Part shown: positions 1-64,000 of the stretch, piece after piece | Position numbering within the stretch: position 1 is the stretch's first letter | Layout: each line of letters opens with the position of its first letter | Assembly (NCBI GenBank): GCA_964492765.1 | Contig: CAZBLB010000001.1 | Location: forward strand, 1,736-65,735 | Length of the DNA stretch: 64,000 nt | Reading direction: 5' to 3' | From: an uncultured Candidatus Saccharibacteria bacterium | Lineage (GTDB): Bacteria > Patescibacteriota > Saccharimonadia > Saccharimonadales > Saccharimonadaceae | Notes under the pieces: model-generated | Told to the model about the DNA's origin: nothing | Databases searched by the model: none | The model's input: only the letters and a program-made list of their open reading frames with translations | Made by a program: the position numbers and the translations under genes

Positions 1-64
1 AAAGCGCGAAGAAGCTGAGGTGGGCATTAACGAACAACTAATCGTTGAGTATTACTCACGCTAA
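1..64 (+). CDS. rpsD: 30S ribosomal protein S4, C-terminal fragment (cut by window start)
   Basis: Frame 2 reads KREEAEVGINEQLIVEYYSR*, matching the S4 C-terminal motif NEQLIVEYYSR; directly upstream of rpoA as in the alpha operon. Confidence 0.9.
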   Translation, partial: KREEAEVGINEQLIVEYYSR

Positions 65-85
65 AGGTAAGGAGAGAAGAAAAAT

Positions 86-1024
86 ATGACAACTAAAGCC
101 ATCCACGAAGCAAATCTCGCCGAAGTCAACAGCCTCGGAGAGAACAGTGCTGAGTTTGTTATCAGACCGCTTTACTACGGCTATGGCAACACCCTCGGCA
201 ACTCCCTTCGCCGCGTTCTCCTGTCCAGCATCAAAGGCGCCGCCATCACGTCCTTCTCTATCGAAGGCACTAACCACGAATTTTCCGCCATTCCGGGCGT
301 TCGCGAAGATGTCGTCGACATCATGCTAAACCTTAAAAACATCCGTCTTAAGTCCCACTCCGACGAAGCTTACGAAGCCACCCTCGAAGTCAAAGGCACA
401 AAAGACGGCAACAAAAGCGTCACTGCTGCCGACATCAAGCTCCCCAGCAACGTCGAGCTCGGCAACCCTGACCAAATCATCTGCCACATCGACGACCCAA
501 ACTTTACGCTTAAAATGCGTTTTGTCATCGAGTCCGGTCGTGGCTACCTTACCATTGACGAGTCCAGCGCTTCCCGCACTCATGTCGACATGATTGCGCT
601 CGACGCTGTCTTTACCCCAGTTCTTCGTGTTCGCTACAAAGTAGAGAACACCCGCGTTGGTCAAGACACAAACCTCCAACAGCTCACGCTCACCGTCGAC
701 ACTGACGGCACTATCACCCCGCGCGAAGCTTTTGAAGAGGCCGCCGCCATCCTCGTCAACCAATACAAAGCCCTCGCTGGTGCAACCGAAGTCGAATCTG
801 CCCCAGCCCCAGGCGTTATGACCGAAGAAGACAACTCTGGTCTTACTCTTCCTATCGAAGAACTCGGTCTTTCCGCTCGCACTGCTAACGCGCTCACCAA
901 CAACAACATTAAGAACTTGAGCCAACTCATCAGCCTCACCGAGGCCCAGCTCAAAGAACTTAAAGGTTTTGGCGCAAAAGCTCTCGAGGAAGTTCAAGAA
1001 AAAATAACGGAGTTTAGAAAATAA
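86..1024 (+). CDS. rpoA: RNA polymerase alpha subunit
   Basis: GYGNTLGNSLRRVLLSS, HEFSAIPGVREDVVDIMLNLK, DAVFTPVLRVRYKVENTRVGQ; alpha-CTD IEELGLSARTANAL. Confidence 0.99.
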   Translation: MTTKAIHEANLAEVNSLGENSAEFVIRPLYYGYGNTLGNSLRRVLLSSIKGAAITSFSIEGTNHEFSAIPGVREDVVDIMLNLKNIRLKSHSDEAYEATLEVKGTKDGNKSVTAADIKLPSNVELGNPDQIICHIDDPNFTLKMRFVIESGRGYLTIDESSASRTHVDMIALDAVFTPVLRVRYKVENTRVGQDTNLQQLTLTVDTDGTITPREAFEEAAAILVNQYKALAGATEVESAPAPGVMTEEDNSGLTLPIEELGLSARTANALTNNNIKNLSQLISLTEAQLKELKGFGAKALEEVQEKITEFRK

Positions 1025-1025
1025 C

Positions 1026-1451
1026 ATGCACCGCCACGGATACAAAGGCCGCAAGTTCGGCCGCGAAACCGACCAGAGGCAAGCACTTCTTCGTGGGCTG
1101 ATGTGCTCTCTCGTTAAATACCAAACCATAACCACAACTCTCGCCAAAGCGAAGGAAATCCGTCGCCCGACCGAGAAGCTTATATCCCTCGCCAAAAAAG
1201 GCGACCTCGCTTCTCGCCGTCTCGTCATCGCTCGTCTCGATGACATCGCGACCGCCAGCCTTCTCGTCGACGTTATTGTTCCCCAGCTCAAACGCAATTC
1301 TGGCTACCTCAAAATCGAGCGCGCCGGTTTCCGCAAGGGCGACCACGCCGAAATGGCGACCATCTCTTTCGTCGACTCTATTGACACCGACTTAAAGGTC
1401 AAGACCGAGCCTAAAAAGCCAGCCGCTAAGGCCGAGAAAGGGAACAACTAA
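1026..1451 (+). CDS. rplQ: 50S ribosomal protein L17
   Basis: MHRHGYKGRKFGR, ITTTLAKAKE, RKGDHAEMA; follows rpoA. Confidence 0.98.
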   Translation: MHRHGYKGRKFGRETDQRQALLRGLMCSLVKYQTITTTLAKAKEIRRPTEKLISLAKKGDLASRRLVIARLDDIATASLLVDVIVPQLKRNSGYLKIERAGFRKGDHAEMATISFVDSIDTDLKVKTEPKKPAAKAEKGNN

Positions 1452-1453
1452 TC

Positions 1454-1879
1454 ATGAAAACTTATTCCCAAAAATCCGCTGAGATTTCCCGCGACTGGTG
1501 GGTCATCGACGCCTCGACTATGCCCCTCGGCAAGCTCGCCGTCGTCATCGCCGACAAGCTCATGGGCAAAAGCAAAGTCACTTTCACCCCCCACATCGAC
1601 AACGGCGACTACGTTATTGTCACCAATGCCAAAAACCTCGTCGCAACCGGCGACAAAATGACCGATAAAAAATATTATCGTCACTCTGGCTTCCCAGGTG
1701 GTTTGACCGAGCTCAGCCTCGCCGAAGTCATCGAAAAAGACCCCGCTCTCGTCATCGAGACCGCAGTCAAAGGCATGCTCCCGAAGAACAAACTTTCAAG
1801 CGACCGTCTCTCTCGCCTCCGCATTTTCGCAGGCAAAGAGCACACTCACGCCGCCCAAAACCCAAAGGAGATTAAATAA
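1454..1879 (+). CDS. rplM: 50S ribosomal protein L13
   Basis: WWVIDA, TPHIDNGDYVIVTNA, YYRHSGFPGGL, VKGMLPKNKL. Confidence 0.99.
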   Translation: MKTYSQKSAEISRDWWVIDASTMPLGKLAVVIADKLMGKSKVTFTPHIDNGDYVIVTNAKNLVATGDKMTDKKYYRHSGFPGGLTELSLAEVIEKDPALVIETAVKGMLPKNKLSSDRLSRLRIFAGKEHTHAAQNPKEIK

Positions 1880-2280
1880 TGCCCGAAAAAACCAAATATA
1901 TCTATGGTCTCGGCCGCAGAAAAGCCGCTTCCGCCCGCGCTCGCCTCTATAAAGGCAAGGGAGAAATCACCATCAACGGCAAATCCGCCCTTGAATATTT
2001 CTCCGGTAACAAAAGCTATGTCGCCGAAATCACCGACCCGCTTGCCCTCACCCAAAAACAAAAGGATTATGACATCTCTATCCGCGTCCTCGGTGGTGGC
2101 CTCGCTGGTCAAGTCGACGCTATCAAACTAGCTATCTCGAAGGCTCTCCAGACCGAGTCTCCTGACCTTCGTCCTGTTCTCAAGAAAGCTGGCTCGCTCA
2201 AGCGCGACCCACGCGAAAAAGAGCGCAAGAAATACGGTCTTCGCTCTGCTCGTAAGAAAGAACAGTTCAGCAAACGCTAA
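1879..2280 (+). CDS. rpsI: 30S ribosomal protein S9
   Basis: GLGRRKAASAR, GGGLAGQVDAI, RDPREKERKKYGLRSARKKEQFSKR. Confidence 0.99.
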   Translation: MPEKTKYIYGLGRRKAASARARLYKGKGEITINGKSALEYFSGNKSYVAEITDPLALTQKQKDYDISIRVLGGGLAGQVDAIKLAISKALQTESPDLRPVLKKAGSLKRDPREKERKKYGLRSARKKEQFSKR

Positions 2281-2289
2281 ATCGTTCAG

Positions 2290-2320
2290 AAAAATAGGAA
2301 GTTCGCTTCCTATTTTTTTT
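2290..2320 (+). terminator. Rho-independent terminator after rpsI
   Basis: AAAAATAGGAAG-TTCG-CTTCCTATTTTT hairpin with T-tract. Confidence 0.9.
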
Positions 2321-2363
2321 GATGTCAATCACACTACAAAATACCCCATCAAACTCGCTACTA

Positions 2364-2392
2364 TTGACTATCCTCACCATTAGTGCTATAAT
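2364..2392 (+). promoter_or_regulatory. sigma70-type promoter
   Basis: TTGACT-17 bp-TATAAT with extended TG; AGGAGG RBS before ATG 2420. Confidence 0.8.
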
Positions 2393-2419
2393 AAAGACAT
2401 AATCTATTCAGGAGGCCTC

Positions 2420-3100
2420 ATGGCCGCTTTTTTTATCAGAAAATCTCCTAATTTTTCCTCTTTCCGCTCTCTAAAAGCTTTCTTTTCAAAAACTAAAAAT
2501 AAAGACGACACCCCCGACGCCCGCCCCATCGAAGAAATCCAACGTTCCGAAGCTCTCGAGATTCTCGCCGAAATCTTTATTTCTTGGCAATCTCTCTGGA
2601 AAAACACCAAAGACACCCTCGGCGACCTTCACCTCTCCGAGCACAATCTCCGTCGCGTCAATTTTTACGAGACCGAACAACGTCGGTCTGTCGTCATTCT
2701 CCTCTCCGAGCTTCTTGTCGCCTGGGAACTTTCCGACACTCCTACTTTCTCCGACCTCACCGTCGCCCTCGCTAAAGAACTCCGCCCCTCCTACCCCTAT
2801 GTAGAATATGACCCCGAAGAAACCCTTACCCTCTCGCCCACCGAATTTTCTATCCTCAGAAACTACATCAAATCCATCTCTATCCTCCTTAAAGAGTCTA
2901 TCTCCGACCTCCAAAACCTCGCCACCAAACGTCTTTCTTTCAGCTCCAAACCTCTCACGCTCGACGCCGCCGAAGCCCTCCTCCGCGACCGTCTCGGCCT
3001 CTCTTATTTCGATTTTGTTGACTTTGACTCCAAAAAAGGCTTCCAAAAAGGTTATTATCCCGCCCTTCTTCAAGAGTCCACCGACCTCAATCTTATCTAG
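2420..3100 (+). CDS. hypothetical protein (226 aa)
   Basis: ORF with its own promoter and AGGAGG RBS; host-like C-ending codons; no motif recognised. Confidence 0.8.
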   Translation: MAAFFIRKSPNFSSFRSLKAFFSKTKNKDDTPDARPIEEIQRSEALEILAEIFISWQSLWKNTKDTLGDLHLSEHNLRRVNFYETEQRRSVVILLSELLVAWELSDTPTFSDLTVALAKELRPSYPYVEYDPEETLTLSPTEFSILRNYIKSISILLKESISDLQNLATKRLSFSSKPLTLDAAEALLRDRLGLSYFDFVDFDSKKGFQKGYYPALLQESTDLNLI

Positions 3101-3128
3101 CCTCGACCCTGTTCGACGCTATCCCATA

Positions 3129-3157
3129 TTGACTTTTTTACTAGCTTATGCTATAAT
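3129..3157 (+). promoter_or_regulatory. sigma70-type promoter
   Basis: TTGACT-17 bp-TATAAT; AGGAGG RBS before ATG 3203. Confidence 0.8.
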
Positions 3158-3202
3158 AAGAGAGTTAGGCTTTGCCTACGCATCTTAAAAGGAGGTCGGT
3201 TT

Positions 3203-3703
3203 ATGAAACTGTACCAAGTCTATCTGCCAGACGGCTCCGAAAAACTCCGCGCCGAGCGCGAAGAAAACGAAATTGTTATCATCGAATCCGACACGTTCGC
3301 GGGTGTCGAGGAGCTCCTGGATAAGGGTCTCCACGTCCCCGACGCCGCCAAGCCTTTTCTGAACAACCTGCTCTCCGGAACCTCTCCCCAGGTTCTCGAA
3401 AGCGTCACGATTACCGACAACGCCCTCGTCGTCGAAGCGAGCTGTTCGCATGCGACTAAGCATCGCGGGAACATCTTGAGGAAGTATGAACACGTCCTCG
3501 GATATCTCGAAACGGCCACAGCTCAGGTCATTCGCGTCAGCGCGCTCAAAAACGATATTCCGCACCAGGAAATCGTCGCCATCATCGGCGACGAAGAAAT
3601 CCTCATCTACGACTTCACAACGAAACAGAGCGGTTTAGACGAAGACAGCACGTATTACATCTCGCGCCACCACCCCGTCGAGTTCATCGACGAAGAGGCC
3701 TGA
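3203..3703 (+). CDS. hypothetical acidic protein (166 aa)
   Basis: ORF with promoter, RBS and terminator; TGA stop; weaker C-skew than neighbours. Confidence 0.8.
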   Translation: MKLYQVYLPDGSEKLRAEREENEIVIIESDTFAGVEELLDKGLHVPDAAKPFLNNLLSGTSPQVLESVTITDNALVVEASCSHATKHRGNILRKYEHVLGYLETATAQVIRVSALKNDIPHQEIVAIIGDEEILIYDFTTKQSGLDEDSTYYISRHHPVEFIDEEA

Positions 3704-3778
3704 ACCTGTCCTCGCCCCACGAGCGCCCGCTTAGGCCTAAGCGTCCGTCCTCACCGTCGCCCCGCCTCCGACCCCTCC

Positions 3779-3806
3779 GCCCTGCCACACGGCAGGGCTT
3801 TTTCTT
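3779..3806 (+). terminator. Rho-independent terminator
   Basis: GCCCTGCC-ACAC-GGCAGGGC-TTTTTCTT. Confidence 0.85.
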
Positions 3807-3902
3807 ACCCAAACGCCCGCCTACCACCAACCGCCTCTCTCCACTCGCCCCAACCACCCCCTCCACTCCTCCAACCGTTCTATCTCCCACCCTCCTCGCT
3901 AT

Positions 3903-3930
3903 CAAAAAAAAGACCTTCATGGTCTTTCTC
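3903..3930 (-). terminator. terminator downstream of tRNA-Leu
   Basis: Minus strand AAAGACC-ATGAA-GGTCTTT followed by a long T-tract. Confidence 0.75.
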
Positions 3931-4017
3931 TGGTGGGCAACTCGGGAATCGAACCCGAACTCCCTTGCGGGAACCAGATTTTGAGTCTAGCGCGTCTACC
4001 AGTTCCGCCAGTCGCCC
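3931..4017 (-). tRNA. tRNA-Leu(CAA)
   Basis: Reverse complement GGGCGAC...TGGTAGACGCG CTAGA-CTCAAAA-TCTGG, long variable arm, GGTTCGATTCC T-arm, encoded CCA; 87 nt. Confidence 0.96.
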
Positions 4018-4136
4018 AACACCTCTATTTTACCACCCCTCGCCTCTCCCCGCAACCGCCCTGCCATTCTATTCCGTCAAATCCTCCGCAACCGCCCCGA
4101 CGTTCTAATCCGTCCAACTCCCCACCACCGCCCCCT

Positions 4137-5420
4137 CTACGGCAATATCTTCTCCTCAAACCACCTCTTTATCCGCTCAAACAACGTCTCCTCATTCCTC
4201 GGCATCTCCACCCCCTCCTCCGGCTCCGCCACCGCCGGCTCATCACCTTTCTCTGCCGTCTCATAACTCGGGCTAATCTGCTCTGCCGTCACGAGCAACC
4301 TATACCTACTCGTCCCTAGCGGCCAACACGTCACCAGCGTCAATATCGGCTTATCCGTCTCGTAAACCAACTTCGACACCTCCGACGGCTCAATCACCTC
4401 ATTTTTCACCATCTTATACGTATATCTCGTCTCGTTATAATGCACATAAATAATATCTCCCGCCTCAAGCCTCTCCAGTCCCGAAAAAATAAACTTATAC
4501 TGATTGTTCGAATAAATATCCCCCGCCGAATGTCCCGTAATCACAAAGTTTCCTATCTCGCCCGGAAACGCACTCGCCCCAGAAATGCGATAGTGCACCA
4601 CTCCTTGATTCATCGCTTTCATCACCCCATCAAGCCCCACCCCAAACTCAATCGGCACGTCCACGTTTAGCTTCGGAATAATCAACTTATTTTCCGCCGA
4701 CACCTTCGTCAGCGTCACCGTCGGATCAAGCGGAGAAATTTCCTCCGGCAACTGCTCCCCAGGCGACACGTACGCCATAATCGGTGCAAAAATCAACCTG
4801 TTATACTGCAAAAAGAGAATCGTTAGCATCACCGCCACCCCCGCAAAAATCGGCGTCAGCCACCTCCTTCTCGACCACCTCTTTTTTTCCTCTGCTCTTG
4901 CCCTTATTCTCGCCTTAAAACTTCGCTCTTCGCTCGCCTCTTTTTCCGCCGCCCCCGACATCACCGCCCCTTTTATTCCTCCATCATGCACGTCGCTCGG
5001 TTTCGCACTCCCCTCTGCCTGCGCCCGAATATTTTTTACCTGTTCTTTCGCAACATATTCCTTCGCCGCGTTCATATAATATTCACTATAATATTTCTGA
5101 TAATAATCCTGCCAAGCTGTATGATACTTCTTCCATTCCTCATTAGAAACCTGCCGAATTACCGGCGTCGAACTCACCCCCAAAACCCCTCGCGACCTCT
5201 GTAAATCCGTATTTTTGAGCGCGGAGCGATTTTCCGACATTTTTCCCGCCACCCCCTCAGATTTCTGCTCCTCTTTTTCCTGTTTCTTAATAAAATCCGC
5301 CGCTACCTCTACCTCTTTTTTCTCATACGCAAGCAAAACCTTCCGCCGCGCAATCTCGGCGGCGGTCTGTCTCTGACGTTCCTCAGGAGATAACCCACCG
5401 TTTTTAGAATCCATATACAT
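4137..5420 (-). CDS. sortase family protein with long N-terminal region and one TM anchor
   Basis: LIIPKLNVDVPI, NFVITGHSAG (His), TLVTCWPLGTSRYRLLV (TLxTC and Arg). Confidence 0.92.
   Translation of the reverse strand: MYMDSKNGGLSPEERQRQTAAEIARRKVLLAYEKKEVEVAADFIKKQEKEEQKSEGVAGKMSENRSALKNTDLQRSRGVLGVSSTPVIRQVSNEEWKKYHTAWQDYYQKYYSEYYMNAAKEYVAKEQVKNIRAQAEGSAKPSDVHDGGIKGAVMSGAAEKEASEERSFKARIRARAEEKKRWSRRRWLTPIFAGVAVMLTILFLQYNRLIFAPIMAYVSPGEQLPEEISPLDPTVTLTKVSAENKLIIPKLNVDVPIEFGVGLDGVMKAMNQGVVHYRISGASAFPGEIGNFVITGHSAGDIYSNNQYKFIFSGLERLEAGDIIYVHYNETRYTYKMVKNEVIEPSEVSKLVYETDKPILTLVTCWPLGTSRYRLLVTAEQISPSYETAEKGDEPAVAEPEEGVEMPRNEETLFERIKRWFEEKILP
5213..5239 (+). repeat. dispersed motif TTTTGAGCGCGGA-N7-TCCGAMA, copy 1 (in sortase, antisense)
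   Basis: TTTTGAGCGCGGA-GCGATTT-TCCGACA. Confidence 0.9.
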
Positions 5421-5458
5421 TATTATATCATAAAGTCCTGTGTTATAATAAAAATATC

Positions 5459-6001
5459 ATGTTCGACACTACACCTTACGAAAAAGCTATGACCGAAGCT
5501 TTAAACCACTTCAAAGACGAGCTTAAAAAAGTTCGCACCGGTCGCGCCCACCCCGACATGCTCGCCGGCATCAAAGTCGAGGCCTACGGCCAATGGATGC
5601 CCCTTAACCAAGTTGCCAACACCACCGCCCAAGGCGCTTCGCTCCTCCTCGTCACCCCTTACGACCCTTCCACTATCCCCGCCATCTCAAATGCCATCCG
5701 TTCCGACTCCACCCTCGGGCTTAACCCCGCCGACGATGGTCGTGTCGTCCGCGTCCCTATTCCTCCTCTAACCGAAGAACGTCGTAAAGAAATCGTCAAA
5801 ACCACCTCACATTTTGTCGAAGATGCCAAAGTCAAGGTTCGCAACGTCCGCGAAGACGCCCGTAAATCCCTCAAAGCCGCCGAGCTCCCCGAAGACGCCA
5901 AAAAGCGCGCCGAAAAATCCATCGACGACCTCACCAAAAAATTCAACGACGCCATCGACTCCGAGTTCAAACTCAAAGAAAAAGAACTCCTCACGCTCTA
6001 A
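5459..6001 (+). CDS. frr: ribosome recycling factor
   Basis: RTGRAHPDML, LGLNPADDG, IPPLTEERRKEIVK, VRNVREDA. Confidence 0.98.
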   Translation: MFDTTPYEKAMTEALNHFKDELKKVRTGRAHPDMLAGIKVEAYGQWMPLNQVANTTAQGASLLLVTPYDPSTIPAISNAIRSDSTLGLNPADDGRVVRVPIPPLTEERRKEIVKTTSHFVEDAKVKVRNVREDARKSLKAAELPEDAKKRAEKSIDDLTKKFNDAIDSEFKLKEKELLTL

Positions 6002-6022
6002 AACTTGTGTTAAAATAAACAT

Positions 6023-7408
6023 ATGCAAGTTATTTTAGGTATTATTGTTGGTCTTTTATCTTTAATGTTTCTCATCGTCGCGCACGAGTTTGGTCATTTT
6101 CTCATGGCCAGAAAAAACGGCGTCCGCGTCAAAGAGTTTGGCATCGGCTTTCCCCCGCGCGCCGTCGCCTGGATAAAAACCTCTAAAAAACCCAAAATTT
6201 TGAGCGCGGACAAAACTTCCGACATAAAAAAGTCCAAGAGCTCTAAATCCGCCTCCTCCGCCCCTGTTAAATCTTGGTCTCTCCTCAAAAAATCCGACTG
6301 GAAAAATCCTCAAGATTCTTTAATTTTCAGTCTCAACTGGCTCCCGATTGGCGGCTTCTGTGCCATGGATGGCGAATCCGACGCCGATACTAAACCTGGT
6401 ACGTTCGGCGCCGCCTCCTTCTGGAAAAAGACCAAAATCCTCTTCGGTGGCGTCCTCATGAACTGGCTCGTCGCCTTCATTATTTTCACCATCCTTTGTT
6501 GGACTGGCTTGCCCGAAATCCTAAACCACCAGTTTACGGTCAAGTCCGACGAAAAAGTCTCCGTTTCCGCTCCGCTGACAGTCGCCGAAGTATTAGAAGG
6601 CTCGCCTGCCGCCGAAGCTGGGTTCTTGCCAGGAGATGTGTTGCTTGATGTTAGTTATAAAGAAAGCGCCGAGGTCACAGAAACCAAAACCCTGTTGACT
6701 GCCGACGACGTCATAGATTTTAACGCCACCCATGCCGGCCAAACTCTCACCTACACCGTCGTCGAAAGCGACCGCTCTGACGCCACAAAAGATGATGTCA
6801 AGACAGAGAACAACGAAAACGAAACGGCCAGTAAAACCCCCGTCAACGAGTTCGGAGAAAAAACTTTAACCGTCAAACTTAACGACGCAGATGCCGATTA
6901 TCTTTTAGGTATCACTATGGATTCAGGCATAAAAACCATGCGTTATGGCTGGTCTGCCCCTGTCGTTGGCGCTGGGCTGACCGTCCAAACCACCCTCGAG
7001 ACCTATCACGGGCTCTGGCTCATGCTTAAAAATCTCATCACCGGCGCCGCTCGCCAAATTTCCCCCGACGCCGAAACCAGAAAAGAAGGCCGCACCCAAG
7101 TCTCCGAGGCCACCGAAGGCGTCTCTGGCATCGTCGGCATCATCGGCGGATACTTCCCAGGCCTAGTCTCCTCTGGCGCAACATACGTCTTTCTGTTTAT
7201 GGCGGTCATCTCTGTTTCGCTGGCTTGCATGAACGTCCTGCCCATCCCTGCGCTCGATGGCGGCCGGTGGCTTATGATAGCTATTGCTAGGTTGAGACAT
7301 AAAAGGCTCACGAAGGAAAGGGAACAGACCATCGTCGCCAAAGCCTTCATTTTCCTTCTCATTCTCATGGCTATCATCACCGTCGTTGACATCATAAGGT
7401 TGTTTTAA
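6023..7408 (+). CDS. rseP: M50 intramembrane metalloprotease with PDZ domain (RseP)
   Basis: HEFGH zinc motif, LPIGGFC, NVLPIPALDGG. Confidence 0.93.
   Translation: MQVILGIIVGLLSLMFLIVAHEFGHFLMARKNGVRVKEFGIGFPPRAVAWIKTSKKPKILSADKTSDIKKSKSSKSASSAPVKSWSLLKKSDWKNPQDSLIFSLNWLPIGGFCAMDGESDADTKPGTFGAASFWKKTKILFGGVLMNWLVAFIIFTILCWTGLPEILNHQFTVKSDEKVSVSAPLTVAEVLEGSPAAEAGFLPGDVLLDVSYKESAEVTETKTLLTADDVIDFNATHAGQTLTYTVVESDRSDATKDDVKTENNENETASKTPVNEFGEKTLTVKLNDADADYLLGITMDSGIKTMRYGWSAPVVGAGLTVQTTLETYHGLWLMLKNLITGAARQISPDAETRKEGRTQVSEATEGVSGIVGIIGGYFPGLVSSGATYVFLFMAVISVSLACMNVLPIPALDGGRWLMIAIARLRHKRLTKEREQTIVAKAFIFLLILMAIITVVDIIRLF
6198..6224 (+). repeat. dispersed motif copy 2 (in rseP)
   Basis: TTTTGAGCGCGGA-CAAAACT-TCCGACA. 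Confidence 0.9.
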
Positions 7409-8202
7409 TGAATACTCAGTCAGAAAAAGCCGAAGCGCAAAAAAAGCACGCTAAACCCAAAAAAACACAGAATAACACCGTTGTTCGGAGAGTCATAAAC
7501 ATCATCCTTCTGACCGCCTGGGTCGGCGTCGTCCTTTATCTCTGTGGCTATATCGTTTCCTACGGCGTTTACGGGCTTTGTTGGCTGCTTAGAGTCCCTA
7601 TGCCGACCACTCCGGTCTGGATGACTCTTTACAATACCCTTATTTACACACTGGCCGTCATCATTATCGTTTTTATCCCCGTTAAAGTCTTTAAGGTTTG
7701 GAAAACCAATCGAAACGAACTTGGTTTTTCTCGTCTCCTTCCGACTTGGAGCGACCTCGGGCTTGCCCCTATCGGCTTCATTGTCTATCTTTTCGCCGCC
7801 TATCTTTTTCTCCAAGTCGCCGCCCAACTTTTCCCCGGCCTTAATCTCGAAGAGGCTCAAGAACTCGGCTATGACTTTTTGTCCAGTGGTCTCGACCGCG
7901 TCGTCGCTTTCTTCGCCCTCTGTATCGTCTCCCCTATCGCCGAAGAGCTCATCTTCCGCGGCTGGCTCTACGGGAAACTCCGCGCCAAAATCCCCGGAAA
8001 ATTTTCCGTCGTTTTGTCCACCCTTATCGTCTCTATTCTTTTCGGATTCATGCACGGTCAATGGAATGTCGGACTTAACGTCTTCGTCATGTCCCTAGTC
8101 CTCTGCGCCCTCCGAGAAATCACCGGTACTATTCATTCTGGTATTGTTCTCCACATCTTAAAAAACACCGTCGCCTTCGCTCTTCTTTATCTAATTATCT
8201 AA
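7408..8202 (+). CDS. CPBP/CAAX-protease family intramembrane metalloprotease
   Basis: PIAEELIFRG, FGFMHGQ, HILKN; multiple TM segments. Confidence 0.92.
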   Translation: MNTQSEKAEAQKKHAKPKKTQNNTVVRRVINIILLTAWVGVVLYLCGYIVSYGVYGLCWLLRVPMPTTPVWMTLYNTLIYTLAVIIIVFIPVKVFKVWKTNRNELGFSRLLPTWSDLGLAPIGFIVYLFAAYLFLQVAAQLFPGLNLEEAQELGYDFLSSGLDRVVAFFALCIVSPIAEELIFRGWLYGKLRAKIPGKFSVVLSTLIVSILFGFMHGQWNVGLNVFVMSLVLCALREITGTIHSGIVLHILKNTVAFALLYLII

Positions 8203-8221
8203 TATATGTTATAATATATTT

Positions 8222-9724
8222 ATGACAACATTAGCCGATTATAGAAACGAACGCTTGCGCAAACTTGAAGAAATCAAGTCTTTAGGCATAGACCCCTACC
8301 CTCCAAAGTCCCACCGCACCCATAAAATCGCCGACATCACCGAAAAATACAGCGAGCTAGAAGAAAAAACCGTTTCTATCACCGGCCGTCTCGTCGCCAT
8401 CCGCTCCTTCGGCAAGCTTGCCTTCCTTAAACTCCGCGACCTCTCCGGCGAGGTTCAAGTTTTCATGACCGCCGCCGATTTATCCCCCAACGCTTCCACT
8501 CTTTTCAACACCAAACGCCTCCGCCTCCTCGACACCGGAGATTTTGTCGAAGCCACCGGTCGCGTCGGCAAGTCCTCCACCGGCGAGATTTCCGTTTTCT
8601 GCAACGCCGTCCGCCTTCTTGGAAAGTCTCTCCGTCCGCTCCCCGGCCGCGACGGCTTCACCAACAAAGAAGAACGCTATCGTCGTCGCTATGTTGACAT
8701 GAACGTCAATCCCGAAGTTCGCGACCGTCTCGTCCGTCGCAGTCGCTTCTGGCAAGCCACTCGCGAGTTTATGCTTTCGCACGGTTTTGTCGAGGTCAAC
8801 ATCCCCGTCCTCGAGCACACCACCGGTGGTGCCGACGCTAATCCTTTCATTACCCACATGGACGCCCTCGACGAAGATTTTTACCTCCGCATCTCTCATG
8901 AGCTACCCCTAAAGCGCCTTCTTGGTGGTGGCTTCGAAAAAGTCTTTGACATCGGCCCTCGTTTCCGCAACGAAGGCATCGACGACGAGCACCTCCCCGA
9001 GCACATCGCTTTCGAGGCCTACTCCGCCTACGAAGATTACGAAGATGGCATGACCTTCTACGAAGAAATGATTAAATACGTCGCTAAGAAAACCTGGGGC
9101 ACGCTCAAATTCAACGTCTCCGGCTTCGATATCAATCTCGACCAACCTTGGCCTCGCATAAAATACGCTGACCTCCTCAAAGAAAAATACAACGTCGACG
9201 TCTTTAATCCCGACCGCGAACAGCTTAAATCCATCCTTCGCGAAGATTTTACTCGCTCTGAAGATAGCCACGACCCTGCCGCGAAAAAATCCCTTGAGCA
9301 CACTCTAGAGACCGTTTCAACACCCCACCTCATCGACCACGTCTGGAAACTCATCCGCAAAACCTCTGCCGGCCCGTTCTGGCTCGTCGAAGAGCCTCTC
9401 GAGCTTTCGCCTCTCGCCAAAGTCAGTCCCGAAAACCCCAAAGTCACCCAACGTTTTCACCCGATTATCGCCGGTACCGAAATGGGCAACGGTTTCTCTG
9501 AGCTTAACGACCCTCTCGACCAGCTCGCTCGTTTCAAAGAGCAACAAGCCGCTCGCGACGCTGGCGACTCTGAGGCTCAAATGCTCGACATGGACTTTGT
9601 CGAAATGCTCGAATACGGCATGCCTCCCGCCTGTGGCTGGGGCAACAGCGAACGCAACTTCTGGCTTCTCGAAGGCGTCTCCGGCCGCGAGGCCGTCCCC
9701 TTCCCGATAATAAAACAAAGATAG
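8222..9724 (+). CDS. lysS: lysyl-tRNA synthetase (class II)
   Basis: RSFGKLAF, RYRRRYVDM, GGADANPF, YLRISHELPLKRL, FRNEG, GNGFSELNDPLDQ, EYGMPPACG. Confidence 0.99.
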   Translation: MTTLADYRNERLRKLEEIKSLGIDPYPPKSHRTHKIADITEKYSELEEKTVSITGRLVAIRSFGKLAFLKLRDLSGEVQVFMTAADLSPNASTLFNTKRLRLLDTGDFVEATGRVGKSSTGEISVFCNAVRLLGKSLRPLPGRDGFTNKEERYRRRYVDMNVNPEVRDRLVRRSRFWQATREFMLSHGFVEVNIPVLEHTTGGADANPFITHMDALDEDFYLRISHELPLKRLLGGGFEKVFDIGPRFRNEGIDDEHLPEHIAFEAYSAYEDYEDGMTFYEEMIKYVAKKTWGTLKFNVSGFDINLDQPWPRIKYADLLKEKYNVDVFNPDREQLKSILREDFTRSEDSHDPAAKKSLEHTLETVSTPHLIDHVWKLIRKTSAGPFWLVEEPLELSPLAKVSPENPKVTQRFHPIIAGTEMGNGFSELNDPLDQLARFKEQQAARDAGDSEAQMLDMDFVEMLEYGMPPACGWGNSERNFWLLEGVSGREAVPFPIIKQR

Positions 9725-9744
9725 CTCCACTCAGATAGTCAAAG

Positions 9745-10046
9745 AAAGAGCAAAAATAGCTTTTAGGATTATAAAGAATTTTTACAATGAACTATTTTTA
9801 ACCACTCGGTTTGTTTTTGATTTTTATGGCGTCTAAAGAAATACTCACCGAGATAGTCGAAAAAATCCACGGATGAGCGAAATCGATGGCCGGTGTTTCC
9901 CGAAGCGCATTTCGCGAATCCGACTGGAGTTTTGAGACTATCCCGGATGAGTGTTTCCCAAGCCAGAAAAATGCAAAAACAAACCAGATGGCCAAAAATA
10001 ATTCTTGCCTAAAAATTCCCAATCCTAAAAACTATTTTTGCTCTTT
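9745..10046. repeat. 302-nt rod-like imperfect palindrome (element A)
   Basis: 9745-9770 pairs with 10021-10046 (25/26); successive arms pair inward to a tip near 9886-9905; core shared with 21287-21458. Confidence 0.88.
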
Positions 10047-10079
10047 TTCGCACAATACGCTTATGCTATAATATTATAT

Positions 10080-10997
10080 ATGTCTAACAAAGTCATGGTT
10101 ATCGGCACAGGCAACGTCGGCGCTTCCATTGCCTTTTCTCTTATAAACCAACGCACCGCCGTCAACGAACTCGTCCTCGTCGATATTAACGTCGATGACG
10201 CCGAAGGCGAAGCTATGGATCTTCGCGACGCTCTCGCTGTCGCCCCTAGCTACCTTAAAATAAAATCCGGCTCATATAAAGACGCGCGCAGTTGCGATAT
10301 TATTATCATCACCGCCGGCGCCAACCAAAAACCCGGCGAAACTCGCCTTGACTTACTCAAGAAAAACTCCTCTATCTTCCGCCCCATGGTCAAAGAAATC
10401 ATGGCCTGTGGTTTTCGCGGCATCTTTCTCGTCATCACTAACCCCATGGACGTCATGACTTATCTCACCTGGAAATATTCCGGCCTCCCCTCCGACCACG
10501 TCATCGGCAGCGGCACCGTCCTCGACTCTGCTCGTCTCCGCCTCAAGATTTCCGAAAAACTTTCTATCCACCCAAAGTCCATCCACGCCTACCAAATTGC
10601 CGAACACGGCGACACCGAGTTTGCTCTCTGGTCTTCCGCCGACGTCGCCGGCCAGCCTTTAACCACTCTGCTCTCCGAAATCTCCCTCATGGAGATAGAA
10701 GATTTTGCCCGCAACGAGGCCTACGAAATCATCGCCAAAAAAGGCGCCACTCACTATGGCATCGGCGTCTGCACCACCCACATCATCCACTCCATCTTAA
10801 ACGACGAACGTCGCGTCATGCCTATCTCCTCCTACGACGACATTAATGATGTCTATACCGGTTTCCCGACCGTCCTCGGTCGTCGTGGTGCCATCAAACG
10901 CCTCGATATTAAAATGTCCGAGTCCGAAGCCATAAAATACCAAAAGTCCGTCAACACCCTAAAAAGCGCCATCAAATCTCTCCACGTCCGCGCCTAG
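10080..10997 (+). CDS. ldh: L-lactate dehydrogenase
   Basis: GTGNVG Rossmann motif, TAGANQKPGETRLDL (Gln at the specificity position), DSAR, EHGD, KKGATHYGIG; ATG 10080 lies 7 nt after TATAAT. Confidence 0.95.
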   Translation: MSNKVMVIGTGNVGASIAFSLINQRTAVNELVLVDINVDDAEGEAMDLRDALAVAPSYLKIKSGSYKDARSCDIIIITAGANQKPGETRLDLLKKNSSIFRPMVKEIMACGFRGIFLVITNPMDVMTYLTWKYSGLPSDHVIGSGTVLDSARLRLKISEKLSIHPKSIHAYQIAEHGDTEFALWSSADVAGQPLTTLLSEISLMEIEDFARNEAYEIIAKKGATHYGIGVCTTHIIHSILNDERRVMPISSYDDINDVYTGFPTVLGRRGAIKRLDIKMSESEAIKYQKSVNTLKSAIKSLHVRA

Positions 10998-11006
10998 CCC
11001 TGACAG

Positions 11007-11040
<34 letters not shown>

Positions 11041-11077
11041 CCTAGTTTTTGACCCATAAAAATGCTATACTAAAATC

Positions 11078-12988
11078 ATGAAAAAGCTCTCGTCTTTCTT
11101 GCTTTTATTAACTTTATTCAGCCTCGTTTTCTCTCATGACTCCGCTCTTGCAAGCGCCAACGATTTTTATTTTTCCTCCGCCACGTTTGACTATTATCTA
11201 GAAAAAACCGCCGACAGCTCCTCGTCCATGTCCGTCAAAGAAACTCTAACTGCCGTCTTTCCAGGCTTTGACCAAAACCACGGCATCGAACGTTGTATCC
11301 CGACCAAATATCGCGAGGTCAAGTCTCTCGACGAAAGCTCTGTCTCCGTCCTCCGTAATGGCGTCGCCGAGCCTTTCACTTCTTCCCTTAACGAAAAGGG
11401 CGAAATCTGCCTCCGCATCGGCAGCGCAAGCACCTATGTCCACGAAACCCAGGTTTACGAAATCTCCTACGCCCTAGAAAATGTCATCCTCCTTCCCGAC
11501 GACTCCACAAACCAAGAACTCTACTGGGATACTAACGGCACCGGCTGGGAACAAACGTTCGAACAAATCACCGCAAACGTCCACCTCCCACCCTCTTTAT
11601 CGTCCGCATACCTCGATAGCCCTTCTTGTTATGTCGGCTATTACGGCACCAGCGGTATCAGCGCCACTTCTCGCTGCAAAATCTCTAGCACCAATACCTC
11701 AGACCCGTCAGAGAATACCGAGAATGGCTCAGTTTCAGAAAAGCTCATCACCTTTACCGCCACAAACGTCCGCCCCGGAGAAACTTTGACTTTCGATTTA
11801 GAGTTCTCCCCCGACACTTTCTATGTTAAAACTCCTGACTATACCGTACGAAACATTTTTTACACCCTTTTTGGAATAGTCGGCGTCTTGCCAGTTATCT
11901 TTGGTGTCGTTCAAGTTAAAAAATCTTTTAACGAGGTCAAAGAAAAGCGCGCCATCGCCAAAGAAAAAATCGTTCCTGTCCAATACACCCCGCCTAAAGA
12001 CCTCACCGTCGGCGAGTCCGCCGAACTTTCATTAAACGTCATAGAGCCTTCCGAGGTCGCCACCCTGCTCGAGCTTGCCGTCCGCCACCACATTTCTCTC
12101 GAGCGCGGAGAAAAGAAAACTTTTGGCGGCTATAAGTGGAAAATCCATGTCCTAGACATAGAAAAAATCTCCAGGGCCGAAGAGGACATCCTTAAAATCC
12201 TTAACGGCGGAGATTCCGTCAAAAACGGCGACGTTATAGAAGTCAAACGTCGCTCCGCCACTTCTCGCATGATTCATCTCGGAAACGATTACCGCGAAGA
12301 AAACAAAACTACGCTCGCCTTGAAAGCCATGTTCGAGCCAACCAAAGACAGAAACGGACTTAAAAGCGTCAAAACCTCTCTAAGTCTTATTATAGTGGCT
12401 TTCTTCATTATGATAGCTTTGTTTGTCGCCAGCGATTTTATCCCCGAACTTTTCCGCTCCGTCGACGGTATCGAAACCGTCTTTAATGTCATCCCGTTCG
12501 TCTTTTTCTTTAACATCTTCGGTCTCATCATTATTTTAAGCATCGAAGGCTCACTTAAACAATATCGCGACCGCACTATTTTAGGTCTTCAAACCTCCAA
12601 ATATCTTGACGGACTAAAAACTTATATGGCCATGAGCGAAAAAGAACGGCTTGCTTTCCTGCAAAGTGTTTCCGGAGCCGACACATCTAGCGCCGGTATC
12701 GTTAAACTTTACGAAAAACTCCTCCCCTACGCCGTCATCTTCCGCCTCGAAGATTCTTGGCTCAAAGAGCTTAATCACTATTACGAAACCGAGTCCGTCG
12801 ACAGGCCAAACTGGTTGGTCGGCGCGGCCATCATCAACAGCTCCGATTTTCGCACCTTTAAGACCTATACCGCTTCCGCCATCAGTCAAAGTACCTCGGC
12901 TTCGTCCAGTTCCTCCGGCAGTTCCGGTGGTGGAGGTGGCGGATTCTCCGGCGGCGGTGGAGGTGGCGGCGGAGGTGGCGGCTGGTAA
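11078..12988 (+). CDS. DUF2207 family membrane protein
   Basis: Signal peptide, HGIERCIP, ELYWDTNGTGW, two TM regions, YEKLLPYAVIF, terminal SSGGGGGGFSGGGGGGGGGGGW. Confidence 0.9.
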   Translation: MKKLSSFLLLLTLFSLVFSHDSALASANDFYFSSATFDYYLEKTADSSSSMSVKETLTAVFPGFDQNHGIERCIPTKYREVKSLDESSVSVLRNGVAEPFTSSLNEKGEICLRIGSASTYVHETQVYEISYALENVILLPDDSTNQELYWDTNGTGWEQTFEQITANVHLPPSLSSAYLDSPSCYVGYYGTSGISATSRCKISSTNTSDPSENTENGSVSEKLITFTATNVRPGETLTFDLEFSPDTFYVKTPDYTVRNIFYTLFGIVGVLPVIFGVVQVKKSFNEVKEKRAIAKEKIVPVQYTPPKDLTVGESAELSLNVIEPSEVATLLELAVRHHISLERGEKKTFGGYKWKIHVLDIEKISRAEEDILKILNGGDSVKNGDVIEVKRRSATSRMIHLGNDYREENKTTLALKAMFEPTKDRNGLKSVKTSLSLIIVAFFIMIALFVASDFIPELFRSVDGIETVFNVIPFVFFFNIFGLIIILSIEGSLKQYRDRTILGLQTSKYLDGLKTYMAMSEKERLAFLQSVSGADTSSAGIVKLYEKLLPYAVIFRLEDSWLKELNHYYETESVDRPNWLVGAAIINSSDFRTFKTYTASAISQSTSASSSSSGSSGGGGGGFSGGGGGGGGGGGW

Positions 12989-13036
12989 TCGCCCCTAGCC
13001 CTAGAAAAGTTCTATAAAATATGAGATAATATCACC

Positions 13037-14287
13037 ATGTTAGACATCAACTTCATCCGAGAAAATCAATCGGCCGTCGAGCGCGCCGTCCGCGAAAAAC
13101 GCTACAAAATCTCTATTAAAGACCTTCTCTCCGTCGACGATTCTCGTCGTGAACTCTTAAAAAACGTCGAGTCTCTCCGACAAAAAAAGAACGAAATTGC
13201 CACCCAAATAAAAACCACCAAGAAAAAGCCTGACGCTTCGCTCATCGAGGCCGGGAAAAAGGTCAAAGAAGAACTCTTTGTCCTAGAAAAATCTCTCAGC
13301 GAAAAAGAAGCCGAGCTTAAAACCGCTCTCAAATCCGTTCCTAACGTTATCTTTGACGACGTTCCGCTTGGCGGGGAAGAATGTTCCGTCGAAATTAAAT
13401 CTTGGGGCGAAAAAAAGTCCTCTGGCGTCGACCATCTCGACTACGCTACTTCTCGCGACTGGGTTGACTTTGACCGTGGCGCCAAAGTCGCCGGCAGCAA
13501 GTTTTATTATCTAAAAGGCGATCTTGCCCTCCTAGAAAACGCTCTTATCCAATACGGTCTCAAAAAAGTCACCGAAGCCGGCTTTACTTTCATGACCGTC
13601 CCCGACCTCGTCTCCTCCAAAGTTCTCGAAGGTTGCGGGTTTAATCCACGCACCTCCGACCAGTCCGACGAATATTTTGTCGAAGGCGAAGACCTTGCGC
13701 TCATCGCCACCGCCGAAATGCCTCTCACCGGTTATCACATGGACGAAATCCTCGAAGAAAAAGACCTTCCACTTCTCTATGCCGGCCTTTCCGCCTGCTT
13801 CCGCAAAGAAGCTGGCACCTACGGCAAGCACACTCGCGGTCTTTTCCGTGTTCACCAGTTTAACAAACTCGAGATGTACGCCTTCTGCCTCCCCGAACAG
13901 TCCAAGGACCTCCACGAAAAAATCCTTTCCGTCGAAGAAGACATCTGGCAAACCTTAGGTATTCCTTATCGAATTATCAACATCGCCGCTGGCGACCTCG
14001 GCGCTCCTGCCGCCAAAAAATACGACATCGAATATTGGTCTCCTGCTGACCAAACTTATCGCGAGCTTACTTCTTGCTCCAACTGTACCGATTTCCAAGC
14101 TCGTTCGCTCAACATCCGTGTCCGCAAGAAAAACGGCGAACTTGTTGTCGCCCACACCTTAAATGGCACCGCTATCTCTCTTGCTCGCACCATGGTTGCC
14201 GTCATCGAAAATTACGCTCAAAAAGACGGCAAACTCATTATCCCCGAAGTTCTTCGACCCTATCTAAACAACAAGAAGGAGCTATAA
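13037..14287 (+). CDS. serS: seryl-tRNA synthetase
   Basis: MLDINFIREN, LIATAEMPL, CFRKEAG, RGLFRVHQF, SCSNCTDFQAR, HTLNGT. Confidence 0.99.
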   Translation: MLDINFIRENQSAVERAVREKRYKISIKDLLSVDDSRRELLKNVESLRQKKNEIATQIKTTKKKPDASLIEAGKKVKEELFVLEKSLSEKEAELKTALKSVPNVIFDDVPLGGEECSVEIKSWGEKKSSGVDHLDYATSRDWVDFDRGAKVAGSKFYYLKGDLALLENALIQYGLKKVTEAGFTFMTVPDLVSSKVLEGCGFNPRTSDQSDEYFVEGEDLALIATAEMPLTGYHMDEILEEKDLPLLYAGLSACFRKEAGTYGKHTRGLFRVHQFNKLEMYAFCLPEQSKDLHEKILSVEEDIWQTLGIPYRIINIAAGDLGAPAAKKYDIEYWSPADQTYRELTSCSNCTDFQARSLNIRVRKKNGELVVAHTLNGTAISLARTMVAVIENYAQKDGKLIIPEVLRPYLNNKKEL

Positions 14288-14288
14288 A

Positions 14289-14654
14289 ATGATAAACAAA
14301 ATCGACATCAGCGGCAGCAACTACAAAATCGAAGACCACCTCAAAAAATACACCACCAAAAAAATCGGCAAGCTCGACCGCTATCTCCCCCGTGGCAACA
14401 AAAAAGACGTCGTCGCTAAAGTTGTCATCACCGAGTCCAACAAAGACAAAGGCAATCGTTTTGAAATTTCCGCCGCCATGGAAATCCCTGGCGGAAAAGT
14501 TCTCTCCGCCAAAGACGACTGCTCTAACCTCTACGCCGGCATCGACATCGTCGAGGCCAAGCTCGCCGGCCAAATCCGTCGCTTTAAGCTCGAACAAACC
14601 CCCCATCTTAAAAAAGAAAAACGCGGCCTCCGCGGTTTGTTTCACAAAAAATAA
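14289..14654 (+). CDS. hpf: ribosome hibernation factor HPF/RaiA
   Basis: KYTTKKIGKLDRYL, NLYAGIDIVEAKLAGQIRRFK; upstream of secA as in Firmicutes. Confidence 0.88.
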   Translation: MINKIDISGSNYKIEDHLKKYTTKKIGKLDRYLPRGNKKDVVAKVVITESNKDKGNRFEISAAMEIPGGKVLSAKDDCSNLYAGIDIVEAKLAGQIRRFKLEQTPHLKKEKRGLRGLFHKK

Positions 14655-14710
14655 TGTGCTACACTAATACTACCTTAATTTAAGATAACGCCGTTTGGAG
14701 AATCGCCTGC

Positions 14711-17542
14711 ATGTCTAAAGAAAAAACTACCGCAAAAAAGTTTCCTAAGCCAAAAACCGGAAAAAAGCCCAGGAAAGAAAAAAAGCCGACCGACAAATTG
14801 GCTGATAAAACCGCTCTAGAAAAGTTCCTCCAGAGCATTTTTGGCGATGCTCAGAAAAAGACTCTTCGCCGTCTCTATAAAAAGGTTCAAGAAATCAACG
14901 CTCTTGAGCCAAAATACGAAAAAATGTCCGACGAAGAACTCGCCGACCAAACCAGCATTTTAAAGGCCAAACTCGACAAGCTCCTCAAAAAATCCGAGGC
15001 CGATTCCGCCAAAGAAAAACTCGCCAAAGACTCTAAAAAGTCCAAGAAAAAATCTAGAACCACTCCAAACGAAGCTTACGAACGCGCCCTTGCCGTCATT
15101 CTCCCCGACACTTTCGCTCTTTGTCGCGAAGCCACTCGTCGCGTCCTCGGCATGCGTCCTTACGATGTCCAGCTCATCGGCGGTATCGCTCTCCACGAAG
15201 GCAACGTCGCCGAAATGAAAACTGGCGAAGGAAAAACCCTCGTCGCCCTCCTCCCCGCCGTTCTAAACGGTCTCTCTGGTCGCGGCGTCCATGTCGTCAC
15301 CGTCAACGATTATCTCGCGCAACGTGATGCCGGCTGGAACGGCCCTGTCTATGATTTTCTCGGTCTCTCCGTCGGCGTCATCATCAACAACGCTTCTTAT
15401 CTTTACGACAAAAACTACTCCAACGAAGACCACGAAGACGAGCGTTTCCGTCATCTTCGCCCCGCCACCAGAAAAGAGGCCTACGCCGCCGACATCACTT
15501 ACGGCACTAACAACGAGTTTGGCTTCGACTATCTCCGCGACAACATGACCAGCGAGGTTAAATACCTCCGCCAACGCGAACTAAACTATGCCATCGTCGA
15601 CGAAGTCGACTCTATCCTTATCGACGAAGCTCGCACTCCGCTCATTATCTCCGCCCCTGCCGGCGACAACCCCGAGTCCTACTATCAGTTCGCTAAAATC
15701 GCCTCCCGTCTCACCCCCGAAGATTACGTCCACGACGAAAAGCGTCGCTCCGTCACCCTCACCGACAAGGGCGTCGAAAAAGTCGAGTCTCTCCTCGGCA
15801 TCACCGACCTCTATTCCACCAAACACACCCGCCTCGTCTATCACATGGACCAAGCTCTCCGTGCCGAAGTTGTCTTTAAGCGTGACAAAGATTACGTCGT
15901 TACCAATTCTGGCGAAGTCATCATCGTCGACGAGCACACTGGCCGTCTCATGCAAGGTCGCCGCTATAACGAAGGTCTCCACCAAGCTATCGAGGCCAAA
16001 GAAGGTGTCGCCGTCAAACAAGAATCTACCACTCTTGCAACCATCTCTTTCCAAAACTTCTTCCGCCTTTACAATAAACTCTCTGGCATGACCGGCACCG
16101 CCTTCACCGAAGCCGAAGAGTTCCAACAAATCTACGCCCTCGACGTCATCCAAATTCCGCCTAACCGCCCCATCGCTCGCATCGACAAAGACGACCTCAT
16201 CTTCCGCACCAAAGCCGGCAAACTCCGCGCTATCGCTGACGAAATCGAAAAATACCACGCCAAGGGTCAGCCCGTCCTCGTCGGCTCCGACTCTATCGCT
16301 AACAACGAAGAAATCGCCCGCTACCTAGACGCCCGCAATATCTCCTACGAAATCCTAAACGCCAAAAACAACGAACGCGAAGCCGCTATTATCGAAAAAG
16401 CCGGCGAAAAAGGCGCTATTACTCTTGCTACTAACATGGCTGGTCGTGGCACCGACATTAAACTCGGCCCTGGCGTCAAAGAGCTCGGCGGTCTCGTCGT
16501 CATCGGCTCCGCCCGTCACGATTCTCGCCGTGTCGACAACCAGCTCCGCGGCCGCGGCGGTCGTCAAGGCGACCCCGGCACCACCCAATTCTTTGTTTCT
16601 TGCGAAGATGACCTCATGCGTATCTTCCAAGGCGAACGCGTCGCTATGCTTATGTCTCGCCTCGGAGTTGACGAAAACACTCCTATCCAAACCAAAGCCA
16701 TCTCCAAAACTCTTGAATCCGCCCAGAAAAAAATCGAAGGCTTTAACTTTGACTCCCGCAAAAACGTCGTCCAATACGACAACGTCATCAACCGCCACCG
16801 CAAAGTCGTCTATGCTATGCGTCGCAAGATTCTCGAAGGCGCCAACATCCGCCCCGAAATCATGAACCTCATCAAAGAAGAAACCGATTTTCTCACCATC
16901 TTTAGCTCTCGCGTCAACAAAAACTTCAAGTCCGAATTTCTCGCCGTCTTCAAACTAGACGAAGATCTCATCGACGAAATCGGTCGCATGCGCAAAGAAA
17001 AAGAACGCGCCCGCCTCGCTCGTATCGCTGTCGAAGAAGCCTATTCCATGAAAGAACTCGAAGTTGGCGCCGAAGTCATGCGCAAAATCGAACGCGAGGT
17101 TTATCTCCGTGTTCTCGACGTCCTCTGGATGCAGCATCTCGAAAACATGCAACATCTTCGCGAAGGCATCCACTGGCGTTCCGTCGGCCAACGCGACCCG
17201 CTGGTCGAATATCGCTCCGAGTCCCAAAAACTCTTTGACAACTTAAAACGCAACCTCCGCGAAGAAGTCCTCCGCGTCCTCCTAAACATCACCAAAGAAG
17301 AAACCGCCTCCGAAAGCACCGTCTCCGACGAAGAATATGACTCCGAACTGACCAAGATGGCAGAAACCGCCACCGAAAAAGGTGTCAACGAAATTTCCGC
17401 CGGCGACAAAAACCTTGACTCCGAGTTTAAAAAAGACGGCGACAAATCTCTCTCCAAAGGTTCCAACATCAGCCGCAACACTCTCCGCAACAAAAACAAG
17501 AAAAAACGTAAAAAACAGCGCCAAAACAAACGCAAAAAATAA
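14711..17542 (+). CDS. secA: preprotein translocase ATPase SecA
   Basis: EMKTGEGKTL, VVTVNDYLA, DEVDSILIDEARTPLIIS, ATNMAGRGTDI, RRVDNQLRGRGGRQGDPG; no C-terminal SEC-C motif, basic tail instead. Confidence 0.99.
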   Translation: MSKEKTTAKKFPKPKTGKKPRKEKKPTDKLADKTALEKFLQSIFGDAQKKTLRRLYKKVQEINALEPKYEKMSDEELADQTSILKAKLDKLLKKSEADSAKEKLAKDSKKSKKKSRTTPNEAYERALAVILPDTFALCREATRRVLGMRPYDVQLIGGIALHEGNVAEMKTGEGKTLVALLPAVLNGLSGRGVHVVTVNDYLAQRDAGWNGPVYDFLGLSVGVIINNASYLYDKNYSNEDHEDERFRHLRPATRKEAYAADITYGTNNEFGFDYLRDNMTSEVKYLRQRELNYAIVDEVDSILIDEARTPLIISAPAGDNPESYYQFAKIASRLTPEDYVHDEKRRSVTLTDKGVEKVESLLGITDLYSTKHTRLVYHMDQALRAEVVFKRDKDYVVTNSGEVIIVDEHTGRLMQGRRYNEGLHQAIEAKEGVAVKQESTTLATISFQNFFRLYNKLSGMTGTAFTEAEEFQQIYALDVIQIPPNRPIARIDKDDLIFRTKAGKLRAIADEIEKYHAKGQPVLVGSDSIANNEEIARYLDARNISYEILNAKNNEREAAIIEKAGEKGAITLATNMAGRGTDIKLGPGVKELGGLVVIGSARHDSRRVDNQLRGRGGRQGDPGTTQFFVSCEDDLMRIFQGERVAMLMSRLGVDENTPIQTKAISKTLESAQKKIEGFNFDSRKNVVQYDNVINRHRKVVYAMRRKILEGANIRPEIMNLIKEETDFLTIFSSRVNKNFKSEFLAVFKLDEDLIDEIGRMRKEKERARLARIAVEEAYSMKELEVGAEVMRKIEREVYLRVLDVLWMQHLENMQHLREGIHWRSVGQRDPLVEYRSESQKLFDNLKRNLREEVLRVLLNITKEETASESTVSDEEYDSELTKMAETATEKGVNEISAGDKNLDSEFKKDGDKSLSKGSNISRNTLRNKNKKKRKKQRQNKRKK

Positions 17543-17545
17543 CCA

Positions 17546-18820
17546 GTGAAACATTCTGTCGAAGAAATCACCCTCAAAAATGGCGCCAAGGGACTGCTTA
17601 TTAACGTTCCTGGCGCCAGCGTTATGTCGACTCGCGTCCAATTTCGCGGCGGTCTGCGCTATTGCAAAAAACCCGAGCTTTACGAAATCGCCCACGTTGT
17701 CGAACATCTTTCTTTCGGCGCCAATTCAAAATACAAAAACGAAAGCGACTACGAATCCGAATTTACCAAAAACGGTGCCTATCACAACGCCTGGACTTCC
17801 GACCTCTCTATTTGCTACGAAACCGAATGTGCCGACTTTGAATGGGACCGTATTCTCGACCTTAAACGTCTCGCCCTCTGCGAACCACGTTTTAATGACC
17901 TCGAGCTTAAAAGCGAAAAAGGCAACGTTAAGTCTGAGCTTACTGGCTATACTAACGACTACAACCGCCTCCTCTGGCCTCGTCTCCAACGTTCTATCGG
18001 CGAAGCCGTAGAAGACCTCCCAACCCGCATCAAAACCCTCCCAAACATCACCCTAAAAGACATTCGCGAGCATTATCGCCGCACCCATACCTCCAAAAAC
18101 ATGCGCTTCGTTATTGCTGGCAATATCGGTTTTTCCCGCCGTCGAAAAATTATCAAAATGCTCAACTCTTGGAACTTAAAAGAAGGCGAACGCCTCGAAG
18201 TTCCTCTCGACTCGCTTCATTCCTCCGACCCTGTCCTCATCCGTCGTAAAGACGCCAGCAACATCACCTTCGGTTTTTCTTTCGTCACTCCTCGCCGCCT
18301 CGACTCCGCCTGCACTATCGCCCTCTTCTGTCTTAATCACATCCTCACCGGCACCATGTCCTCCAAAATCCTCGGCGAGGCTCGCCGGCGTGGACTTCTT
18401 TACAGCATGGGAAGCTCTCTTAATCTCGACGAGTCTAAAGCCTCCTGGGATTTTGACGGCGAAGTCGAAATCGAAAACGCCGAAGAGCTTTTTCTTCTCA
18501 TTCGCCACGAAATCGCCAAAGTTTTAAACGGCGAAATCAGCGAGTCTGACCTCTCCGCCGCAAAAAGCTATACTCTGGGGCGTTTCCAAATGTCTGCCCA
18601 AACTGTCTCCCAAATCGCCGACGTCTATGCTGAAGGTTATTTCAAATCCGACGAAATCGAAGATTACGCCGAAATCCCCGACATCGTCCGCACCGTCGAT
18701 AAAACCGAAATCGTCGAGCTCGCTCGCGAGCTCATCGGCTCCAGCATCAACGCTCTCGTCGCTGTCAGCTCTTGCGACAAATCTCTCATCACTTCTCTTG
18801 CCGACCACCTAAAGTTCTAG
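17546..18820 (+). CDS. M16 (insulinase-like) zinc peptidase
   Basis: Inverted zinc motif HVVEH, NAWTS, EKGNVKSE; GTG start. Confidence 0.9.
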   Translation: MKHSVEEITLKNGAKGLLINVPGASVMSTRVQFRGGLRYCKKPELYEIAHVVEHLSFGANSKYKNESDYESEFTKNGAYHNAWTSDLSICYETECADFEWDRILDLKRLALCEPRFNDLELKSEKGNVKSELTGYTNDYNRLLWPRLQRSIGEAVEDLPTRIKTLPNITLKDIREHYRRTHTSKNMRFVIAGNIGFSRRRKIIKMLNSWNLKEGERLEVPLDSLHSSDPVLIRRKDASNITFGFSFVTPRRLDSACTIALFCLNHILTGTMSSKILGEARRRGLLYSMGSSLNLDESKASWDFDGEVEIENAEELFLLIRHEIAKVLNGEISESDLSAAKSYTLGRFQMSAQTVSQIADVYAEGYFKSDEIEDYAEIPDIVRTVDKTEIVELARELIGSSINALVAVSSCDKSLITSLADHLKF

Positions 18821-18859
18821 CTCGCCAACTTTTTCTCTACTTTATGCTATAATTTTTTC

Positions 18860-20212
18860 ATGAACATCCTTATTCTTGGTTATGGCCTCGAAGGCAAGTC
18901 TGTCGAAAACTACTTTAAGTCCGGCCCCTCTCTCTACGAACACACCAAAATCGACGTCCTAGACAAATTTGCCCTAGACGACCTCAAAGAAAAAGATTTT
19001 ACCGGCTACGACCTCATTTTTCGCACTCCTTCCGTCCGCCCCGACGCCATCCCCGCCCCCCAAGAAAAAATCACCAGCCTCACCAAATTCTTTTTTGACC
19101 GTTGTCCGGCGCCGATTATTGGCGTCACCGGCACCAAAGGCAAGGGAACTACCTGCACCCTCATTCGCGACTTACTCAGAAGCTTCCTCCCGCTCACTTC
19201 AAAAGTCTTTCTCGTCGGCAACATCGGCACTCCCGCTCTCGACGTCCTCCCCGAACTTACTAAAAACGACGTCGTGGTTTACGAGCTTTCCTCTTTTCAA
19301 CTCTGGGACCTAGAGAAATCCCCCCAGGTTTCTGTCGCGCTCCGCATCGAGCCCGACCACCTCGACGTCCACAAAGATTTTTCCGAATACCTCACCGCTA
19401 AAAAGAACATTACTCTCCACCAAACCCCCGACGATTTTCTCGTTTATTTCCAAAACAACAAAAACACCAAAGCTCTCGCCGACGTCTCTCCCGCCCAAAA
19501 ACTCTCCTATCCGTTAAAAGAAAAATCCCCTCTCGAGACCGAACTTTTAAACTCGCTCGCTATCCCTGGCGACCACAACAAAGAAAACGCCGAGGCTGCC
19601 CTTCTCGCCTGCTTTGTATATGCCAAAAAGCTCAAAATCACCCCTGAAAATACTCGTTTTGAGGACTTTTTAGACGCTAATTTTTCGGAGTTTCGCTCCG
19701 CGCTCAAAAATTTTCAACCCCTCCCCCACCACATCGAATTTGTCCGCGAACTTAACAGTATAAAATACTACGACGACTCCTTTTCGACCGTCTATCCTGC
19801 TCTCGAAGTTGCCATCAAATCCTTCCAAAACACCCCGCTCGTCCTCATCGCTGGCGGTAAGGATAAAGGTTTTCCTCTCGACCCCGTTAAAAGAATTATT
19901 TTTGACAACCCCAACCTCATCAAAGCCGTCCTTATCGGCGAAACCGCCCCTGCTCTCGCCGAAAACGAAGACCCCAAAAAGTTCTTCCACGCCGGCACTG
20001 ATTTTGACCTAGCCGTCCAAAAAGCCCGCGAATTTGCCGAAGACTATCTTTCTCGCGCCGAAGCAAATTCCGACACTTGTCTCGTCGACGCCAAAAAGCC
20101 CATTGTCCCTCCCGTCGTTCTGCTTTCGCCCTGCGCCTCCTCTTTTGATATGTTCGAAAGCTACAAACAGCGTGGCGACCTTTTCAAAGAACTCGTAAAC
20201 TCACTAAACTAA
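18860..20212 (+). CDS. murD: UDP-MurNAc-L-Ala:D-Glu ligase
   Basis: GVTGTKGKGTT, VGNIG, ELSSFQL, DHLDVH, YYDDSFST, LIAGGKDKG, LLSPCASSFDMF. Confidence 0.96.
   Translation: MNILILGYGLEGKSVENYFKSGPSLYEHTKIDVLDKFALDDLKEKDFTGYDLIFRTPSVRPDAIPAPQEKITSLTKFFFDRCPAPIIGVTGTKGKGTTCTLIRDLLRSFLPLTSKVFLVGNIGTPALDVLPELTKNDVVVYELSSFQLWDLEKSPQVSVALRIEPDHLDVHKDFSEYLTAKKNITLHQTPDDFLVYFQNNKNTKALADVSPAQKLSYPLKEKSPLETELLNSLAIPGDHNKENAEAALLACFVYAKKLKITPENTRFEDFLDANFSEFRSALKNFQPLPHHIEFVRELNSIKYYDDSFSTVYPALEVAIKSFQNTPLVLIAGGKDKGFPLDPVKRIIFDNPNLIKAVLIGETAPALAENEDPKKFFHAGTDFDLAVQKAREFAEDYLSRAEANSDTCLVDAKKPIVPPVVLLSPCASSFDMFESYKQRGDLFKELVNSLN
19683..19709 (-). repeat. dispersed motif copy 3 (in murD)
   Basis: Reverse complement TTTTGAGCGCGGA-GCGAAAC-TCCGAAA. 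Confidence 0.9.
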
Positions 20213-20213
20213 C

Positions 20214-21293
20214 ATGGACTCGCTCAAAAAACAACTCGCCGCTCTCCAAAACGACCTCGACCAAAGCTGGGCGCGCCTTTCTCTCGACGAAAAACTTAAA
20301 AAACTTGACTCTCTAGAAAAAGAAATCGCCCTTCCTGAACTCTGGACTAATCCCGACCGCGCCAAAGCCAAAAACGCCGAGTTTTCTCACCTAAACGACG
20401 AGGTCGCCCCGTGGTCTCTCTTAAAGTCTCAAGTCTCCGACCTCTCCGAGCTTATCGACCTCGGCGGGGAAGAGCTCAAGGATGAAATCTCCGCCCAACT
20501 TTCCGCCATGTCCACCTCTCTCGAAAACCTCAAAAAATCCCTCCGTTTCACCGGCGAGTTCGACCAAAACAACGCCATCTTGCGTATTACCGCCGGCGTA
20601 GGCGGCACCGAAGCTATGGATTGGGCGTCCATGCTCGAGCGCATGTATCTCCGCTTTTTCGAGCAAAACGGCTTCCGCGCCACTCTCGTCGAACGCGTCG
20701 AAGGCGAAGAAGCCGGCATTAAAACCGCCGTCTACGAGATAACCGGTACGAACACCTACGGCACTCTAAAATCCGAGCATGGCGTTCACCGTCTCGTTCG
20801 GCTGTCTCCCTTTAACGCCGACAATCTCCGCCAAACTTCCTTCGCTCTCGTCGAAATCCTCCCCGTTTTGACGGACGACTCCGAAATAAAAATCGACGAC
20901 AAAGACCTCCGTATTGACGTCTATCATTCTGGCGGTCATGGCGGCCAATCCGTCAACACCACCAACTCCGCCGTCCGTATCACCCACCTCCCGACCAACA
21001 CCGTCGTCGCCATCCAAAACGAACGTTCCCAACTTCAAAACAAAGAAAAAGCCCTCGAAATCTTACGTGGCAAGCTCGCTCAAATGAAACTCGAACAAAA
21101 AGCCGAATCTATCGACAAACTTCGCGCCGGCGAGTCCGCCAAATGGGGTCAACAAATCCGCAACTACGTCCTGCAACCTTATAAATTAGTCAAAGACACT
21201 AGGACCAAGTTTGAAAGCGCTGAAGTAGAGAAGGTATTAAACGGCGACATTTCAGACTTCATAGACGCATACTTAGAATCAAGAACAGCTTAG
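20214..21293 (+). CDS. prfB: peptide chain release factor 2, no programmed frameshift
   Basis: GVHRLVRLSPF (SPF), GGHGGQ, ERSQLQNK, IRNYVLQPY. Confidence 0.97.
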   Translation: MDSLKKQLAALQNDLDQSWARLSLDEKLKKLDSLEKEIALPELWTNPDRAKAKNAEFSHLNDEVAPWSLLKSQVSDLSELIDLGGEELKDEISAQLSAMSTSLENLKKSLRFTGEFDQNNAILRITAGVGGTEAMDWASMLERMYLRFFEQNGFRATLVERVEGEEAGIKTAVYEITGTNTYGTLKSEHGVHRLVRLSPFNADNLRQTSFALVEILPVLTDDSEIKIDDKDLRIDVYHSGGHGGQSVNTTNSAVRITHLPTNTVVAIQNERSQLQNKEKALEILRGKLAQMKLEQKAESIDKLRAGESAKWGQQIRNYVLQPYKLVKDTRTKFESAEVEKVLNGDISDFIDAYLESRTA

Positions 21294-21458
21294 ATTGGCT
21301 TAGACTAACTTTGCTTATATAAAAATTTTTACAATGAATTATTTTTGGTTTAGTCGTTTCGAGCACGCGTCCCATCCGCGCCGCAGAAACAGATTAAACC
21401 AAAAATAATTCTTGACTAAAAATTCCATAAGCGAAGCTAGTCTAAACCAATCTAAGCT
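21287..21458. repeat. 172-nt rod-like imperfect palindrome (element B)
   Basis: 21287-21318 pairs with 21427-21458 (3 differences in 32); GAATTATTTTTGGTTTA/TAAACCAAAAATAATTC is perfect; core shared with element A. Confidence 0.9.
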
Positions 21459-21507
21459 AATCTAAGCTAATGTTGCATATTGGTTGAGTTTATACTATTA
21501 TAGAAAC

Positions 21508-22275
21508 ATGATATTGCTCGACCGCGTCACGAAAATTTATCCGGGCGACAAACGCCCTGCCCTTGACGACGTGTCGCTTCATATCGCTCCGAACGAATTT
21601 GTCTTTCTTGTTGGAAAATCCGGCGCCGGAAAGTCCACCCTCATGAAAATGATTACCAAAGAAGAAACCCCCGACTTCGGTAAAATCATCATCGGCGGCA
21701 TCGACCTCGACTACGTCAAATATCGCCACATTCCTCATTATCGCCGTCGTCTCGGCGTCGTCTTTCAAGATTTTAAACTTCTCCCTCGTCGCACCGTCTA
21801 CGAAAACGTCGCTTTCGCCCTCGAAATCGCCGGCATGTCTGGTCGCGACATCCGCCACACCGTTCCAAAAGTCCTCGACCTCGTCGGTCTCACCGACCAA
21901 GCCGACAAATTCCCCTCTCAGCTCTCCGGTGGTCAACAACAGCGCGTTTCTATCGCTCGCTCCGTCGCCCGCCAGCCTAAAATCCTCATCGCCGATGAGC
22001 CGACCGGAAACCTAGATAAACTCACCCGCACCGAAATCATCTCTCTCCTTCAAAAAATCAACGACTTCGGCACCACCGTCCTCGTCACAACGCACGACGA
22101 GACCATAGTCAATAACCTCGGCAAGCGCGTCGTCACCTTAAAAAACGGTCGCATAGTCGCCGACCAAAAAACCAACGGCGTCTATCGTCTCGACGGCGAA
22201 CCCGAAGTCTTAATAGATAATTCCCCCAAAGCCCCCGGGCACAAAAACCAACCCAGAGGAAGAAAAGCACGATGA
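21508..22275 (+). CDS. ftsE: cell division ATP-binding protein FtsE
   Basis: GKSGAGKST, VVFQDFKLL, LSGGQQQRV, ADEPTGNLD; ATG 21508 preferred over the upstream TTG. Confidence 0.96.
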   Translation: MILLDRVTKIYPGDKRPALDDVSLHIAPNEFVFLVGKSGAGKSTLMKMITKEETPDFGKIIIGGIDLDYVKYRHIPHYRRRLGVVFQDFKLLPRRTVYENVAFALEIAGMSGRDIRHTVPKVLDLVGLTDQADKFPSQLSGGQQQRVSIARSVARQPKILIADEPTGNLDKLTRTEIISLLQKINDFGTTVLVTTHDETIVNNLGKRVVTLKNGRIVADQKTNGVYRLDGEPEVLIDNSPKAPGHKNQPRGRKAR

Positions 22276-23300
22276 GTACAAAAACCGAAAAAGCCCTCAC
22301 CAAAAAAAATCTCCGCACCCTTACCAAAAACGGCCACACTAAACATCTACGCAACGCTTCTCGCGTCATAAAATACGGCACCATTAACTTCGGTCGCAAC
22401 ATCTGGCTCTCCACCGCCGCCACCATGATTATGACTTTAACCCTCATCGTCCTCTCTATTACTCTCGTCGCCACCATCGTCCTCTCCGAGACCGCCGATG
22501 CCATGCGCGACCGCATCGACATCACTCTCTTCTTCAAGCCCGAAACTAGCGAAGAAACCCTCGCCCTCTTAAAGTCCAAAATCCTCGAAGACGGAAACGT
22601 CAAGTCCGCCGAAACCCGCACTTCCGAAGAAGAATACCAAAACTTCCTCCAAGAAAACGCCGACAACACTCTCCTCATCGAAACCCTCGAAGACCCCGAT
22701 ATGGACATGCGTTCCACCATGATTTCCACCATGCAGTCCACCATGCGTCTCAAAGTCCACAACGTCGACGACCTGACTTCCATCAAAGAGCTCGTCGCCT
22801 CCGACATCGATTTTGTTAAAAATCTCGACGAAAACGAAGAACCGACCTACGACGTCAACCAAGCCGAAATCGCCACCATCACTCGTTGGGCCAACATCGC
22901 CAAAACTGGCGGGCTTATTCTCTCTATCGTCTTCTTGGTTATCTCCATCCTTGTCATTTTCAACACTATTCGCATGGCTATCTTCTCGAGGAGGGAAGAG
23001 ATTTATATGATGAAGTTGGTCGGCGCCGACAAAAACTTTATTCGTGGTCCGTTCCTCGTCGAAGCCCAGTTGTCAGGGATTTTGTCCGGTTTGTTAGCGT
23101 CAGGGTTAAGCTATCTTGGCTTTAGATTTTTAGAGCCGAGACTGGCTAATTATGGAATAAATATCACTACCGTATCTAATATATTAGATTCCAATAAAAT
23201 CGTTTATGTTATTTTAGCCATGATATTATCCGGAATGGTAATTGGCAGTTTGTCCGCAAGGTTAGCCATTCATAAATATATTCGTGACGCTACCAAATAA
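22272..23300 (+). CDS. ftsX: cell division permease FtsX
   Basis: RNIWLSTAA, IFNTIRMAIFSRREEIYMMKLVGADKNFIRGPFLVEA. Confidence 0.96.
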   Translation: MSTKTEKALTKKNLRTLTKNGHTKHLRNASRVIKYGTINFGRNIWLSTAATMIMTLTLIVLSITLVATIVLSETADAMRDRIDITLFFKPETSEETLALLKSKILEDGNVKSAETRTSEEEYQNFLQENADNTLLIETLEDPDMDMRSTMISTMQSTMRLKVHNVDDLTSIKELVASDIDFVKNLDENEEPTYDVNQAEIATITRWANIAKTGGLILSIVFLVISILVIFNTIRMAIFSRREEIYMMKLVGADKNFIRGPFLVEAQLSGILSGLLASGLSYLGFRFLEPRLANYGINITTVSNILDSNKIVYVILAMILSGMVIGSLSARLAIHKYIRDATK

Positions 23301-23319
23301 AACGTGCTATAATATATTC

Positions 23320-24432
23320 ATGGTAATGCTTAAACGACTTAAAATCTTTCTTGTCGCTGTCGTAGTTTTTGCGATGTCGAGCATTATTATCGCCGAGAGG
23401 GTTCGTGCGACCGATTATTGTGTCACCGCCGAATGTCGCGCCGCCGCCGAAAAAGAGGCCGAAGCCCGCGAACGCGCTCGAGACGCCGCCGCTGCCGCCG
23501 AAAGCCTAGAACAAGTCGTCCAAAGCCTCGAGCTAGAAATCTTTGCTCTCCAAGCTAAAATCGCTTCTAACGAAGCCGTCGCCGCCGACCTCGCCGAAAA
23601 AATCCGTCTCAACGAAGAAAAACTTAATGTCCAAAAAGCCGCGCTCGCCTCTCTGCTTGTCGACAACTATTTCGAGTCCAATCCCGACACCATCATGATT
23701 CTCGCCGGCAGTTCCTCTCTTTCCGATTTAACCGAAAGACAGTCTCGCGCCGAAACCGTCAAACAACAAATAAACCTCTCCGCCAAAAACATCAAGGCCG
23801 TCAAAAACGAGCTCGAAGAGCAAAAGGCCGAGGTCGACCGCATTTTAGTAGACCAAAACAACCAAAAAGCCGTTATCGCCGAAAAACGCGCCGAGCAACA
23901 GAGGCTACTCGAGAAATATTCTAGAAATGCCGAAGCGTATAGCGCCGAAGCCGAAGAAGCCAGAAAAATCAAAGAGCAAGAAATCGCCGAAGAAATCGCT
24001 CGACTGAACAGTTCCGGTGTCGCCGCTTTCGGCGTTAATACCTATCCGTACCAAAACGACTGTCCGCAAAAAAATCTTTGGTATTCGACACAGTGGGGGT
24101 ATGTTTGCCAGTGTACGAGTTATGCCGGATATAAGGCTTATGAACACTGGGGTGTTTATATTGCCTACTGGGGCAACGCTTATAGCTGGGACGAGAGTGC
24201 CGTTGCTAGAGGTTATAGAGTAGATAGAAATCCTGCACCATATACCGTCGCCGTCAGTAACTCTGGCGCGTGGGGACATGTTATGTGGGTAGAGTCCGTC
24301 AACGCAAACGGCACCATAAATATTTCCGAATATAACAATAGCTATAGTTCAGCGAGTCATAAGGCCGGCGATTACGGCTATCGCTCTGGCGTCAGTACAG
24401 CGGGGCTGGTATTTATTCATTTTGATAGATAG
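23320..24432 (+). CDS. coiled-coil + CHAP peptidoglycan hydrolase (PcsB/CwlO-like)
   Basis: Signal peptide, long coiled coil, QCTSYA (Cys), WGNAYSW, GHVMWVE (His), ISEYN. Confidence 0.92.
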   Translation: MVMLKRLKIFLVAVVVFAMSSIIIAERVRATDYCVTAECRAAAEKEAEARERARDAAAAAESLEQVVQSLELEIFALQAKIASNEAVAADLAEKIRLNEEKLNVQKAALASLLVDNYFESNPDTIMILAGSSSLSDLTERQSRAETVKQQINLSAKNIKAVKNELEEQKAEVDRILVDQNNQKAVIAEKRAEQQRLLEKYSRNAEAYSAEAEEARKIKEQEIAEEIARLNSSGVAAFGVNTYPYQNDCPQKNLWYSTQWGYVCQCTSYAGYKAYEHWGVYIAYWGNAYSWDESAVARGYRVDRNPAPYTVAVSNSGAWGHVMWVESVNANGTINISEYNNSYSSASHKAGDYGYRSGVSTAGLVFIHFDR

Positions 24433-24503
24433 CTATAGTTAGAAAAAGTCAATAGAATCGTAGGGAATTTTGTTTCCACTGGCGCCCGTGCTATAATATA
24501 AGA

Positions 24504-25688
24504 ATGAAAAAATTGGAGTGGAAAGAAAAAACCGTCAGACTTTCTAGCGCTATTATTGGCGGATTTGTCGCGTTGGTTGCCGGCGTGTTTTTAGGGTCAA
24601 AATGGTCGACTTATTCACCATATCTCGGAGGAAAGAGCGGCGGAGAGTCCATATCGTGGAGTGGATTGAACGAAGTTTATTCTGCCTTAATCAAAAATTA
24701 CGATGGCGAAGTCGATAGGCAGTCCGTTTTAGACGGTGCAAAGAAAGGTATCGCTGATTCCGTCGGCGACGTCTACACCGTCTATATGACCAAAGAAGAA
24801 AGCGAAGAATTCTCGAAATCGCTTCATGGCGACGTCGGCGCTGGCGTCGGTATTGAGATGGGGCTTCGTGATGGTTATGTTCGCGTCATTCGCACCCTCC
24901 CCGACAACCCCGCCCGCAGTGCAGGCGTCCTCGCCGGCGACATCATCTATAAAGTTGACGACAAAGAAGTTTATGACTGGTCGGCCGAAGACATCGCTGG
25001 TGTCCTCCGCGGCTCCGAAGGTTCTTCCGTCAAACTTACCGTCGTCCGAAACGGCGAAGAAAAATCTTTTGACCTCATCCGCGAAACCATCAACAACGTC
25101 TCCGCCTATTACGACTTCAAAGACAACAACACCGCCGTCATTACGATTACTCGCTTCGACAACGACACCGGCACGCTTGTCCAAAGTTTTGCAAATGACA
25201 TCCTAAACCACGGCACTCAAAAAATCATCCTCGACCTCCGCGGCAACGGCGGTGGCTACGTCAACGCCGCTCGCGACCTCCTCTCGCTCTGGCTCGACAA
25301 CGAAAAAATCCTCATCCAAAAATCTCGCCTCACCCCCGTTGATGACATCACCTATTCCTTGCGCGGAAAAGCCCTTTTTGCTAACACTAAAACCGTTATT
25401 CTCGTCAACGGCAACACTGCCTCCGCTTCAGAAATCGTCACTGGCGCGCTCAAAGATTACCAAAAAGCCACCGTCATCGGCGAAACCACCTTCGGCAAAG
25501 GCGTCGTCCAAACCTTGCTCGACCTTTCCGGCGGTACTTCTCTTAAAGTCACTACCGCCCACTGGTACACTCCGCTCGAAAACACCATCGACGGCGACGG
25601 CATCGAGCCGGACATCGAAGTCGTCAACACTTACGACGACACTAACCATTCTCGCGACCCCCAAATGGATGCCGCTCTTGCATATTAA
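24504..25688 (+). CDS. S41 C-terminal processing protease (CtpA/CtpB-like) with PDZ domain
   Basis: GVGIEM, ILDLRGNGGG, TASASE (Ser), TTFGKG (Lys), IEPDI. Confidence 0.95.
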   Translation: MKKLEWKEKTVRLSSAIIGGFVALVAGVFLGSKWSTYSPYLGGKSGGESISWSGLNEVYSALIKNYDGEVDRQSVLDGAKKGIADSVGDVYTVYMTKEESEEFSKSLHGDVGAGVGIEMGLRDGYVRVIRTLPDNPARSAGVLAGDIIYKVDDKEVYDWSAEDIAGVLRGSEGSSVKLTVVRNGEEKSFDLIRETINNVSAYYDFKDNNTAVITITRFDNDTGTLVQSFANDILNHGTQKIILDLRGNGGGYVNAARDLLSLWLDNEKILIQKSRLTPVDDITYSLRGKALFANTKTVILVNGNTASASEIVTGALKDYQKATVIGETTFGKGVVQTLLDLSGGTSLKVTTAHWYTPLENTIDGDGIEPDIEVVNTYDDTNHSRDPQMDAALAY

Positions 25689-25714
25689 CCACCTCTAGAA
25701 TATAATTATCTTTA

Positions 25715-26788
25715 GTGAGTAAACTATCTCGCTCAAAACATTCCCTTATTTTCTTCGGGTTCTTTCTGCTCGGACTTGTTTTTGCACTTTGTCTAAAATA
25801 TACTCCCGAGACCTTTGCCGAAGACGAAGACGACGCGCTTATCTCTGACGTTCTAGAAGACAAGTTCATCACTGTTTACGACAACAACAAAAAACTCACC
25901 GTCCGCACCTCCGCCGTCACCGTCCAAGACGTCCTCGAACGCCTTAATATCTCTCTCGACTCCACCGACTCCGTTTCTCCCGAACTTTCTGCCGAAATCG
26001 ACGCCGACCACTTCTTTATCAACATCTACCGCTCGCGCCCCGTCATCGTTTCCGACGGGCATATCTCTCGTCTCGTCAACACTTCCGCCGTCGACGCCCG
26101 CTCCGTCGCTCGCTCCGCCGGCTTTGTCGTTTACGATTCTGACATTGTTTCTCTAGAAAAGTCCACCAACTTCCTCGAGTCCGGCGTTTCTTCTGTCTAT
26201 AAAATCACTCGCGGAGAAGGTTCTCTCGTCACCGTCGAAGAAGACCTGCCTTTCCCGACCAATACTATTCGAGATTATAATCTAAAAGTCGGCACCGAAG
26301 AAATCCGCCAGCTTGGCGAACTCGGCAAAGTCCAATATGTCTATGAAGTTAAGTCTATTGATGGCGAAGACGCTGAAAAAACCTTAGTATCTAAGACGGT
26401 TCTCAAAGAGCCTGTGGAGAAAATCGTCGCCGTTGGCACCGCCATCACCAACGCCAAACCTCTCACCGCCGCCATGGGGCGCAACCGCTATACCGCCAAA
26501 AACCTCGCCGGCGAATATGTCGAAAGACAAGAAACGTTCTATGACCTCCCGATGAACGGCGTAATGAGTTTTTGCGGGAAAAGTGGTTACACCGTACGCA
26601 GCGACGGCGTAAAAGTCGACGACGAAGGCTATATTCTCATCGCCGCCGACCTGTCGAGATACCCTCGCTGCACCGTCGTCGAAACTTCTCTCGGTCTTGG
26701 CAAAGTCTATGACACCGGCTCCTTCGCCCTCACTAACCCCGAACAATTCGACATCGCTACCGACTGGACTAACCGAGACGGAAGATAA
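25715..26788 (+). CDS. DUF348/G5-domain protein with 3D-like C-terminal domain (YabE/RpfB-like)
   Basis: TM anchor, TVQDVLERLNI, G5 segment GELG...EPVEKIVAVGT, C-terminal VYDTG...FDIA; upstream of rsmA; GTG start. Confidence 0.8.
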   Translation: MSKLSRSKHSLIFFGFFLLGLVFALCLKYTPETFAEDEDDALISDVLEDKFITVYDNNKKLTVRTSAVTVQDVLERLNISLDSTDSVSPELSAEIDADHFFINIYRSRPVIVSDGHISRLVNTSAVDARSVARSAGFVVYDSDIVSLEKSTNFLESGVSSVYKITRGEGSLVTVEEDLPFPTNTIRDYNLKVGTEEIRQLGELGKVQYVYEVKSIDGEDAEKTLVSKTVLKEPVEKIVAVGTAITNAKPLTAAMGRNRYTAKNLAGEYVERQETFYDLPMNGVMSFCGKSGYTVRSDGVKVDDEGYILIAADLSRYPRCTVVETSLGLGKVYDTGSFALTNPEQFDIATDWTNRDGR

Positions 26789-26790
26789 TC

Positions 26791-27555
26791 ATGAGAAACA
26801 TCAAATCTCTTGGTCAAAACTGGCTCAAAAATCGCGTCATTCTCGACGATATTGCCGAGTTGGCAAGCTCTGAGAAGGGAACTAAGCTCTGCGTAGAAAT
26901 CGGGCCAGGGCTAGGAACGCTGACATCCAGCCTGCTTAAAAGATTCGATAAGGTGATAGCCATAGAGTTCGACCAAACCTTAGCCAAAAATCTTCCAGCC
27001 TCTTTTCCTGGCAAAAATCTCGAAGTCATAAACGAAGATATTTTAGCTTTCGATTTTGCTCAAATTAACGAGCCGTTCGTTGTTGCCGGAAATATCCCCT
27101 ACTACATCACCACCCCCATCATCAAAAAACTTTTATCCTTAGACTTTAAGCCCGAAAGAATCGTCCTCCTTGTCCAAAAAGAAGTCGCCGAGAAAATCTG
27201 CGACCAAACCCATTCCTCGTCGCTTTCTCTCTTCGTCCAAAATCTAGCCACCCCCTCCCTCGGTCCCGTCGTTAAACGTGAATTTTTCACCCCTCCTCCC
27301 AAAGTCGATTCTCGTGTTCTTGTTTTAACTCCTCTAAAATCCCCGCGTTTCTCTAGCGAACTTCTCAGCTTTATAGAAAAATGTTTTATTTCTCCGCGCA
27401 AAAAACTCACCTTTGCTCTCAAATCACTTTCCTCTAAAAACAAAGAAGAACTCGAACTCGCCTTAACAAAAATCAGTCTTTCCGCCTCGGCTAGACCCGC
27501 CGACCTCACGCTCGAAGATTACGCTATGCTTGCTAATATCCTCAAAAAAAGCTAA
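26791..27555 (+). CDS. rsmA: 16S rRNA m6,2A dimethyltransferase
   Basis: KSLGQNWL, VEIGPGLGTLT, GNIPYYITTPI, PPPKVDS. Confidence 0.97.
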   Translation: MRNIKSLGQNWLKNRVILDDIAELASSEKGTKLCVEIGPGLGTLTSSLLKRFDKVIAIEFDQTLAKNLPASFPGKNLEVINEDILAFDFAQINEPFVVAGNIPYYITTPIIKKLLSLDFKPERIVLLVQKEVAEKICDQTHSSSLSLFVQNLATPSLGPVVKREFFTPPPKVDSRVLVLTPLKSPRFSSELLSFIEKCFISPRKKLTFALKSLSSKNKEELELALTKISLSASARPADLTLEDYAMLANILKKS

Positions 27556-27590
27556 AATAATACTAAGTTTCATACAAAGGAAGAGAGAAA

Positions 27591-28217
27591 ATGGATCAAA
27601 CTCAGCTAAACCCTCAAAATCTAGCCACGCCCGACGGCGCCGCTCCACTTAACCCTGCCGCGGCCGCCGCGCCTTCTCTCGCTCCCGCACCCAATCCAGC
27701 CATCTCCGAAACCCCCTCGATGCCCCCGGTTTCCCCTGCGCCAGAAACTTCCTCTCTGCCCCCAAACCCCACTCTCGACCCAGCTCTCGTCGCCCAAGCT
27801 ATCACCGACGTCCCCCAAGAAGCGACAGCTTCTGTCCCCACTCCTTCCGCCGTCCCTCTTAACAGCTTAGATTCCACCCCTTCTCCCGCCCTTAATAACC
27901 CCTCGGAGCCTTCGCCTTTTGCCTCTGCGGCTCCTTCTGCCGATTTTTCGGTTGCCCCTTCCGTCGACCCTACGGCCGTTCCTAACGCCGAAGCTCCCGC
28001 CGCTCCGCCTTCCGTCGCTTTTAACGACCCGGCCACTTCCGCTCCGACCAACTCTTCTGCCCCCGCAGAAAAACCTTCTCTTGCCAAGATGGATCTTAAA
28101 GACATTCGTCTCTCCGACCTCCTCCAAGGCAAAAAGCTCAATCCCATCATCCTCATCGTCGCCGGAAGCGCCATCATCATCATCGGTCTCATTCTTCTCA
28201 TTGCCTTCGCTATTTAA
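27591..28217 (+). CDS. Pro/Ala/Ser-rich protein with C-terminal TM helix
   Basis: Low-complexity PAPS-rich region ending in PIILIVAGSAIIIIGLILLIAFAI; GGAAGAG RBS. Confidence 0.8.
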   Translation: MDQTQLNPQNLATPDGAAPLNPAAAAAPSLAPAPNPAISETPSMPPVSPAPETSSLPPNPTLDPALVAQAITDVPQEATASVPTPSAVPLNSLDSTPSPALNNPSEPSPFASAAPSADFSVAPSVDPTAVPNAEAPAAPPSVAFNDPATSAPTNSSAPAEKPSLAKMDLKDIRLSDLLQGKKLNPIILIVAGSAIIIIGLILLIAFAI

Positions 28218-28222
28218 CCCAA

Positions 28223-29659
28223 ATGTCTAAAAACCTCTACATCACCACCGCCATCCCTTATGTCAACGGCGCGCCCCACATCGGCCATGCGCTCGACTAT
28301 CTTTTAGCTGACGTTTTTTATCGCTATCATATCGCCCTCGGCGAGTCGGTTCGTTTTCAGTCCGGCACCGACGAGCACGGCAACAAAATCTTCAACAAGG
28401 CCAAGTCTCTCGACATCCCCGTCGAAACTTACGTCAAAGAAAACTCCGACAAATTCCGCGAGTTCATCAAAAAGCTCAACGTCGCTCCGACCGATTTTAT
28501 CCGCACTTCCGACCCCGACCACTGCCGACGTTGCCAACTTATCTGGCAAAAACTCTCCCCGCATATCTACCCCGCGACTTACGAAGGTTGGTATTGTTCT
28601 GGTTGCGAACGTTTTGTCACCGACAAAGAACATGACGAGACCTCCGGCATCTGTCCCGACCACCAAACTCCTTACGAGCGCCTCTCCGAAAAAAATTATT
28701 ATCTTAAAATCTCCGACTTTAAAGCTCAAATAAAAACGGCTATCGAAACCGACACTCTCCTTATTCTCCCCGAATTTCGCAAAAAAGAAGTTCTAAATCT
28801 TCTCGAATCCTCCCCTGACGTCTCCATCTCTCGTCCCCGTAGAAACCTCTCCTGGGGCATACCCGTCCCCGGCGACGACGACCAAGTTATGTATGTCTGG
28901 ATTGACGCGCTCGCTAACTATCTCACTGTCCTTGGCTATCCCGAGTCCGACATCTCCGACTTTTGGCCCGCCGACGTCCAATTTGTCGGCAAGGACATTC
29001 TTCGTTTTCACGCTATCATTTGGCCAGCCATTCTTCTTGGTCTCGGTCTTCCGCTTCCTAAAGCCATCATTTCTCACGGACACATTCTCTCCGACGGCCA
29101 GAAAATGTCCAAATCGCTCGGCAATGTCGTTGACCCTCTCGAAGCTATCGACCGCTACGGTCTCGAACCCTTCCGCTACTTTTTCCTTCGCCACATCGAC
29201 ACCTTCGCCGACTCTGACTTTACCTGGGACAAATACTCCGCCGCTTATTCCGGAGAACTCGCCAACGACCTCGGAAACTTCGTCCAACGTCTCTCAACTC
29301 TCATATCCAAAGCCAACCTCTCTCTCGACGAAGATTCTCTAGCCTCCGCCAAATCCGCCCTTAAAACCGACCAAACTTACCAAGACCTCATGTCTAAGTT
29401 TAATTATTCCGGCGCCTTTGACTATATCTGGTCTAAAATCCAAACCTTGAACAAAACCATCGACGAAGAAAAACCGTGGTCTCTTCTCAAAACCGACCCC
29501 GCCTCCGCTAAGTCCGTTCTCTCTCGCCTCACCCTCTCGCTCCTCGAAGCCACCTCACTTCTCGCACCTTTCCTCCCTGCCACTTCCGAAAAAATCTTCA
29601 ATATCTTCTCGAACACCCCTCTCACCCCTCCCTCCACCCCACTCTTCCCAAAAGCCTAA
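28223..29659 (+). CDS. metG: methionyl-tRNA synthetase (short form)
   Basis: PYVNGAPHIGH, GTDEHG, WGIPVP, YVWIDAL, GKDILRFH, KMSKS. Confidence 0.99.
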   Translation: MSKNLYITTAIPYVNGAPHIGHALDYLLADVFYRYHIALGESVRFQSGTDEHGNKIFNKAKSLDIPVETYVKENSDKFREFIKKLNVAPTDFIRTSDPDHCRRCQLIWQKLSPHIYPATYEGWYCSGCERFVTDKEHDETSGICPDHQTPYERLSEKNYYLKISDFKAQIKTAIETDTLLILPEFRKKEVLNLLESSPDVSISRPRRNLSWGIPVPGDDDQVMYVWIDALANYLTVLGYPESDISDFWPADVQFVGKDILRFHAIIWPAILLGLGLPLPKAIISHGHILSDGQKMSKSLGNVVDPLEAIDRYGLEPFRYFFLRHIDTFADSDFTWDKYSAAYSGELANDLGNFVQRLSTLISKANLSLDEDSLASAKSALKTDQTYQDLMSKFNYSGAFDYIWSKIQTLNKTIDEEKPWSLLKTDPASAKSVLSRLTLSLLEATSLLAPFLPATSEKIFNIFSNTPLTPPSTPLFPKA

Positions 29660-29770
29660 CCACCACCCGTCATCTCACTCTCCACTCACCTCACTACTAC
29701 TCCTTCATTCCCTCACTCCATTCTGCTCCACCCCCCACCAAACTTCTATTTTAGCTACTTTCCTCCCACA

Positions 29771-29796
29771 AAAATCGCCCCGAGAGGGGCGATTTT
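29771..29796. terminator. bidirectional terminator, AAAATCGCCCC family
   Basis: AAAATCGCCCC-GAGA-GGGGCGATTTT between convergent metG and MIP genes. Confidence 0.85.
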
Positions 29797-29813
29797 CTTA
29801 CCATTCTAGACTA

Positions 29814-30818
29814 TTATTCCTGGAACGTCTTTGCGGCATCGGACAGATAAAACCCAAGCACACCCCCGACCATCGGGAACAGTACATAAGTATACAGTGC
29901 CTTCACAATTTCCAGTAAAAGCTCCCCAACCCCATCCGCGCTCGTCGGCAAAATCTGATACATCAAAGCTACCGCCGGATTCATCATGAAGCTCCCTGTA
30001 AGCCCGAAATAGTTATAAGACAGTAGATAAACAACCACCACCGCAATCGTAAAACCGCCCGCTACTGCCGCCGCATAAGCCAGCGTATTTTTCTTTACGT
30101 CTTGCGCTCTCGCAAAGAAGAACCCCACAATAGTCGCGCCCAAGAACTCTAAAAGCGTCACCGTCCAATAATTGCCCTCGGCTATCGGCGTCATGCCCGG
30201 AAGTTCCACCTCGGCCCCACCGGCACTTGCGCTCGCCGTAATAAAGGCGGTAATAATAAGCGTCCCTACCCACGCCCCAATCAGTTGCGACAAAAGATAG
30301 AGCACACCCCTAATCGCCGAAACTCTCCTCGATGCCATCATTCCAAGCGTGTTTATCGGGTTCAAATTCGCACCAGACAATCTGTGCGTTATAACAATAA
30401 TCGCGAGCAGAATAAAGAAAAGATAGAGCGGTTGATAAAGGCCAAGTGTAAAAATCACCATCGCAATCAACATCGTTCCGAAGAACTCGCCAAGTATTGC
30501 GCCGTAAATTTTCTTGTCCTTAAAAATCGTCAAAATCGACTCGTCGCCTTCATATTTTTTCGCGAAGAACGCCTTAAAATATCCTTTGACCGCGCAGGTT
30601 TTCTTTTTCTCGACTTTCTTCTTTTCCTCGGTCTCAACATTCAAACTTTTTTCCGAGGTTTTCGCAGTTTTTTCAACAGGAGCTTTTTCTGCCTTTTTCT
30701 CCTCTTTCTTTTCTACGGTCTTTTCTTCAACCGGGTTTTTCTTTTCGGAAAGTTTTTCGTCTTTCGCAGTGGGTTTATTAGTCTTCGGCTTTTTGCCAGA
30801 CTTTTTCGATTTAGCCAT
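29814..30818 (-). CDS. MIP/aquaporin family channel with Lys/Glu-rich N-terminal extension
   Basis: GEFFGTMLI, SGANLNPINT, LEFLGAT, MNPAVA; six TM-like segments. Confidence 0.85.
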   Translation of the reverse strand: MAKSKKSGKKPKTNKPTAKDEKLSEKKNPVEEKTVEKKEEKKAEKAPVEKTAKTSEKSLNVETEEKKKVEKKKTCAVKGYFKAFFAKKYEGDESILTIFKDKKIYGAILGEFFGTMLIAMVIFTLGLYQPLYLFFILLAIIVITHRLSGANLNPINTLGMMASRRVSAIRGVLYLLSQLIGAWVGTLIITAFITASASAGGAEVELPGMTPIAEGNYWTVTLLEFLGATIVGFFFARAQDVKKNTLAYAAAVAGGFTIAVVVVYLLSYNYFGLTGSFMMNPAVALMYQILPTSADGVGELLLEIVKALYTYVLFPMVGGVLGFYLSDAAKTFQE

Positions 30819-30905
30819 TAAACCTCCTTAAATAATATTTATCTGGATTATATCATAGGTATGTTATAATTGTAAGCATAATTCTAATCCAGAAAGGGAA
30901 TCACC

Positions 30906-31139
30906 GTGGGAGTAATGGTCACTAAAGAAGACGACAACAACGTTGCCCTTACCAACAAAATCAACGCCGAGCTTCGCGGAAAAATGGCCCGCACACAGTC
31001 TGACGAAGGTACTGCCACCGACTTTTCCAAAGATGCCGCCTACCTCTCCGACTACGAAAAAACTCATCGTTTTTCTTGGGTCTGGTTTGTACTTATCGCC
31101 CTCGCACTTGCCTCTCTCGTTTTCATCATTCTTCTCTAA
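30906..31139 (+). CDS. small membrane protein (77 aa)
   Basis: ORF with C-terminal TM helix; AAAGGGA RBS-like sequence; upstream TGTTATAAT. Confidence 0.7.
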   Translation: MGVMVTKEDDNNVALTNKINAELRGKMARTQSDEGTATDFSKDAAYLSDYEKTHRFSWVWFVLIALALASLVFIILL

Positions 31140-31158
31140 TCCCCTCTAAGGTGATATA

Positions 31159-31178
31159 ATATATATATATATATATAT
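31159..31178. repeat. (AT)10 microsatellite
   Basis: Run starting in the TGATATAAT -10 box upstream of pheS. Confidence 0.9.
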
Positions 31179-31212
31179 TAATACGCTTATTTTAAATAAT
31201 AAAATATCTTAT

Positions 31213-32160
31213 ATGTCAAAACTAGAAGAGTTTAAACAAGAACTAAAATCGCTGAGTAGCGAATACTCCAAAATAAAATCCCTGCCCGTCGCCGAGCGCA
31301 AAGCTTTTGGCGAAAAAATCAACGCCAAAAAATCCGCTCTTCTTGCCGAAATCTCCGCCCTCGAGGCCTCTGCCGAAACCGCCTCTCTCGAAAAACTCGA
31401 CCTCTCCGCCCCCTTCGCCGAAAACGCCCCCGAAAAAGCTCAGAAACAGGGAACTAAGCACCCTCTCATGACCGAACTTGAACTCGTCGCCGACATTTAC
31501 CGCTCCATGGGCTTTAACATCATCGAATCTCGCCAACTCGACGACGAATTCCACATGTTCGAGTCCTTAAACTTCCCCGAAGGCCACCCCGCTCGCGATG
31601 GCTATGATACCTTCCGCACTTCAGAGGGTTTCATTCCCCCCGCCCAAACTTCCACCATGCAACACCGCGCTCTCACTCGTTTCCGCTCTGACCTCGAAAC
31701 TTACGGCCAAATCGCCGTCGCTATCCCTGGACGCACCTTCCGCAACGAAGACGTCGACGCCACCCACGAACATACCTTCTACCAGTGCGAAGGCATCTAT
31801 GTCTCTAAAACCGCCAACCTCGGCCAGCTCCTCTCCGTCCTTAAAACCTTCTTCGAGACTTATTATGGCCAAAAACTCAACATCAAAACCCAGCCCGGCT
31901 TTTTCCCCTTCACTGAACCTTCTCTCGAGTTCCAAATCGAAAAACCCGCTTCTCTCGGTGGCAAAGGTGACGGCTGGCTAGAAATGTGCGGCTGCGGCAT
32001 GATTCATCCTAACGTCCTCAAAATGGCCGGCATCGACCCCGAAGTCTACAAAGGCTTTGCTTGGGGTGGTGGCATCGACCGACTAATCATGCTTAAATAT
32101 GCCATCAACGACATCCGCTACCTAGAATCCGCCAAACTTGACTTCTTAAAGGAGTTTTAA
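31213..32160 (+). CDS. pheS: phenylalanyl-tRNA synthetase alpha subunit
   Basis: HPARDGYDTF, QTSTMQ, DATHEHTFYQCEG, FFPFTEPS, GCGMIHPNVL, GIDRL. Confidence 0.99.
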   Translation: MSKLEEFKQELKSLSSEYSKIKSLPVAERKAFGEKINAKKSALLAEISALEASAETASLEKLDLSAPFAENAPEKAQKQGTKHPLMTELELVADIYRSMGFNIIESRQLDDEFHMFESLNFPEGHPARDGYDTFRTSEGFIPPAQTSTMQHRALTRFRSDLETYGQIAVAIPGRTFRNEDVDATHEHTFYQCEGIYVSKTANLGQLLSVLKTFFETYYGQKLNIKTQPGFFPFTEPSLEFQIEKPASLGGKGDGWLEMCGCGMIHPNVLKMAGIDPEVYKGFAWGGGIDRLIMLKYAINDIRYLESAKLDFLKEF

Positions 32161-32162
32161 TC

Positions 32163-34646
32163 ATGCTCATCTCTCTAAACGAACTCAAAAAACTCGTCGA
32201 CATCAAAATCAGCGATGACGAGCTCGTCCGCCTCATCGGCTCCCGTCTCGTCGAAGTCGAAGGTGTTTCTGATTGGTCGAAAAAATACAAAAACATCTTC
32301 ATCGTCAAAGTCCTCTCGGCCGACCTCATCGAAGGTACTCATCTTCATCTCTGCAAAATCGACGCCGGAAAAACTTTGAACGCCTCCATCGACCCCGACC
32401 ACGACGGTTTTATCCAGGTCGTTTGTGGCGCGCCCAACGTCCGCAAAGACATGTTCGCCATCTGGATTGCCCCCGGCGCTATCGTCCCCGAAACTTACGC
32501 CACTCCTGAGCCGTTCGAGATTTCCGCTCGCAAACTTCGCGGCTTCATGAGCTTTGGCATGCTCGCCGCCGCCGATGAACTCGCCCTCGGCTCCGACCAC
32601 AACGGCATCCTCGAACTCAACCCAAACGATCCCAAAATCGCCCCAGGCGCTTCTTTCGCCGAAGTTTTTGAGCTTAACGACAAAATCCTCGAAATCGAGA
32701 ACAAATCCCTCACTCACCGCCCTGACTGTTTCGGGCTTATTGGGTTCGCCCGCGAAGTCGCCGGCATCCTCGGCCAACCTTTTGTTATGCCATCAGGAAA
32801 AGACCTCATTCACCATCTAAACATCCAAGAGCCTAAACTTTCCATCAAAATCTCCGACTATTCTCTCTGTCCTCACTACGAAGCGCTCCTTTTTGACCTC
32901 TCCTCGCTCCCTCAAAAATCTCCATATCTCACTTCAAGCGACCTCTTCTTAATAAAATCCGGCATGCGTCCCGTCTCTCCTATCGTCGACGCTACCAACC
33001 TCATCATGCTAAAAACCGGCCAGCCTCTCCATGCGTTCGACTACGACAAGTTTCTCTCCGTAGGCGGCACTAACGAAGCAAACATCTCCGTCCGCCTCGC
33101 CCGAAATGAAGAAAAGCTCACCCTCCTAGACGGAAAAACCATCTCTCTAAACGAAACCGACATCGTCATCTGCTCCAATGACACCCCCGTCGCACTCGCC
33201 GGCGCCATGGGTGGTCAATCCACCGAAATCGACGCCTCGACTAAAACCGTCCTCGTCGAAATCGCCAGCTTCTCCCTCTACAACCTCAGAAAAACCCAGA
33301 TGTCTCACGGCCTCTTCTCCGAAGCTATCACCCGCTTCACCAAAGGCCGTCCCGCGACCGACCTCCTCTCCGCAACCGCCGACACCATTCAATTCTTCAC
33401 CAAAAACTTCGGCGCCAAGTTTCTCGGCCTAAAAACCGTCTCCGACCCTAGCCTTAAAAACGACCGTGACAAGTTTATTCTCCCGACCATCACCATTTCC
33501 GCCCAAGAAATCAACTCTCTTCTTGGCTCAAATTATTCACCCGAACTTATCAAATCCACCCTTGAAAACGTCGGTTTTTCCGTTATTTTGAGCGCGGATG
33601 AAACTTCCGAAACTTTCACCGTCACCGCCCCCGTCTGGCGCGCCGACATCCACATCAAAGAAGACCTCATCGAAGAGGTCGGACGTCTCCTCGGCTACGA
33701 CAATTTACCTCTGAGCTACCCGCTCCGCCCGTTCGTCTGCGCCTCTGTCGAGCCACTCTTTACCCTCAAGTCCAAAATCCGCAACCTCCTCTCCGACCGC
33801 CTCGGTCTAAACGAAGTTTTGACATATTCTTTTGTCTCAAAGAGGCTCCAGTCATCAGCTCTCGAAGACGTCGCCGACAGCTACAAAATCATCAACTCCC
33901 TCTCGCCCGAGCTCGAATGTTTCCGCCAAACCATCGTTCCTTCGCTTCTCGACAAAATCCGCGAGAACGAAAAAGCCGGGCATAAAGACTTTACGCTCTA
34001 CGAGCTTAACCAAGTCACCAAAAAATCCCTCGGCCTAACCGACGAGCACGTCCCCGTCATGGAGACCCACCTCGGACTTGCTGGACAAGGCAGTTTCTAC
34101 GACGTTAAGGCCACAGTCACAGAACTTCTCTCTCGGCTCGGCTACGCTTTCTCTTTTACGCCCCTCGAAACCTCTACCTTCCTTGAACCTTCCCGCTCCC
34201 TTACTATTTTAGGAGAAAACGGCGTCGTTCTCGGCTCGTTTGGCGAAATAAAACTTTCCGTCCTCAAGTCTTTCAAGCTTTCCGCCCCCGTTTTCGCACT
34301 AGAACTTAATCTCTCCGCTCTCGTCGCTCTCCCCGCTTCAATCAAAAAGGGCATTAAACTCCCCAAGTTTCCTTTTGTTTCTCGCGACCTCACTGTCCGC
34401 GTTCCAGTTTCTCTCGCCTTCGCCGACGTCGAGAACATCCTCAAGACCTCTCTCGACTCCGAAAACAACCTTCTCTATCGCCTCACCCCAACGTCTATCT
34501 ATACTAAACCCGGCCTCGAGACCAAAAACCTCTCCTTCCACCTTTCACTCACAAACACCGATAAAACTTTCACCTCCGCCGAAATTTCTGCTATAATAGA
34601 AAAAATCACAAACAATCTCTCGGCGCTCGGTGCGGAAGTAGTCTAG
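32163..34646 (+). CDS. pheT: phenylalanyl-tRNA synthetase beta subunit
   Basis: VVCGAPN, LRGFMSFGML, THRPDC, GQPLHAFD, WRADIHIKEDLIEEVGR, RDLT. Confidence 0.98.
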   Translation: MLISLNELKKLVDIKISDDELVRLIGSRLVEVEGVSDWSKKYKNIFIVKVLSADLIEGTHLHLCKIDAGKTLNASIDPDHDGFIQVVCGAPNVRKDMFAIWIAPGAIVPETYATPEPFEISARKLRGFMSFGMLAAADELALGSDHNGILELNPNDPKIAPGASFAEVFELNDKILEIENKSLTHRPDCFGLIGFAREVAGILGQPFVMPSGKDLIHHLNIQEPKLSIKISDYSLCPHYEALLFDLSSLPQKSPYLTSSDLFLIKSGMRPVSPIVDATNLIMLKTGQPLHAFDYDKFLSVGGTNEANISVRLARNEEKLTLLDGKTISLNETDIVICSNDTPVALAGAMGGQSTEIDASTKTVLVEIASFSLYNLRKTQMSHGLFSEAITRFTKGRPATDLLSATADTIQFFTKNFGAKFLGLKTVSDPSLKNDRDKFILPTITISAQEINSLLGSNYSPELIKSTLENVGFSVILSADETSETFTVTAPVWRADIHIKEDLIEEVGRLLGYDNLPLSYPLRPFVCASVEPLFTLKSKIRNLLSDRLGLNEVLTYSFVSKRLQSSALEDVADSYKIINSLSPELECFRQTIVPSLLDKIRENEKAGHKDFTLYELNQVTKKSLGLTDEHVPVMETHLGLAGQGSFYDVKATVTELLSRLGYAFSFTPLETSTFLEPSRSLTILGENGVVLGSFGEIKLSVLKSFKLSAPVFALELNLSALVALPASIKKGIKLPKFPFVSRDLTVRVPVSLAFADVENILKTSLDSENNLLYRLTPTSIYTKPGLETKNLSFHLSLTNTDKTFTSAEISAIIEKITNNLSALGAEVV
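33586..33612 (+). repeat. dispersed motif copy 4 (in pheT)
   Basis: TTTTGAGCGCGGA-TGAAACT-TCCGAAA. Confidence 0.9.
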
Positions 34647-34662
34647 AATCAAAGGAGGTCTT

Positions 34663-35403
34663 ATGCAAGAAAGTCAACTCAAAACTAGCTGGAAACAGCG
34701 TCTAGTTATCGCTGTTGTTGCGGCCATCCTCCTCGGCTCCTCCGTCGCCATCTATGTCGCTATCGTCCTCGGAAGTGGCAATGTCGACTACTCCCGCATG
34801 ACCACCCGCGAACTAGAATCCGCCTACGAATCCGCCTATACTACCTATACCGAGCGAGCCGCCGAGCTCTCCGCCGAAAATTTCGACACCTTCAAAGAAT
34901 ACAAGTCCAAAGTCAAGGCTTATAACGCCACTACCGCCAACTCCAACGGCGTCACTACCAAAGATTTCCTCGAAGGCGACGGCGAACCGCTCACCGACTC
35001 CAACTATTCCGCCTACTACATCGGTTGGTGCTCCGACGAGTCCATTTTCGACTCCAGTTTCGACAATTTCGACTCTCCTACCTCCCTTAAAGCCCCTATC
35101 GCCGTCGAACCAAACTCCCTCATCGAAGGTTGGTATCTTGGCACCGAAGGCATGAAGCTCGGTGGCATCCGCGAAATCACCATCCCTGGCGCGCTTGCCT
35201 ATGGCGACTCTTACGAAATCTGCGGTGGTCTCAACTCTCCGCTCAAGTTCATCATCTACGCCATCGAGAAAGACAAACAACTTTCCGAAATTAGCGCTCG
35301 ACTCGACAAAATCTACGAAGCGCTCACTCTAGCATATTCCACCGACTATTCCGACTACTCAGAAATCGACTATAGCGATTACGTCAACGCCACCGAGGAA
35401 TAG
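34663..35403 (+). CDS. membrane-anchored FKBP-type peptidyl-prolyl isomerase
   Basis: N-terminal TM, IFDSSF, LIEGWYLGTEGMKLGGIREITIPGALAYG, PLKFII. Confidence 0.9.
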   Translation: MQESQLKTSWKQRLVIAVVAAILLGSSVAIYVAIVLGSGNVDYSRMTTRELESAYESAYTTYTERAAELSAENFDTFKEYKSKVKAYNATTANSNGVTTKDFLEGDGEPLTDSNYSAYYIGWCSDESIFDSSFDNFDSPTSLKAPIAVEPNSLIEGWYLGTEGMKLGGIREITIPGALAYGDSYEICGGLNSPLKFIIYAIEKDKQLSEISARLDKIYEALTLAYSTDYSDYSEIDYSDYVNATEE

Positions 35404-35406
35404 TTT

Positions 35407-36846
35407 GTGTCAAGACAAACTTTCTTCTTTTATGACCTCGAGACTTCCGGTTTAAGCGCCACCGACGACCGCATTATGCAGTTCGCCGGCCAACGCACCA
35501 CACTCGATTTCAAGCCCGTCGGCGCCCCCATTAACCTCCTCGTTAAACTAAATGACGACACTTTGCCCTCCCCCGGTGCTGTCCTCACCACCAAAATCAC
35601 CCCCCAGTCCACTCTCCAAGACGGCATACCGGAAAACGAACTTGCCAAATTCCTCTCAGAAAATGTTTTCACCGCCGACACTATTATTCTCGGTTTTAAT
35701 TCTGTCCGTTTCGACGACCGCTTCATCCAACATCTCTTCTGGCGCAACTTCTACGACCCCTACGAGTGGCAATGGTGCGACGGTCGCTCGCGTTGGGATA
35801 TGCTCGACGTCGTGCGTATGACTCGTGCGCTCCGCCCCGAGGGCATCAACTGGCCCGTCACCGATGACGGGCGCCCCACCAACCGTCTCGAGCTCATCAC
35901 CAAACTTAACGGCATCTCTCACGAGTCCGCCCACGATGCCCTTTCCGACGTCAACGCCCTCATCGACGTCACCCGCCTCATCGCCAAAAAACAAGAAAAA
36001 CTCTTTTCTTATCTCTTCAAAATGCGCGACAAACGCGAGGTCAAAGCCCTCGTAAACCTTAAAAACCCCTCCCCCTTTGTCTATACGTCCGGTCGCTACG
36101 GCTCCGAATTTAACTTTACAACTGTTGCTTACCCGCTTTTCCTTACCAAAAACGGCAACGTCATGGTCATAAACCTCCGCTATAATCTCGACGACATGCT
36201 AAAAACCATCAAAGAAACTTATCCCGCCTTCGACAATGACCACCCAGAAAACACCCCCAACCTAAAACTCAAAAATCTTTTCTTTCCCGCTTTCAAAGAG
36301 CTTTGTTATAACCGTTGCCCCGCCGTCGCCCCGCTCGGCGTCCTCAATCAGTCCTCTGGTTGGTCCAAAATCTCTCTCACTCGCGAAACCGTCCAGAAAA
36401 ATCTCGCCGCCCTCGAAAACCACAAAAACCTTCTCCGTGCGCTCCAAAAAGAAGAAAAAACCGACTCCTACGATAAACCGCCCATCGACGTCGAGTCGTC
36501 TCTTTACGATTCTTTTGTTCCAGACGCCGACCGTCTCCGCCTTACGGTTGTCCGCTCTGCCACCGCCGACTCACTCGCCGATTTTCATCCCAACTTCGCC
36601 GATGAGCGCTTAAGCGAACTCCTCATTCACTACAAAGCCAAACATTTTCCAACTTCTCTTTCTGAATCAGAGCAGAAATCTTGGCGCGAATATCGTCTCG
36701 CCCGCCTTAATCGCCAAGCGCCGCCTTTTCTTGCCGAACTCAAACGCTTCACCGCCGAAGCAACCAAATCTGGCGACAAAGATAAACTTTATTTACTAGA
36801 AGAACTTAATCTCTGGTATCGCTCTCTCCAAGAAATCGACTACTAG
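35407..36846 (+). CDS. sbcB: exodeoxyribonuclease I
   Basis: [39 protein letters not shown]; GTG start. Confidence 0.95.
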
Positions 36847-36891
36847 CCCTCTGGACTTTTTCCGGTTTTTCCTGTATAATGTCTAAGTTTA

Positions 36892-39801
36892 ATGGAGAGA
36901 AACATGGACCAGCCCCACCGAGAATCAGCGGATGACAGCTTTATCAAAATCCGCGGTGCTCGCCAACACAACTTAAAAAACATCGACGTCGACATTCCGC
37001 GCGACAAGCTCGTCGTCATTACCGGCCTCTCCGGCTCCGGCAAGTCCTCTCTCGCCTTCGACACCATCTATGCCGAGGGTCAACGCCGTTATGTCGAGTC
37101 TCTCTCTTCTTATGCTCGCATGTTTCTCGGCGTCATGGACAAACCCGACTGCGACTCTATTACTGGTCTCTCTCCTGCTATTTCTATTGACCAAAAATCC
37201 ACCTCCAGAAATCCCCGCAGCACCGTCGCCACCGTCACCGAAGTTTACGATTTTCTCCGCCTTCTTTTCGCCCGCGTCGGCGTTCCTCACTGCCCTATCT
37301 GCCACCAAAAAGTCTCCCGTCGCTCCGTCGAAGACATCGTAAACGAAGTTCTAAAACTTCCTCTCGGCTCAAAGCTCATGCTTCTCGCCCCTATCGTTCA
37401 ACAGAAAAAAGGCGAGTTCGCCCATATTCCCGACCAATACACCGCCAAAGGTTTCTCTCGCGTCCGCGTCGACGGCATTATTTACGCCCTCGATGAATTT
37501 CCCTCTCTCGAAAAAAACGAGCGTCACGACATCGAGCTCGTCGTCGATCGCTTTATTTTATCCCCAGATTTAATTTCCCGCATCTCCGGCTCTATCGAAC
37601 AAGCTCTAGAACTAGGGCAGGGAATCATTAAACTCCTCAAAATCGCCGACAACTCCACCGCCATCGAAGGCAAAGGCATCAAAGACGCCGAAATCCTCAC
37701 TTTTTCTCAACGCTACGCCTGTGAGCTCCACCCCGACGAGCCTATCCCCGACCTCTCGCCACGCCTTTTCTCTTTTAACGCTCCCGAAGGTGCCTGTCCA
37801 ACCTGTACCGGTCTTGGCATCCGCATGGAAATCGACCCCGCTCTCGTTTTGAACCCTAATCTCACCATCGCCGAAGGCGGCATCCGCCCGTTTAACCGCA
37901 TTTCTTACGATTCTTATTGGCTCAAGCGTCTCGCCGTCGTTGGCGAACGCCACAACTTCTCTATCCACACCCCTATTCGCGACCTCCCCGACTCCGCCAT
38001 CGAAAAAATCCTCTACGGCACCGGCGCCGACAAATACAAAGTCACCGTTTCCGGCCACGGCAAATTTGCCGCCGGCACCGTCTACGAAACCACCTATGAA
38101 GGTGTCATACCTAATCTTGAACGTCGCTGGAACGATGCCAACACTTCCGAATTTGTTAAAAAAGACATCGAACGTTTCATGCGTATCCGCGAGTGCCAAA
38201 CCTGTCACGGCGCCCGTCTCAAACCCGCCGTCCTCGCCGTCACCGTCAATGACCTTAATATCGTCGACATGTGTTCTCTCGATGTTGACGCGACTGTTAA
38301 AGTCCTCAGCCAAGACCTCAAATTCACTCCCGAAGAGCACCTTATCGCCGACCCCATCCTTAAAGAAATCCGCGAACGTGTAAAATTCATGCAAGATGTC
38401 GGTCTCGGCTATCTCGAACTTTCTCGTTCTGCCAACACCCTCTCCGGTGGCGAAGCCCAACGTATCCGTCTTGCCACCCAAATCGGCTCCGGCCTTCAAG
38501 GCGTCCTCTATGTTCTCGATGAGCCTTCTATCGGCCTTCACCAATGCGACAACGACAAACTCATCGCCACCCTCAAACATCTTCGCGACCTTAAAAACAC
38601 CGTTCTTGTCGTCGAGCATGACGAAGACACTATGCGTTCGTCCGACTATATCATCGACATCGGCCCTGGCGCTGGTAGCCACGGCGGCCAACTCGTCGCC
38701 GCCGGCACCCCCGAAGAAATCATGCATAACCCCGCCTCTATCACCGGAAAATATTTAAGCGGCAATCTCAAAATCCCAACCCCCAAGTCCCGTCGCAAGC
38801 CCAAAAAAGACAAGTTTTTAACCGTCGTCGGCGCCCGCGAAAACAACCTCAAAAATCTCACCGTCAAGTTTCCTCTTGGCGTCATGACCGTCGTTTCTGG
38901 CGTTTCCGGCTCCGGCAAATCCACCCTCGTCAACGAAATCCTCGCTAAAGAACTCCAAGCCGAGCTTAATCATGCCCAGACCGTCGCCGGTCTTCACGAC
39001 CGTATCGAAGGCGTCGACAATCTCGACAAAGTCGTCATCGTCGACCAATCTCCTATCGGTCGCACCCCTCGTTCTAATCCTGCAACCTACACCGGCGTCT
39101 TTACCGCCATCCGCGACCTCTTCGCCGCCCAACCCGAGTCCGAAGTTCGCGGCTACAAATCTGGACGCTTCTCTTTTAACGTCAAAGGTGGCCGTTGCGA
39201 GACTTGTCAAGGCGACGGCGTTAATAAAATCGAAATGCATTTTCTCCCCGACGTCTACGTCACCTGCCCCACCTGCCACGGACGTCGCTATAACCGCGAG
39301 GCTCTCGAAATAAAATACAAAAACAAAGACATTTCCGAAGTCCTCGACATGACCATCGACGAAGCTTGCGACTTTTTCTCTAACATTCCCGCCATCTTTA
39401 ACAAACTAAAAACCCTTCAAGAAGTCGGGCTTGGCTATACTCGTCTCGGCCAACCAGCCACCACCTTCTCCGGCGGCGAGGCCCAACGCATCAAACTCGC
39501 CACCGAGCTTTCTCGTCGCTCCACTGGCAAAACTCTCTATATTTTAGACGAGCCCACAACCGGTCTCCATACCGACGACGTCAAACGTCTCCTCGACATT
39601 TTAAACAAACTTGTCTCTGGTGGCAACACCATGATTATTATCGAGCACAACTTGCACGTCATCAAAAGCGCCGACTGGATTATCGACATGGGGCCAGCCG
39701 GTGGTCAAGGCGGCGGCCAAGTCGTTGCCGAGGGCACGCCCGAGTCCTTAGCTCGTAGCGCCACCACCCCTACGGGCCTCTATCTAAAAAAATATCTTTA
39801 A
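36892..39801 (+). CDS. uvrA: excinuclease ABC subunit A
   Basis: [41 protein letters not shown], second Walker A GVSGSGKS. Confidence 0.99.
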
Positions 39802-39865
39802 CCTTGGTTCTTGTGCTATCTTATTTTATGCTATAAAATATAGTTATTATTTTAAGGAGGTATCT

Positions 39866-40549
39866 ATGTCAGATTATAATTTAAGTTTGAGCGTCCGCAC
39901 CGAAACCGGAAAGAAAGCCCTCGCTGTCCGCCAAGAAGGTTTTGTCCCCTCCGTTATTTACGGCGAAAAAGCCCCTGTTCTTGCTAAGTCCCCTTATAAC
40001 GAAACCGAAAAAGTCCTTCGCCTCGCTGGCTACCACTCCCCAATCGACCTAGTTCTAGACAACAAAAAAACCACCGCCCTAGTCAAGTCCGTCGCGACCG
40101 ACCCTGTCTCTCGCCGAATCATCAACGTCGAGTTCCAAGCCGTCTCCGCCAAAAAAATCGTCGAGGCCACCGCGCCTATCGTCCTCGAAGGCTTCGACTC
40201 TTCCGAAGCTAATAAAGCCCATCTCTCTCTGTCCCAAGTCCTCGAAGAAATCGAGATTAAAGCCAAACCTGCCGACCTTCCAGAAAAACTCACTCTCGAC
40301 GCTTCTAAACTAGCTACCTTAGACGACAAATTAACCGTTAAAGACCTCGTTCTTCCTGCCGGCGTCGAACTCGCCAGTAAAGAACTCGACCCAGAAACTC
40401 CAATCGCCATTCTCTTTGACGCCGCCGCTGAAGCCGCCGCTCGCGAAGAAGCCGACAAAGCCGCGGCCAGTGCCAGCGAAATTTCTGCCGCCGATGTCCC
40501 GTCCGACAACGGCACAAAACCAGAAGAAGCTCCCGCTGAAGAAAAATAG
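39866..40549 (+). CDS. rplY: 50S ribosomal protein L25 (long, Ctc-type)
   Basis: VPSVIYG, DPVSRRIINVEF, KPADLPEK; AAGGAGG RBS. Confidence 0.93.
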   Translation: MSDYNLSLSVRTETGKKALAVRQEGFVPSVIYGEKAPVLAKSPYNETEKVLRLAGYHSPIDLVLDNKKTTALVKSVATDPVSRRIINVEFQAVSAKKIVEATAPIVLEGFDSSEANKAHLSLSQVLEEIEIKAKPADLPEKLTLDASKLATLDDKLTVKDLVLPAGVELASKELDPETPIAILFDAAAEAAAREEADKAAASASEISAADVPSDNGTKPEEAPAEEK

Positions 40550-40600
40550 TCTTCTCTCGCCAACCTTTTTGCTCGGTCCAAAATATGCTACAATAAAACC

Positions 40601-42415
40601 ATGAGCAAAATCCTTATTGTTGGCAACGTTCTAAAAGACATTTACCTCCGCTTAAACGAACGCAAGGAGTCTACCGAAACCGACCGCGAAGGTACCAAAT
40701 GGCTCAACTGGGGTTTTAACGGCAGCTCCCATGAATTTTTCCGTCGCACCAGCGTCTATTCCGGCGCCGTCGTTACGCTCGAAGTGCTCAAAAAGTTCGG
40801 TCTCTCCGCCGAAATCTTCAACGACACCGCCAAAATCGACAAAGGCGGCGTCCTCGTCGACGAAGTCAAAACCGCCAACTATCGTTATATCCTCTGCGCC
40901 GGCGAGCAAATTTCCTACCTCGTCCCCTCCCTAAAAACCCCAACCGATTTTCAGCTCCAAAAATTCCCCGAAGATGTCGACTGGGTCTTCGTAGACCGCT
41001 CGGCCATCCTTTCCCCCGAAACCATCAAAAACCTCCTCGCCTGCCTAAATAGCTCTCGCGTCCGTCTCGCCGTCTATGCTCCTAAACGCATCACCCGCCT
41101 CGTCGAGCCGCTCATCGAACGCGCCGACTTTATCTTCACCGACGCCAAAATTACCGGCCTCTATCCAAGAGGAAAGGTTTGCATGCTTTCCGAAACTTCT
41201 ATCTCCCTCGACGGCGCCGAAGTCTCCTTCTCAAAACTCCAAAAAGCCGAGCTCTTCACGCACCTCACGACCTATTCTATTCTCGCCGCCACCATTCTTG
41301 GCGCCAGTCTCCGCGGAAAAACCGTCGAAGACGCCCTCCTCATGGCCAAGCTCAACATCGAAAACACCAAGCTCGACGAAACTGTCCCGTTCAAAGAGCT
41401 CGAGAAACTCGTCCGCGAAGAAAAAGGAAACGGGGTCAATCTCCGCCAAATGGCCGCCCAAATCCTCGCCCCCGGAAAGGGCATCTTGGCCGCCGACGAA
41501 TCTGGTGGCTCAATCCACAAAAAGTTCGAAGCTCTTAACATTCCTGACGATTTTTCTCATCGTCGCGACTATCGCAATCTTTTCTTCACGACCGAAGGTC
41601 TAGAAAAATACGTCAACGCCGTCATTCTCTTCGACGAAACCGCCCGCCAAGAATCCGACGACGGAAAAAACTTCGTCAATTTTCTCACTGAAAAGGGAAT
41701 TATCCCCGGCATCAAAGTCGACCTCGGACTCGCTAACCTCCCTGGCACTACCGAAAAATACACTCTCGGCCTAAATGGTCTTGCGCCACGCCTTGCCGAA
41801 TATTACGAAATGGGGCTTCGCTTCGCCAAATGGCGCGCCGCCTTCGAGCTTACCGCTACCACTCCGTCCAAAAACGCCATCGAAAAAAATGCCGACCTTC
41901 TCGCTTCCTATGCCCTTCTTTGCCAAAAGTCTCATATCGTCCCCATCGTCGAGCCAGAGCTTGTTTACGACGGCGACTATTCTATCGAGGCTTCCGCCAC
42001 CATCACCAGCGCCATTCTCACAAAACTCTTTGAAAAACTCCGCGAAAAAGAAGTCCAGATGAACGCCGTCATTCTCAAGGTCAACATGGTCATCGCCGGA
42101 AAACAATACAAGACTCCCTCCATCCCAAGCGAAGTTGGCGAATGGACTGCCAAAGTCCTTCGCGCTTGCTGTCCTAAAGATCTCGCCGGCGTCGTTTTCC
42201 TCTCTGGCGGCCAAAGCGTCACCCAAGCCACCGAAAACCTCCAAGAGGTCACCAACTGCGGTCCTTTCCCTTGGCCTGTCACGTTCTCCTTCGCTCGTGC
42301 ACTCCAAGCTCCCGCCCTCGAAGCCTGGAAGGGCGACAACAAAAACTACCCCGAAGCCAAAGCTGCCTTTCTCGACCGCCTCAAAGCCAACGCCGCCGCC
42401 CTCTATAAACACTAG
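40601..42415 (+). CDS. fusion of degenerate PfkB/ribokinase-like domain and class I fructose-bisphosphate aldolase
   Basis: C-terminal GKGILAADES, GIKVDLG, FAKWRA, VPIVEPE, LKVNMV (Schiff-base Lys), FLSGGQS, TFSFARALQ; N-terminal ILIVGNVLKDIYL. Confidence 0.9.
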   Translation: MSKILIVGNVLKDIYLRLNERKESTETDREGTKWLNWGFNGSSHEFFRRTSVYSGAVVTLEVLKKFGLSAEIFNDTAKIDKGGVLVDEVKTANYRYILCAGEQISYLVPSLKTPTDFQLQKFPEDVDWVFVDRSAILSPETIKNLLACLNSSRVRLAVYAPKRITRLVEPLIERADFIFTDAKITGLYPRGKVCMLSETSISLDGAEVSFSKLQKAELFTHLTTYSILAATILGASLRGKTVEDALLMAKLNIENTKLDETVPFKELEKLVREEKGNGVNLRQMAAQILAPGKGILAADESGGSIHKKFEALNIPDDFSHRRDYRNLFFTTEGLEKYVNAVILFDETARQESDDGKNFVNFLTEKGIIPGIKVDLGLANLPGTTEKYTLGLNGLAPRLAEYYEMGLRFAKWRAAFELTATTPSKNAIEKNADLLASYALLCQKSHIVPIVEPELVYDGDYSIEASATITSAILTKLFEKLREKEVQMNAVILKVNMVIAGKQYKTPSIPSEVGEWTAKVLRACCPKDLAGVVFLSGGQSVTQATENLQEVTNCGPFPWPVTFSFARALQAPALEAWKGDNKNYPEAKAAFLDRLKANAAALYKH

Positions 42416-42566
42416 CCCCGCCCGCGTCCGTTTTAATTCGGCACTAAACAACTAGTTACACACCAACAAGCTCCGACCCAAAGGCTGTGCCTATCTTGGC
42501 GCTCTAAACACGCCCGCAAAAAATCCCAAAACACCCCCCAGAACTTTTCCAGTTAACTCTAAAACC

Positions 42567-42863
42567 TTATTTTTTAGTTTCTTTAGCTTTTTCATCACCG
42601 AATTTATTATTTATCGCCGCCACCACTGCGTCTTTTACTGCTCCGGTCGTCGTCGTCACATCCGACTTTACTGAATCCACCGTCCCCTCTGCTTTATTTA
42701 CAATTTTCTTACCCTGTTTCGTAATCGCCTCCACCTGTTTTACGACCCTTTTTACGTCATACGACAAGTCTAATACCTTCGTCAGCACATAAATTCCCAG
42801 AATCAAAAACACAAACAGTGTCAACGAGAGAATCGAAACAATAATCCACTCTGCAATATCCAT
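42567..42863 (-). CDS. small membrane protein (YtxG/DUF948-like)
   Basis: N-terminal TM then amphipathic coiled coil; AAAGGTGG RBS. Confidence 0.7.
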   Translation of the reverse strand: MDIAEWIIVSILSLTLFVFLILGIYVLTKVLDLSYDVKRVVKQVEAITKQGKKIVNKAEGTVDSVKSDVTTTTGAVKDAVVAAINNKFGDEKAKETKK

Positions 42864-42887
42864 TTTTTACCACCTTTCTTTTTTATT

Positions 42888-43763
42888 TTAATTATTTTTT
42901 ACAAAATCACGCACTTCCCCCGCATAATCCTCGTTATCTAGCGTATATTTAAGTTGCGCAAGCGCATAATTCTTCGGGTCGCCAGTCGTCATCCAAAGCC
43001 CCGACGTCTGTTTTGCATAAACTTTACCTGTCGGCACAAGCTTTGCTATCGCATCCGCCGTCCAAAGTTCCGCATCAAGCCCTGTATAATCCGGTGAAAG
43101 ATATTTAAAAATCTCTGGCGTCAAAAGATATCGCCCATACGACGCAAGATCCGAAGCCGCCTCTTCTGGTGCCGGCTTCTCCACTAGCCCCTTAAGCACC
43201 TCTGTATTCTTATCATAGTCCACCGAAGCATACTTTTTAATCTCCTCGTGTGGCACTTCTTGCGCCGCAATAATCGCCACCGCATCCGAATGTTTTTCAA
43301 ACGCTTCAATCAGCTCTTTTACCGCCGACTTTCCATACACTACATCATCCGAATAAAGCGCCACAAACGCCTCGTCCGGCCTAATAAACTTCTTCGCAGA
43401 CGCAATTGGTGACCCGTTCCCATACGGAAGCTCTGGGTCTTGCGTAATTACTGTTATCTTCGGAAACTCCAAAACTTTTTCTACGCTCGCATACCTCTCC
43501 TGCTTTCCTTGAGAGTATAGCTGTTTCTTCGCTTTTATCGCCGCATCGTGAAAGAAACTCTCATAAATCGGCTTTCCTTCTTCCGTCGCTACAATAATAA
43601 TCTCTTTTATTCCCGCCTCAACACATTCCTCCACCACCAACTCTATCACTGGCCTATTTCCAATCGGAAGCATCGCTTTCGGTATAGTTTTTGTTATCGG
43701 CAAAAATCGGCTCGCAAACCCCGCATCTGTTATTACGGCCTTCACTGGTTTCTTGTATTTCAT
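42888..43763 (-). CDS. galU: UTP-glucose-1-phosphate uridylyltransferase-like nucleotidyltransferase
   Basis: KAVITDAGFASRFLPITKTIPKAMLPI, GNGSPI, LVEKP, GRYLLTPEIF. Confidence 0.85.
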   Translation of the reverse strand: MKYKKPVKAVITDAGFASRFLPITKTIPKAMLPIGNRPVIELVVEECVEAGIKEIIIVATEEGKPIYESFFHDAAIKAKKQLYSQGKQERYASVEKVLEFPKITVITQDPELPYGNGSPIASAKKFIRPDEAFVALYSDDVVYGKSAVKELIEAFEKHSDAVAIIAAQEVPHEEIKKYASVDYDKNTEVLKGLVEKPAPEEAASDLASYGRYLLTPEIFKYLSPDYTGLDAELWTADAIAKLVPTGKVYAKQTSGLWMTTGDPKNYALAQLKYTLDNEDYAGEVRDFVKNN

Positions 43764-43791
43764 AGGCTAATTATACCACTCCCTGCTATTT

Positions 43792-44409
43792 TTACCCCCT
43801 CTTAGTTTTCTTTGCGTTCCTCTTCCTAGTTCTCGCCGCTATTCTCGCCGACTCCACCCTCGCCTCTTTATCTTCTATCTTCTGCGCTCTATTATGCACC
43901 CCATAAATCAAGCTACACACCCCAAGCGCAAACAAATACGCCCCAAAGAATCTGATAAAGAACTCTCCGGAGTTAAAAATCACTATCCCCATCACCGCCC
44001 CGCACATTCCACAAAGCACCCAAATAAACCTATCCGTCGGGTCAACCGTCGTCCTGAACCCAGAAACAATCTCAAACAGCCCCCTCAGGAACGTATAGAT
44101 AGCAAGTATCACTAAATGCCACGTCGTATCCTGACCTAGTGTAAAGAGTAACGCCAGCGCCACCACCGCGTCCACAATCGCAATCGTCACCGAAACCGCC
44201 CACCCAGTTTTCTGATGCGCACGGTGCAAGGCATTCACGAACTCGATAATCGACAAACTTAGAAGAAACACCCCCACAAGCGCCATCAAAGAGTCAAAAC
44301 TACGTCGCATAGAAAACAGTGCAAGCCACCCAAAAAGCAACGCCACCACTCCTCTCACTACAAAAATCGCCCAGTGGCTATCTATATATTTTCGGTTTAT
44401 GTGCGACAT
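43792..44409 (-). CDS. HdeD/DUF308 family membrane protein
   Basis: WAIFVVRGVVALLFG and repeated hydrophobic hairpins; AAGGAG RBS before ATG 44409. Confidence 0.8.
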   Translation of the reverse strand: MSHINRKYIDSHWAIFVVRGVVALLFGWLALFSMRRSFDSLMALVGVFLLSLSIIEFVNALHRAHQKTGWAVSVTIAIVDAVVALALLFTLGQDTTWHLVILAIYTFLRGLFEIVSGFRTTVDPTDRFIWVLCGMCGAVMGIVIFNSGEFFIRFFGAYLFALGVCSLIYGVHNRAQKIEDKEARVESARIAARTRKRNAKKTKRG

Positions 44410-44481
44410 CTTTTCTCCTTTAGCCTTAAATGTCTTTTCTAGCACAAAAAGTGCCCTTTTCCTTATTTTACCATAACCGCT

Positions 44482-44700
44482 TTACTTCGTAAAGTCGTGC
44501 CCAAGCACCTTTATGTCGTTCTTCAAGTTTTCCAAATTATCTTCTATCTCTTCTGCCAACTTCACCGCCTCTTTATAGCGTGAGCTCGCCTCATCGAGCG
44601 AAAACTCGTCCGAATAAAACCATTTTATCTTCTCGTCAAGTTTCGAGATTTTCTCAGAAATATTTGCTCCCACCTCTTTAATTTGTTCTTTTTCTGACAT
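44482..44700 (-). CDS. xseB: exodeoxyribonuclease VII small subunit
   Basis: FSLDEASSRYKEAVKLA pattern; adjacent to xseA. Confidence 0.85.
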   Translation of the reverse strand: MSEKEQIKEVGANISEKISKLDEKIKWFYSDEFSLDEASSRYKEAVKLAEEIEDNLENLKNDIKVLGHDFTK

Positions 44701-45784
44701 CTTTTACCTCCGCAGAAATCAAATTATCAAATGTTGTAATTTTTACAACGCTACCAGGAGAGATTTTTCCAGAAACTATCGCATAACCCTGTTTTAACAC
44801 CTTCTCCGGATTCAGCGACTCCAATATTTTTTTATCCTTCGCGAGTTCCCCCTCTGCCCGCTCAATTCTCAAAATAATCTCCCTCTTTGCGTTCCCGAGC
44901 TTATTTTTGTTGCTCGACACCACCGTCGAAAGATAATTATCAAGATATTTCCCAAGCGCCACCAGGGAATCGTTCATTCTCCAAAGCTCCGCCTCTTTAT
45001 CTTTCGTCAACATTTCCGCCGCATTCGTCGGCGTCGAAGCTCTTACATCCGCCGCCAAATCCGCCAAAGATTCATCCACCTCATGTCCAATCCCCGTGAT
45101 AATCGGTATTTTCGAGGCCGCAATTTTCCTCACTAGCGGTTCGTCATTAAATACCGCCAAATCATCCGCCGACCCACCGCCCCTCACAATCGCAATTATC
45201 TCTACCTCTCCCTGCTCATTGAAAAAGTCAATCGCACGCATAATCTCGTCTGCCGCCGACGCCCCCTGCACCCCACAATTTGCCACCCAAACGTCAAGCC
45301 CACCCCACCTCGCGTTCAAAATCTTTATAAAATCCGCATAACCCGCCGCCGACACCGAAGAAATCACTCCCAGCTTCTGAAAGTCTTTCGGAATCGGCCT
45401 CTTTTTCGCCACATCAAACAATCCCTGTTTCTCAAGTTTCATCTTCAAAAGCTCAAACGACTTTTTTATACTTCCTTCGCCTATCGGTCTCACACTCGCC
45501 CCCGTAAAAGAAAACCGACCCGCGCCCGTCACTCTTGGACTTCCCGAGACCACCACCTTCATCCCGTCTCTTATTGTCGTCCGTATCTGAAAAATCGTCA
45601 TAAACACCGGCACAGTCGACTCTTTATCTTTCAAATCAAAAAACACCCACTTGCCCTTATTCACCTTAAAATTCGCCACCTCCCCCTCTATCTCAATCGT
45701 CCCGAACGCATAATCTAGCGTCTGATTTAAGACCGCCAAAAAATCGCTAACAGAAAACCTCGGTGTCTCTCTATCGCTATCCAT
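44678..45784 (-). CDS. xseA: exodeoxyribonuclease VII large subunit
   Basis: IEGEVANF, FFDLKD, VRGGGSADDL, TGIGHEVD, RASTPTNAAE. Confidence 0.97.
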   Translation of the reverse strand: MDSDRETPRFSVSDFLAVLNQTLDYAFGTIEIEGEVANFKVNKGKWVFFDLKDKESTVPVFMTIFQIRTTIRDGMKVVVSGSPRVTGAGRFSFTGASVRPIGEGSIKKSFELLKMKLEKQGLFDVAKKRPIPKDFQKLGVISSVSAAGYADFIKILNARWGGLDVWVANCGVQGASAADEIMRAIDFFNEQGEVEIIAIVRGGGSADDLAVFNDEPLVRKIAASKIPIITGIGHEVDESLADLAADVRASTPTNAAEMLTKDKEAELWRMNDSLVALGKYLDNYLSTVVSSNKNKLGNAKREIILRIERAEGELAKDKKILESLNPEKVLKQGYAIVSGKISPGSVVKITTFDNLISAEVKDVRKRTN

Positions 45785-46829
45785 TCCGTCTAATCGCCCT
45801 ATGATATAACAAAAATCCCAACGTCATCGTCTCCCCGAGCACCAACACTCTCGTAATTACCACCACAAGACTCGCCACTCCCACGTTCACCCCAAGGCTC
45901 GCCATCGCGCCCGCCATCCCGAGCTCATAAATCCCATACGGCACCACCACCCCAAGCACCGACCCAATCGCCTCGCCTATCATAATCTGTGGCAAAATCT
46001 CCGGATGCCCGAGCGAACATCCTACAATAAAATATGTCATAATTTCGCAAACACTATAAATCGCCCCCCAAATCACCGGCTTTTTCAGCGCCACCTTATT
46101 TTCCTTCGCAAACAAATAGTTTTCGTGTAGTTCCAACAAAAATCCACCCACTTTCTTCTCGTCCACCACCTTTCTTTTCTTTCCAAAAGTAAAAATCCTC
46201 ACCACAAAGTTCACAAACCTCGTTCCTCTGTCTGCAAACCAATCTATCCTCCTCTTGCTAGAAATCAACACAAAAATCGCGCCCATCAAAAGTCCCGTCC
46301 CTAGCGCCACCAAAAATGACAAAAACACCACCACTCGCCCCGCCGCCGTCAAATCCGTTGTCGCCACTACAAAAAACGTCGCAATCAGTGTTTGTATCTG
46401 GTTCACTCCCACAATAATCACCTGCCTCAAAATATACATAAAACTCGTCTGCGCCGGCGACGACCCATACGGCACTAGCCTCCAAGAAAGATATGCTGCC
46501 GCACTTATCCCCGCCGACGGAAACGCCTGCTTCGTAAAGTTCGACTCCAGCGCAATCCTCATCATCGTCCATGCACGCGGATATTTACGCTTTTTTAGAC
46601 CCTTATGTTCCAGATAGGAAAACAGCACCTTTCCGCCCGCATAAAGCATTAAGAGCTGTTCAGGTATTAAAAGTATCAAAACTAAAAGATTCGCCTCTTG
46701 TATATGCAAAAACGTCGTCTCGATGTCGCCCCAGTTCTTATAAATAACAATTGCGACCAAGATAAAAGTCAAAAACACCAAAAGTGACCGGAACGAAAAG
46801 CTTCGCTTAGTGTTTTTGCTTTTAGACAT
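45777..46829 (-). CDS. UPF0104 / lysylphosphatidylglycerol-synthase TM family (flippase-like)
   Basis: Multi-TM, PSAGISA, PYGIYELGM, VITRVL; ATG 46829 follows TGCTATAAT. Confidence 0.8.
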   Translation of the reverse strand: MSKSKNTKRSFSFRSLLVFLTFILVAIVIYKNWGDIETTFLHIQEANLLVLILLIPEQLLMLYAGGKVLFSYLEHKGLKKRKYPRAWTMMRIALESNFTKQAFPSAGISAAAYLSWRLVPYGSSPAQTSFMYILRQVIIVGVNQIQTLIATFFVVATTDLTAAGRVVVFLSFLVALGTGLLMGAIFVLISSKRRIDWFADRGTRFVNFVVRIFTFGKKRKVVDEKKVGGFLLELHENYLFAKENKVALKKPVIWGAIYSVCEIMTYFIVGCSLGHPEILPQIMIGEAIGSVLGVVVPYGIYELGMAGAMASLGVNVGVASLVVVITRVLVLGETMTLGFLLYHRAIRRNG

Positions 46830-46865
46830 AGAAAAATTATAGCACATATGCTATAATAAACACCA

Positions 46866-48086
46866 ATGAAATATCTAGCCGAACTTGGAAGGCAGACTGA
46901 GCTTTCTCTCGCTGAACTCGAGAGTCTTTTTTCTCATGTAACACCGCTAAAAACAGGGGTGCTTTCCTCCAAATCCACACATTCTTTCGGAGAATCGCTC
47001 CGCGCTCAAAATTCTGCCAAACCAAGCGTCGCTCTCGCCACTTTCGAGTCCGAAACTGTCCCCGACCTCACCCGTCTCGGCGGCACGCTCAAAATCGGCG
47101 TCGAGCTCACTCGCTCCGTCCTCGACGAGCTTCGTGCTCTACCCGAAGGCAAAATCACCCTCGGTGTCTCCGATTACCGAAAGTCCGCCTCAAAAGCCTC
47201 TGCCCGCGCCGAAGCCCTAAAGCTCAAAAAAATCCTCGCCCGCCACGGCCGTAGCGTTCGGGTCTTAGAAAACAAATCCGCCGTCCTGTCAACCGCCACT
47301 TCCCACCACAATCAACTTGCAGAAAAGAAAAATCATGTCGAAATTATGCTCACCGACGTCGGGGCTTTCCGCCTTCTCGCCGTCCAAAACATCACCCTCT
47401 ATGCCAAGCGCGACCAAGCTCGCCCCGCCCGCGACGCCAAAGTCGGCATGCTTCCTCCAAAACTCGCCCAAATCCTCCTCAATCTCTGCGGCCCTCTCCC
47501 CGAAAACGCCCGCGTCCTCGACCCCTTCTGTGGCACAGGTGTCGTCCTCCAAGAAGCCTTGCTCATGGGCTACCGTGTCATGGGCTCCGACCTCTCTGAA
47601 CGCATGGTGGACTATTCGAGGAAAAACCTCGCTTGGCTCTCCGAAAACCTCTCGACTTTCCAAAAATCCACCACCGAAAAAAGCACACCTCTCCCCGACT
47701 CTCCTGTCCTTCTCGCTGGCGACGCCACCTCTCTTTCTTGGCCTGCCGCCATTGACGCCGTCGCTACTGAAGTCTTCCTCGGCTCTCCTCTGTCCGCCCC
47801 TCCCGCCGAAATAAAACTTAAAACCGAAAAAGACACCTGTAAAACCATCATTCTCGACACTCTCAAAAACCTCGCCCCCCAACTCAAAAAAGACACTCCT
47901 CTCGTCCTCGCCGTCCCCGCTTGGCTCCGCCCTAACGGTTCCTACTCTAGATTAGAACTCCTTGACGAAATCAAATCTCTGGGTTATAATGTAAAAAGTT
48001 TCAAAAACTTGGGCGCTTCCGCCCTTCTCTATCACCGAGAGGGTCAAGTCGTCGCCCGAGATATAATAGTATTAAGGAAATCCTAA
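46866..48086 (+). CDS. Trm11/TRMT-like SAM-dependent RNA methyltransferase
   Basis: RDAKVGMLPPKLAQIL, VLDPFCGTGVVLQEA, GSDLSERM. Confidence 0.85.
   Translation: MKYLAELGRQTELSLAELESLFSHVTPLKTGVLSSKSTHSFGESLRAQNSAKPSVALATFESETVPDLTRLGGTLKIGVELTRSVLDELRALPEGKITLGVSDYRKSASKASARAEALKLKKILARHGRSVRVLENKSAVLSTATSHHNQLAEKKNHVEIMLTDVGAFRLLAVQNITLYAKRDQARPARDAKVGMLPPKLAQILLNLCGPLPENARVLDPFCGTGVVLQEALLMGYRVMGSDLSERMVDYSRKNLAWLSENLSTFQKSTTEKSTPLPDSPVLLAGDATSLSWPAAIDAVATEVFLGSPLSAPPAEIKLKTEKDTCKTIILDTLKNLAPQLKKDTPLVLAVPAWLRPNGSYSRLELLDEIKSLGYNVKSFKNLGASALLYHREGQVVARDIIVLRKS
46985..47011 (-). repeat. dispersed motif copy 5 (in Trm11-like gene)
   Basis: Reverse complement TTTTGAGCGCGGA-GCGATTC-TCCGAAA. 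Confidence 0.9.
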
Positions 48087-48087
48087 A

Positions 48088-48360
48088 ATGTCCCATGTCA
48101 AAGCAGGCGGTACCGCAAAAAACGTCCACAATAACGCTGGTCAGCGCCTCGGCGTAAAACGCTTTGGCGGTCAAAAAGTCAAAGCTGGCGAAGTTATCGT
48201 CCGCCAAACCGGGAGCACAAAGCTCGCTGGCGAAGGCACTTACATGTCCAGAAATTTCACCATCCACGCCAAAAAAGACGGCGTCGTCACCTTCGTCAAA
48301 ACCAAAAAGTCCCACTTCTCCGGCAAGAGCCTCCCTCGTGTCCGCGTTGAAGTTCGCTAG
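48088..48360 (+). CDS. rpmA: 50S ribosomal protein L27
   Basis: MSHVKAGG, GQRLGVKRFGGQKVKAG. Confidence 0.98.
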   Translation: MSHVKAGGTAKNVHNNAGQRLGVKRFGGQKVKAGEVIVRQTGSTKLAGEGTYMSRNFTIHAKKDGVVTFVKTKKSHFSGKSLPRVRVEVR

Positions 48361-48365
48361 AAACC

Positions 48366-48394
48366 AAATAAGGCGCCCGTCGCCTTATTTTTTT
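48366..48394. terminator. bidirectional terminator between rpmA and dnaE
   Basis: AAATAAGGCG-CCCGT-CGCCTTATTT followed by a T-tract. Confidence 0.85.
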
Positions 48395-48418
48395 GTCTAA
48401 AAACGCCCACCAAAACCA

Positions 48419-51400
48419 CTAGACAATTTTTACGCAATCTTCCCCCAAAACTTTCCCCATTTCCTTCAAAAACCCTTCGCTCGAATCCACCCTAAACGGC
48501 ATCTTTAGTGCCTTCTTCTCATCTTTTTCTTGCAACACCAAAATCACATCCTGCATCCCGAGATTTCTATCACAAACCCTCTTTACAGCGCTTAAAACCT
48601 CCACGTCGTCCGGTTTTTTCACCAAAAGATAAACTTTTTCTTTTCGCGTATCCTTCGGCGGCGTCACTGGCCCCCGCACCCGTTCTATCTCCACCCCTCC
48701 GCCATTAGAACCTCCGTAACCTCCAGTGCTCCCGCGACTATATCCCCCCGACCCGACCCCTTCCGCCACCGTTTTTCCTCTCCGCCTAAACTGCGGTGCT
48801 TCCTTTGGCGGCGCCAACCTCGTCCCCGTCGCTTCATATCCCGCCAGCGTCTCATCAGAAATCACCTCGCACGAATCCATCAAAATCTTCACATCCGACA
48901 CAATATTTCCGTTTTTATCTTTTGCGTTCACCCTCCCTATCACCTTTATCACATTATCCTGCACTAGCTTCCCCCCATATTGCTCATACACCGAAGGAAA
49001 AACTATTATCTCTTGCTCGCTCGTCTTGTTCTCTATCTTCACAAACGCCATCTTCGTCCCCGACTTCGTCAAAATCGTCCTCACCCCAGAAATTATCCCG
49101 CCCACCACCACCGTCTTCCCGTCGTTTTCCGCCGTCACTACGCTAAACGGATGCGTCTGCTCATCAAAATACGTGTCATATTTATCCAGCGGGTGTGCCG
49201 ACACATAAAGCCCCATCAAATCTCGCTCCCAAAGTAGCTGTTCTTTCTCCGTATATTGCGTCGGCGCCGGTTTTATCTCTACTTCCGGTATCGCTGTTGC
49301 TGCCCCAAACGCTCCAAAAAGGTCAGTTTGCCCCGACGCGGCGTCTTTCTGCATCTTCGCCCCATACGCCTGTATGCCCTCCAAATTATAAAGTATGTCA
49401 CTCCTCGTCCCAAACCTATCAAACGCCCCCGTTTTTATCGACGACTCCCACGCCTTCTTATTAAACTTCGTCGAATCCACCCTTTTCGCAAAGTCACACA
49501 CGCTCTTAAACGGCCCATTGAGGTCTCGCTCCGGTATCACTTTTTCCTCCACCAGTGCCTTCCCGACCCCTTTTATGCCCGACAGCCCAAACCTTATTGT
49601 GTTTTCTCCGCCCACAATACCAAAATCCCCATAGCTCTGATTAATATCCGGCCCAAGCACCTTCAGTCCCATCCTCTTACATTCCGCAATCTCAATCGCC
49701 AACCTATCCGTCCATCTCATATCCGCCGTCATTAGTGCCGCCATATAAGCGTCCGGATAATGCGCCTTTAGATATGCCGTCCAATAGCTCACCAACCCAT
49801 AGCACGCGGCGTGACTCTTATTAAAACAATAGTTCGCAAAGTCCAGTAATTGTCGCCAAAACTCCTCCGCAATTTCCTCCGTCGCCCCACCGACTTTCAC
49901 CGCGCCCTCAATAAACTGCGGCTTCACTTTCTTCATCAAGTCAATTTTCTTCTTACCTACCGCCTTCCGAAGCGTGTCCGCCTGCCCGCCCGTAAACCCG
50001 CACCACTCACGACTTATCTGCATGAACTGCTCCTGATAAATCATAATCCCGTATGTGCTCTTGAGCGAATTTTCTAGTCCCGGATGAAGATACGTTATTT
50101 CTTCCTCGCCGTGCTTGCGCCGAATAAACGAATCTATAAACTGCATCGGCCCCGGACGATAGAGCGCCACCATGGCGATAATGTCCTCAAAATGGTCCGC
50201 CCTCAAATCCTTCAAATATCTCTTCATCCCCGCCGACTCTAGCTGAAACACCCCTGTCGTTTCGGCGTTCTGAAGCAATTTATAAGTTTTTTCGTCATCT
50301 AGTGGCACCGCATACATATCTATATCGTCGTGATACACCTTACGTATCATTCTCAGCGCATTATTTATCACCGACAAGTTCGACAGCCCCAAAAAGTCCA
50401 TTTTGAGCAGCCCCAGCTCCTCAATCGTCCCCATCGGAAACTGCGCCGCTATCGGCCCTTTCGCCGACACCTCAAGTGGTACAAATTTCACCAAATCATC
50501 CGGCGCAATCACCACCCCACAGGCGTGCACCCCGTGCCCGCGTATTGTCCCCTCTAACCTGCTCGCAAAATCCAACACCTCCCTACTCGTCGGGTTCGTT
50601 TCATACTCATTTTTAAGGTCAGGCACATCTCTTATTGCATCCGGAAGATGCACATGATGTCCCATCACTGGATCAGGCACCATCTTCGCAAGCCTGTCCG
50701 CTTCCGCATACGGCACCTCAAGCACCCTCGCCACGTCTCTCACCGCGTTCTTCGCCATCATCTTGCCAAACGTTGCAATATTCGACACTCTTCCGAACCC
50801 ATATTTCTCCGTACAATATTGAATAACCTCGTCTCGCCTCGTATCTTGTATGTCCGTGTCAATATCCGGCATAGATATACGGTCAGGGTTCAAAAACCGC
50901 TCAAACAGCAGGTCATATTTCATCGGGTCCAGCTCGGTTATCCTTAACGCATACGCAAGAAGCGCCCCCGCTGCACTGCCACGCCCCGGCCCATAAATAA
51001 TACCTTTTTTCTTACCCCAGTTAATAAAATCCCAAACAATCAAAAAGTATCCATTATAGCCCATTTTATCCACCACCGACAGTTCATAATCTATCCTCGG
51101 TAATAGCTTATGTAGCTCATCTCGCTCCTCATCCACCTTCTCTAGTATCTTCCGACACTCTTCGACGCTCATTTTCGGCGTCTCCGACTCCTCCACCCCG
51201 CCGTACCTAAACACAAGCCCTCTAAACACCAACTTATCAAGATAAGTCTTATCGGTCTCTCCCTCCGGAACAGGAAACTTCGGAATCAAAATCCGCCCCA
51301 GCTCAAGTTCAACATTACATCTCTCGGCTATCCTCTTCGAGTTTAGTACTGCCTCCGGACACGTCTCTTGCCATCTCGAAATAATCTCCTCCGGCGGTAT

Positions 51401-52177
51401 CACATGTAGCTGAAACTCTTTCAGGCTCATCCTGTTCGTGTCGGAAAGGTTCGACCCCGTCCCCACGCAAAGCAACACTTCATGCGCATCTTGATCCTCA
51501 TGTTTAAGATAATGCGCATCACACGTCACCACTAGTGGCAGTTTGAACTCCTCCGCATGCGCCATCAGCCAATCATTTATCTTCGTCTGCTCACTCCAAT
51601 GTGTCGGCGACTTCGGATGCCCGTGGTCTTGCATCTCCAAATAAAACCTATCCTTAAACACCCCCGCATACCACTTTATTAACTCCTTCGCTTTTTCCTC
51701 ATCGTCCGCCCGTATCGCCTCCGAAATCTCCGACCCTGCGCACCCCGACAAACAAATCAACCCCTCGTTATATTTTTCCAAATCCTTATGGTCGGTTCTC
51801 GGCTTATAATATTTTCCGTTTATCTCCGCATTACTCATTATCCGGCACAGATTCTCAAACCCCTTGTTATTCATTGCAAGCAGCGTAATATGAAACCTCT
51901 GTTTATCATGTGCCGGGTCCCTATCTTCCAAATTTCTCGCCGCCACATACGCCTCGAGCCCGAGTATCGGCTTTATTCCGGCATCCTTGCAGGTCTTATA
52001 AAGCTCCACCAGCCCCGACATCGTCCCATGGTCCGTCACTGCCACCGCTTCCATACCGTGTTCCTTCACAAAATCTACCAGCTCTGGTATCTTCGTCAAC
52101 CCATCAAGCAGAGAATAATGCGTATGATTATGCAGGTGCACAAAGTCGCTCGGTTTTAGCTCCACTCTTTCTGTCAT
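48419..52177 (-). CDS. dnaE: DNA polymerase III alpha subunit
   Basis: FVHLHNHTHYSLLDG, GRGSAAG, MPDIDTD, KMDFLGL, FQLES, FNKSHA; ATG 52177 follows TGTTATAAT. Confidence 0.99.
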   Translation of the reverse strand: MTERVELKPSDFVHLHNHTHYSLLDGLTKIPELVDFVKEHGMEAVAVTDHGTMSGLVELYKTCKDAGIKPILGLEAYVAARNLEDRDPAHDKQRFHITLLAMNNKGFENLCRIMSNAEINGKYYKPRTDHKDLEKYNEGLICLSGCAGSEISEAIRADDEEKAKELIKWYAGVFKDRFYLEMQDHGHPKSPTHWSEQTKINDWLMAHAEEFKLPLVVTCDAHYLKHEDQDAHEVLLCVGTGSNLSDTNRMSLKEFQLHVIPPEEIISRWQETCPEAVLNSKRIAERCNVELELGRILIPKFPVPEGETDKTYLDKLVFRGLVFRYGGVEESETPKMSVEECRKILEKVDEERDELHKLLPRIDYELSVVDKMGYNGYFLIVWDFINWGKKKGIIYGPGRGSAAGALLAYALRITELDPMKYDLLFERFLNPDRISMPDIDTDIQDTRRDEVIQYCTEKYGFGRVSNIATFGKMMAKNAVRDVARVLEVPYAEADRLAKMVPDPVMGHHVHLPDAIRDVPDLKNEYETNPTSREVLDFASRLEGTIRGHGVHACGVVIAPDDLVKFVPLEVSAKGPIAAQFPMGTIEELGLLKMDFLGLSNLSVINNALRMIRKVYHDDIDMYAVPLDDEKTYKLLQNAETTGVFQLESAGMKRYLKDLRADHFEDIIAMVALYRPGPMQFIDSFIRRKHGEEEITYLHPGLENSLKSTYGIMIYQEQFMQISREWCGFTGGQADTLRKAVGKKKIDLMKKVKPQFIEGAVKVGGATEEIAEEFWRQLLDFANYCFNKSHAACYGLVSYWTAYLKAHYPDAYMAALMTADMRWTDRLAIEIAECKRMGLKVLGPDINQSYGDFGIVGGENTIRFGLSGIKGVGKALVEEKVIPERDLNGPFKSVCDFAKRVDSTKFNKKAWESSIKTGAFDRFGTRSDILYNLEGIQAYGAKMQKDAASGQTDLFGAFGAATAIPEVEIKPAPTQYTEKEQLLWERDLMGLYVSAHPLDKYDTYFDEQTHPFSVVTAENDGKTVVVGGIISGVRTILTKSGTKMAFVKIENKTSEQEIIVFPSVYEQYGGKLVQDNVIKVIGRVNAKDKNGNIVSDVKILMDSCEVISDETLAGYEATGTRLAPPKEAPQFRRRGKTVAEGVGSGGYSRGSTGGYGGSNGGGVEIERVRGPVTPPKDTRKEKVYLLVKKPDDVEVLSAVKRVCDRNLGMQDVILVLQEKDEKKALKMPFRVDSSEGFLKEMGKVLGEDCVKIV

Positions 52178-52276
52178 GTTAAAATTATAACACAGCAAAA
52201 ATCGTTCATCGGCTTGCTTTTTATAGCTCCCCTATGTTAAAATAACCATAAGTAAAACACTAACTTGAGAAAATCC

Positions 52277-53089
52277 ATGGATAACAAACCTCAAAACGAA
52301 ACCAACCCCGCGCCTGACGTCGCCGCCGAGAACGTCCCCGAGCCTACTACTCCTCCGCCCGCTCCCGAAGCGCCTGCGGCCGAGCCTACCGCCAACATTC
52401 CCGTCGTCGACAACACCGCCCCGACCGAGACAGAAGCCCCTAGCGAGACTCCTACGCCCGCCACAGAACCTCTAGCGACCGAAGCTCCCGCGCCCGAAAC
52501 CACCCCGGTTCCTACCGGGCCAACCGCCGAAGCTACCCCTACCCCCGCTGAGCCGACTGCCGAGACTCCTACCGTCTCCTCCGCCGAGCCAGAACCCGCT
52601 ACTACTCCCGACCTCTCCTCTCCAGAAACCTTGGTCGCCGCCGCCGAAGCCGAATCTCCTGTCGAGATGAAAACTGGCGCCTTTGGCCCTGGCCAGCCCA
52701 AGAAAAAATCTTCCGCCGTCGTCCTCCTAATTATCTTCCTTTTACTTCTCCTCGGAGGTGGCGCCGCCTATTACTTCATTATCTACGCTCCCGCTCAAAA
52801 ATCTTCCACCCCTACCGTTCCCATCACGCCTATCACCCCCGCCGACGAGCCAGTAAAGCCGTCCGACGATACTACTCCGGCTTCCGATTCTTCCACCGAT
52901 GACGCTACGCCGTCTTCCGACGCCTCCGACAACACCGAAAGCTCCGAAACTAGCGACGCCTCCGAAAGTTCCGAAAGCGGCTCTATCGCCCCAGAAACTT
53001 CTACTGAAATCGACGCTTCCAAAGATTGTGGCGCCACCGGCGACTGCGCCATCCGCCCCGTCGAACCAAAAACCGAGTCCGACAAATAA
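52277..53089 (+). CDS. Pro/Thr/Glu-rich single-pass membrane protein
   Basis: PAPE/TP-rich N-terminus, TM AVVLLIIFLLLLLGGGAAYYFIIY, acidic Ser/Asp-rich C-terminus. Confidence 0.8.
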   Translation: MDNKPQNETNPAPDVAAENVPEPTTPPPAPEAPAAEPTANIPVVDNTAPTETEAPSETPTPATEPLATEAPAPETTPVPTGPTAEATPTPAEPTAETPTVSSAEPEPATTPDLSSPETLVAAAEAESPVEMKTGAFGPGQPKKKSSAVVLLIIFLLLLLGGGAAYYFIIYAPAQKSSTPTVPITPITPADEPVKPSDDTTPASDSSTDDATPSSDASDNTESSETSDASESSESGSIAPETSTEIDASKDCGATGDCAIRPVEPKTESDK

Positions 53090-53113
53090 TCGCCCCCGCC
53101 TAGGTGTTCTTGC

Positions 53114-53644
53114 CTAGGCTTTTTGGTGTTCCAAATTTTTCAGCGCATAGACCGCTATTCCGGTCGCCACCGAAACATTAAACGATTCTTTCTTGCCCTC
53201 CATCGGTATTTCTAAAAACATATCAAATATATCATATAGCGAATAATCTATCCCCTTCATCTCCTCCCCAAGCACCAAAACTACCTTGTCTCCAAGTGCT
53301 CGCCTTATTCTTTCATAATTCTCCGGCACAAGAGATATTAGTCGCGTGTCTTCAATATTATTCTCCAGCCCAACGACAGAAAAGCCATCATCCTTTAATT
53401 TCTCTAGCTCAGATTTTATATCATCAGACGCATAAAAGTTTACGTATCTCTCCGCCCCTAATGCCGTTTTTGCTATCTGTTTGTTTAGTTTATCTCTGAG
53501 ATGGGGCAAAACCCTCATATCGTCCACCCTCGGCGTATAGCCAGAAAAGATTGCTTTCGCTACCCCAAACCCGTCCGCCGTCCTCAAAATCGCCCCCACA
53601 TTATACGTCGAACGAATATTGTCTAGCGCCAGCCACAATTCCAT
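53114..53644 (-). CDS. TrmH/SpoU family RNA methyltransferase
   Basis: LDNIRSTYNVGAILRTAD, LGEEMKG, EIPMEGKKESFNVSVA. Confidence 0.95.
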   Translation of the reverse strand: MELWLALDNIRSTYNVGAILRTADGFGVAKAIFSGYTPRVDDMRVLPHLRDKLNKQIAKTALGAERYVNFYASDDIKSELEKLKDDGFSVVGLENNIEDTRLISLVPENYERIRRALGDKVVLVLGEEMKGIDYSLYDIFDMFLEIPMEGKKESFNVSVATGIAVYALKNLEHQKA

Positions 53645-53670
53645 TCATTCATGATACAATAAAATAAGTC

Positions 53671-54258
53671 ATGATTCAAATAACCCCTGATAATCTTTCT
53701 CAAATTGCTAAAAGCCTCACCTCTGGTCAGGTCGTCGCGCTTCCGACCGAAACCGTTTATGGTCTCGCCGTCTCTCTTAACTCTCCCACCGCCCTAGAAA
53801 AACTTATTTATCTCAAACGTCGCGACCTAAAATCCGGCAAAGTTTTCACTCTCGTTCCGCCCAGCCCCGCCGACATCAAAACCTACGCGACTGTCACTCG
53901 CCTCGCCCGCACTTATATCGCCAAATATCTCCCCGGAGAAATCACCCTCATTCTTTCCAAAAACCCCGAGTTTTCTCACCCTTATTTTAACCATTTCTCC
54001 ACCATCGGCATCCGCATCCCCAACACCCCGCTCTTTAGCCGCCTCTTGCCCCTCGTCGGACCTATTCTCCTCACCTCCGCAAACCCTCGTGGCGAAAAGC
54101 CCGCCACCTCTTCAGAAGAGCTCATAAAAACCATGCCAAAAATCGACACTCTCGTTGAAGGCAAAACCCCCGAAGGTCGCCTGCCTTCCACTATTGTTGA
54201 CCTCACTAAAAAATCCCCCGTTATCGTCCGTCAAGGCAACCTAGTCATAAACCTCTAA
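53671..54258 (+). CDS. tsaC: L-threonylcarbamoyladenylate synthase (YrdC domain)
   Basis: LPTETVYGL, GIRIP, TSANP, PSTIVD. Confidence 0.93.
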   Translation: MIQITPDNLSQIAKSLTSGQVVALPTETVYGLAVSLNSPTALEKLIYLKRRDLKSGKVFTLVPPSPADIKTYATVTRLARTYIAKYLPGEITLILSKNPEFSHPYFNHFSTIGIRIPNTPLFSRLLPLVGPILLTSANPRGEKPATSSEELIKTMPKIDTLVEGKTPEGRLPSTIVDLTKKSPVIVRQGNLVINL

Positions 54259-54278
54259 ATATGGTATAATCTTCCCCG

Positions 54279-56546
54279 ATGAATCGTTATAACCCTCTTT
54301 CTATTGAACAAAAATGGCAAAAAATCTGGGAGAACACCTCCGCCTTTAAGGCCGACGACAAAGACACTAAAAAAGAAAAACTCTTTATCGCCGAAATGTT
54401 CCCCTATCCCTCCGGCGCCGGCCTCCACGTCGGTCACGTCCGCAATTTTTCCATCGTCGACGCTCTCGCCCGCTTCTACACCCAACAGGGCATGAACGTC
54501 CTGCGCCCCTTCGGCTACGACACCTTTGGTCTCCCCGCCGAAAACTATGCCATTAAAACCGGCACCTCGCCCAAAGACGCCACCAAAACCAACATCCACA
54601 ACTTCCGTACCCAGCTCAAACGCCTTGGCTTCGCAATAGATTGGAGCAGGGAAATAAACACTTCCGACCCCGAATACTACCGCTGGACCCAGTGGTGTTT
54701 CCTCCAACTTTTCAAAGCCGGCCTCGCCTACCAAAAAGAGTCTTATCAGTGGTGGTGTCCAGTCGACCAAACCGTCCTCGCGAACGAACAAGTCGAAAAC
54801 GGTCATTGTTGGCGCTGCGGGCACGAAGTCGAAAAGAAAAAAATGAAACAATGGTTCTTTAAGATTACCGCCTACGCCGACGAACTCTTAAAAGACATAG
54901 ACTCTCTCGATTGGCCGGAAAAAATCAAAACCGCCCAAAGAAACTGGATTGGCCGCTCCGAAGGCGCAGAAATCGACTTTTCCGTCTCCAAAACCCAAAA
55001 AATCACCGTTTTTACCACCCGTCCCGACACCATCGAAGGCGCAACTTTCCTTGTTCTTGCCCCTGAACACCCCCTCGCTAAAACCCTCGCCACCCCAGAC
55101 ACCAAAGCCGCTGTCGAAAATTACATCAAATCTTCTCTTAAAAAATCCGAAATCGAACGCCAAGAAAACAAAGAAAAAACCGGCGTCTTTACTGGCTCCT
55201 ACGCCAAAAATCCCGTCACTGGCGAAAAACTCCCCGTCTGGGTCGCCGACTACGTTCTCTCTGGCTACGGCACCGGCGCTATTATGGCCGTTCCTGCCGA
55301 AGACGACCGCGACCGCGAGTTTGCCGAAAAGTTCTCCCTCCCTGTCGTTAAAATCACTCATGTCCCCGACCCGCTCCCCGGAAAGAAAAAAGTTTCTTAC
55401 CGCATGCGCGACTGGCTTATCTCTCGCCAACGCTACTGGGGCTGTCCTATTCCTATCGCCTACGATAAAAACGGCGCTCCTCACGCCATCCCCGAAGACC
55501 AGCTCCCTGTTCTCCTTCCTGACATCACCGATTACAAGCCCGACTCTTCCGGCCGTTCCGCTCTCGCTAAAGCCAAAGATTGGCTTCACGTCACCATCGA
55601 CGGCGAAAAAATGACTCGCGAGACCGACACGCTCGACGGCTACGCCTGCTCCTCTTGGTATCTCTGGCGCTACGCCTCACCAAAAGACAACCACGCCGCC
55701 TGGGACCCCGACCTCATCCAAAAATGGGCGCCTACCGACGTCTATGTTGGCGGCGACCACGCTGTTGCCCACCTTCTCTACATCCGTTTCTGGTGCAAAT
55801 TCTTCGCAGACAAAGGCCTCCTGCCTTTCCGCGAACCAATCAAACGCCTCCTCTATAACGGCTACATCAACGCCCCCGACGGCAAGAAAATGAGCAAGAG
55901 CAAAGGCAACGTCATCGACCCACTTGACGTCATCGACTCCGGCTACGGCGCTGACACCCTCCGCACCTATGAGCTCTTCATCGGTCCATACAACGAAGAT
56001 GCCGCTTGGTCCACCAAGGCCATCGGTGGCGTCTATCGCTTCCTTAACCGCTGTTATAATCTCGCGTTCGACGCTTCGCTAAAAACCTGCGACCAAAAAC
56101 TTACCGCCTTTATCCGCAACAAAACCACCAAAAAAGTCACCGATGATTTATCCCGCGCCAGCTTCAATACCGCCGTCGCCGCCCTTATGGAATACGTCAA
56201 CGAACTCTATAAATCCGGCAGCTCTCCCGCCGACCTCGTTGTTCTCTCAAAACTCCTCAAGCCTTTCGCGCCTCATCTCGCCTCCGAAATGCTCGAAAAG
56301 CTCGGCGAAGACGACTCTTGGCCATTCTACGATTCTTCCGCCCTCACCGAAAGCTCCGTCGAAGTCGTCGTTCAAATCAACGGCAAGCTCCGCGCTAAGC
56401 TCTCCGTCTCCTCCTCCGACCTTAAAGACCAAGAAAAACTCGCTGCTCTCGCTCGAGAAAACGAAAACGTCCAAAAATTCCTCAAAACCGAGCCTAAAAA
56501 GACCATTTTTGTCGAAAAAGCCCACTTACTAAATTTTGTCGTCTAA
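54279..56546 (+). CDS. leuS: leucyl-tRNA synthetase
   Basis: MFPYPSGAGLHVGH, TTRPDT, RDWLISRQRYWG, KMSKSKGN. Confidence 0.99.
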   Translation: MNRYNPLSIEQKWQKIWENTSAFKADDKDTKKEKLFIAEMFPYPSGAGLHVGHVRNFSIVDALARFYTQQGMNVLRPFGYDTFGLPAENYAIKTGTSPKDATKTNIHNFRTQLKRLGFAIDWSREINTSDPEYYRWTQWCFLQLFKAGLAYQKESYQWWCPVDQTVLANEQVENGHCWRCGHEVEKKKMKQWFFKITAYADELLKDIDSLDWPEKIKTAQRNWIGRSEGAEIDFSVSKTQKITVFTTRPDTIEGATFLVLAPEHPLAKTLATPDTKAAVENYIKSSLKKSEIERQENKEKTGVFTGSYAKNPVTGEKLPVWVADYVLSGYGTGAIMAVPAEDDRDREFAEKFSLPVVKITHVPDPLPGKKKVSYRMRDWLISRQRYWGCPIPIAYDKNGAPHAIPEDQLPVLLPDITDYKPDSSGRSALAKAKDWLHVTIDGEKMTRETDTLDGYACSSWYLWRYASPKDNHAAWDPDLIQKWAPTDVYVGGDHAVAHLLYIRFWCKFFADKGLLPFREPIKRLLYNGYINAPDGKKMSKSKGNVIDPLDVIDSGYGADTLRTYELFIGPYNEDAAWSTKAIGGVYRFLNRCYNLAFDASLKTCDQKLTAFIRNKTTKKVTDDLSRASFNTAVAALMEYVNELYKSGSSPADLVVLSKLLKPFAPHLASEMLEKLGEDDSWPFYDSSALTESSVEVVVQINGKLRAKLSVSSSDLKDQEKLAALARENENVQKFLKTEPKKTIFVEKAHLLNFVV

Positions 56547-56617
56547 CGCTTTCTTCCTTGAAATTTTCTCAAAAGTGTGCTAAAATAGTATAAAGTATCT
56601 ATCACTAAAGGAGCATT

Positions 56618-56818
56618 ATGCCTGAACCTAAAAAACAGAGCAGCCCGCGCAAAACCGGCCTTAGAAGGAGTCACCTCCGCCTAAGCCTCGCTCGCGCCGT
56701 TAACAAAATCTCTCCGGTCAAAGCCTTCGAGACTAAGAAAAAGACCCCTAATCTTAAAGTAAAAACCGCCACCTGCAAAAAATGTGGTTCTAAAAACTGC
56801 AAGTGCAAAAAGGACTAA
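56618..56818 (+). CDS. rpmF: 50S ribosomal protein L32 with Cys-rich C-terminal tail
   Basis: [19 protein letters not shown]; AAGGAG RBS; upstream of nusB and rnc. Confidence 0.88.
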
Positions 56819-56819
56819 A

Positions 56820-57380
56820 GTGGCTTCAAATCGGCACCTAGGCAGAATTATATCGCTCCAGAGCTTGTACGAATACGAGTTCCGCAGCAAGGCGGGCGAC
56901 GCCAACGCCGAAATCGACCATATCGTCGCAAAAAACATCATTCCATACGAAAAAGCCCTAGGAGACACTGAGTTCGTCTATCGTCTTTCTCGTGGCGTCG
57001 TCGAAAAGACCCCCGAGCTAGACGCCGAACTCTCCCCGCTTGCCCCTGAATGGCCGCTTGACACTATCGCCGCCATCGACCGCAACGTCCTCCGTATCGG
57101 ACTTTACGAACTTAAATATTGCGCCGACTCGGTTCCTCCGAAAGTCGCCATCAACGAAGCCGTCGAGCTTGCCAAAGCCTTCGGCGCAGAAAACTCATCA
57201 AAATTCATCAACGGCGTTCTTGGCTCCGCGTTTAAAAAACTCGGTCTTAAAGCCGATAGTTCTGATGGGTCCAAAGAAAAAACTCATGACAACTCCTCCC
57301 AAAACTCCACCTCAGACGACCCCGGCAAAGAGTCTGCCTCCGCGCCGTCCGCCGCTCAAGAGGAAGGGGAACAATCTTAA
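56820..57380 (+). CDS. nusB: transcription antitermination factor NusB
   Basis: [45 protein letters not shown]; GTG at 56820. Confidence 0.95.
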
Positions 57381-57903
57381 AGTTCCGGAAGCCCTTCCGA
57401 AACAATACAAACCTTCCCCGATTAGCAAAATCAAGGAGACCGTCTTCCGCAAAAAGCCGGTCATCCAAGAGATTGTCCGCGAACCGACCGCTGGCGGCAT
57501 TGTTTTTCGACTCACTCCCGACAGTCGCGATATTGAGATTCTTCTTATTCAAGATTCCAAAAATCGCTGGACTATTCCTAAGGGTCACATCGAGCCAGGC
57601 GAGTCCGCCAAACAAACCGCCATCCGCGAAATCGGCGAAGAGGCTGGGCTTTTCCATATCAACGTTCTCTGTTGGCTCGGCAAAATCCATTTCAAATACC
57701 GCCGTCTCGACAAACTTGTCCTCATGACCACCCAAATCTACCTTGTCCACTCCCTTGACCCCCGCGAAACACCCACCAAAGAAAAATGGATGAACGGCAT
57801 CAAATGGTTCAAATTTTCCGACGCCCTCGACGCTATCGAATACGAAGACATAGAAAAACTCATGCTCATAGCAAAGAAAAAAATCCGCTCAGGAGAATTT
57901 TAA
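57286..57903 (+). CDS. NUDIX hydrolase (start codon uncertain)
   Basis: Nudix box [23 protein letters not shown]; the nearest in-frame ATG (57286) lies inside nusB. Confidence 0.85.
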
Positions 57904-57909
57904 ACACAC

Positions 57910-58611
57910 ATGGACACTACCCCCTATCAAACTTTCGCCGAAGAAAAACTCGGCTTCAAATTTAATGACATCAACTTGCTCATTACTGCCCTCACCCACC
58001 GCAGTTACGTCAACGAGCATAAAAAATCCGCCACCGCCCACAACGAGCGTCTCGAATTTCTCGGCGATGCCGTTCTCGAACTCGTTTCCTCCGACTTCCT
58101 CTTTCGTAACTACGACGAGCCCGAAGGTGTCATGACCTCCCTTCGCGCCGCCCTCGTCCGCACCGAGTCCATCGGTGCCGCCGGCGAAGAACTCGGCTAC
58201 GCACCCCTCGTCCGCCTCTCTCGTGGCGAAAAACACGGCACCGACCGCGCCCACGCCGTCATCCTCGCTGACTGTTTCGAGGCCGTCATCGGCGCCATTT
58301 ATCTCGACAAAGGCTACGAAGAAGCCAAAAAGTTCATAGAAAAGCATATTCTGACCAAAATTGACGACATTCTCGATTCCGGCTCTTGGCGCGACCCCAA
58401 GTCCTACTTCCAAGAACTCGCCCAAAAAGCCGACGGAGAAACCCCAGCCTACCACACCATCAAAGAAGAAGGGCCCGACCACGACAAAACCTTCACTGTC
58501 GGCGTTTATGTCGGCAAGTCTATCAAAGGTGTAGGCGTCGGTCACAGCAAACAAGAAGCCCAAACCGCCGCCGCAAAAGAGGGAATCAAAGCCTACAAGC
58601 TCGGAAAATAA
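57910..58611 (+). CDS. rnc: ribonuclease III
   Basis: HNERLEFLGDAVL, ADCFEAVIGAIYLD, dsRBD DPKSYFQE. Confidence 0.99.
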   Translation: MDTTPYQTFAEEKLGFKFNDINLLITALTHRSYVNEHKKSATAHNERLEFLGDAVLELVSSDFLFRNYDEPEGVMTSLRAALVRTESIGAAGEELGYAPLVRLSRGEKHGTDRAHAVILADCFEAVIGAIYLDKGYEEAKKFIEKHILTKIDDILDSGSWRDPKSYFQELAQKADGETPAYHTIKEEGPDHDKTFTVGVYVGKSIKGVGVGHSKQEAQTAAAKEGIKAYKLGK

Positions 58612-58713
58612 TCTCTCACCCTTCTCGTTCGTCTTCGCGCGTCTCCTCACCTCTTTACTTTTTCCCCAAAATCTACTATAATAAACCCACTATTAATTTT
58701 AAGGAGAAATCCA

Positions 58714-59067
58714 ATGCTCGCGATTCGCATGCAGCGTAATGGCCGTACTCACCTCCCGGTGTATCGGATAGTCGTCCAAGAATCACAGCGCCATCCCCTC
58801 TCTGGGCGCGTTGTGGCCGAGGTCGGCTCATACAACCCAGAAACCAAAAAACTCACCCTCATAAAAGAAAAAGTCGAGTTTTATCTTAAAAACGGCGCCC
58901 AGCCTTCTTCTCGCGTCGCTCACGTCCTCGAGAAAAACGGTGTCAAACTTCCTGAGTGGTACAAAAAGCCCCCAGTAAAGTCCGTTAAGGCTAAACACGC
59001 CAACAAACTCCGCAGAAACCAGCCCAAAGAGGCTCCTGCGGACGCCGAAGCTCCCGCCGAGGCTTAG
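58714..59067 (+). CDS. rpsP: 30S ribosomal protein S16
   Basis: MLAIRMQRNG, YRIVV, EVGSYNP, GAQPS. Confidence 0.97.
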   Translation: MLAIRMQRNGRTHLPVYRIVVQESQRHPLSGRVVAEVGSYNPETKKLTLIKEKVEFYLKNGAQPSSRVAHVLEKNGVKLPEWYKKPPVKSVKAKHANKLRRNQPKEAPADAEAPAEA

Positions 59068-59108
59068 CTAACCCCTACAATTCACAAATCGTAGGTTCTA
59101 TGCACAAC

Positions 59109-59137
59109 AAAAATCGCCCCTAAAGGGCGATTTTTTA
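59109..59137. terminator. bidirectional terminator, AAAATCGCCC family
   Basis: AAAAATCGCCC-CTAAA-GGGCGATTTTT between convergent rpsP and khpA. Confidence 0.85.
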
Positions 59138-59144
59138 GTTCCGA

Positions 59145-59519
59145 TTATATATCGAGGTCGTCCAAGTCTTTCAGCTCAGCCCGAGTTTTGTCCGCTACGC
59201 TCTCGTCGGCTTCCTCAGTCTCAGCCTTTTCACTCGCTTCATCCGCCTCTGTCGTTCCACCAGTCTCCGCCCCATCCGTATTCACAATTTTAAGGTTATA
59301 GCGCGCATCGTTCTTCGTTCCAAGCGCCCTAAGAAGCGTACGAATAGACTGCGCCGTTACCCCACGCTTGCCAATCACGCGCCCCACGTCTTCTGGATCA
59401 ACCGACAGAGAAAGAAGCACGCCTTTTTCATCAATTTTTCTTTCAACAGAAACTTTATCTGGATTATTAACGAGAGTTTTCACGATATACTCAACAAATT
59501 GCTGGTCGATGGTTGACAT
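59145..59519 (-). CDS. khpA: KH-domain RNA-binding protein KhpA
   Basis: VDPEDVGRVIGKRGVTAQSIRTLL (GxxG KH loop). Confidence 0.92.
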   Translation of the reverse strand: MSTIDQQFVEYIVKTLVNNPDKVSVERKIDEKGVLLSLSVDPEDVGRVIGKRGVTAQSIRTLLRALGTKNDARYNLKIVNTDGAETGGTTEADEASEKAETEEADESVADKTRAELKDLDDLDI

Positions 59520-59694
59520 TTTTTGCTCCATGTTATTATTTTACCCCTATTATATCACAAACCTTCGCGCTCGCGCCAAAAAAATCGCCCCCTGTTGGGG
59601 GGCGTGGCCAGAAACGGCGCGGAAAAATCGGTAGAAAATCACGGAGCGAACAGCTAGGCAAGAGCCGAAACGAAACGGGCGTAAAAGTCGCGTT

Positions 59695-60138
59695 TTACGA
59701 CTGCTTCGCCTCGCGTTCTTTGCGCTTCGCCTCCACCTTCTTATACATCTCCTCAATCTCATAAAGAGACATCGGCATCGGCACGTCCTTCTTCACCTCT
59801 CTCGCGACGACTCTTCTGTAATAGTCTCTTCGGCTAGCCGACAGATGAAGATTGTTTAAGATTGCCGACTTGTCGCGAGCAGAAGCAGAAAGCGGGATAC
59901 CTTCGGCGTGCGCCACGTCCACGAGTCGGTCAAACCTTCGCGACACTTTTCCGTTCGCGTCGCTTAGTCGCCTCTCAAGACGGTCCCACTCTCCGTGGTA
60001 TCTTTCATTAAAAAGCTCAATCACGCGAGGATGCGGAGTCCGCTCCAGAAGCTCCTTCTTCATAAAATAAATGCGATTAAACGCACCAATATCTTTCAGG
60101 AGCCCCAAAATTTCCAGATAATAAGTTGCGATAGACAC
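59695..60138 (-). CDS. hypothetical basic protein (147 aa)
   Basis: GTG start, GGGGGTG RBS, upstream TGCTATAAT; Arg/Lys-rich; no motif recognised. Confidence 0.75.
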   Translation of the reverse strand: MSIATYYLEILGLLKDIGAFNRIYFMKKELLERTPHPRVIELFNERYHGEWDRLERRLSDANGKVSRRFDRLVDVAHAEGIPLSASARDKSAILNNLHLSASRRDYYRRVVAREVKKDVPMPMSLYEIEEMYKKVEAKRKEREAKQS

Positions 60139-60315
60139 CTATATCACCCCCTAAAAGGTCTATCCTTTTATTATAGCACAAAACTCAAGAAAAATCAACC
60201 TCAAGCCTTCACCACCCCTAATCAAGCCCCATCCCCGCACAACACTAATAAACCCCACAAACCACCGCGCCCCACACGCTCCGTGCCCAAACCAACCCAA
60301 AAAATCCCCACCACC

Positions 60316-60415
60316 AAAAAACCACCGGTAGCCAAACCCGTGGATTTTTGAACATATAAGCTCTCAACTTTTATGTGTAAAGCCGACTCGCAGTTAGCTT
60401 TGTTCAAAAAGAACT
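60316..60415 (-). ncRNA. putative structured sRNA or riboswitch-like leader (~100 nt)
   Basis: Follows a consensus promoter; TTTTTGAACA/TGTTCAAAAA stem enclosing two hairpins, then a GC hairpin and T6. Confidence 0.45.
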
Positions 60416-60421
60416 ATACCC

Positions 60422-60450
60422 AGTATACTCAAATTTCTTATGCTTGTCAA
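60422..60450 (-). promoter_or_regulatory. consensus sigma70 promoter
   Basis: TTGACA-17 bp-TATACT on the minus strand. Confidence 0.85.
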
Positions 60451-60466
60451 GATTTTTTTGAAAAAT

Positions 60467-60491
60467 AAAATCGCCCCCTGTCTAGGGGGCG
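60467..60491 (-). terminator. terminator, AAAATCGCCCC family
   Basis: Minus strand CGCCCCC-TAGACA-GGGGGCG-ATTTTATTTTT downstream of 60552-60995. Confidence 0.7.
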
Positions 60492-60551
60492 TAGGTTTTT
60501 TGGGTTCTAACTAGCCGACGTCTCGGATAATTAATGTTCTGAACGGACGTC

Positions 60552-60995
60552 TCAGCCAATCGCTTTCGTCACAATCTTCCACGCCGTAAGTCTCGGAAAA
60601 ATCGTCGCAATCAGCGCCAGCTCGCGGTCGAAAAGCACAGCCCCCTCCACGGTATTGTTCGGCTTACGCGCAGGTATCTCCGGGGTCGTATAGCAGGCCA
60701 GCTCGCATTTCGGCGCACCCTCGATGTCGGGTCTCAGTGGCCTCGCCACCACGTCGTGTCCACGACTCGGCGCATACACCGCAATCTTGTCCACCCAGAC
60801 TTCCGCGCCCAGGCTAATTCCACTGCCGGCCGCAAAGCCAAACACCATCACGTCCGCCATCTGCGGAATATTCAGTCTCTTGGCCGCGTCGAGCGACCAA
60901 ATCCCTCCCTTGATTAAATAAATCTGGTGGCCGAACTTGCTAAACCTCTCGCGCGCAAAGGCGTACTCTCTAGGCTCCGTTGTCAGGATATGCAT
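60552..60995 (-). CDS. degenerate nucleoside phosphorylase / MTA-SAH nucleosidase-fold protein
   Basis: Motif order matches PNP_UDP_1 (HILTTEPRE; LIKGGIW; VMVFGFAAG; LFDRELALI; KIVT); GGAGGTG RBS before ATG 60995. Confidence 0.65.
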   Translation of the reverse strand: MHILTTEPREYAFARERFSKFGHQIYLIKGGIWSLDAAKRLNIPQMADVMVFGFAAGSGISLGAEVWVDKIAVYAPSRGHDVVARPLRPDIEGAPKCELACYTTPEIPARKPNNTVEGAVLFDRELALIATIFPRLTAWKIVTKAIG

Positions 60996-61051
60996 AAAAA
61001 CACCTCCGTTCCTGCATGCTCCCAAAAGTTCTAATGTGCTACGGATTTCCA

Positions 61052-61080
61052 ACTATAAACCGTTTCCGCCCTTTTGTCAA
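61052..61080 (-). promoter_or_regulatory. sigma70 promoter
   Basis: TTGACA-17 bp-TATAGT on the minus strand. Confidence 0.8.
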
Positions 61081-61098
61081 CTTCGCCCCATGCCCGAT

Positions 61099-61125
61099 TT
61101 TTGAGCGCGGATGAAATCTCCGACA
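61099..61125 (+). repeat. dispersed motif copy 6 (intergenic)
   Basis: TTTTGAGCGCGGA-TGAAATC-TCCGACA. Confidence 0.9.
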
Positions 61126-61327
61126 AAATCTCACAAATTTCTCGTCTTTGCCTCTTTACTTTTTCAATAAAATCCGCTAAAATATTTTTCAAGAAGCAGT
61201 TTGCCGAATTTTTTTGTAGCAAGAAGGGACCGGCGACCCGTCTTGTTAAAAACTCGGCAGTAATCTTCGGCGCTAAAGATTATCTCCCTCAAAAGGGAAC
61301 TACCAAACTTAACCAAAAAGGACCCCC

Positions 61328-64000
61328 GTGAACTCCACCAAATCTACTGGTCGCGTTTTCTTCACTGAAGGCGACCAAGCTCTTCCTATCCCTGACCTTA
61401 TCTCTCACCAAAAGGACAGCTGGGAAGATTTTGTCAAGTCCGGTCTCCGCGAGGTTTTTAACGAGCTTAATCCTATCGAGGACTACACTCACCAAAAACT
61501 CGCGCTCCGCTTTAAAGATTATTACTTTAAAGAGCCGTCCGAATCCGAACGCGACGCCAAATACAACTTAACAACTTATGACGCGCCTCTCCACGTCATC
61601 GTCGAGCTAGAAAACAAGGTCACCGGCGTCAAAAAAGAGCAAGACATCTTCTTTGGCGACTACCCCTGGATGACCGACCGTGCAACTTTCATCATTAACG
61701 GCACCGAACGTGTTATCGTCTCCCAGCTCATTCGCTCCGCCGGTGTCTTTTTCACCGCCGACCACATCGGCGAGAAAAACTACTACGGCGCCAAGGTCAT
61801 CCCTGGCCGCGGTGCTTGGCTCGAATTCGAGACCGCCACTTCCGGCGCTATCTACGTCAAAATTGACCGCCGCCGCAAAGTCCCCGTCACGACTCTTCTT
61901 CGCGCCCTCGGCATCTCCAAAAACTCCGAAATCAAAGAAAAGTTCGCCGGTCTCGACGAAGGTGTTTTCTCTTACATCGACGCCACGCTCGAAAAAGATA
62001 CCACTCGTGGCCAGTCCGAAGCTTTGATTGAGGTTTACCGCCGTCTTCGCCCTGGCGACCTTGCGACCGTCGAAAACGCCAAAGATATGATTGAGCGCAC
62101 TTTCTTCGACTACAAGCGCTACGATTATTCCCGCGTTGGTCGTTTCAAAATTAACCAGAGGCTCGGTTTCGACACTCCAAACGACAGCGAACACCGCACT
62201 CTTCAGATGCAAGACCTCCTCGCGATTATCGCCGAAATCATCCGCCTCAATAACACTCAAGACCCCGCCGACGACATCGACTCTCTCGCCAACCGCCGCA
62301 TCAAACTCGTTGGCGAGCTCGTCCAGCGCCAGTTCCGCCTCGGCATGCTCCGTCTCCAGAGAAACATTCTCGACCGCATGTCCATGGCCAACCTCGACGA
62401 TGTCACTCCATCCCAGCTCCTAAACTCCCGCCCGGTCGTCGCCGCCGTCAAAGAGTTCTTCGCCTCCTCCCAGCTCTCTCAGCTGATGGACGAAACCAAC
62501 CCCTTCGCCGAGCTTTCCCACAAACGCCGTCTAAGCTCCATGGGGCCCGGTGGCCTCACCCGCGAACGCGCCGGTTTCGATGTCCGTGACGCCCACCCGA
62601 CTCACTACGGTCGTATCTGCACCGTCGAAACTCCAGAAGGTGGCAACGTCGGTCTCGTGCTTAACCTCGCTACTTACGCCCGCATCAACGACTACGGCTT
62701 CATCGAAGCCCCTTATCGCGTCGTTAAAGACGGCAAGGTCACGAACGAAATCGTCTACGTTGATGCTTCCGCCGAAGACGACATGATTATCGCCGACGCC
62801 TCGGTCAAGCTCGACAAAAACGGCAAATTCATCGACACTTTCGTCTCCGCTCGTGTTCACGGCACACCAGCCCAGGTCGAGTCTTCTCGTGTCACCCACG
62901 TCGACGCCGCCCACAAAGAAATCTTAGGCGTCAGCGCCTCCCTTATTCCTTTCGTAGAAAAGAACCGTGTTGACCGCTCCCTCATGGCCTGCGCCATGCA
63001 GAAACAAGCCGTTCCTCTCTTAAAGACCGACGCACCTGTCGTCGGCACCGGTATCGAAGGCGAAGTCGCCAAAAACCTTTCTCAGGTCATCTTTGCCGAA
63101 GGCGACGGCGAAGTCAAAAAAGCCGACGGCATCTCTATTATCGTCAAATACGCCGACAAGTCCGAAAAAGAATACAAACTCACCCACTTCGAGAAAAACA
63201 ACGACGACCGCTGTTATAATATGCGCACTCGCGTCGTCCGCGGTCAAAAAGTCAAAAAAGGCGACATTCTCATCGAAGGTGCTTCCGTCGAAAACGGCGA
63301 GCTCGCCCTCGGAAAAGACCTTCTCGTTGCGTTCATGCCTTGGCGTGGCTACAACATGGATGACGCCATCGTCATCTCCTCCCGCCTCGTCGAAGACGAT
63401 GAACTTACATCTATTAACATCAAAGACTACGACGTCGAAGTTCGTGAAACCAAGCTCGGTCCCGAACAAATCACTCGCGACATCCCAAACGTTTCCGAAC
63501 ATTCTCTCCGCCACCTCGGCGAAGACGGCATCGTAGCCGTTGGCTCCGAAGTTTCCACCGGCGACATCCTCGTCGGCAAGATTACCCCGAAAGGCGAACA
63601 AGAGCTCTCTAGCGAAGAGCGCCTTCTCCGCGCCATCTTCGGCGAAAAAGCCAAAGACGTCCGCGACACCTCCGTCCGCATGAACGGCGGCACCGGCAAA
63701 GTCATCGGCGTCCGCATCTACACCCGCGAACAAGGCCACGACCTCAAAGCTGGCGTCCTCATGCAAATCAAAATCTACGTCGCCGAAATGCGCAAAATCG
63801 ACGTCGGCGATAAGCTCGCCGGTCGCCACGGCAACAAAGGCGTCGTCTCTCGTATCCTTCCGGTCGAAGACATGCCGTTTATGGCCGACGGCACCCCGAT
63901 TGACATTCTTCTTTCCCCAATGGGTGTGCCTTCCCGTATGAACCTCGGCCAGCTCTTCGAGACCCACCTCGGCATGGCGGCTCGCGCTCTCGGCTACAAA
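61328..64000 (+). CDS. rpoB: RNA polymerase beta subunit (runs off window end)
   Basis: GTG 61328 after AAAAGGA; INGTERVIVSQL, HKRRLSSMGPGGLTRE, YGRICTVETPEG, GDKLAGRHGNKG, GVPSRMNLGQ; open to base 64000, so absent from the ORF track. Confidence 0.99.
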   Translation, partial: MNSTKSTGRVFFTEGDQALPIPDLISHQKDSWEDFVKSGLREVFNELNPIEDYTHQKLALRFKDYYFKEPSESERDAKYNLTTYDAPLHVIVELENKVTGVKKEQDIFFGDYPWMTDRATFIINGTERVIVSQLIRSAGVFFTADHIGEKNYYGAKVIPGRGAWLEFETATSGAIYVKIDRRRKVPVTTLLRALGISKNSEIKEKFAGLDEGVFSYIDATLEKDTTRGQSEALIEVYRRLRPGDLATVENAKDMIERTFFDYKRYDYSRVGRFKINQRLGFDTPNDSEHRTLQMQDLLAIIAEIIRLNNTQDPADDIDSLANRRIKLVGELVQRQFRLGMLRLQRNILDRMSMANLDDVTPSQLLNSRPVVAAVKEFFASSQLSQLMDETNPFAELSHKRRLSSMGPGGLTRERAGFDVRDAHPTHYGRICTVETPEGGNVGLVLNLATYARINDYGFIEAPYRVVKDGKVTNEIVYVDASAEDDMIIADASVKLDKNGKFIDTFVSARVHGTPAQVESSRVTHVDAAHKEILGVSASLIPFVEKNRVDRSLMACAMQKQAVPLLKTDAPVVGTGIEGEVAKNLSQVIFAEGDGEVKKADGISIIVKYADKSEKEYKLTHFEKNNDDRCYNMRTRVVRGQKVKKGDILIEGASVENGELALGKDLLVAFMPWRGYNMDDAIVISSRLVEDDELTSINIKDYDVEVRETKLGPEQITRDIPNVSEHSLRHLGEDGIVAVGSEVSTGDILVGKITPKGEQELSSEERLLRAIFGEKAKDVRDTSVRMNGGTGKVIGVRIYTREQGHDLKAGVLMQIKIYVAEMRKIDVGDKLAGRHGNKGVVSRILPVEDMPFMADGTPIDILLSPMGVPSRMNLGQLFETHLGMAARALGYK

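Follow-up and report, generated by a model that had tools for sequence, protein, structure and literature searches.

Narrow-range, ruminant-gut Saccharibacteria carry a dispersed DNA motif that is real, beyond chance and, with strong support, selected at the DNA level rather than the protein level. The 64-kb stretch of DNA analyzed here (hereafter, the window) holds six exact copies of TTTTGAGCGCGGA-N7-TCCGAMA, and our survey of this genome and seven related MAGs comprises 67 copies at approximately 52 independent sites. The motif is locked to flanks of helically phased base composition, and we tentatively interpret each site as one where a DNA-wrapping chromosomal protein or a topoisomerase complex docks.

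An earlier note had located all six window copies, and its coordinates, strands, gene assignments (sortase, rseP, murD, pheT, methyltransferase) and three different frame/strand combinations hold. Copy 1 (5213-5239, +; TTTTGAGCGCGGAGCGATTTTCCGACA) lies antisense in a sortase-domain gene (4137-5420, -) and overlies residues 61-70 (MSENRSALKN) of the N-terminal tail preceding the sortase domain. Copy 2 (6198-6224, +) is in sense orientation in an M50/RseP gene (6023-7408, +), where it encodes residues 59-68 (ILSADKTSDI) within the stretch from residue ~50 to residue 98, at which the main Pfam M50 match starts. Copy 3 (19683-19709, -) is antisense in a MurD-like Mur ligase gene (18860-20212, +; residues 275-284, FSEFRSALKN), and copy 4 (33586-33612, +) is sense in pheT (32163-34646, +), corresponding to residues 475-484 within the B5 domain. 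Copy 5 (46985-47011, -) occupies a second antisense frame, in a UPF0020 methyltransferase gene (46866-48086, +; residues 40-49). Finally, copy 6 (61099-61125, +) is intergenic, between a divergent ORF (60552-60995, -) and rpoB (~61329, +), approximately 205 nt upstream of the latter, which extends past the window end.

The claim that these copies exceed chance is borne out by a mean of 0.00 exact matches in shuffled windows and by 0 copies at 0-1 mismatch in 3rd-order Markov simulation; the motif word is also the most frequent non-simple 13-mer of the window. A mismatch search recovered no additional window copies at one to three mismatches, matches with four to five mismatches occurred at the chance level of the Markov simulation, and the mismatch classes, set against that simulation, gave no partial-match gradient towards the motif in the window. 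The copies at 5213 and 6198 are identical across four independent assemblies of the same species, which excludes an assembly artefact. The window shows a 13.4-14.1 kb spacing of copies (p ~1e-4, post hoc), a regularity that does not extend into the 10 kb to the left of the window and is not seen in relatives.

Selection at the DNA level, as the earlier note had proposed, is indicated by the occurrence of the 67 copies in all five stop-free frames, on both strands and in intergenic DNA. Sense and antisense placements relative to the gene are balanced (~26:25), and about 80% of sites are intragenic, with 9-15 copies intergenic. An orthologous copy that stays identical between diverged flanks and the excess of perfect over mismatched copies in relatives (both described below) also speak for selection on the DNA. 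The note had regarded either an absence of further copies or an origin in conserved amino acids as evidence against its proposal; the scan of relatives found further copies, and conserved residues do not explain the site.

The N7 core is not freely variable, as first described, and instead has the consensus SS-AAA-C-T: of the 67 copies, 75-97% have A at positions 15-17, while C predominates at position 18 and T at position 19. Both bases 3' of TCCGA are likewise A in 85-96% of these copies. The full core is an asymmetric 28-bp word, TTTTGAGCGCGGA-SS-AAA-C-T-TCCGAAA, although conservation of its fixed positions between species is partly made by the search, since the relatives' copies were retrieved by exact pattern. 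A 4-bp CGGA/TCCG inverted repeat, also described earlier, is present and centered on position 16, but it forms no stable hairpin, with folding no better than shuffled sequence (z -1.4 to +0.4). A second word, CCCCTGT, accompanies the core about 29 bp to one side or the other of position 16; in the form CC[CT]CTGT, 5 sites have it at -17/-12 and 9 sites at +40/+43, in either orientation, against a chance expectation of ~0.04 per position window. In the window, CCTCTGT (5196-5202, +) takes the canonical -17 position of copy 1, while CCCCTGT(TAAA) (6261-6267, +), 37 nt past copy 2, and CCCCTGT(TTTT) (46953-46959, -), 26 nt past copy 5, stand at non-canonical distances.

Around the core, AT/GC composition oscillates in register with the motif from about -60 to +105, an extent that is an average over 43-46 independent sites and not a property of single copies. 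Relative to the motif start, these limits correspond in the window to 5153-5318 (+) for copy 1, 6138-6303 (+) for copy 2, 19604-19769 (-) for copy 3, 33526-33691 (+) for copy 4, 46906-47071 (-) for copy 5 and 61039-61204 (+) for copy 6. Upstream of the motif AT content repeats every 11.0 bp, and downstream every 10.75 bp; the power is 12-24 times the control mean and above the maximum of 2000 random-site controls. The phase is identical across frame classes and intergenic sites, and conformity reaches 41 of 46 sites for the upstream arm and 39 of 46 for the downstream arm; of the window sites, five were scored, with downstream phase projections of 0.12-0.34 (control sd 0.10). Periodicity is at least equally strong at the 25 sites without the companion word and is present at copies with one or two mismatches, but was not seen at 1854 near-miss sites with four to seven mismatches. 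Upstream and downstream arms oscillate half a helical turn apart and mirror each other (r = 0.85) around position 15.0, a center that recurs equivalently every 5.4 bp; the signal envelope has its midpoint near +22.

Because the helical phasing of the flanks keeps a fixed register with the motif, a binding site for a chromosomal protein is the best fit among the three functions that the earlier note had put forward, of which the uptake sequence fares less well and the REP/RPE-like remnant fails. From sequence we infer protein binding and DNA wrapping, with gyrase or another protein as the candidate partner. Each copy would be the specific center of a ~140-165 bp protein-DNA complex, in which a clade-specific factor may read the asymmetric 28-bp core base by base and ~60-80 bp per side may rest on protein surfaces; since the AT/GC periodicities are half a helical turn apart, the two arms would bend towards opposite faces. 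Most likely, the site would give a gyrase-type or nucleoid-architectural complex a fixed, high-affinity place to anchor or enter, and this complex would organize the topology of a chromosome that is very small and densely packed with genes. With almost no intergenic DNA available, such sites would fall within genes, where they would prefer tolerant protein segments and override codon choice. Several observations count against the docking site: between species, exact copies range in density from ~1 per 12 kb down to 1 per 50 kb, which would be unexpected of an essential organizer; the 13.4-14.1 kb spacing extends neither to the left of the window nor to relatives; and the window contains perfect copies without visible intermediates.

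The site matches no described family of bending or wrapping docking sites, and gyrase sites (the E. coli Topo-Seq motif and phage Mu SGS; PMC6379681) resemble it in their ~130-165 bp extent, in a center with two mirror-related arms half a turn out of phase and in an arm periodicity of 10.75-11 bp. The E. coli gyrase motif is symmetric and spans 130 bp, with a center at -16 to +19 and arms at -63 to -17 and +20 to +66 that are wrapped with a 10.75-bp period on two GyrA C-terminal domains; AT patches of the published consensus fall at about ±19, 29.5, 38.5 and 49.5 (PMC6379681). In one relative, a copy follows the 5S rRNA gene by 61 nt where an rRNA operon ends; such operon ends are known hotspots of gyrase in E. 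coli (PMC6379681). Aligned with the E. coli gyrase consensus, the arms match best, of all offsets tried, when centered on motif position 20-21 (r = 0.53-0.57), a center chosen among solutions recurring every 5.4 bp, and the central region correlates weakly (r = 0.25); taken by itself, the phase match could be accidental with a probability of roughly 10-35%. Since gyrase itself has a weak and degenerate DNA preference, a core with at least 20 invariant bases calls for a further specific factor or property. Whereas the gyrase motif is degenerate and indirectly read, the Saccharibacteria core has at least 20 invariant, asymmetric bases, adds a discrete companion word at about ±29 bp and is limited to one clade.

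Motif carriers form a small, narrow group of ruminant-gut Saccharibacteria: the motif was not found in 1.04 Mb of other Saccharibacteria/CPR DNA or in any of the viral contigs scanned. Within the group it occurs roughly every 10-50 kb, with exact-copy density differing between species, and the relatives' blocks contain 61 perfect, 8 one-mismatch, 4 two-mismatch and 1 three-mismatch copies. Some sites are kept at orthologous positions though their flanks are only 70% identical; for example, copy 4 has a twin, N7 included, at the orthologous spot of MAG SRP278969_co2_233 (accession prefix CAZQMP), with flanks ~70% identical. Others recur ~130-190 nt away within the same gene. Copy positions in murD and the methyltransferase gene differ between species, as expected if the region needs a site somewhere; copy 5 lies inside a ~75-nt segment missing from two relatives, whose methyltransferase genes carry the motif elsewhere and in the opposite orientation. 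New copies appear at non-orthologous places of the same gene, some of them in indel-rich segments, and at least one site, in serS, is separated from its orthologue without the motif by substitutions and zero indels.

A less probable but serious alternative is a DNA uptake signal, in which the clade's competence machinery (type IV pilus and Com proteins) preferentially binds and imports motif DNA, and biased uptake with recombination spreads and maintains perfect copies, as in Pasteurellaceae and Neisseriaceae. Several hallmarks of uptake sequences (USS and DUS, respectively) recur here: placement inside genes, in several frames and over tolerant protein segments (PMC2817400); a lack of orientation bias relative to genes or strand skew (PMC1626085); an excess of perfect over singly mismatched copies, as in Hin-type USS genomes; a lineage-specific, dialect-like consensus; and AT tracts at helical spacing next to a GC-rich core, recalling the USS core and its two AT segments one helical turn apart. 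The absence of the motif from viral contigs is also compatible, and Saccharibacteria encode ComEC, DprA, ComFC and type IV pili, with one species naturally transformable in a comEC-dependent manner (PMC10633639). Density and flank architecture, however, do not fit. Known uptake sequences occur at ~1 per kb, 10-50 times more densely, and have a core of 9-12 bp, two to three times shorter than the 28 bp seen here; USS has two AT tracts on one side only, whereas the flanks of the motif are two-sided, mirror-related and ~150 bp in extent, and its companion word at ±29 bp lacks a USS counterpart. Gradual molecular drive also predicts a partial-match gradient (PMC1939737), and the window shows none. 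Moreover, uptake specificity is known in two proteobacterial families and in no other bacterium, while the host here is a Patescibacterium, and the 64-kb window contains no competence genes.

It is unlikely that the motif serves, near gene starts, as the operator for a global transcription regulator or a nucleoid-associated repressor. Such an operator would account for the 28 of 52 sites within 250 nt of a gene start (20.8 expected, p = 0.03), the 9 of 52 within 300 nt of a divergent junction (5.1 expected, p = 0.06), the position of window copies 1, 5 and 6 at divergent junctions, and the 13 of 33 intragenic sites that lie within the first 20% of their gene; regulator sites, too, commonly have flanks that bend DNA. 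This enrichment is weak and equally explicable by tolerant N-terminal protein segments, and many sites lie deep in genes, among them those in murD and pheT and copies 700-2800 nt from a start. The genes that hold the motif are housekeeping genes without relation to one another, placement and direction with respect to the start differ, sites shift within genes between species, and the motif's ~45 bits of information far exceed the need of a ~70-site regulon.

We consider it quite improbable that the copies are mobile or recombination-related DNA, be they miniature repeats similar to REP/REPIN, RPE or MITE elements, footprints of a transposon, or targets of a site-specific recombinase that were copied by insertion or short-patch gene conversion. 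The window's perfect copies with zero intermediates, the new copies at non-orthologous and sometimes indel-rich places, and a superficial likeness of two arms and a 7-nt spacer to a tyrosine-recombinase core site would suit such an origin. On the other hand, flanks of different copies share no common sequence, only periodic composition; copies at orthologous positions persist although the sequence around them diverges; the serS site shows only substitutions against its orthologue; and copy 3 overlies an existing conserved helix, with no insertion relative to the Mur ligase orthologue. Variation of the spacer would block recombination between copies, no joints between copies were found among the public contigs listed, the window has no transposase or integrase gene, and the viral contigs have no copies. 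Enterobacterial REP/BIME elements are likewise dispersed, abundant, short repeats with a plausible part in nucleoid topology; they bind gyrase and IHF, and BIME-2 elements are gyrase targets. Unlike the hairpin-free and ~80% intragenic motif, REPs lie outside genes as GC-rich imperfect palindromes, fold into hairpins and are mobilized by RAYT transposases; no RAYT gene was seen in the available part of each genome. Rickettsia RPE and in-frame MITEs also reside within coding genes that stay intact, but RPE are 100-150 bp insertions homologous over their full length, whereas the motif shares 28 bp amid unrelated flanks and some of its sites arose without insertion.

The frame distribution effectively refutes a signal carried by peptide, for instance the short linear protein motif LSAExTSE, or by RNA, whether structured or antisense. 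About 19 sites have the commonest reading, (V/I/L)LSA(D/E)xTSE, but four other frames give the unrelated peptides SFERGxNFRK, SExxSALK, FGxLLRAQ and FRKFxPRSK, and other copies are intergenic. No Rfam or tRNA-like match was found, and mismatch variants lack compensatory changes. A KOPS or Chi reading fails for want of polarity, with orientations split 27:39 relative to a very strong strand skew. KOPS, Chi, parS, matS and NBS/SBS are, like the motif, short words selected genome-wide, in their case for handling of the chromosome, and often intragenic, but the motif core is non-palindromic and two to three times longer.

The motif belongs to a larger element than the earlier note described, made up of a 28-bp core, a companion word about 29 bp to either side and roughly 150 bp of phased arms. 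The core itself, searched as TTTTGAGCGCGGA-N7-TCCGAMA, occurs as six exact matches in the window, at 5213(+), 6198(+), 19683(-), 33586(+), 46985(-) and 61099(+), all of which had been reported from the sequence alone; beyond these six, the window contains no copy with one to three mismatches. The statement that chance would not produce them is confirmed by both dinucleotide shuffles and a third-order Markov model, each of which gives zero copies. Sites with four and five mismatches are at chance level (2 and 11 in the window versus 1.25 and 9.0 expected), and the window is therefore occupied by six perfect copies without a halo of partial matches. Its commonest non-simple 13-mer is TCCGCGCTCAAAA. 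The copies at 5213 and 6198 are unchanged in four independent public assemblies of the same species (99.98-100% identity over the overlap), which rules out an assembly artefact. Gaps between consecutive copies from 6198 to 61099 measure 13,485, 13,903, 13,399 and 14,114 bp (p ~1e-4, post hoc). In the 10 kb to the left of the window, where this spacing predicts a further copy, there is none, and the relatives are irregular; we treat the near-regular 13.4-14.1 kb interval as unexplained or coincidental.

A logo built over 67 copies reads TTTTGAGCGCGGA-SS-AAA-C-T-TCCGAAA, a longer consensus than first given, with at least 20 central positions invariant or nearly so. The seven bases originally regarded as a free, variable core are not free, since the logo reads SS-AAA-C-T there; A makes up 97% at positions 16-17 and 75% at position 15, and the two bases 3' of TCCGA are A in 85-96% of copies. 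The stretch is looser in the window's own species (GCGATTT, GCGATTC), where half of the copies end in TCCGACA. The two sides of the core can be written as TTTT[GAGCG]CGGA on the left and TCCGAAAA on the right, an inverted repeat with five bases interrupting one side. The CGGA/TCCG repeat noticed earlier is present and is the sole strictly self-complementary part, but in single-strand folding the six copies do no better than shuffled sequence (z -1.4 to +0.4), and mismatch variants of the motif show no compensatory changes.

Further copies, which the earlier note had asked for elsewhere, are present. A search for the 18 fixed bases across one genome per GTDB species returned 93 DNA blocks, of which 58, with 61 copies, come from seven Candidatus Saccharibacteria metagenome-assembled genomes (MAGs) recovered from goat, sheep and roe-deer intestine and in two other studies. 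Nucleotide identity of the window to these MAGs is 66-83%, making it a further species; it is conspecific with GCA_017404215.1. Except for one set of Acidobacteria loci, the other blocks hold single matches in unrelated phyla at about the chance rate. In that set (L020, L024, L038, L048, L071, L073, L077, L079 and L080, all from Acidobacteria MAGs) the 18 bases lie within a longer conserved stretch (gcacgccttccttgcttcaca…) that appears to be some conserved gene or RNA with no relation to the motif of the Saccharibacteria; no Rfam match was found in L024 or L073.

Viral contigs gave no matches, and no motif with up to two mismatches occurs in 1.04 Mb of Saccharibacteria and other CPR DNA that was retrieved through SecA (42-65% identity) from a metagenome scan, blind to the motif and covering distant relatives only. 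These loci contained no dialects of the motif and served as a clean negative control; repeated 13-mers sought de novo in these 80 loci were mostly chance pairs. A literature search found neither the motif sequence nor a Saccharibacteria uptake sequence. Closer to the window, contig depth in public goat, sheep and bovine gut metagenomes shows a 3- to 6-fold spike that coincides precisely with the motif at 6192-6222. The additional contigs carry unrelated sequence on both sides and thus derive from other copies or other species, which shows that related organisms hold many more copies. One copy among the relatives (L037, MAG SRP278969_co2_233) lies directly downstream of an rRNA operon, at 1107-1131, separated by 61 nt from the 3' end of the 5S rRNA gene (1192-1300, minus strand).

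The view that protein coding does not account for the motif is borne out by its use of all five frames that remain stop-free, within long open reading frames, together with intergenic copies. It is read as (V/I/L)LSA(D/E)xTSE in frame +1 (~19 sites), SFERGxNFRK in frame +2 (~7), SExxSALK in frame -1 (~12), FGxLLRAQ in frame -2 (~13) and FRKFxPRSK in frame -0 (few sites). Another 9-15 copies are intergenic, giving an intragenic share of ~78-80%, and sense and antisense copies number ~26:25. Copies in the relatives' blocks number 61 without a mismatch and 8, 4 and 1 with one, two and three mismatches, respectively, a ratio that is inflated because blocks were chosen for holding a perfect copy. 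Even allowing for this, neutral decay would instead predict similar numbers in each class. The motif is real and is selected as DNA.

Pfam supports the gene names first assigned to the five intragenic window copies. Two are antisense and read SExxSALK, in a sortase-domain protein (4137-5420, minus strand) and in the Mur ligase murD (18860-20212, plus strand). Two are sense and read ILSAD/ExTSD/E, in an M50/RseP protease (6023-7408, plus strand) and in PheT (32163-34646, plus strand). The fifth occupies the second antisense frame of a UPF0020-type methyltransferase (46866-48086, plus strand), read FGESLRAQ. These copies fall at tolerant protein segments, namely N-terminal tails, a stretch outside the main Pfam M50 match, and loops. 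The sixth, at 61099, is intergenic and precedes rpoB, which starts near 61329(+) and runs past the window end. Because rpoB lies there and composition is skewed, the open reading frames at 61607-62260(-), 62531-62914(-) and 63020-63967(-) are antisense artefacts; one of them has no gene record. The remaining genes of the window are core housekeeping genes (ribosomal proteins, seven aminoacyl-tRNA synthetase genes, SecA, UvrA, DnaE and RNase III), with no competence, transposase or integrase genes among them, and the 15 kb of ribosomal-protein operon to the left carry no copy. Across the independent sites, 28 of 52 lie within 250 nt of a gene start versus 20.8 expected (p = 0.03), and the first fifth of the gene holds 13 of 33 intragenic sites. 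This mild excess may reflect tolerant N-termini instead of function. Enrichment is weak at divergent gene junctions (p = 0.06) and absent at convergent ones.

Clustering by flanking sequence yields ~52-55 separate clusters, which we take as ~52 independent sites, and ~10-12 of these are common to more than one species. Synteny with the window allowed turnover to be compared without motif bias. The pheT copy is identical, including N7, in MAG SRP278969_co2_233 (prefix CAZQMP), where the surrounding gene is only ~70% identical and a second copy lies 129 nt away. At serS, the site of two relatives aligns without indels to window sequence with random-level similarity to the motif, and several amino acids differ between the motif-bearing relatives and the window. 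RGIG4343 lacks a copy at the orthologous place in murD, where the window copy overlies an existing helix; 190 nt upstream, its murD instead contains a copy with one mismatch. The 5' region of the methyltransferase gene has a copy in three species, in three placements and two orientations. Of ~12 relatives' copies that can be mapped to the window, ~5 fall within 200 nt of a window copy against ~0.5 expected. Sites are thus either perfect or absent, and they are kept for long at some places and replaced nearby at others. None of the hypotheses considered here accounts for the origin of perfect cores without intermediates.

The companion word, CC[CT]CTGT (mostly with WAA after it), in forward or reverse-complement form, has a density of 0.2 per kb across these genomes and is found between -50 and +90 of ~30 of the 52 independent sites, counted from the motif start. 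It begins at +40 to +43 in nine sites and at -17 to -12 in five, in either orientation, and so lies ~29 bp to one side or the other of position 16, on which the CGGA/TCCG inverted repeat is centred. Its window occurrences are at 5196, which is canonical, and at 6261 and 46953. A longer extension (…TCCGAAAnTnTATTGAGGTGAAACAGGGG; TATTGAGGTGAAACAGGGG in L059, L043 and L075) is common to some of the intergenic copies. The 14:2 strand bias of CCYCTGT in the window results from extreme GC skew. Promoter -10 elements, Shine-Dalgarno sequences and XerD or integron half-sites were dropped by eye as identities for the companion word; the actual promoters and ribosome-binding sites of this DNA have a canonical appearance (TGCTATAAT and AAGGAGG).

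Beyond the core and the companion word, AT content averaged over 46 independent sites peaks at -31, -20, -9 and +1.5 upstream and at ~28.5, 39, 50, 61 and 72 downstream, with GC-rich troughs between. The best periods are 11.0 bp upstream and 10.75 bp downstream, and spectral power is 12-24 times the control mean and above the maximum of 2000 random-site sets from the same loci. The signal spans ~-60 to ~+105, being strongest from -48 to +93, before falling to background. It is present in 41 of 46 sites upstream and 39 of 46 downstream, is at least equally strong in 25 sites without a companion word, and is seen in copies with one or two mismatches; sites with four to seven mismatches (n = 1854) show no periodicity. 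Its phase is identical in every reading-frame class and in intergenic sites, and it is therefore not a by-product of amphipathic helices. The two arms are mirror-related (r = 0.85) around position 15.0, and equivalent solutions recur at each half period (5.4 bp), so that the upstream and downstream series are offset by half a turn. Both series would be in register under a bend that is uniform and planar, or under a wrap around a dyad as in a nucleosome. The half-turn offset means that the arms curve to opposite faces, as if each lay on its own protein lobe.

The closest likeness that we recognize is to DNA gyrase sites. The E. coli gyrase motif is symmetric and covers 130 bp, with a centre from -16 to +19 and arms from -63 to -17 and +20 to +66 whose 10.75-bp periodicity is ascribed to wrapping on the GyrA C-terminal domains; its consensus (supplement) has AT patches at ~+-19, 29.5, 38.5, 49.5 and 61 (PMC6379681). 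The flanks described here match this layout of a ~130-bp footprint with a centre and two ~10.75-bp arms. When the E. coli consensus is slid along the flank profile at all offsets and orientations, the best arm correlation (r = 0.53-0.57) falls at centre 20-21, which is one of several mirror aliases and lies near the envelope midpoint of ~+22; the chance of an accidental phase match is ~10-35%. With this centre, the motif's own AT peaks fall at ~+-19, 29.6, 40.4 and 51.2, and the cores line up roughly as a T-tract, ~11 GC-rich bases, AAA, the centre and AAAA. In the central part the correlation is weak (r = 0.25). A gyrase centre is cleaved with a 4-bp stagger and is degenerate and read indirectly, without an invariant word, whereas the centre of the motif has at least 20 near-invariant positions, and we know of no gyrase requirement for an invariant word of that length. 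On comparison of the two profiles, we judge the resemblance to be real in architecture and not proof of membership, given a centre picked among aliases, the weak central correlation and the invariant word.

The mechanism with the best support, which we put forward tentatively, is that the motif could be where a chromosomal complex with gyrase-like geometry docks and bends or wraps the DNA. A broader and speculative proposal, which we consider improbable, is that a Patescibacteria lineage has evolved a sequence-addressed chromosome architecture in which invariant words place a DNA-wrapping complex at set intervals. On that proposal, some 20-70 "address" words of 28 invariant bp would lie inside essential genes, each flanked by ~150 bp of phased arms like those of gyrase sites, and would anchor topological domains in a hard-wired way in a minimal genome. 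A site that was lost would be made good by another close by, and a reader protein specific to the clade would evolve together with the address word.

The main rival is that the motif is a putative DNA uptake signal, an unlikely reading in our estimation that nevertheless shares several traits with the motif. Competent cells favour DNA that bears such a sequence. Known uptake sequences are intragenic in several frames at poorly conserved residues, lack orientation bias, have more perfect than mismatched copies, and combine a lineage-specific consensus with AT tracts that come after the core and are spaced by one turn (PMC2817400, PMC1626085). Likewise, the coding copies of the motif use five frames at poorly conserved residues, its consensus is lineage-specific, and perfect copies exceed singly mismatched ones both in the relatives' blocks (61 vs 8) and in the window (6 vs 0). 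Orientation is also unbiased, both between sense and antisense (~26:25) and relative to local GC skew (27 vs 39, not significant). The skew itself is extremely strong and uniform: all 4-kb bins of the window fall between -0.20 and -0.38, with C far exceeding G on the plus strand regardless of gene strand, and the relatives' blocks (L001-L092) show magnitudes of 0.1-0.4. At 44-52 kb it is ~-0.37 although the genes there are on the minus strand. Against an uptake signal stands the density of the motif, which is ~1 per 11-12 kb in the window and 1 per 12-50 kb in relatives versus ~1 per kb in known uptake systems. Exact-copy density differs several-fold between species, and dialect shifts could hide copies. 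The layout differs as well, as USS and DUS have a core of 9-12 bp with flank motifs on one side only, whereas the motif has a 28-bp core and arms on both sides. Within the Saccharibacteria, competence is known only for members other than the motif-bearing clade.

The judgement that the motif does not match parS, matS, NBS or KOPS is upheld, each failing on a defining feature. The absence of orientation bias (27 vs 39) against such strong skew (|0.1-0.4|) excludes the polarity of KOPS or Chi, which follows the direction of replication, and the 12-16 bp palindromes of parS, NBS and matS, which cluster in one chromosomal domain, are not compatible with a core that is self-complementary over 4 bp only. 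The suggestion of a REP- or RPE-like remnant likewise did not hold. Insertion of an RPE or MITE, with homology throughout the element, is contradicted by the serS site without an indel, the murD copy on an existing helix and the unrelated flanks, and REP/BIME elements (REPINs) must be extragenic with a stable hairpin, whereas the motif is ~78-80% intragenic and forms none (fold z -1.4 to +0.4). When the window and nine related loci were scanned for Rfam families and tRNAs, no copy gave a match. All features taken together fit no described family.

Patescibacteria are almost wholly uncultured, and to our knowledge nothing is known of the folding, supercoiling or exchange of their chromosomes, which are tiny and densely packed with genes. 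The motif offers a testable handle, being a sharply defined word kept perfect against codon preference and flanked by a signature of wrapped DNA. As an architectural or gyrase anchor, it would make topology programmable by specific sites inside genes and would provide a bait for the reader protein. As an uptake signal, it would be without precedent beyond two proteobacterial families and could ease genetic manipulation of such organisms. Under either reading, it shows that strong DNA-level selection is able to shape protein sequences in these genomes.

Finally, other repeated elements were observed. A CPR contig retrieved through SecA (L106, SecA 50% identical) carries a 16-bp perfect palindrome, TCCGCCAGCTGGCGGA, at 5512-5527, 7439-7454, 8479-8494 and 12145-12160 (within 13 kb, three exact copies and a variant). 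Of these four, three are located in open reading frames, including secA, a hint that CPR genomes may commonly contain intragenic DNA words specific to their lineage. The same contig has a 27-nt inverted pair at 2943 and 6205. Within the window, a family of terminator-like hairpins of the form AAAATCGCCCC-loop-GGGGCG(ATTTT) occurs at 59579-59610, 60465-60495 and five other places; the 11-mer AAAATCGCCCC is present seven times, and similar hairpins are found in related loci. An (AT)14 microsatellite occupies the intergenic region at 11010-11037, before a DUF2207 gene, and C-rich tandem repeats of 22 and 36 nt (at 4047-4134 and 3827-3876) lie on either side of the tRNA-Leu gene at 3931-4017.

Follow-up and report, generated by a model that had tools for sequence, protein, structure and literature searches.

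The 64-kb window, the whole stretch of gut Saccharibacteria DNA analysed here, carries six copies of a sequence motif, from a sortase gene near its left end to the intergenic region beside rpoB near its right end. Exactly six sites of the window match the pattern TTTTGAGCGCGGA-N7-TCCGA, namely 5213+, 6198+, 19685-, 33586+, 46987- and 61099+, each with no mismatch in the 18 fixed bases. In the shuffled window 0.26 matches are expected and none of 100 shuffles reached six; the six copies are far above chance. A seventh copy lies in the same genome outside the window. The copies and their surroundings are as follows:

Copy 1, 5213..5239, plus strand, core TTTTGAGCGCGGAGCGATTTTCCGACA, exact match; antisense in the 5' part of a sortase gene (4137..5420, minus strand), which reads SENRSALK; frr (5459) starts 220 nt downstream
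Copy 2, 6198..6224, plus strand, core TTTTGAGCGCGGACAAAACTTCCGACA, exact match; sense in rseP / Peptidase_M50 (6023..7408), encoding ILSADKTSD in a Lys/Ser-rich stretch
Copy 3, 19683..19709, minus strand, exact match; antisense in a Mur-ligase gene (18860..20212, plus strand), the frame of which reads SEFRSALK at this site
Copy 4, 33586..33612, plus strand, exact match; sense in the B5 domain of pheT (32163..34646), encoding ILSADETSE
Copy 5, 46985..47011, minus strand, exact match; antisense over codons 41-49 of a methyltransferase gene (46866..48086, plus strand), which has a TGCTATAAT promoter at 46849
Copy 6, 61099..61125, plus strand, exact match; intergenic, 203 nt upstream of the start of rpoB (61,328), with a divergent gene (60552..60995, minus strand) on the other side
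Copy 7, window-equivalent 70,304-70,330, plus strand; outside the window, in the C-terminal tail of rplW

The genes at copy 1 were identified as called genes with Pfam Sortase and RRF. The divergent gene beside copy 6 is of unknown function. A protein search with a chimeric L23+L31 query gave a single cluster representative of 98% identity, located on a contig of 2.3 kb.

Spacing and orientation of the copies

In the sequence-only reading of this DNA, copies 2 to 6 were described as recurring about every 13.7 kb in alternating orientation, preceded by one extra site, and the arrangement was read as a regular lattice that would fit loop or domain boundaries, or loading or stalling sites of a translocating complex. 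Within the window this description is accurate. The left ends of copies 2 to 6 are separated by 13,487, 13,901, 13,401 and 14,112 bp, distances that differ from the earlier figures by no more than 2 bp; the orientation of these copies is +,-,+,-,+, and copy 1 precedes copy 2 by 985 bp. The inspection by eye that had found no other full copy is likewise borne out, as a search across the window for additional copies with up to three mismatches found none. The six copies differ from the consensus at 2-5 positions and the next-best 27-mers of the window at 9, so that the intervals, where degenerate copies might have broken up the spacing, are free of them. For 6 sites placed uniformly at random in 64 kb, the probability of four gaps as even as these is P = 2.4e-5, and for the same run in a genome of 75 sites it is P about 1e-3; the alternation of strands contributes another 1/16 to the improbability of the run.

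The four-gap run is thus nominally unlikely, yet it was picked post hoc and fails the out-of-sample tests. A copy was predicted near -7,500, whereas the same genome is empty from window-equivalent -9,914 to 5,212. To the right, the next copy is found at about 70,304, after a gap of 9,205 bp rather than about 13.7 kb, and it is on the same strand as copy 6, which breaks the alternation. Over the 81 kb of the source genome that were covered, window-equivalent -9,914 to 70,995, the strand order is + + - + - + +, and two of the seven sites (5213 and 70,304) are off the lattice. Seven genomes of related Saccharibacteria from the ruminant gut have gaps of 129 bp to 93 kb with no preferred value, and their strands form runs (++++, ++ and --+) instead of alternating. 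In the orthologous region, relatives also have sites at other window-equivalent positions (about 13.3, 29.7, 33.46, 52.3, 59.2 and 68-69 kb). The even, alternating spacing of 13.7 kb is local and does not characterise the genome. The lattice model is already largely refuted, and the probability that we still assign to it is minute. For a sequence scan such as this, it is a caution that a regularity with a nominal P of about 1e-5 vanished once the flanking sequence was read.

Conservation, placement and origin of the copies

The conserved core comprises about 27 bp, TTTTGAGCGCGGA-SSAAACT-TCCGAAA, and includes the inverted repeat CGGA-N7-TCCG. Across 440 kb, exact copies number 65, against 8 that have one mismatch, 4 that have two and 1 that has three. 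At the pheT site (copy 4), one relative shares all 27 bases (27/27) in a context where the adjacent sequence is 70% identical. The motif is a genuine, clade-specific site, conserved well over background. Its density differs about three-fold among species; there are 7 copies in 81 kb of the source genome (about 1 per 12 kb) and 14 copies in 459 kb of site-bearing contigs of RGIG2377 (1 per 30 kb or less). Sites also shift inside a single gene from species to species: in two relatives, the methyltransferase gene of copy 5 has the motif at other positions, where it faces the opposite way with respect to the gene. A scan of viral sequences for the motif yielded 0 matches. In a metagenome scan, the matches listed included no Saccharibacteria contigs and were dominated by one Acidobacteria locus; among them, the only large cluster outside Saccharibacteria is from soil Acidobacteria, 63 nt upstream of gyrB. 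At the positions that are conserved but not fixed, it has nothing in common with the motif, and the match may be due to chance.

The placement of the copies ignores the genes in which they reside. Sixty of 67 copies (~90%) are within ORFs of at least 100 codons, 28 in sense and 32 in antisense orientation and in five reading frames, and the 7 non-coding copies are near the non-coding share of the genome. Positions along the host ORFs are evenly spread, and enrichment at the gene ends is not significant (19 and 16 observed, 14.6 expected). Among the host genes are the essential genes serS, pheT, rseP and rplW. A peptide motif is ruled out because five frames over both strands are used to read the same DNA, which places the conservation at the level of nucleotides. 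A polar motif such as KOPS or Chi is ruled out by the orientation of the copies, which show no polarity with respect to the skewed strand (39 versus 28). The motif acts at the level of double-stranded DNA.

The same distribution makes it quite improbable that the motif is an expression signal, whether a global regulator's promoter or operator or an element of RNA (a leader, a small RNA or a recoding signal, for example). TTGAGC followed, 17 nt on, by xAxxxT loosely resembles a -35/-10 pair, and copies 1, 5 and 6 lie less than 250 nt upstream of gene starts. However, the putative -10 conserves only the A at position 2, 90% of the copies are in genes and half of them are antisense. The genuine promoters of this organism instead have TGCTATAAT, which occurs directly upstream of start codons in 10 copies versus 0.13 expected, and none of these is tied to a motif copy. 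A promoter was rejected on the basis of placement, orientation and the TGCTATAAT element. CGGA-N7-TCCG could form a 4-bp hairpin, but the only Rfam match in the window at the gathering threshold is a tRNA, with no covariance model matching at the motif, and relative to transcription the orientations are divided 28:32. An RNA element or recoding signal was rejected for these reasons and because the TGA of copy 2 is out of frame.

The presence of both orientations would also be expected of a site for site-specific recombination or inversion, or of the footprint of a small mobile element resembling a MITE or a Rickettsia palindromic element (RPE). Support for this possibility comes from the relative L036, in which synteny breaks exactly at the motif, and from copies 2 and 7, which lie in Lys-rich protein tails of insertion-like appearance and have about 10 further bases in common on each side. 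Arguing against it are the flanks of the copies, which past about 10 nt are unrelated (25-45% identity), and the orthologues that lack the site at the SerRS and pheT positions; these are of equal length, with no insertion or deletion, and in pheT with the site the Pfam B5 domain is intact. The copies thus lack the hallmarks of an element that is homologous over its whole length, has terminal repeats or target duplications and is present as an insertion relative to empty sites, and no recombinase gene adjoins any copy. Inversion sites were rejected since four metagenome assemblies contain 0 strand-changing joints at the copies, a test of low power because the assemblies consist of contigs. RPEs resemble the motif as repeats that reside in protein genes of a reduced, host-dependent bacterium and keep the frame, but they are insertions of 100-150 bp with homology over their full length, whereas here about 27 bp are homologous and the orthologues lack an insertion. 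Recombination or mobility as the source of the copies is accordingly given little credence; they arose in place by substitution and not via insertion. The sequence-only reading had favoured a chromosome-organising role over mobile insertion. Its rejection of mobility is upheld by the unrelated flanks and by the orthologues without insertion or deletion, whereas its premise of regular, alternating sites fails outside the window.

Helical phasing and the proteins that may recognise the motif

Each core is embedded in a platform of some 140 bp that extends between about -45 and about +95-100, counted from the first base of the core. A/T-rich patches recur on it with a peak period of 10.7-11 bp; outside the platform the phasing fades. 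The amplitude of the phasing reaches 0.074 on the downstream side of the core and 0.058 on the upstream side, compared with a maximum of 0.022 in 200 controls. A coding artefact of amphipathic helices (3.6 residues = 10.8 nt) was ruled out because the phase is identical across all reading-frame classes and the non-coding copies; it is also the same in the 7 copies of the source genome alone. The A/T profile is roughly mirror-symmetric (correlation 0.8), with its centre at core position 14.5-15, and the palindrome is centred at position 16, 1-1.5 bp away. Within the phased tracts A and T are interchangeable. Tracts of this A-or-T kind belong to the duplex rather than to a single strand, a further argument against an expression signal. 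Phasing of about 10.8 bp over about 140 bp is the signature of protein-wrapped DNA, from which we infer the wrapping itself. The architectural role proposed earlier remains plausible at the level of the DNA because the sites disregard the strand and frame of the genes and because each core is accompanied by about 140 bp of helically phased tracts.

In the model that we prefer, a protein, probably a dimer, would recognise the core of about 27 bp, and the flanking DNA would then be bent or wrapped on the protein surface, such that each copy forms a fixed, high-affinity architectural or topological site of the chromosome. We regard the chances that the copies are sequence-addressed DNA-wrapping sites as about even. 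In a more specific version, they would be strong gyrase sites written into coding DNA because the compact genome has almost no intergenic space. That gyrase is the wrapping protein is proposed only tentatively, by analogy, as it is the known wrapper that matches best. The gyrase motif of E. coli covers 130 bp (PMC6379681); its centre runs from -16 to 19, its arms occupy -63 to -17 and 20 to 66, and its period is 10.75 bp. The Saccharibacteria motif has the same footprint, with an extent of ~130-140 bp, a centre of ~30-36 bp, two symmetric arms in which A/T and G/C alternate every ~10.75 bp, approximate dyad symmetry and many sites per genome. Precedents for conserved repeats as gyrase targets are the BIME-2/REP elements and the strong gyrase site of phage Mu (PMC6379681), and the Saccharibacteria motif resembles BIME-2 in this respect.

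Several differences have to be considered. The gyrase motif has a degenerate centre in E. coli. In the Saccharibacteria core, by contrast, 20 or more positions hardly vary, which points to a sequence-specific protein perhaps unrelated to gyrase. REP and BIME elements are extragenic, imperfect palindromes of ~35 nt; by contrast, 60 of the 67 copies are in ORFs and only the 4 bp of CGGA/TCCG are self-complementary. The offset of 1-1.5 bp between the mirror centre and the palindrome centre counts against a wrapping site. The period alone cannot identify gyrase since a value near 11 bp is the general A/T period of bacteria. The location of the Acidobacteria cluster upstream of gyrB is a suggestive coincidence in favour of gyrase; no gyrB was found in the motif-bearing Saccharibacteria blocks. 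Protein binding, DNA wrapping and the identity of gyrase are all what we infer from sequence features.

Other chromosome-organisation sites were also compared. The parS, NBS, matS and ram sites, bound by ParB, Noc, MatP and RacA, respectively, number tens per genome, cluster regionally on the chromosome, are often located in genes on either strand, and are highly conserved and partly palindromic. The copy number and the placement in genes of the motif are compatible with such sites. They are, however, palindromes of 13-16 bp for which helically phased flanks are unreported, whereas the core of the motif is asymmetric, with an additional GAGCG on one side.

The main rival of the architectural reading is a DNA uptake sequence, a tag for the competence machinery that spreads in coding regions by uptake bias and recombination, as does the USS of Pasteurellaceae. 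Like the USS and the DUS of Neisseriaceae, the motif has a GC-rich core that is specific to a clade and is accompanied by A/T tracts in helical phase. It also resembles them in occurring in both orientations, in its mostly coding location with preferred frames among the several used, and in an origin in place through substitution, with sites that turn over from one species to another. The lineage that carries it is naturally competent, in Saccharibacteria through ComEC (PMC10633639). Copy number varies by species, as drive predicts; the three-fold range of density and the movement of sites within one gene suit a self-propagating drive no less than a fixed structural requirement. Arguing against an uptake sequence is the scarcity of the motif: USS and DUS occur at roughly 1 per kb, about ten times the density of 7 copies in 81 kb, and the 14 copies in 459 kb of RGIG2377 are sparser still. 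The core of the motif exceeds theirs two- to three-fold in length and is also much stricter, with few one-mismatch variants (8 versus 65 exact copies). The phasing is two-sided over ~140 bp instead of consisting of two tracts on one side, and the tracts are A-or-T rather than T-specific. In addition, cultured Saccharibacteria of a different genus were transformed with synthetic DNA, for which no special sequence or uptake specificity was reported (PMC10633639). An uptake sequence is therefore considered unlikely, although less so than an expression signal or a mobile element.

If the copies were uptake sequences, they would alternatively constitute the first found beyond Proteobacteria, and recognition of self-DNA would extend to a newly tractable, naturally competent phylum. 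If they are wrapping sites, these ultra-small, host-dependent Saccharibacteria would possess tens of 27-bp cores on 140-bp platforms that possibly serve as gene-written topological anchors, each wrapping a topology enzyme or organiser, with gyrase as the best candidate; we advance this interpretation with reserve. Such anchors would be the coding-embedded counterpart of REP/BIME elements or of the Mu strong gyrase site. Wrapping sites would provide an experimental handle on nucleoid organisation in the candidate phyla radiation, with the 27-bp core as pull-down bait, and would supply gyrase assays with a defined substrate. They would also mean that the topology and organisation of the chromosome are hard-wired at set addresses despite the near lack of intergenic DNA, at a cost borne inside the essential genes pheT, rseP, serS and rplW.

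Motif copies in the window, its flanks and relatives

Six copies of the motif, TTTTGAGCGCGGA-N7-TCCGA, were found in the window by a search that tolerated up to three mismatches, and each copy is perfect at all 18 fixed bases; shuffles gave a chance expectation of 0.26. The search returned no other full copy, in agreement with the sequence-only reading. The copies deviate from the 27-base consensus TTTTGAGCGCGGAGCAAACTTCCGAAA at 2-5 positions whereas the best non-copy sequences in the window deviate at 9, which means that no decayed copies fill the intervals between the six. The sequence common to the copies is confined to about 27 bases, beyond which the flanks are unrelated. The region contains ribosomal operons, rpoA, rpoBC, two sortase genes, pheT, uvrA and dnaE. 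The coding DNA of its proteins is found at 99.9-100% identity in MAG GCA_017404215.1 and on contigs assembled from ruminant gut metagenomes, those of goat included; contigs that carry the window are ENA ERZ28018901 k141_727246 (102 kb), ERZ28655012 scaffold_177 and ERZ28654662 scaffold_1649.

Motif copies in the window and its right flank (window coordinates, extended over the flank)
5213, + strand: copy 1, in a sortase gene
6198, + strand: copy 2, in rseP
19685, - strand: copy 3, in a Mur-ligase gene
33586, + strand: copy 4, in pheT
46987, - strand: copy 5, in a methyltransferase gene
61099, + strand: copy 6, intergenic, near rpoB
70,304-70,328, + strand: seventh copy, within rplW

Copies 2-6 are separated by 13,487, 13,901, 13,401 and 14,112 bp and alternate in strand, as the sequence-only reading had described (agreement within 2 bp); copy 1 precedes copy 2 by 985 bp. 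If sites are scattered uniformly at random, four successive gaps of such evenness have P = 2.4e-5 with six sites in 64 kb and P = 3.9e-5 with seven sites in 81 kb; for their occurrence anywhere in a genome with 75 sites, P is about 1e-3. Strand alternation adds a further factor of 1/16. Since these values are not trivial, the predictions of an alternating array with a period of about 13.7 kb were checked on the flanks of the same genome. The left-flank locus (L001, window-equivalent -9,914 to 11,024), which is 100% identical to the window across 11 kb, carries only copies 1 and 2. The stretch from -9,914 to copy 1 is empty, so that no site exists at the position forecast near -7,500, and the left gap exceeds 15.1 kb. 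The right-flank contig (L100, 102 kb), identical to the window in the overlap and extending to window-equivalent 70,995, carries copy 6 and the copy in rplW, 9,205 bp further on with the strand unchanged; another copy may lie at 74.8 kb, to the right of that end. Across the 81 kb from -9,914 to 70,995 the strand order is + + - + - + + and the gaps are >15,127, 985, 13,487, 13,901, 13,401, 14,112 and 9,205 bp; two of the seven sites do not fall on the lattice, and one of its points is vacant.

The array also has no counterpart in relatives. A scan for the exact pattern, with each species represented by a single genome, yielded 93 stretches, 58 of them from seven ruminant-gut Saccharibacteria MAGs and the others scattered singletons and one Acidobacteria locus. 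The motif-bearing relatives carry the label Candidatus Saccharibacteria, which, taken with the gene content and the ruminant-gut matches of the window, places it in that phylum. In 440 kb, 65 copies are exact and 13 have 1-3 mismatches, so exact matching overlooks roughly every sixth copy. On contig coordinates, neighboring copies in relatives are 129 bp to 93 kb apart, with no gap close to 13.7 kb, and the orientation series include ++++, ++ and --+. Spacing is not conserved. The 13.7-kb rhythm is concluded to be local to this run of copies, which leaves the periodic model unsupported.

Sites in relatives where this genome has none (alignment to the 81-kb region, window-equivalent positions)
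about 13.3 kb: in serS, two species
29.7 kb
33.46 kb
52.3 kb: upstream of dnaE, two species
59.2 kb
68-69 kb

In the alignable part of the 81-kb region, copy 4 is shared exactly with relatives and copy 5 in locus only. Within the N-terminal 100 codons of the methyltransferase gene (window 46866-47140; relatives' loci L036 and L039), the motif occupies three positions in three species and is antisense in this genome but sense in both relatives, so this is a case of within-locus site turnover in which position is not conserved. In the pheT gene of one relative (L048 2651-2804), two copies with the same orientation are separated by 129 bp; of this pair, only the downstream one is present in pheT of this genome. 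Copy density differs about three-fold across species, which, together with the shifts of sites within genes, would also fit a drive.

Rejected readings and other features of the genome

The sequence-only reading had disfavored random mobile insertion, and this judgment holds. Besides the unrelated flanks, the serS site of the two relatives is a codon-for-codon replacement (LSELSSALK versus LSEKEAELK in the window) of equal length, and the copy in pheT lies in an intact B5 domain. Sixty of 67 copies reside within ORFs that are 100 codons or longer. Of these, 28 are sense and 32 antisense; they fall into five frame classes (S2 20, S1 8, A2 15, A0 13, A1 4) and are evenly distributed along the host ORFs. 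The other seven are non-coding, approximately the non-coding fraction of these genomes. A peptide motif is rejected by the two orientations and five frames. The near equality of sense and antisense copies likewise rules out a promoter, the genuine promoters of the organism carrying TGCTATAAT instead, and an RNA element, the only Rfam match in the window being a tRNA. Orientation relative to the strongly skewed strand (39 versus 28) rejects a polar motif. No strand-changing joints were seen at the copies in four metagenome assemblies, where assembled contigs afford low power, and a scan of viral contigs did not reveal the motif.

The GC skew of the + strand lies between -0.10 and -0.42 in every 2-kb bin of window 1-64000. 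It is equally or more negative where genes are on the - strand (42-46 kb and 48-52 kb) and hence is not a coding effect. The C-rich strand is the gene-rich strand, with the ribosomal operons and rpoBC. Relatives' loci (L007-L098) have an absolute skew of 0.1-0.4, and an unusual strand disparity has been reported for another CPR genome (PMC7143001). The extended -10 element TGCTATAAT occurs 10 times in the window versus 0.13 expected (2384, 3149, 10064, 18845, 23305, 24489, 34589, 46836(-), 46849 and 60170(-)), often just 7-15 nt ahead of a start codon (18845 to 18860, 24489 to 24504, 46849 to 46866). These short distances suggest that many mRNAs may be leaderless or have very short leaders. 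Runs of (TA)n of about 30-35 bp at 11005-11043 and 31149-31187 lie just upstream of gene starts at 11078 and 31213.

The intergenic regions 9745-10046 and 21282-21463 resemble each other in having inverted arms that share TTTTTACAATGAAYTATTTTT ... AAAAATAATTCTTGMCTAAAAATTCC but differ in their inserts. A form without 52 bp (21346 to 21399) is present in all four metagenome assemblies, one of which connects the 21.3-kb arms with sequence from 9.75 kb. The arrangement has the look of a small intergenic cassette that recombines or is mobile, or of back-to-back promoters around a small RNA. A Lys/Ser-rich segment separates the HExxH motif of RseP from the following conserved block (window 6170-6300), the C-terminal tail of L23 is long and Lys-rich (rplW; window-equivalent 70,280-70,440, L100 553-700), and in both proteins the identical peptide ILSADKTSD is encoded across the motif.

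Helical phasing around the core and the proposed wrapping site

Alignment of 64 copies on the core extended the consensus to TTTTGAGCGCGGA-SS-AAACT-TCCGA-AA. The core contains an inverted repeat, CGGA-N7-TCCG, centered at core position 16. The A/T content around it oscillates from about 0.25 to 0.75, peaking at approximately -42, -31, -20, -9, +1, +16, +27, +39, +50, +61, +71, +83 and +94, and its Fourier amplitude is maximal at a period of 10.7-11 bp. The amplitude of the phasing is 0.074 downstream and 0.058 upstream, compared with at most 0.022 across 200 sets of control sequences taken from this DNA; it dies away past about -45 and +100. The same phase is seen in the seven copies of this genome alone. 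The profile is approximately mirror-symmetric about core position 14.5-15 (correlation 0.8), near the center of the inverted repeat. A and T are exchangeable within the tracts; the phasing is therefore a feature of the double helix, not a remnant of homology. As 10.8 nt correspond to 3.6 codons, an artefact of coding for amphipathic helices was considered and rejected, the phase being identical across frame and orientation classes and in non-coding copies. One-mismatch variants of the motif are rare, and the pheT copy is identical in 27 of 27 positions between two species in a surrounding stretch that is 70% identical. This strict conservation supports selection on the DNA itself.

Patches of A/T once per helical turn across about 140 bp, symmetric about a partly palindromic core, are a classic sign of DNA that is bent or wrapped on a protein. 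The main rival explanation is a DNA uptake sequence. The USS has a GC-rich core and helically phased T tracts, occurs in both orientations, is tolerated within genes and evolves in place (PMC3458573), features that the motif largely shares, and Saccharibacteria are naturally competent (PMC10633639). However, the motif density is about ten-fold below that of uptake sequences (USS/DUS), the phasing of the motif flanks both sides across 140 bp, its tracts lack strand specificity and its variants are few. On balance, uptake appears quite improbable.

The nearest quantitative match known to the phased region of about 140 bp is the E. coli gyrase motif, which is symmetric, spans 130 bp with a period of 10.75 bp, and consists of a center (-16 to 19) and periodic arms (-63 to -17 and 20 to 66) (PMC6379681). 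In the view of its authors, the DNA lies on the enzyme with the A/T minor grooves toward the protein; the conserved BIME-2/REP repeats and the strong gyrase site of Mu are preferred gyrase targets (PMC6379681). The center of the gyrase motif is degenerate, however, whereas the Saccharibacteria core is strict.

Among the matches listed, 96 of 158 stretches from outside the Saccharibacteria represent one orthologous locus of soil Acidobacteria, in which the 18-base pattern lies on the same strand as gyrB, 63 nt upstream of its start codon (e.g. L108 1818-1842; also L026, L030 and L143). There it sits in a conserved stretch of some 200 nt where alternative hairpins may form, TCCGA apparently pairing with CGGAG downstream; Rfam gave no match at this locus. 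By a rough estimate, a topology gene would be hit in this way by chance with a probability of 0.003-0.01. The Acidobacteria sequence does not share the bases conserved at non-fixed positions in the Saccharibacteria motif, for which it is a suggestive pointer at most; the Acidobacteria locus may hold a gyrB leader or an autoregulatory element not described so far.

The extent of the phasing and its match with the gyrase motif make a sequence-addressed wrapping site the best explanation, and the chances that the motif is a DNA-wrapping architectural or topological site are judged to be about even. Gyrase would be the leading candidate for the wrapping protein, a tentative and rather doubtful assignment; the strict core may instead belong to an organiser protein unrelated to gyrase. 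The motif family is real and appears to be undescribed, a literature search limited in its coverage of this clade having found no paper that links Saccharibacteria with an uptake sequence. At a wrapping site, the core would be read by a protein, probably a dimer, and the phased arms would wrap; the location within genes would be owed to the near absence of spacers in the genome.

What the first reader, a model, noticed from the sequence alone, without database searches (positions are those of the whole stretch)
9745..10046. 302-nt rod-like palindrome between lysS and ldh (element A)
Seen: the whole element folds back as one long bulged hairpin. Pairings are 9745-9770/10021-10046 (25/26), 9776-9799/9994-10018, 9808-9830/9962-9985, 9838-9858/9936-9957, 9866-9874/9918-9928 and 9877-9883/9909-9915, with a tip near 9886-9905. 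It starts 20 nt after the lysS stop and ends just before the ldh -10 box, and is far longer than a terminator. Established: long stem-loop repeats (ERIC, Correia, YPAL) can be RNase III substrates that alter mRNA stability. Inference: a new palindromic element family or structured RNA.
Basis: partly seen in the sequence, partly recalled or inferred. Interest (0 to 1): 0.7.

Follow-up and report, generated by a model that had tools for sequence, protein, structure and literature searches.

The report
Nested palindromic repeat element after lysS
The 302-base hairpin is real and belongs to an undescribed family of nested palindromic repeat elements in ruminant-gut Saccharibacteria; it sits in the gap after a gene and is most likely selfish DNA that also serves as a transcript-end hairpin.

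Summary
Window 9745-10046 folds into one bulged rod of 119 pairs (RNA -126.5 kcal/mol, z -13.7). Seven independent assemblies contain it unchanged, so it is not an artefact. No Rfam family matches.

It is not one unit but a composite. Its outer arms and a 24-nt "core platform" belong to a family whose second window copy lies at 21282-21463, between prfB and ftsE. Eight more copies occur in three other Saccharibacteria MAGs. Its inner part (9838-9957) belongs to a second hairpin family that shares a 29-nt tip.

Relatives have 63-64 nt lysS-ldh spacers, one holding a plain GC terminator. A strain with about 98% identical flanks carries a 102-nt short allele.

Across copies the apical modules are 92-97% identical although synonymous sites are near saturation (about 59% identity). 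The basal arms differ between loci yet always pair: 20 of 28 pairs show changes on both sides.

Best reading (0.6): a non-autonomous, self-nesting palindromic repeat of the MITE/REPIN/ERIC kind, sitting between a stop codon and the next promoter. There it probably acts as a terminator or 3'-end hairpin, and possibly as an RNase III substrate. That function is inferred, not shown. It is a new family of a known kind.

The parts
9745..10046 (+). Element A: whole 302-nt imperfect palindrome (composite)
   Evidence: Folds. Identical in 5 assemblies. Spanned by Logan contigs with 0 differences.
9745..9770 (+). Left outer arm (pairs with 10021-10046)
   Evidence: 26 nt, 96% complementary. A similar arm, AGAACAAAAATAATAACTTTTTGGATTAT, flanks another copy in metagenome contigs.
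10021..10046 (+). Right outer arm, running into a T-run (GCTCTTTTT) that overlaps the -35 position of the ldh promoter
9777..9799 (+). Left core AATTTTTACAATGAACTATTTTT (diverged complement of the right core)
   Evidence: Only 2 matches in the window at up to 3 mismatches; 0.01 expected.
9994..10017 (+). Right core AAAAATAATTCTTGCCTAAAAATT, the most widely shared motif of the family
   Evidence: 2 matches in the window, 0 expected. 8 hits in 3 Saccharibacteria MAGs.
9800..9837 (+). Connecting stems (pair with 9958-9993); no copy found elsewhere so far
   Evidence: for the helices; for the BLAST, which found no other copy.
9838..9957 (+). Inner 'C-type' hairpin nested at the apex
   Evidence: Aligns with L022:2545-2668, L013:1672-1815(-) and L028:2180-2290.
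9882..9910 (+). 29-nt conserved tip ATCGATGGCCGGTGTTTCCCGAAGCGCAT
   Evidence: Exact IUPAC pattern matches in L013, L022, L024 and L028, and in A and its copies. Also present in RNA-seq and DNA contigs with other stems.
9722..9724 (+). lysS stop codon, 20 nt upstream of the element
10064..10072 (+). ldh extended -10 (TGCTATAAT); ATG at 10080, so the mRNA looks leaderless
   Evidence: Sequence. Gene call 10080-10997 taken from L001.
21282..21463 (+). Element B: second family member, between prfB and ftsE; its left arm holds the prfB stop (21291-21293)
   Evidence: RNA fold -83.3 kcal/mol, z -15.3.
21318..21429 (+). B apical module (core platform plus GC-rich tip), 95-97% identical to copies in other species
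57910..58611 (+). RNase III gene (possible trans-acting nuclease; link untested)
   Evidence: Pfam Ribonucleas_3_3 at 9e-40, plus a dsrm domain.

Best explanation
Element A is a composite, non-coding palindromic repeat of the same general kind as MITE, REPIN, ERIC or Correia elements. It belongs to families confined, as far as I could see, to a clade of ruminant-gut Candidatus Saccharibacteria.

It has three layers:
1. Outer arms plus a 24-nt core platform, shared with element B and at least 8 copies elsewhere.
2. Connecting stems seen nowhere else so far.
3. A second hairpin family ('C-type') nested at the apex, with a 29-nt conserved tip.

Each layer is also found on its own in other spacers. 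New material therefore appears at the apex of an existing hairpin, and the elements decay by deletions between short AAAAAT repeats.

Shown: the element was gained at the place where relatives carry a plain terminator or nothing. It is polymorphic within the species. It lies between the lysS stop codon and the -35-independent ldh promoter.

Inferred: it is transcribed as the 3' end of the lysS message. The rod followed by TTTTT ends or insulates transcription and shields the 3' end. The long duplex is a plausible substrate for the RNase III the genome encodes. How copies spread is unknown, because no transposase partner was found.
For: 1. Repeat family. The right core is exact in A and B (0 expected by chance) and in 8 sites in three other Saccharibacteria MAGs. 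Further copies appear in gut metagenome contigs.

2. Composite build. The tip and inner stems of A match hairpins that lack the core, in L022, L028 and L013.

3. Gain and loss at orthologous sites.
- lysS-ldh: the spacer is 63-64 nt in L019 (with AAAGCCCCTTCGGGGGCTTTTT) and in L020.
- prfB-ftsE: empty in L028, a bare stem in L027, the core only in L022/L011, the full module in L026 and the window.
- DUF2207-serS: empty in 5 species, filled in L022 and L028.

4. Polymorphism within the species. A goat-gut contig with about 98% identical flanks joins 9784 to 10015 through 30 other bases, giving a 102-nt allele. A metatranscriptome contig shows the same junction.

5. Conservation pattern. B modules are 95-97% identical across species. 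The prfB and ftsE third codon positions are only 59-60% identical between the window and L026.

6. Exchange between copies. Two tip subtypes do not follow locus orthology: L008 and L010 differ at the same locus.

7. Paired arms. The outer helix keeps pairing despite different sequences: 20 of 28 pairs changed on both sides, 88% of cells paired, 0/500 shuffles reach this.

8. Position. In 13 elements the upstream stop codon lies between -23 and +12 of the element start. 6 of 9 loci end in a T-run.

9. Specificity of long palindromes. Across 16 non-redundant sources scanned, 7 of the 14 palindromes scoring 17 or more belong to these families. The window has only A and B.
Against: - No clear target-site duplication. 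The AAAAAT flanks of the inner module could equally be part of the element.
- No autonomous copy. All 8 Saccharibacteria genome hits are short, and nothing turned up in viral contigs.
- Unlike classic MITEs, the termini vary and the centre is conserved.
- Copy number is low: 2 per 64 kb here, 2-4 exact cores per MAG.
- Conservation of the apical modules far above neutral sites could mean function rather than recent spread.
- Two outer stems include complements of native flanking sequence (L022: GGGGTTGGTAA / TTACAACCCC). Simple insertion does not explain that.
- Termination is unproven. The prfB-locus and C-type copies lack a T-run, the consensus terminator scan finds nothing, and the RNA data are low-depth unstranded contigs.
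Confidence: 0.6

Rival explanations
1. It is a cis-acting structured RNA in the 3' UTR. The conserved apical modules (the B module and the 29-nt C tip) are the functional parts, for example protein- or RNA-binding loops. The long stems are an interchangeable scaffold kept by selection for pairing.
For: - Apical modules are 92-97% identical although synonymous sites are near saturation.
- Outer stems show 20 pairs changed on both sides.
- One compensatory U-A/C-G switch and one invariant G.U lie inside the module on the + strand.
- The orientation is the same at every locus.
- Hairpin contigs occur in RNA-seq assemblies at depths similar to lysS.
Against: - The module is dispensable at the prfB locus, where L022 and L027 have lost it. 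At lysS-ldh it is replaced in the short allele, which holds only an inverted core and lacks A's inner module.
- The 39 inner pairs never vary, so they say nothing about structure.
- Wobble pairs are rare. Mismatches follow the genomic skew: 46 A.C against 17 G.T.
- Orthologous copies are no more alike than paralogous ones, and tip subtypes swap between loci.
- There is no Rfam relative.
Confidence: 0.22
2. It works at the DNA level. The palindrome extrudes as a hairpin or cruciform on one replication strand and serves as a site for a recombinase, a HUH/Y1 nuclease or a replication protein. The arms are kept alike by template switching rather than by selection.
For: - Nearly all arm changes are Watson-Crick on both sides with few wobbles.
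- The right core lies on the C-rich strand at every locus, including those between convergent genes.
- The DNA fold has z -15.7.
- Outer pairs copy native flanks.
- The genome's extreme strand skew points to long-lived single-stranded DNA.
Against: - No associated nuclease or recombinase gene appears in any held locus (gene tables).
- The short allele has the core inverted.
- There is no direct evidence of hairpin extrusion.
Confidence: 0.12
3. It is a protein-coding or small-peptide locus. Gene callers annotated a 61-aa ORF at 9886-10071 inside the element.
For: The ORF was called in 3 metagenome assemblies, L001, L004 and L005.
Against: - No Pfam family matches either in-element ORF.
- The ORF runs through the right arm into the ldh promoter.
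- It is absent from the short allele and from relatives.
- The equivalent ORFs in B-type copies are by-products of the palindrome.
Confidence: 0.02
4. It is an assembly artefact, such as a fold-back chimera.
For: None found.
Against: Five assemblies made with different assemblers and samples are identical. Logan contigs from two more runs span it with 0 differences.
Confidence: 0.01

Closest known systems
ERIC / IRU elements of Enterobacteriaceae and Vibrio (own knowledge)
   Same: Imperfect palindromes of about 127 bp in transcribed intergenic regions. Size variants arise from insertions at internal sites. They fold as long hairpins in mRNA and affect its stability.
   Different: There is no sequence relation and the phylum differs. 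In ERIC the whole unit is conserved. Here the apex is conserved while the basal arms differ between loci. ERIC occurs in both orientations.
Correia (CREE/NEMIS) elements of Neisseria (own knowledge)
   Same: Rod-like hairpins of 100-155 bp next to genes. They are co-transcribed, cut by RNase III, and can act as terminators.
   Different: Correia elements have conserved 26-bp terminal repeats, a TA target duplication and hundreds of copies. None of these is seen here.
REP / REPIN elements with RAYT (Y1/HUH) transposases (PMC3333891 and PMC2817692, found; details from own knowledge)
   Same: Extragenic palindromes after genes. REP doublets form long hairpins. The mechanism acts on single-stranded DNA and is strand-biased. 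No transposase lies inside the element.
   Different: REPs are 20-40 nt with a GTAG head and occur in hundreds of copies. No RAYT gene is seen in the loci I hold. Conservation there lies in the arms, not the tip.
Insertion sequences that target palindromic units, such as IS1397 and ISPpu9/10 (PMC1525189, found)
   Same: Mobile DNA that lands inside an existing extragenic hairpin. This gives element-within-hairpin nesting.
   Different: Those are full insertion sequences carrying transposase genes. Here the nested units are 80-190 nt and non-coding.
Rickettsia palindromic elements, RPE (own knowledge)
   Same: Palindromic repeats in a reduced genome that can enter coding sequence without destroying the gene. 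Element B supplies the last codons and the stop codon of RF2 (SR[LIT]A*).
   Different: RPEs insert in frame inside genes and are translated. Here only the last 3-4 codons are involved.
Intrinsic (Rho-independent) terminators
   Same: Same position, between a stop codon and the next promoter. The stem is followed by a T-run and preceded by an A-run. The orthologous site in L019 holds a textbook terminator.
   Different: The stem has about 120 pairs instead of 5-15 and is AT-rich. Several family members lack a T-run.

Membership tests
Any Rfam family (release 15) | Covariance-model score at or above the family's gathering threshold | tested here: not met
   The whole window gives only a tRNA at gathering scores. 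The best sub-threshold hits are EF0408_EF0409 at 22 bits against 440 and mir-606 at 32 bits against 80 for element B. Nothing was found for the C-type hairpin.
MITE (generic) | Short, non-coding, multiple copies at unrelated loci | tested here: met
   Sizes run from 70 to 302 nt, with no Pfam match in the internal ORFs. There are 2 copies in the window, 8 in three MAGs and more in metagenome contigs.
MITE (generic) | Conserved terminal inverted repeats shared by all copies | tested here: not met
   Every copy has inverted termini, but the terminal sequences differ between loci while the centre is conserved.
MITE (generic) | Target-site duplication flanking the element | tested here: inconclusive
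   Comparing filled and empty sites gives no clean duplication. AAAAAT flanks the inner module in all copies. A possible CTTGA(A/G) duplication at prfB has diverged.
MITE (generic) | A related autonomous element with the same ends and a transposase | tested here: not met
   All 8 Saccharibacteria hits to the exact core in 185,579 species genomes are short elements. Viral contigs gave none. Divergent ends would have escaped the exact-match scan.
REP/REPIN-RAYT | 20-40 nt palindrome with a conserved GTAG-type head, in hundreds of copies | tested here: not met
   No such head is present, and there are 2 copies per 64 kb.
REP/REPIN-RAYT | A RAYT (Y1 transposase) gene in the genome flanked by the repeats | not testable with these tools
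   Only partial loci of the MAGs could be fetched. No Y1_Tnp family appears in the gene tables.
Correia / NEMIS | 26-bp conserved terminal repeats with a TA duplication | tested here: not met
   The junction sequences show neither.
Intrinsic terminator | Stable hairpin immediately followed by a U-tract, at a gene's 3' end | tested here: inconclusive
   Element A ends GCTCTTTTT. 6 of 9 loci have a T-run and all lie within 23 nt of a stop codon. The consensus scan finds none because the stem and loop exceed its limits. No 3'-end mapping is available.
RNase III substrate hairpins | Staggered double-strand cleavage of the transcript by RNase III | not testable with these tools
   The RNase III gene is present. 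The available RNA runs are unstranded low-depth contigs.

The most novel reading that the evidence does not exclude
The elements are a self-nesting class of palindromes that spread by landing at the apex or loop of existing hairpins. They would be locked in orientation to one replication strand, in a genome with extreme strand asymmetry. They would be moved by a trans-acting single-strand DNA enzyme or by replication template switching, not by an encoded transposase. They would also be partly domesticated: they replace terminators and supply stop codons and C-termini of essential genes such as RF2. Alternatively, the 29-nt and 108-nt apical modules are ligand-binding RNA or DNA motifs of a new kind.
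Probability: 0.25. Interest if true: 0.7.

Novelty: new member of a known kind. Interest (0 to 1): 0.5.

Why it matters
- I found no paper describing repeat elements in Saccharibacteria or other Patescibacteria. Their small genomes are usually thought to be nearly free of mobile DNA.
- This family shows that such genomes still carry active or recently active selfish palindromes.
- These palindromes occupy the only free space available, between a stop codon and the next leaderless promoter.
- They can replace terminators and rewrite the C-terminus of an essential gene (RF2).
- Their unusual pattern, with a conserved apex and free but paired arms, offers a way to separate RNA-level selection from DNA-level palindrome maintenance.
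- For annotators, the spurious 61-aa ORF inside the element should be removed.

Tried and rejected
- **Rfam:** gathering scan of the window plus permissive scans of A, B and a C-type copy. Only sub-threshold generic hairpin hits came back.
- **Viral contigs:** scanned with the core, the C tip and the B tip; 0 hits.
- **JGI metagenome scan with the core:** only a chance hit in an archaeal AT-rich spacer, the same as L007.
- **Antisense RNA:** the - strand folds 9-20 kcal/mol better. I rejected this as evidence. The excess of A.C over G.T mismatches (46:17) follows the strand-driven skew: third codon positions are 52% C and 9% G in + genes, and the reverse in - genes.
- **Promoter inside the core or arms:** TTGACT has no -10 box at the right spacing. 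TGAGATAAT occurs in the left arm of only 3 copies (L008, L010, L013). The scans show nothing consistent.
- **'The outer arms are copied from the end of the upstream gene':** at prfB the outgroup shows that the old CDS end (CTTGAACAATAA) now lies to the right of the palindrome. The palindrome is therefore inserted and the gene reads into it. L022 does suggest an older small hairpin around the stop codon. This remains unresolved.
- **A sliding local-fold scan (Lfold)** was too noisy to use. I replaced it with a symmetric palindrome scan.
- **Literature searches** for Saccharibacteria with MITE or palindromic elements found nothing relevant.
- **Strand-specific RNA evidence:** only unstranded Logan contigs were available.

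Full report

Yes. Window 9745-10046 folds as one bulged rod.
- + strand as RNA: -126.5 kcal/mol, against -57 +/- 5 for dinucleotide shuffles (z -13.7).
- + strand as DNA: -81.6 kcal/mol, z -15.7.
- - strand as RNA: -146.1 kcal/mol, z -15.6.

There are 119 pairs and only one is G.U. The lysS stop is at 9722-9724. The ldh extended -10 box TGCTATAAT is at 10064-10072 and the ATG at 10080.

The element is not an artefact. Five assemblies from different samples are identical across the spacer. Logan contigs of 1296 nt and 764 nt from two further runs span it with no differences.

**2. Source genome.**

The window comes from a ruminant-gut Candidatus Saccharibacteria MAG, GCA_017404215.1. The names of the relatives agree. 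Spacers are 0-80 nt, and A and B sit in two of the few long ones.

**3. It belongs to a family.**

A second palindrome lies at 21282-21463, between prfB and ftsE (RNA fold z -15.3). It shares two motifs with A: a left core AATTTTTACAATGAAYTATTTTT and a right core AAAAATAATTCTTGNCTAAAAATT. Each occurs exactly twice in the window, where about 0 is expected.

An exact scan of 185,579 species genomes with the right core gave 9 hits. Eight are in three other Saccharibacteria MAGs and one is a chance hit in an archaeon. Viral contigs and JGI metagenomes gave nothing relevant. No Rfam family reaches threshold for A, B or a C-type copy.

**4. Anatomy of the family.**

Six genome hits plus B (and L026, fetched later) carry a module of about 108 nt. 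It consists of the core platform and a GC-rich tip with the loop TCCCATC, and the copies are 95-97% identical.
- **Position:** each module sits at the apex of a 25-37 bp stem, and the stem sequence differs from locus to locus.
- **Inner pairs:** in an alignment of seven full copies, the 39 inner pairs never vary.
- **Outer helix:** 20 of its 28 pairs changed on both sides, and 88% of cells stay paired. That compares with 40-50% when the partners are slid, and 0/500 shuffles reach the observed values.
- **Reduced forms:** L006 and L011/L022 keep only the right core, as a loop of about 29 nt. L027 keeps only the stem.
- **How they arise:** the three states differ by segments bounded by AAAAAT direct repeats. 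Slippage deletions from the full form are the simplest account.

**5. Element A is a composite.**

Its inner part (9838-9957) matches hairpins that lack the core: L022:2525-2684, L028:2143-2322 and L013. All share a nearly invariant 29-nt tip, ATCGATGGCCGGTG[CT]T[AT]CCCGAAGCGCAT, at window 9882-9910.

The outer arms of A resemble those of another B-like copy seen in metagenome contigs, AGAACAAAAATAATAACTTTTTGGATTAT.... So A is outer arms plus core platform, enclosing connecting stems, enclosing a C-type hairpin. Each conserved layer also exists on its own elsewhere.

**6. Gain, loss and polymorphism.**

- **lysS-ldh.** L019 (LysS 83% identical) has a 64-nt spacer with a textbook terminator, AAAGCCCCTTCGGGGGCTTTTTCG. 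L020 has 63 nt and no hairpin. Other relatives carry a Fic gene or 1.4 kb of tandem repeats there.
- **Short allele.** A goat-gut contig whose flanks are about 98% identical to the window joins 9784 to 10015 through GTCAAGAATTATTTTTGCTCTTTCACACAC. This is a 102-nt allele with the core inverted. A metatranscriptome contig shows the same junction.
- **prfB-ftsE.** Most Saccharibacteria have a 356-aa RF2 ending ...FLEQ*, and in L028 the ftsE promoter follows directly. A small clade has a 359-aa RF2 ending ...YLESR[LIT]A*. In that clade the old CDS end (CTTGAACGATAA) lies to the right of the palindrome. The whole palindrome is therefore an insertion, and RF2 now reads into its left arm.
- **DUF2207-serS.** Empty (30-51 nt) in five species. 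Filled in L022 and L028 by hairpins with the same tip and unrelated stems.

**7. Selection or spread?**

Between the window and L026, third codon positions of prfB and ftsE are 59-60% identical. The B module at the same locus is 96% identical, and the outer arms have diverged with compensatory changes.

Orthologous modules are no more alike than paralogous ones. Two tip subtypes (GTTCC GAGTA...CCGCA GGAAC and GTTTC GAGCA...ACGGA GAAAC) coexist within genomes and differ between the orthologous ppa-locus copies L008 and L010.

This fits exchange between copies, or recent spread among co-resident species. It also fits strong constraint. The module is lost at the prfB locus in L022 and L027, and the short lysS allele lacks A's inner module and has only an inverted core. 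Both facts argue that it is dispensable locally, whereas the stem persists.

**8. Which strand?**

Mismatches on the + strand are 46 A.C against 17 G.T, which is why the - strand folds better. The genome has an extreme strand-driven skew. Third codon positions are 52% C and 9% G in + strand genes, and about 50% G and 8% C in - strand genes. The asymmetry therefore lies in the direction of mutation pressure and says nothing about antisense transcription.

Every genomic copy has its right core on the C-rich strand, including copies between convergent genes. The short allele is the one exception.

**9. How it most likely works.**

- **Shown:** position, structure, family membership, gain and loss.
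- **Inferred:** in a genome whose promoters are -35-independent and whose mRNAs look leaderless (TATAAT, 6-7 nt, ATG), the only neutral landing place is between a stop codon and the next -10 box.
- In 13 elements the upstream stop codon lies from -23 to +12 of the element start. 6 of 9 loci end in a T-run.
- Element A occupies the slot of the L019 terminator and ends GCTCTTTTT. The likely effect is termination or insulation of lysS read-through and protection of the 3' end.
- The RNase III encoded at 57910-58611 could cut the duplex.
- None of this is tested. The RNA data are unstranded low-depth contigs. They show lysS 3' sequence continuous with the left arm, and hairpin contigs at depths similar to mRNA.

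**10. Comparison and verdict.**

In behaviour it resembles ERIC, Correia, REPIN and RPE elements, and the nesting resembles insertion sequences that target REP hairpins (PMC1525189, PMC3333891, PMC2817692). It meets none of their defining sequence features:
- no conserved termini;
- no clear target duplication;
- no GTAG head;
- no autonomous partner or RAYT found.

It is best filed as a new family of palindromic repeats with an unusual architecture: the apex is conserved and new units nest there. Interest is moderate (0.5). I found no prior description of repeat elements in this phylum. The finding affects annotation, because of the spurious 61-aa ORF and the RF2 C-terminus. The mechanism of spread and the function remain open.

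Noticed in passing
whole window; measured on 9 + strand genes and 4 - strand genes (e.g. 8222-9724, 4137-5420): There is an extreme strand-driven compositional skew. Third codon positions are 52% C and 9% G in + strand genes, and about 50% G and 6-10% C in - strand genes. Window GC skew runs from -0.1 to -0.42 throughout. The strand that carries most genes is the C-rich one, which is the opposite of the usual leading-strand bias.
   Followed up: partly
window 5213, 6198, 33586, 61099 (+); 19697, 46999 (-); near-match at 63237 (-): The 13-mer TTTTGAGCGCGGA has six exact copies, followed by about 6 nt and then TCCGA (a small CGGA/TCCG hairpin). It occurs in both orientations and mostly inside coding regions. 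0.39 matches at up to 1 mismatch are expected by chance. It is absent from the loci of related species. It could be an uptake-signal-like or in-gene repeat motif.
   Followed up: partly
window 10064-10082, 21491-21510, 13014-13039: ldh, ftsE and serS have a TGnTATAAT-type -10 box 6-7 nt before the ATG and no Shine-Dalgarno sequence. These genes, and probably many others here, look leaderless.
   Followed up: no
window 21282-21293; proteins P0121-P0123, P0127: RF2 in the element-bearing clade is 3 residues longer (...YLESR[LIT]A*) than in other Saccharibacteria (...FLEQ*). Its last codons and stop codon come from the left arm of element B.
   Followed up: yes
L015:11521-13024; L017:11513-12924: The lysS-ldh spacer is a hotspot. 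One relative carries a Fic-domain gene plus an unknown ORF there. Another carries 1.4 kb of tandem repeats of about 240 bp encoding GYYWS-type motifs.
   Followed up: no
L015:2448-2806, 3101-3457, 3513-3886: Three neighbouring units of about 360 nt are bounded by the inverted repeat GCCTATATAAGGAGCGGG, in a gene-poor stretch. This is a different MITE-like element in a related species.
   Followed up: no
L014:3863-4029; L009:4163-4296: These are further long rod-like hairpins with other tips (-91 and -68 kcal/mol). They suggest that more hairpin families exist in this clade.
   Followed up: no
window 11005-11043 and 31149-31194: (TA)n microsatellites of about 26-30 nt lie in two intergenic spacers.
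   Followed up: no
window 9886-10071 (+) and 9798-10022 (-): ORFs of 61 and 74 aa lie inside the palindrome. The 61-aa ORF was called as a gene in three of the metagenome assemblies (L001, L004, L005). Neither has a Pfam match, and they are most likely annotation artefacts.
   Followed up: yes
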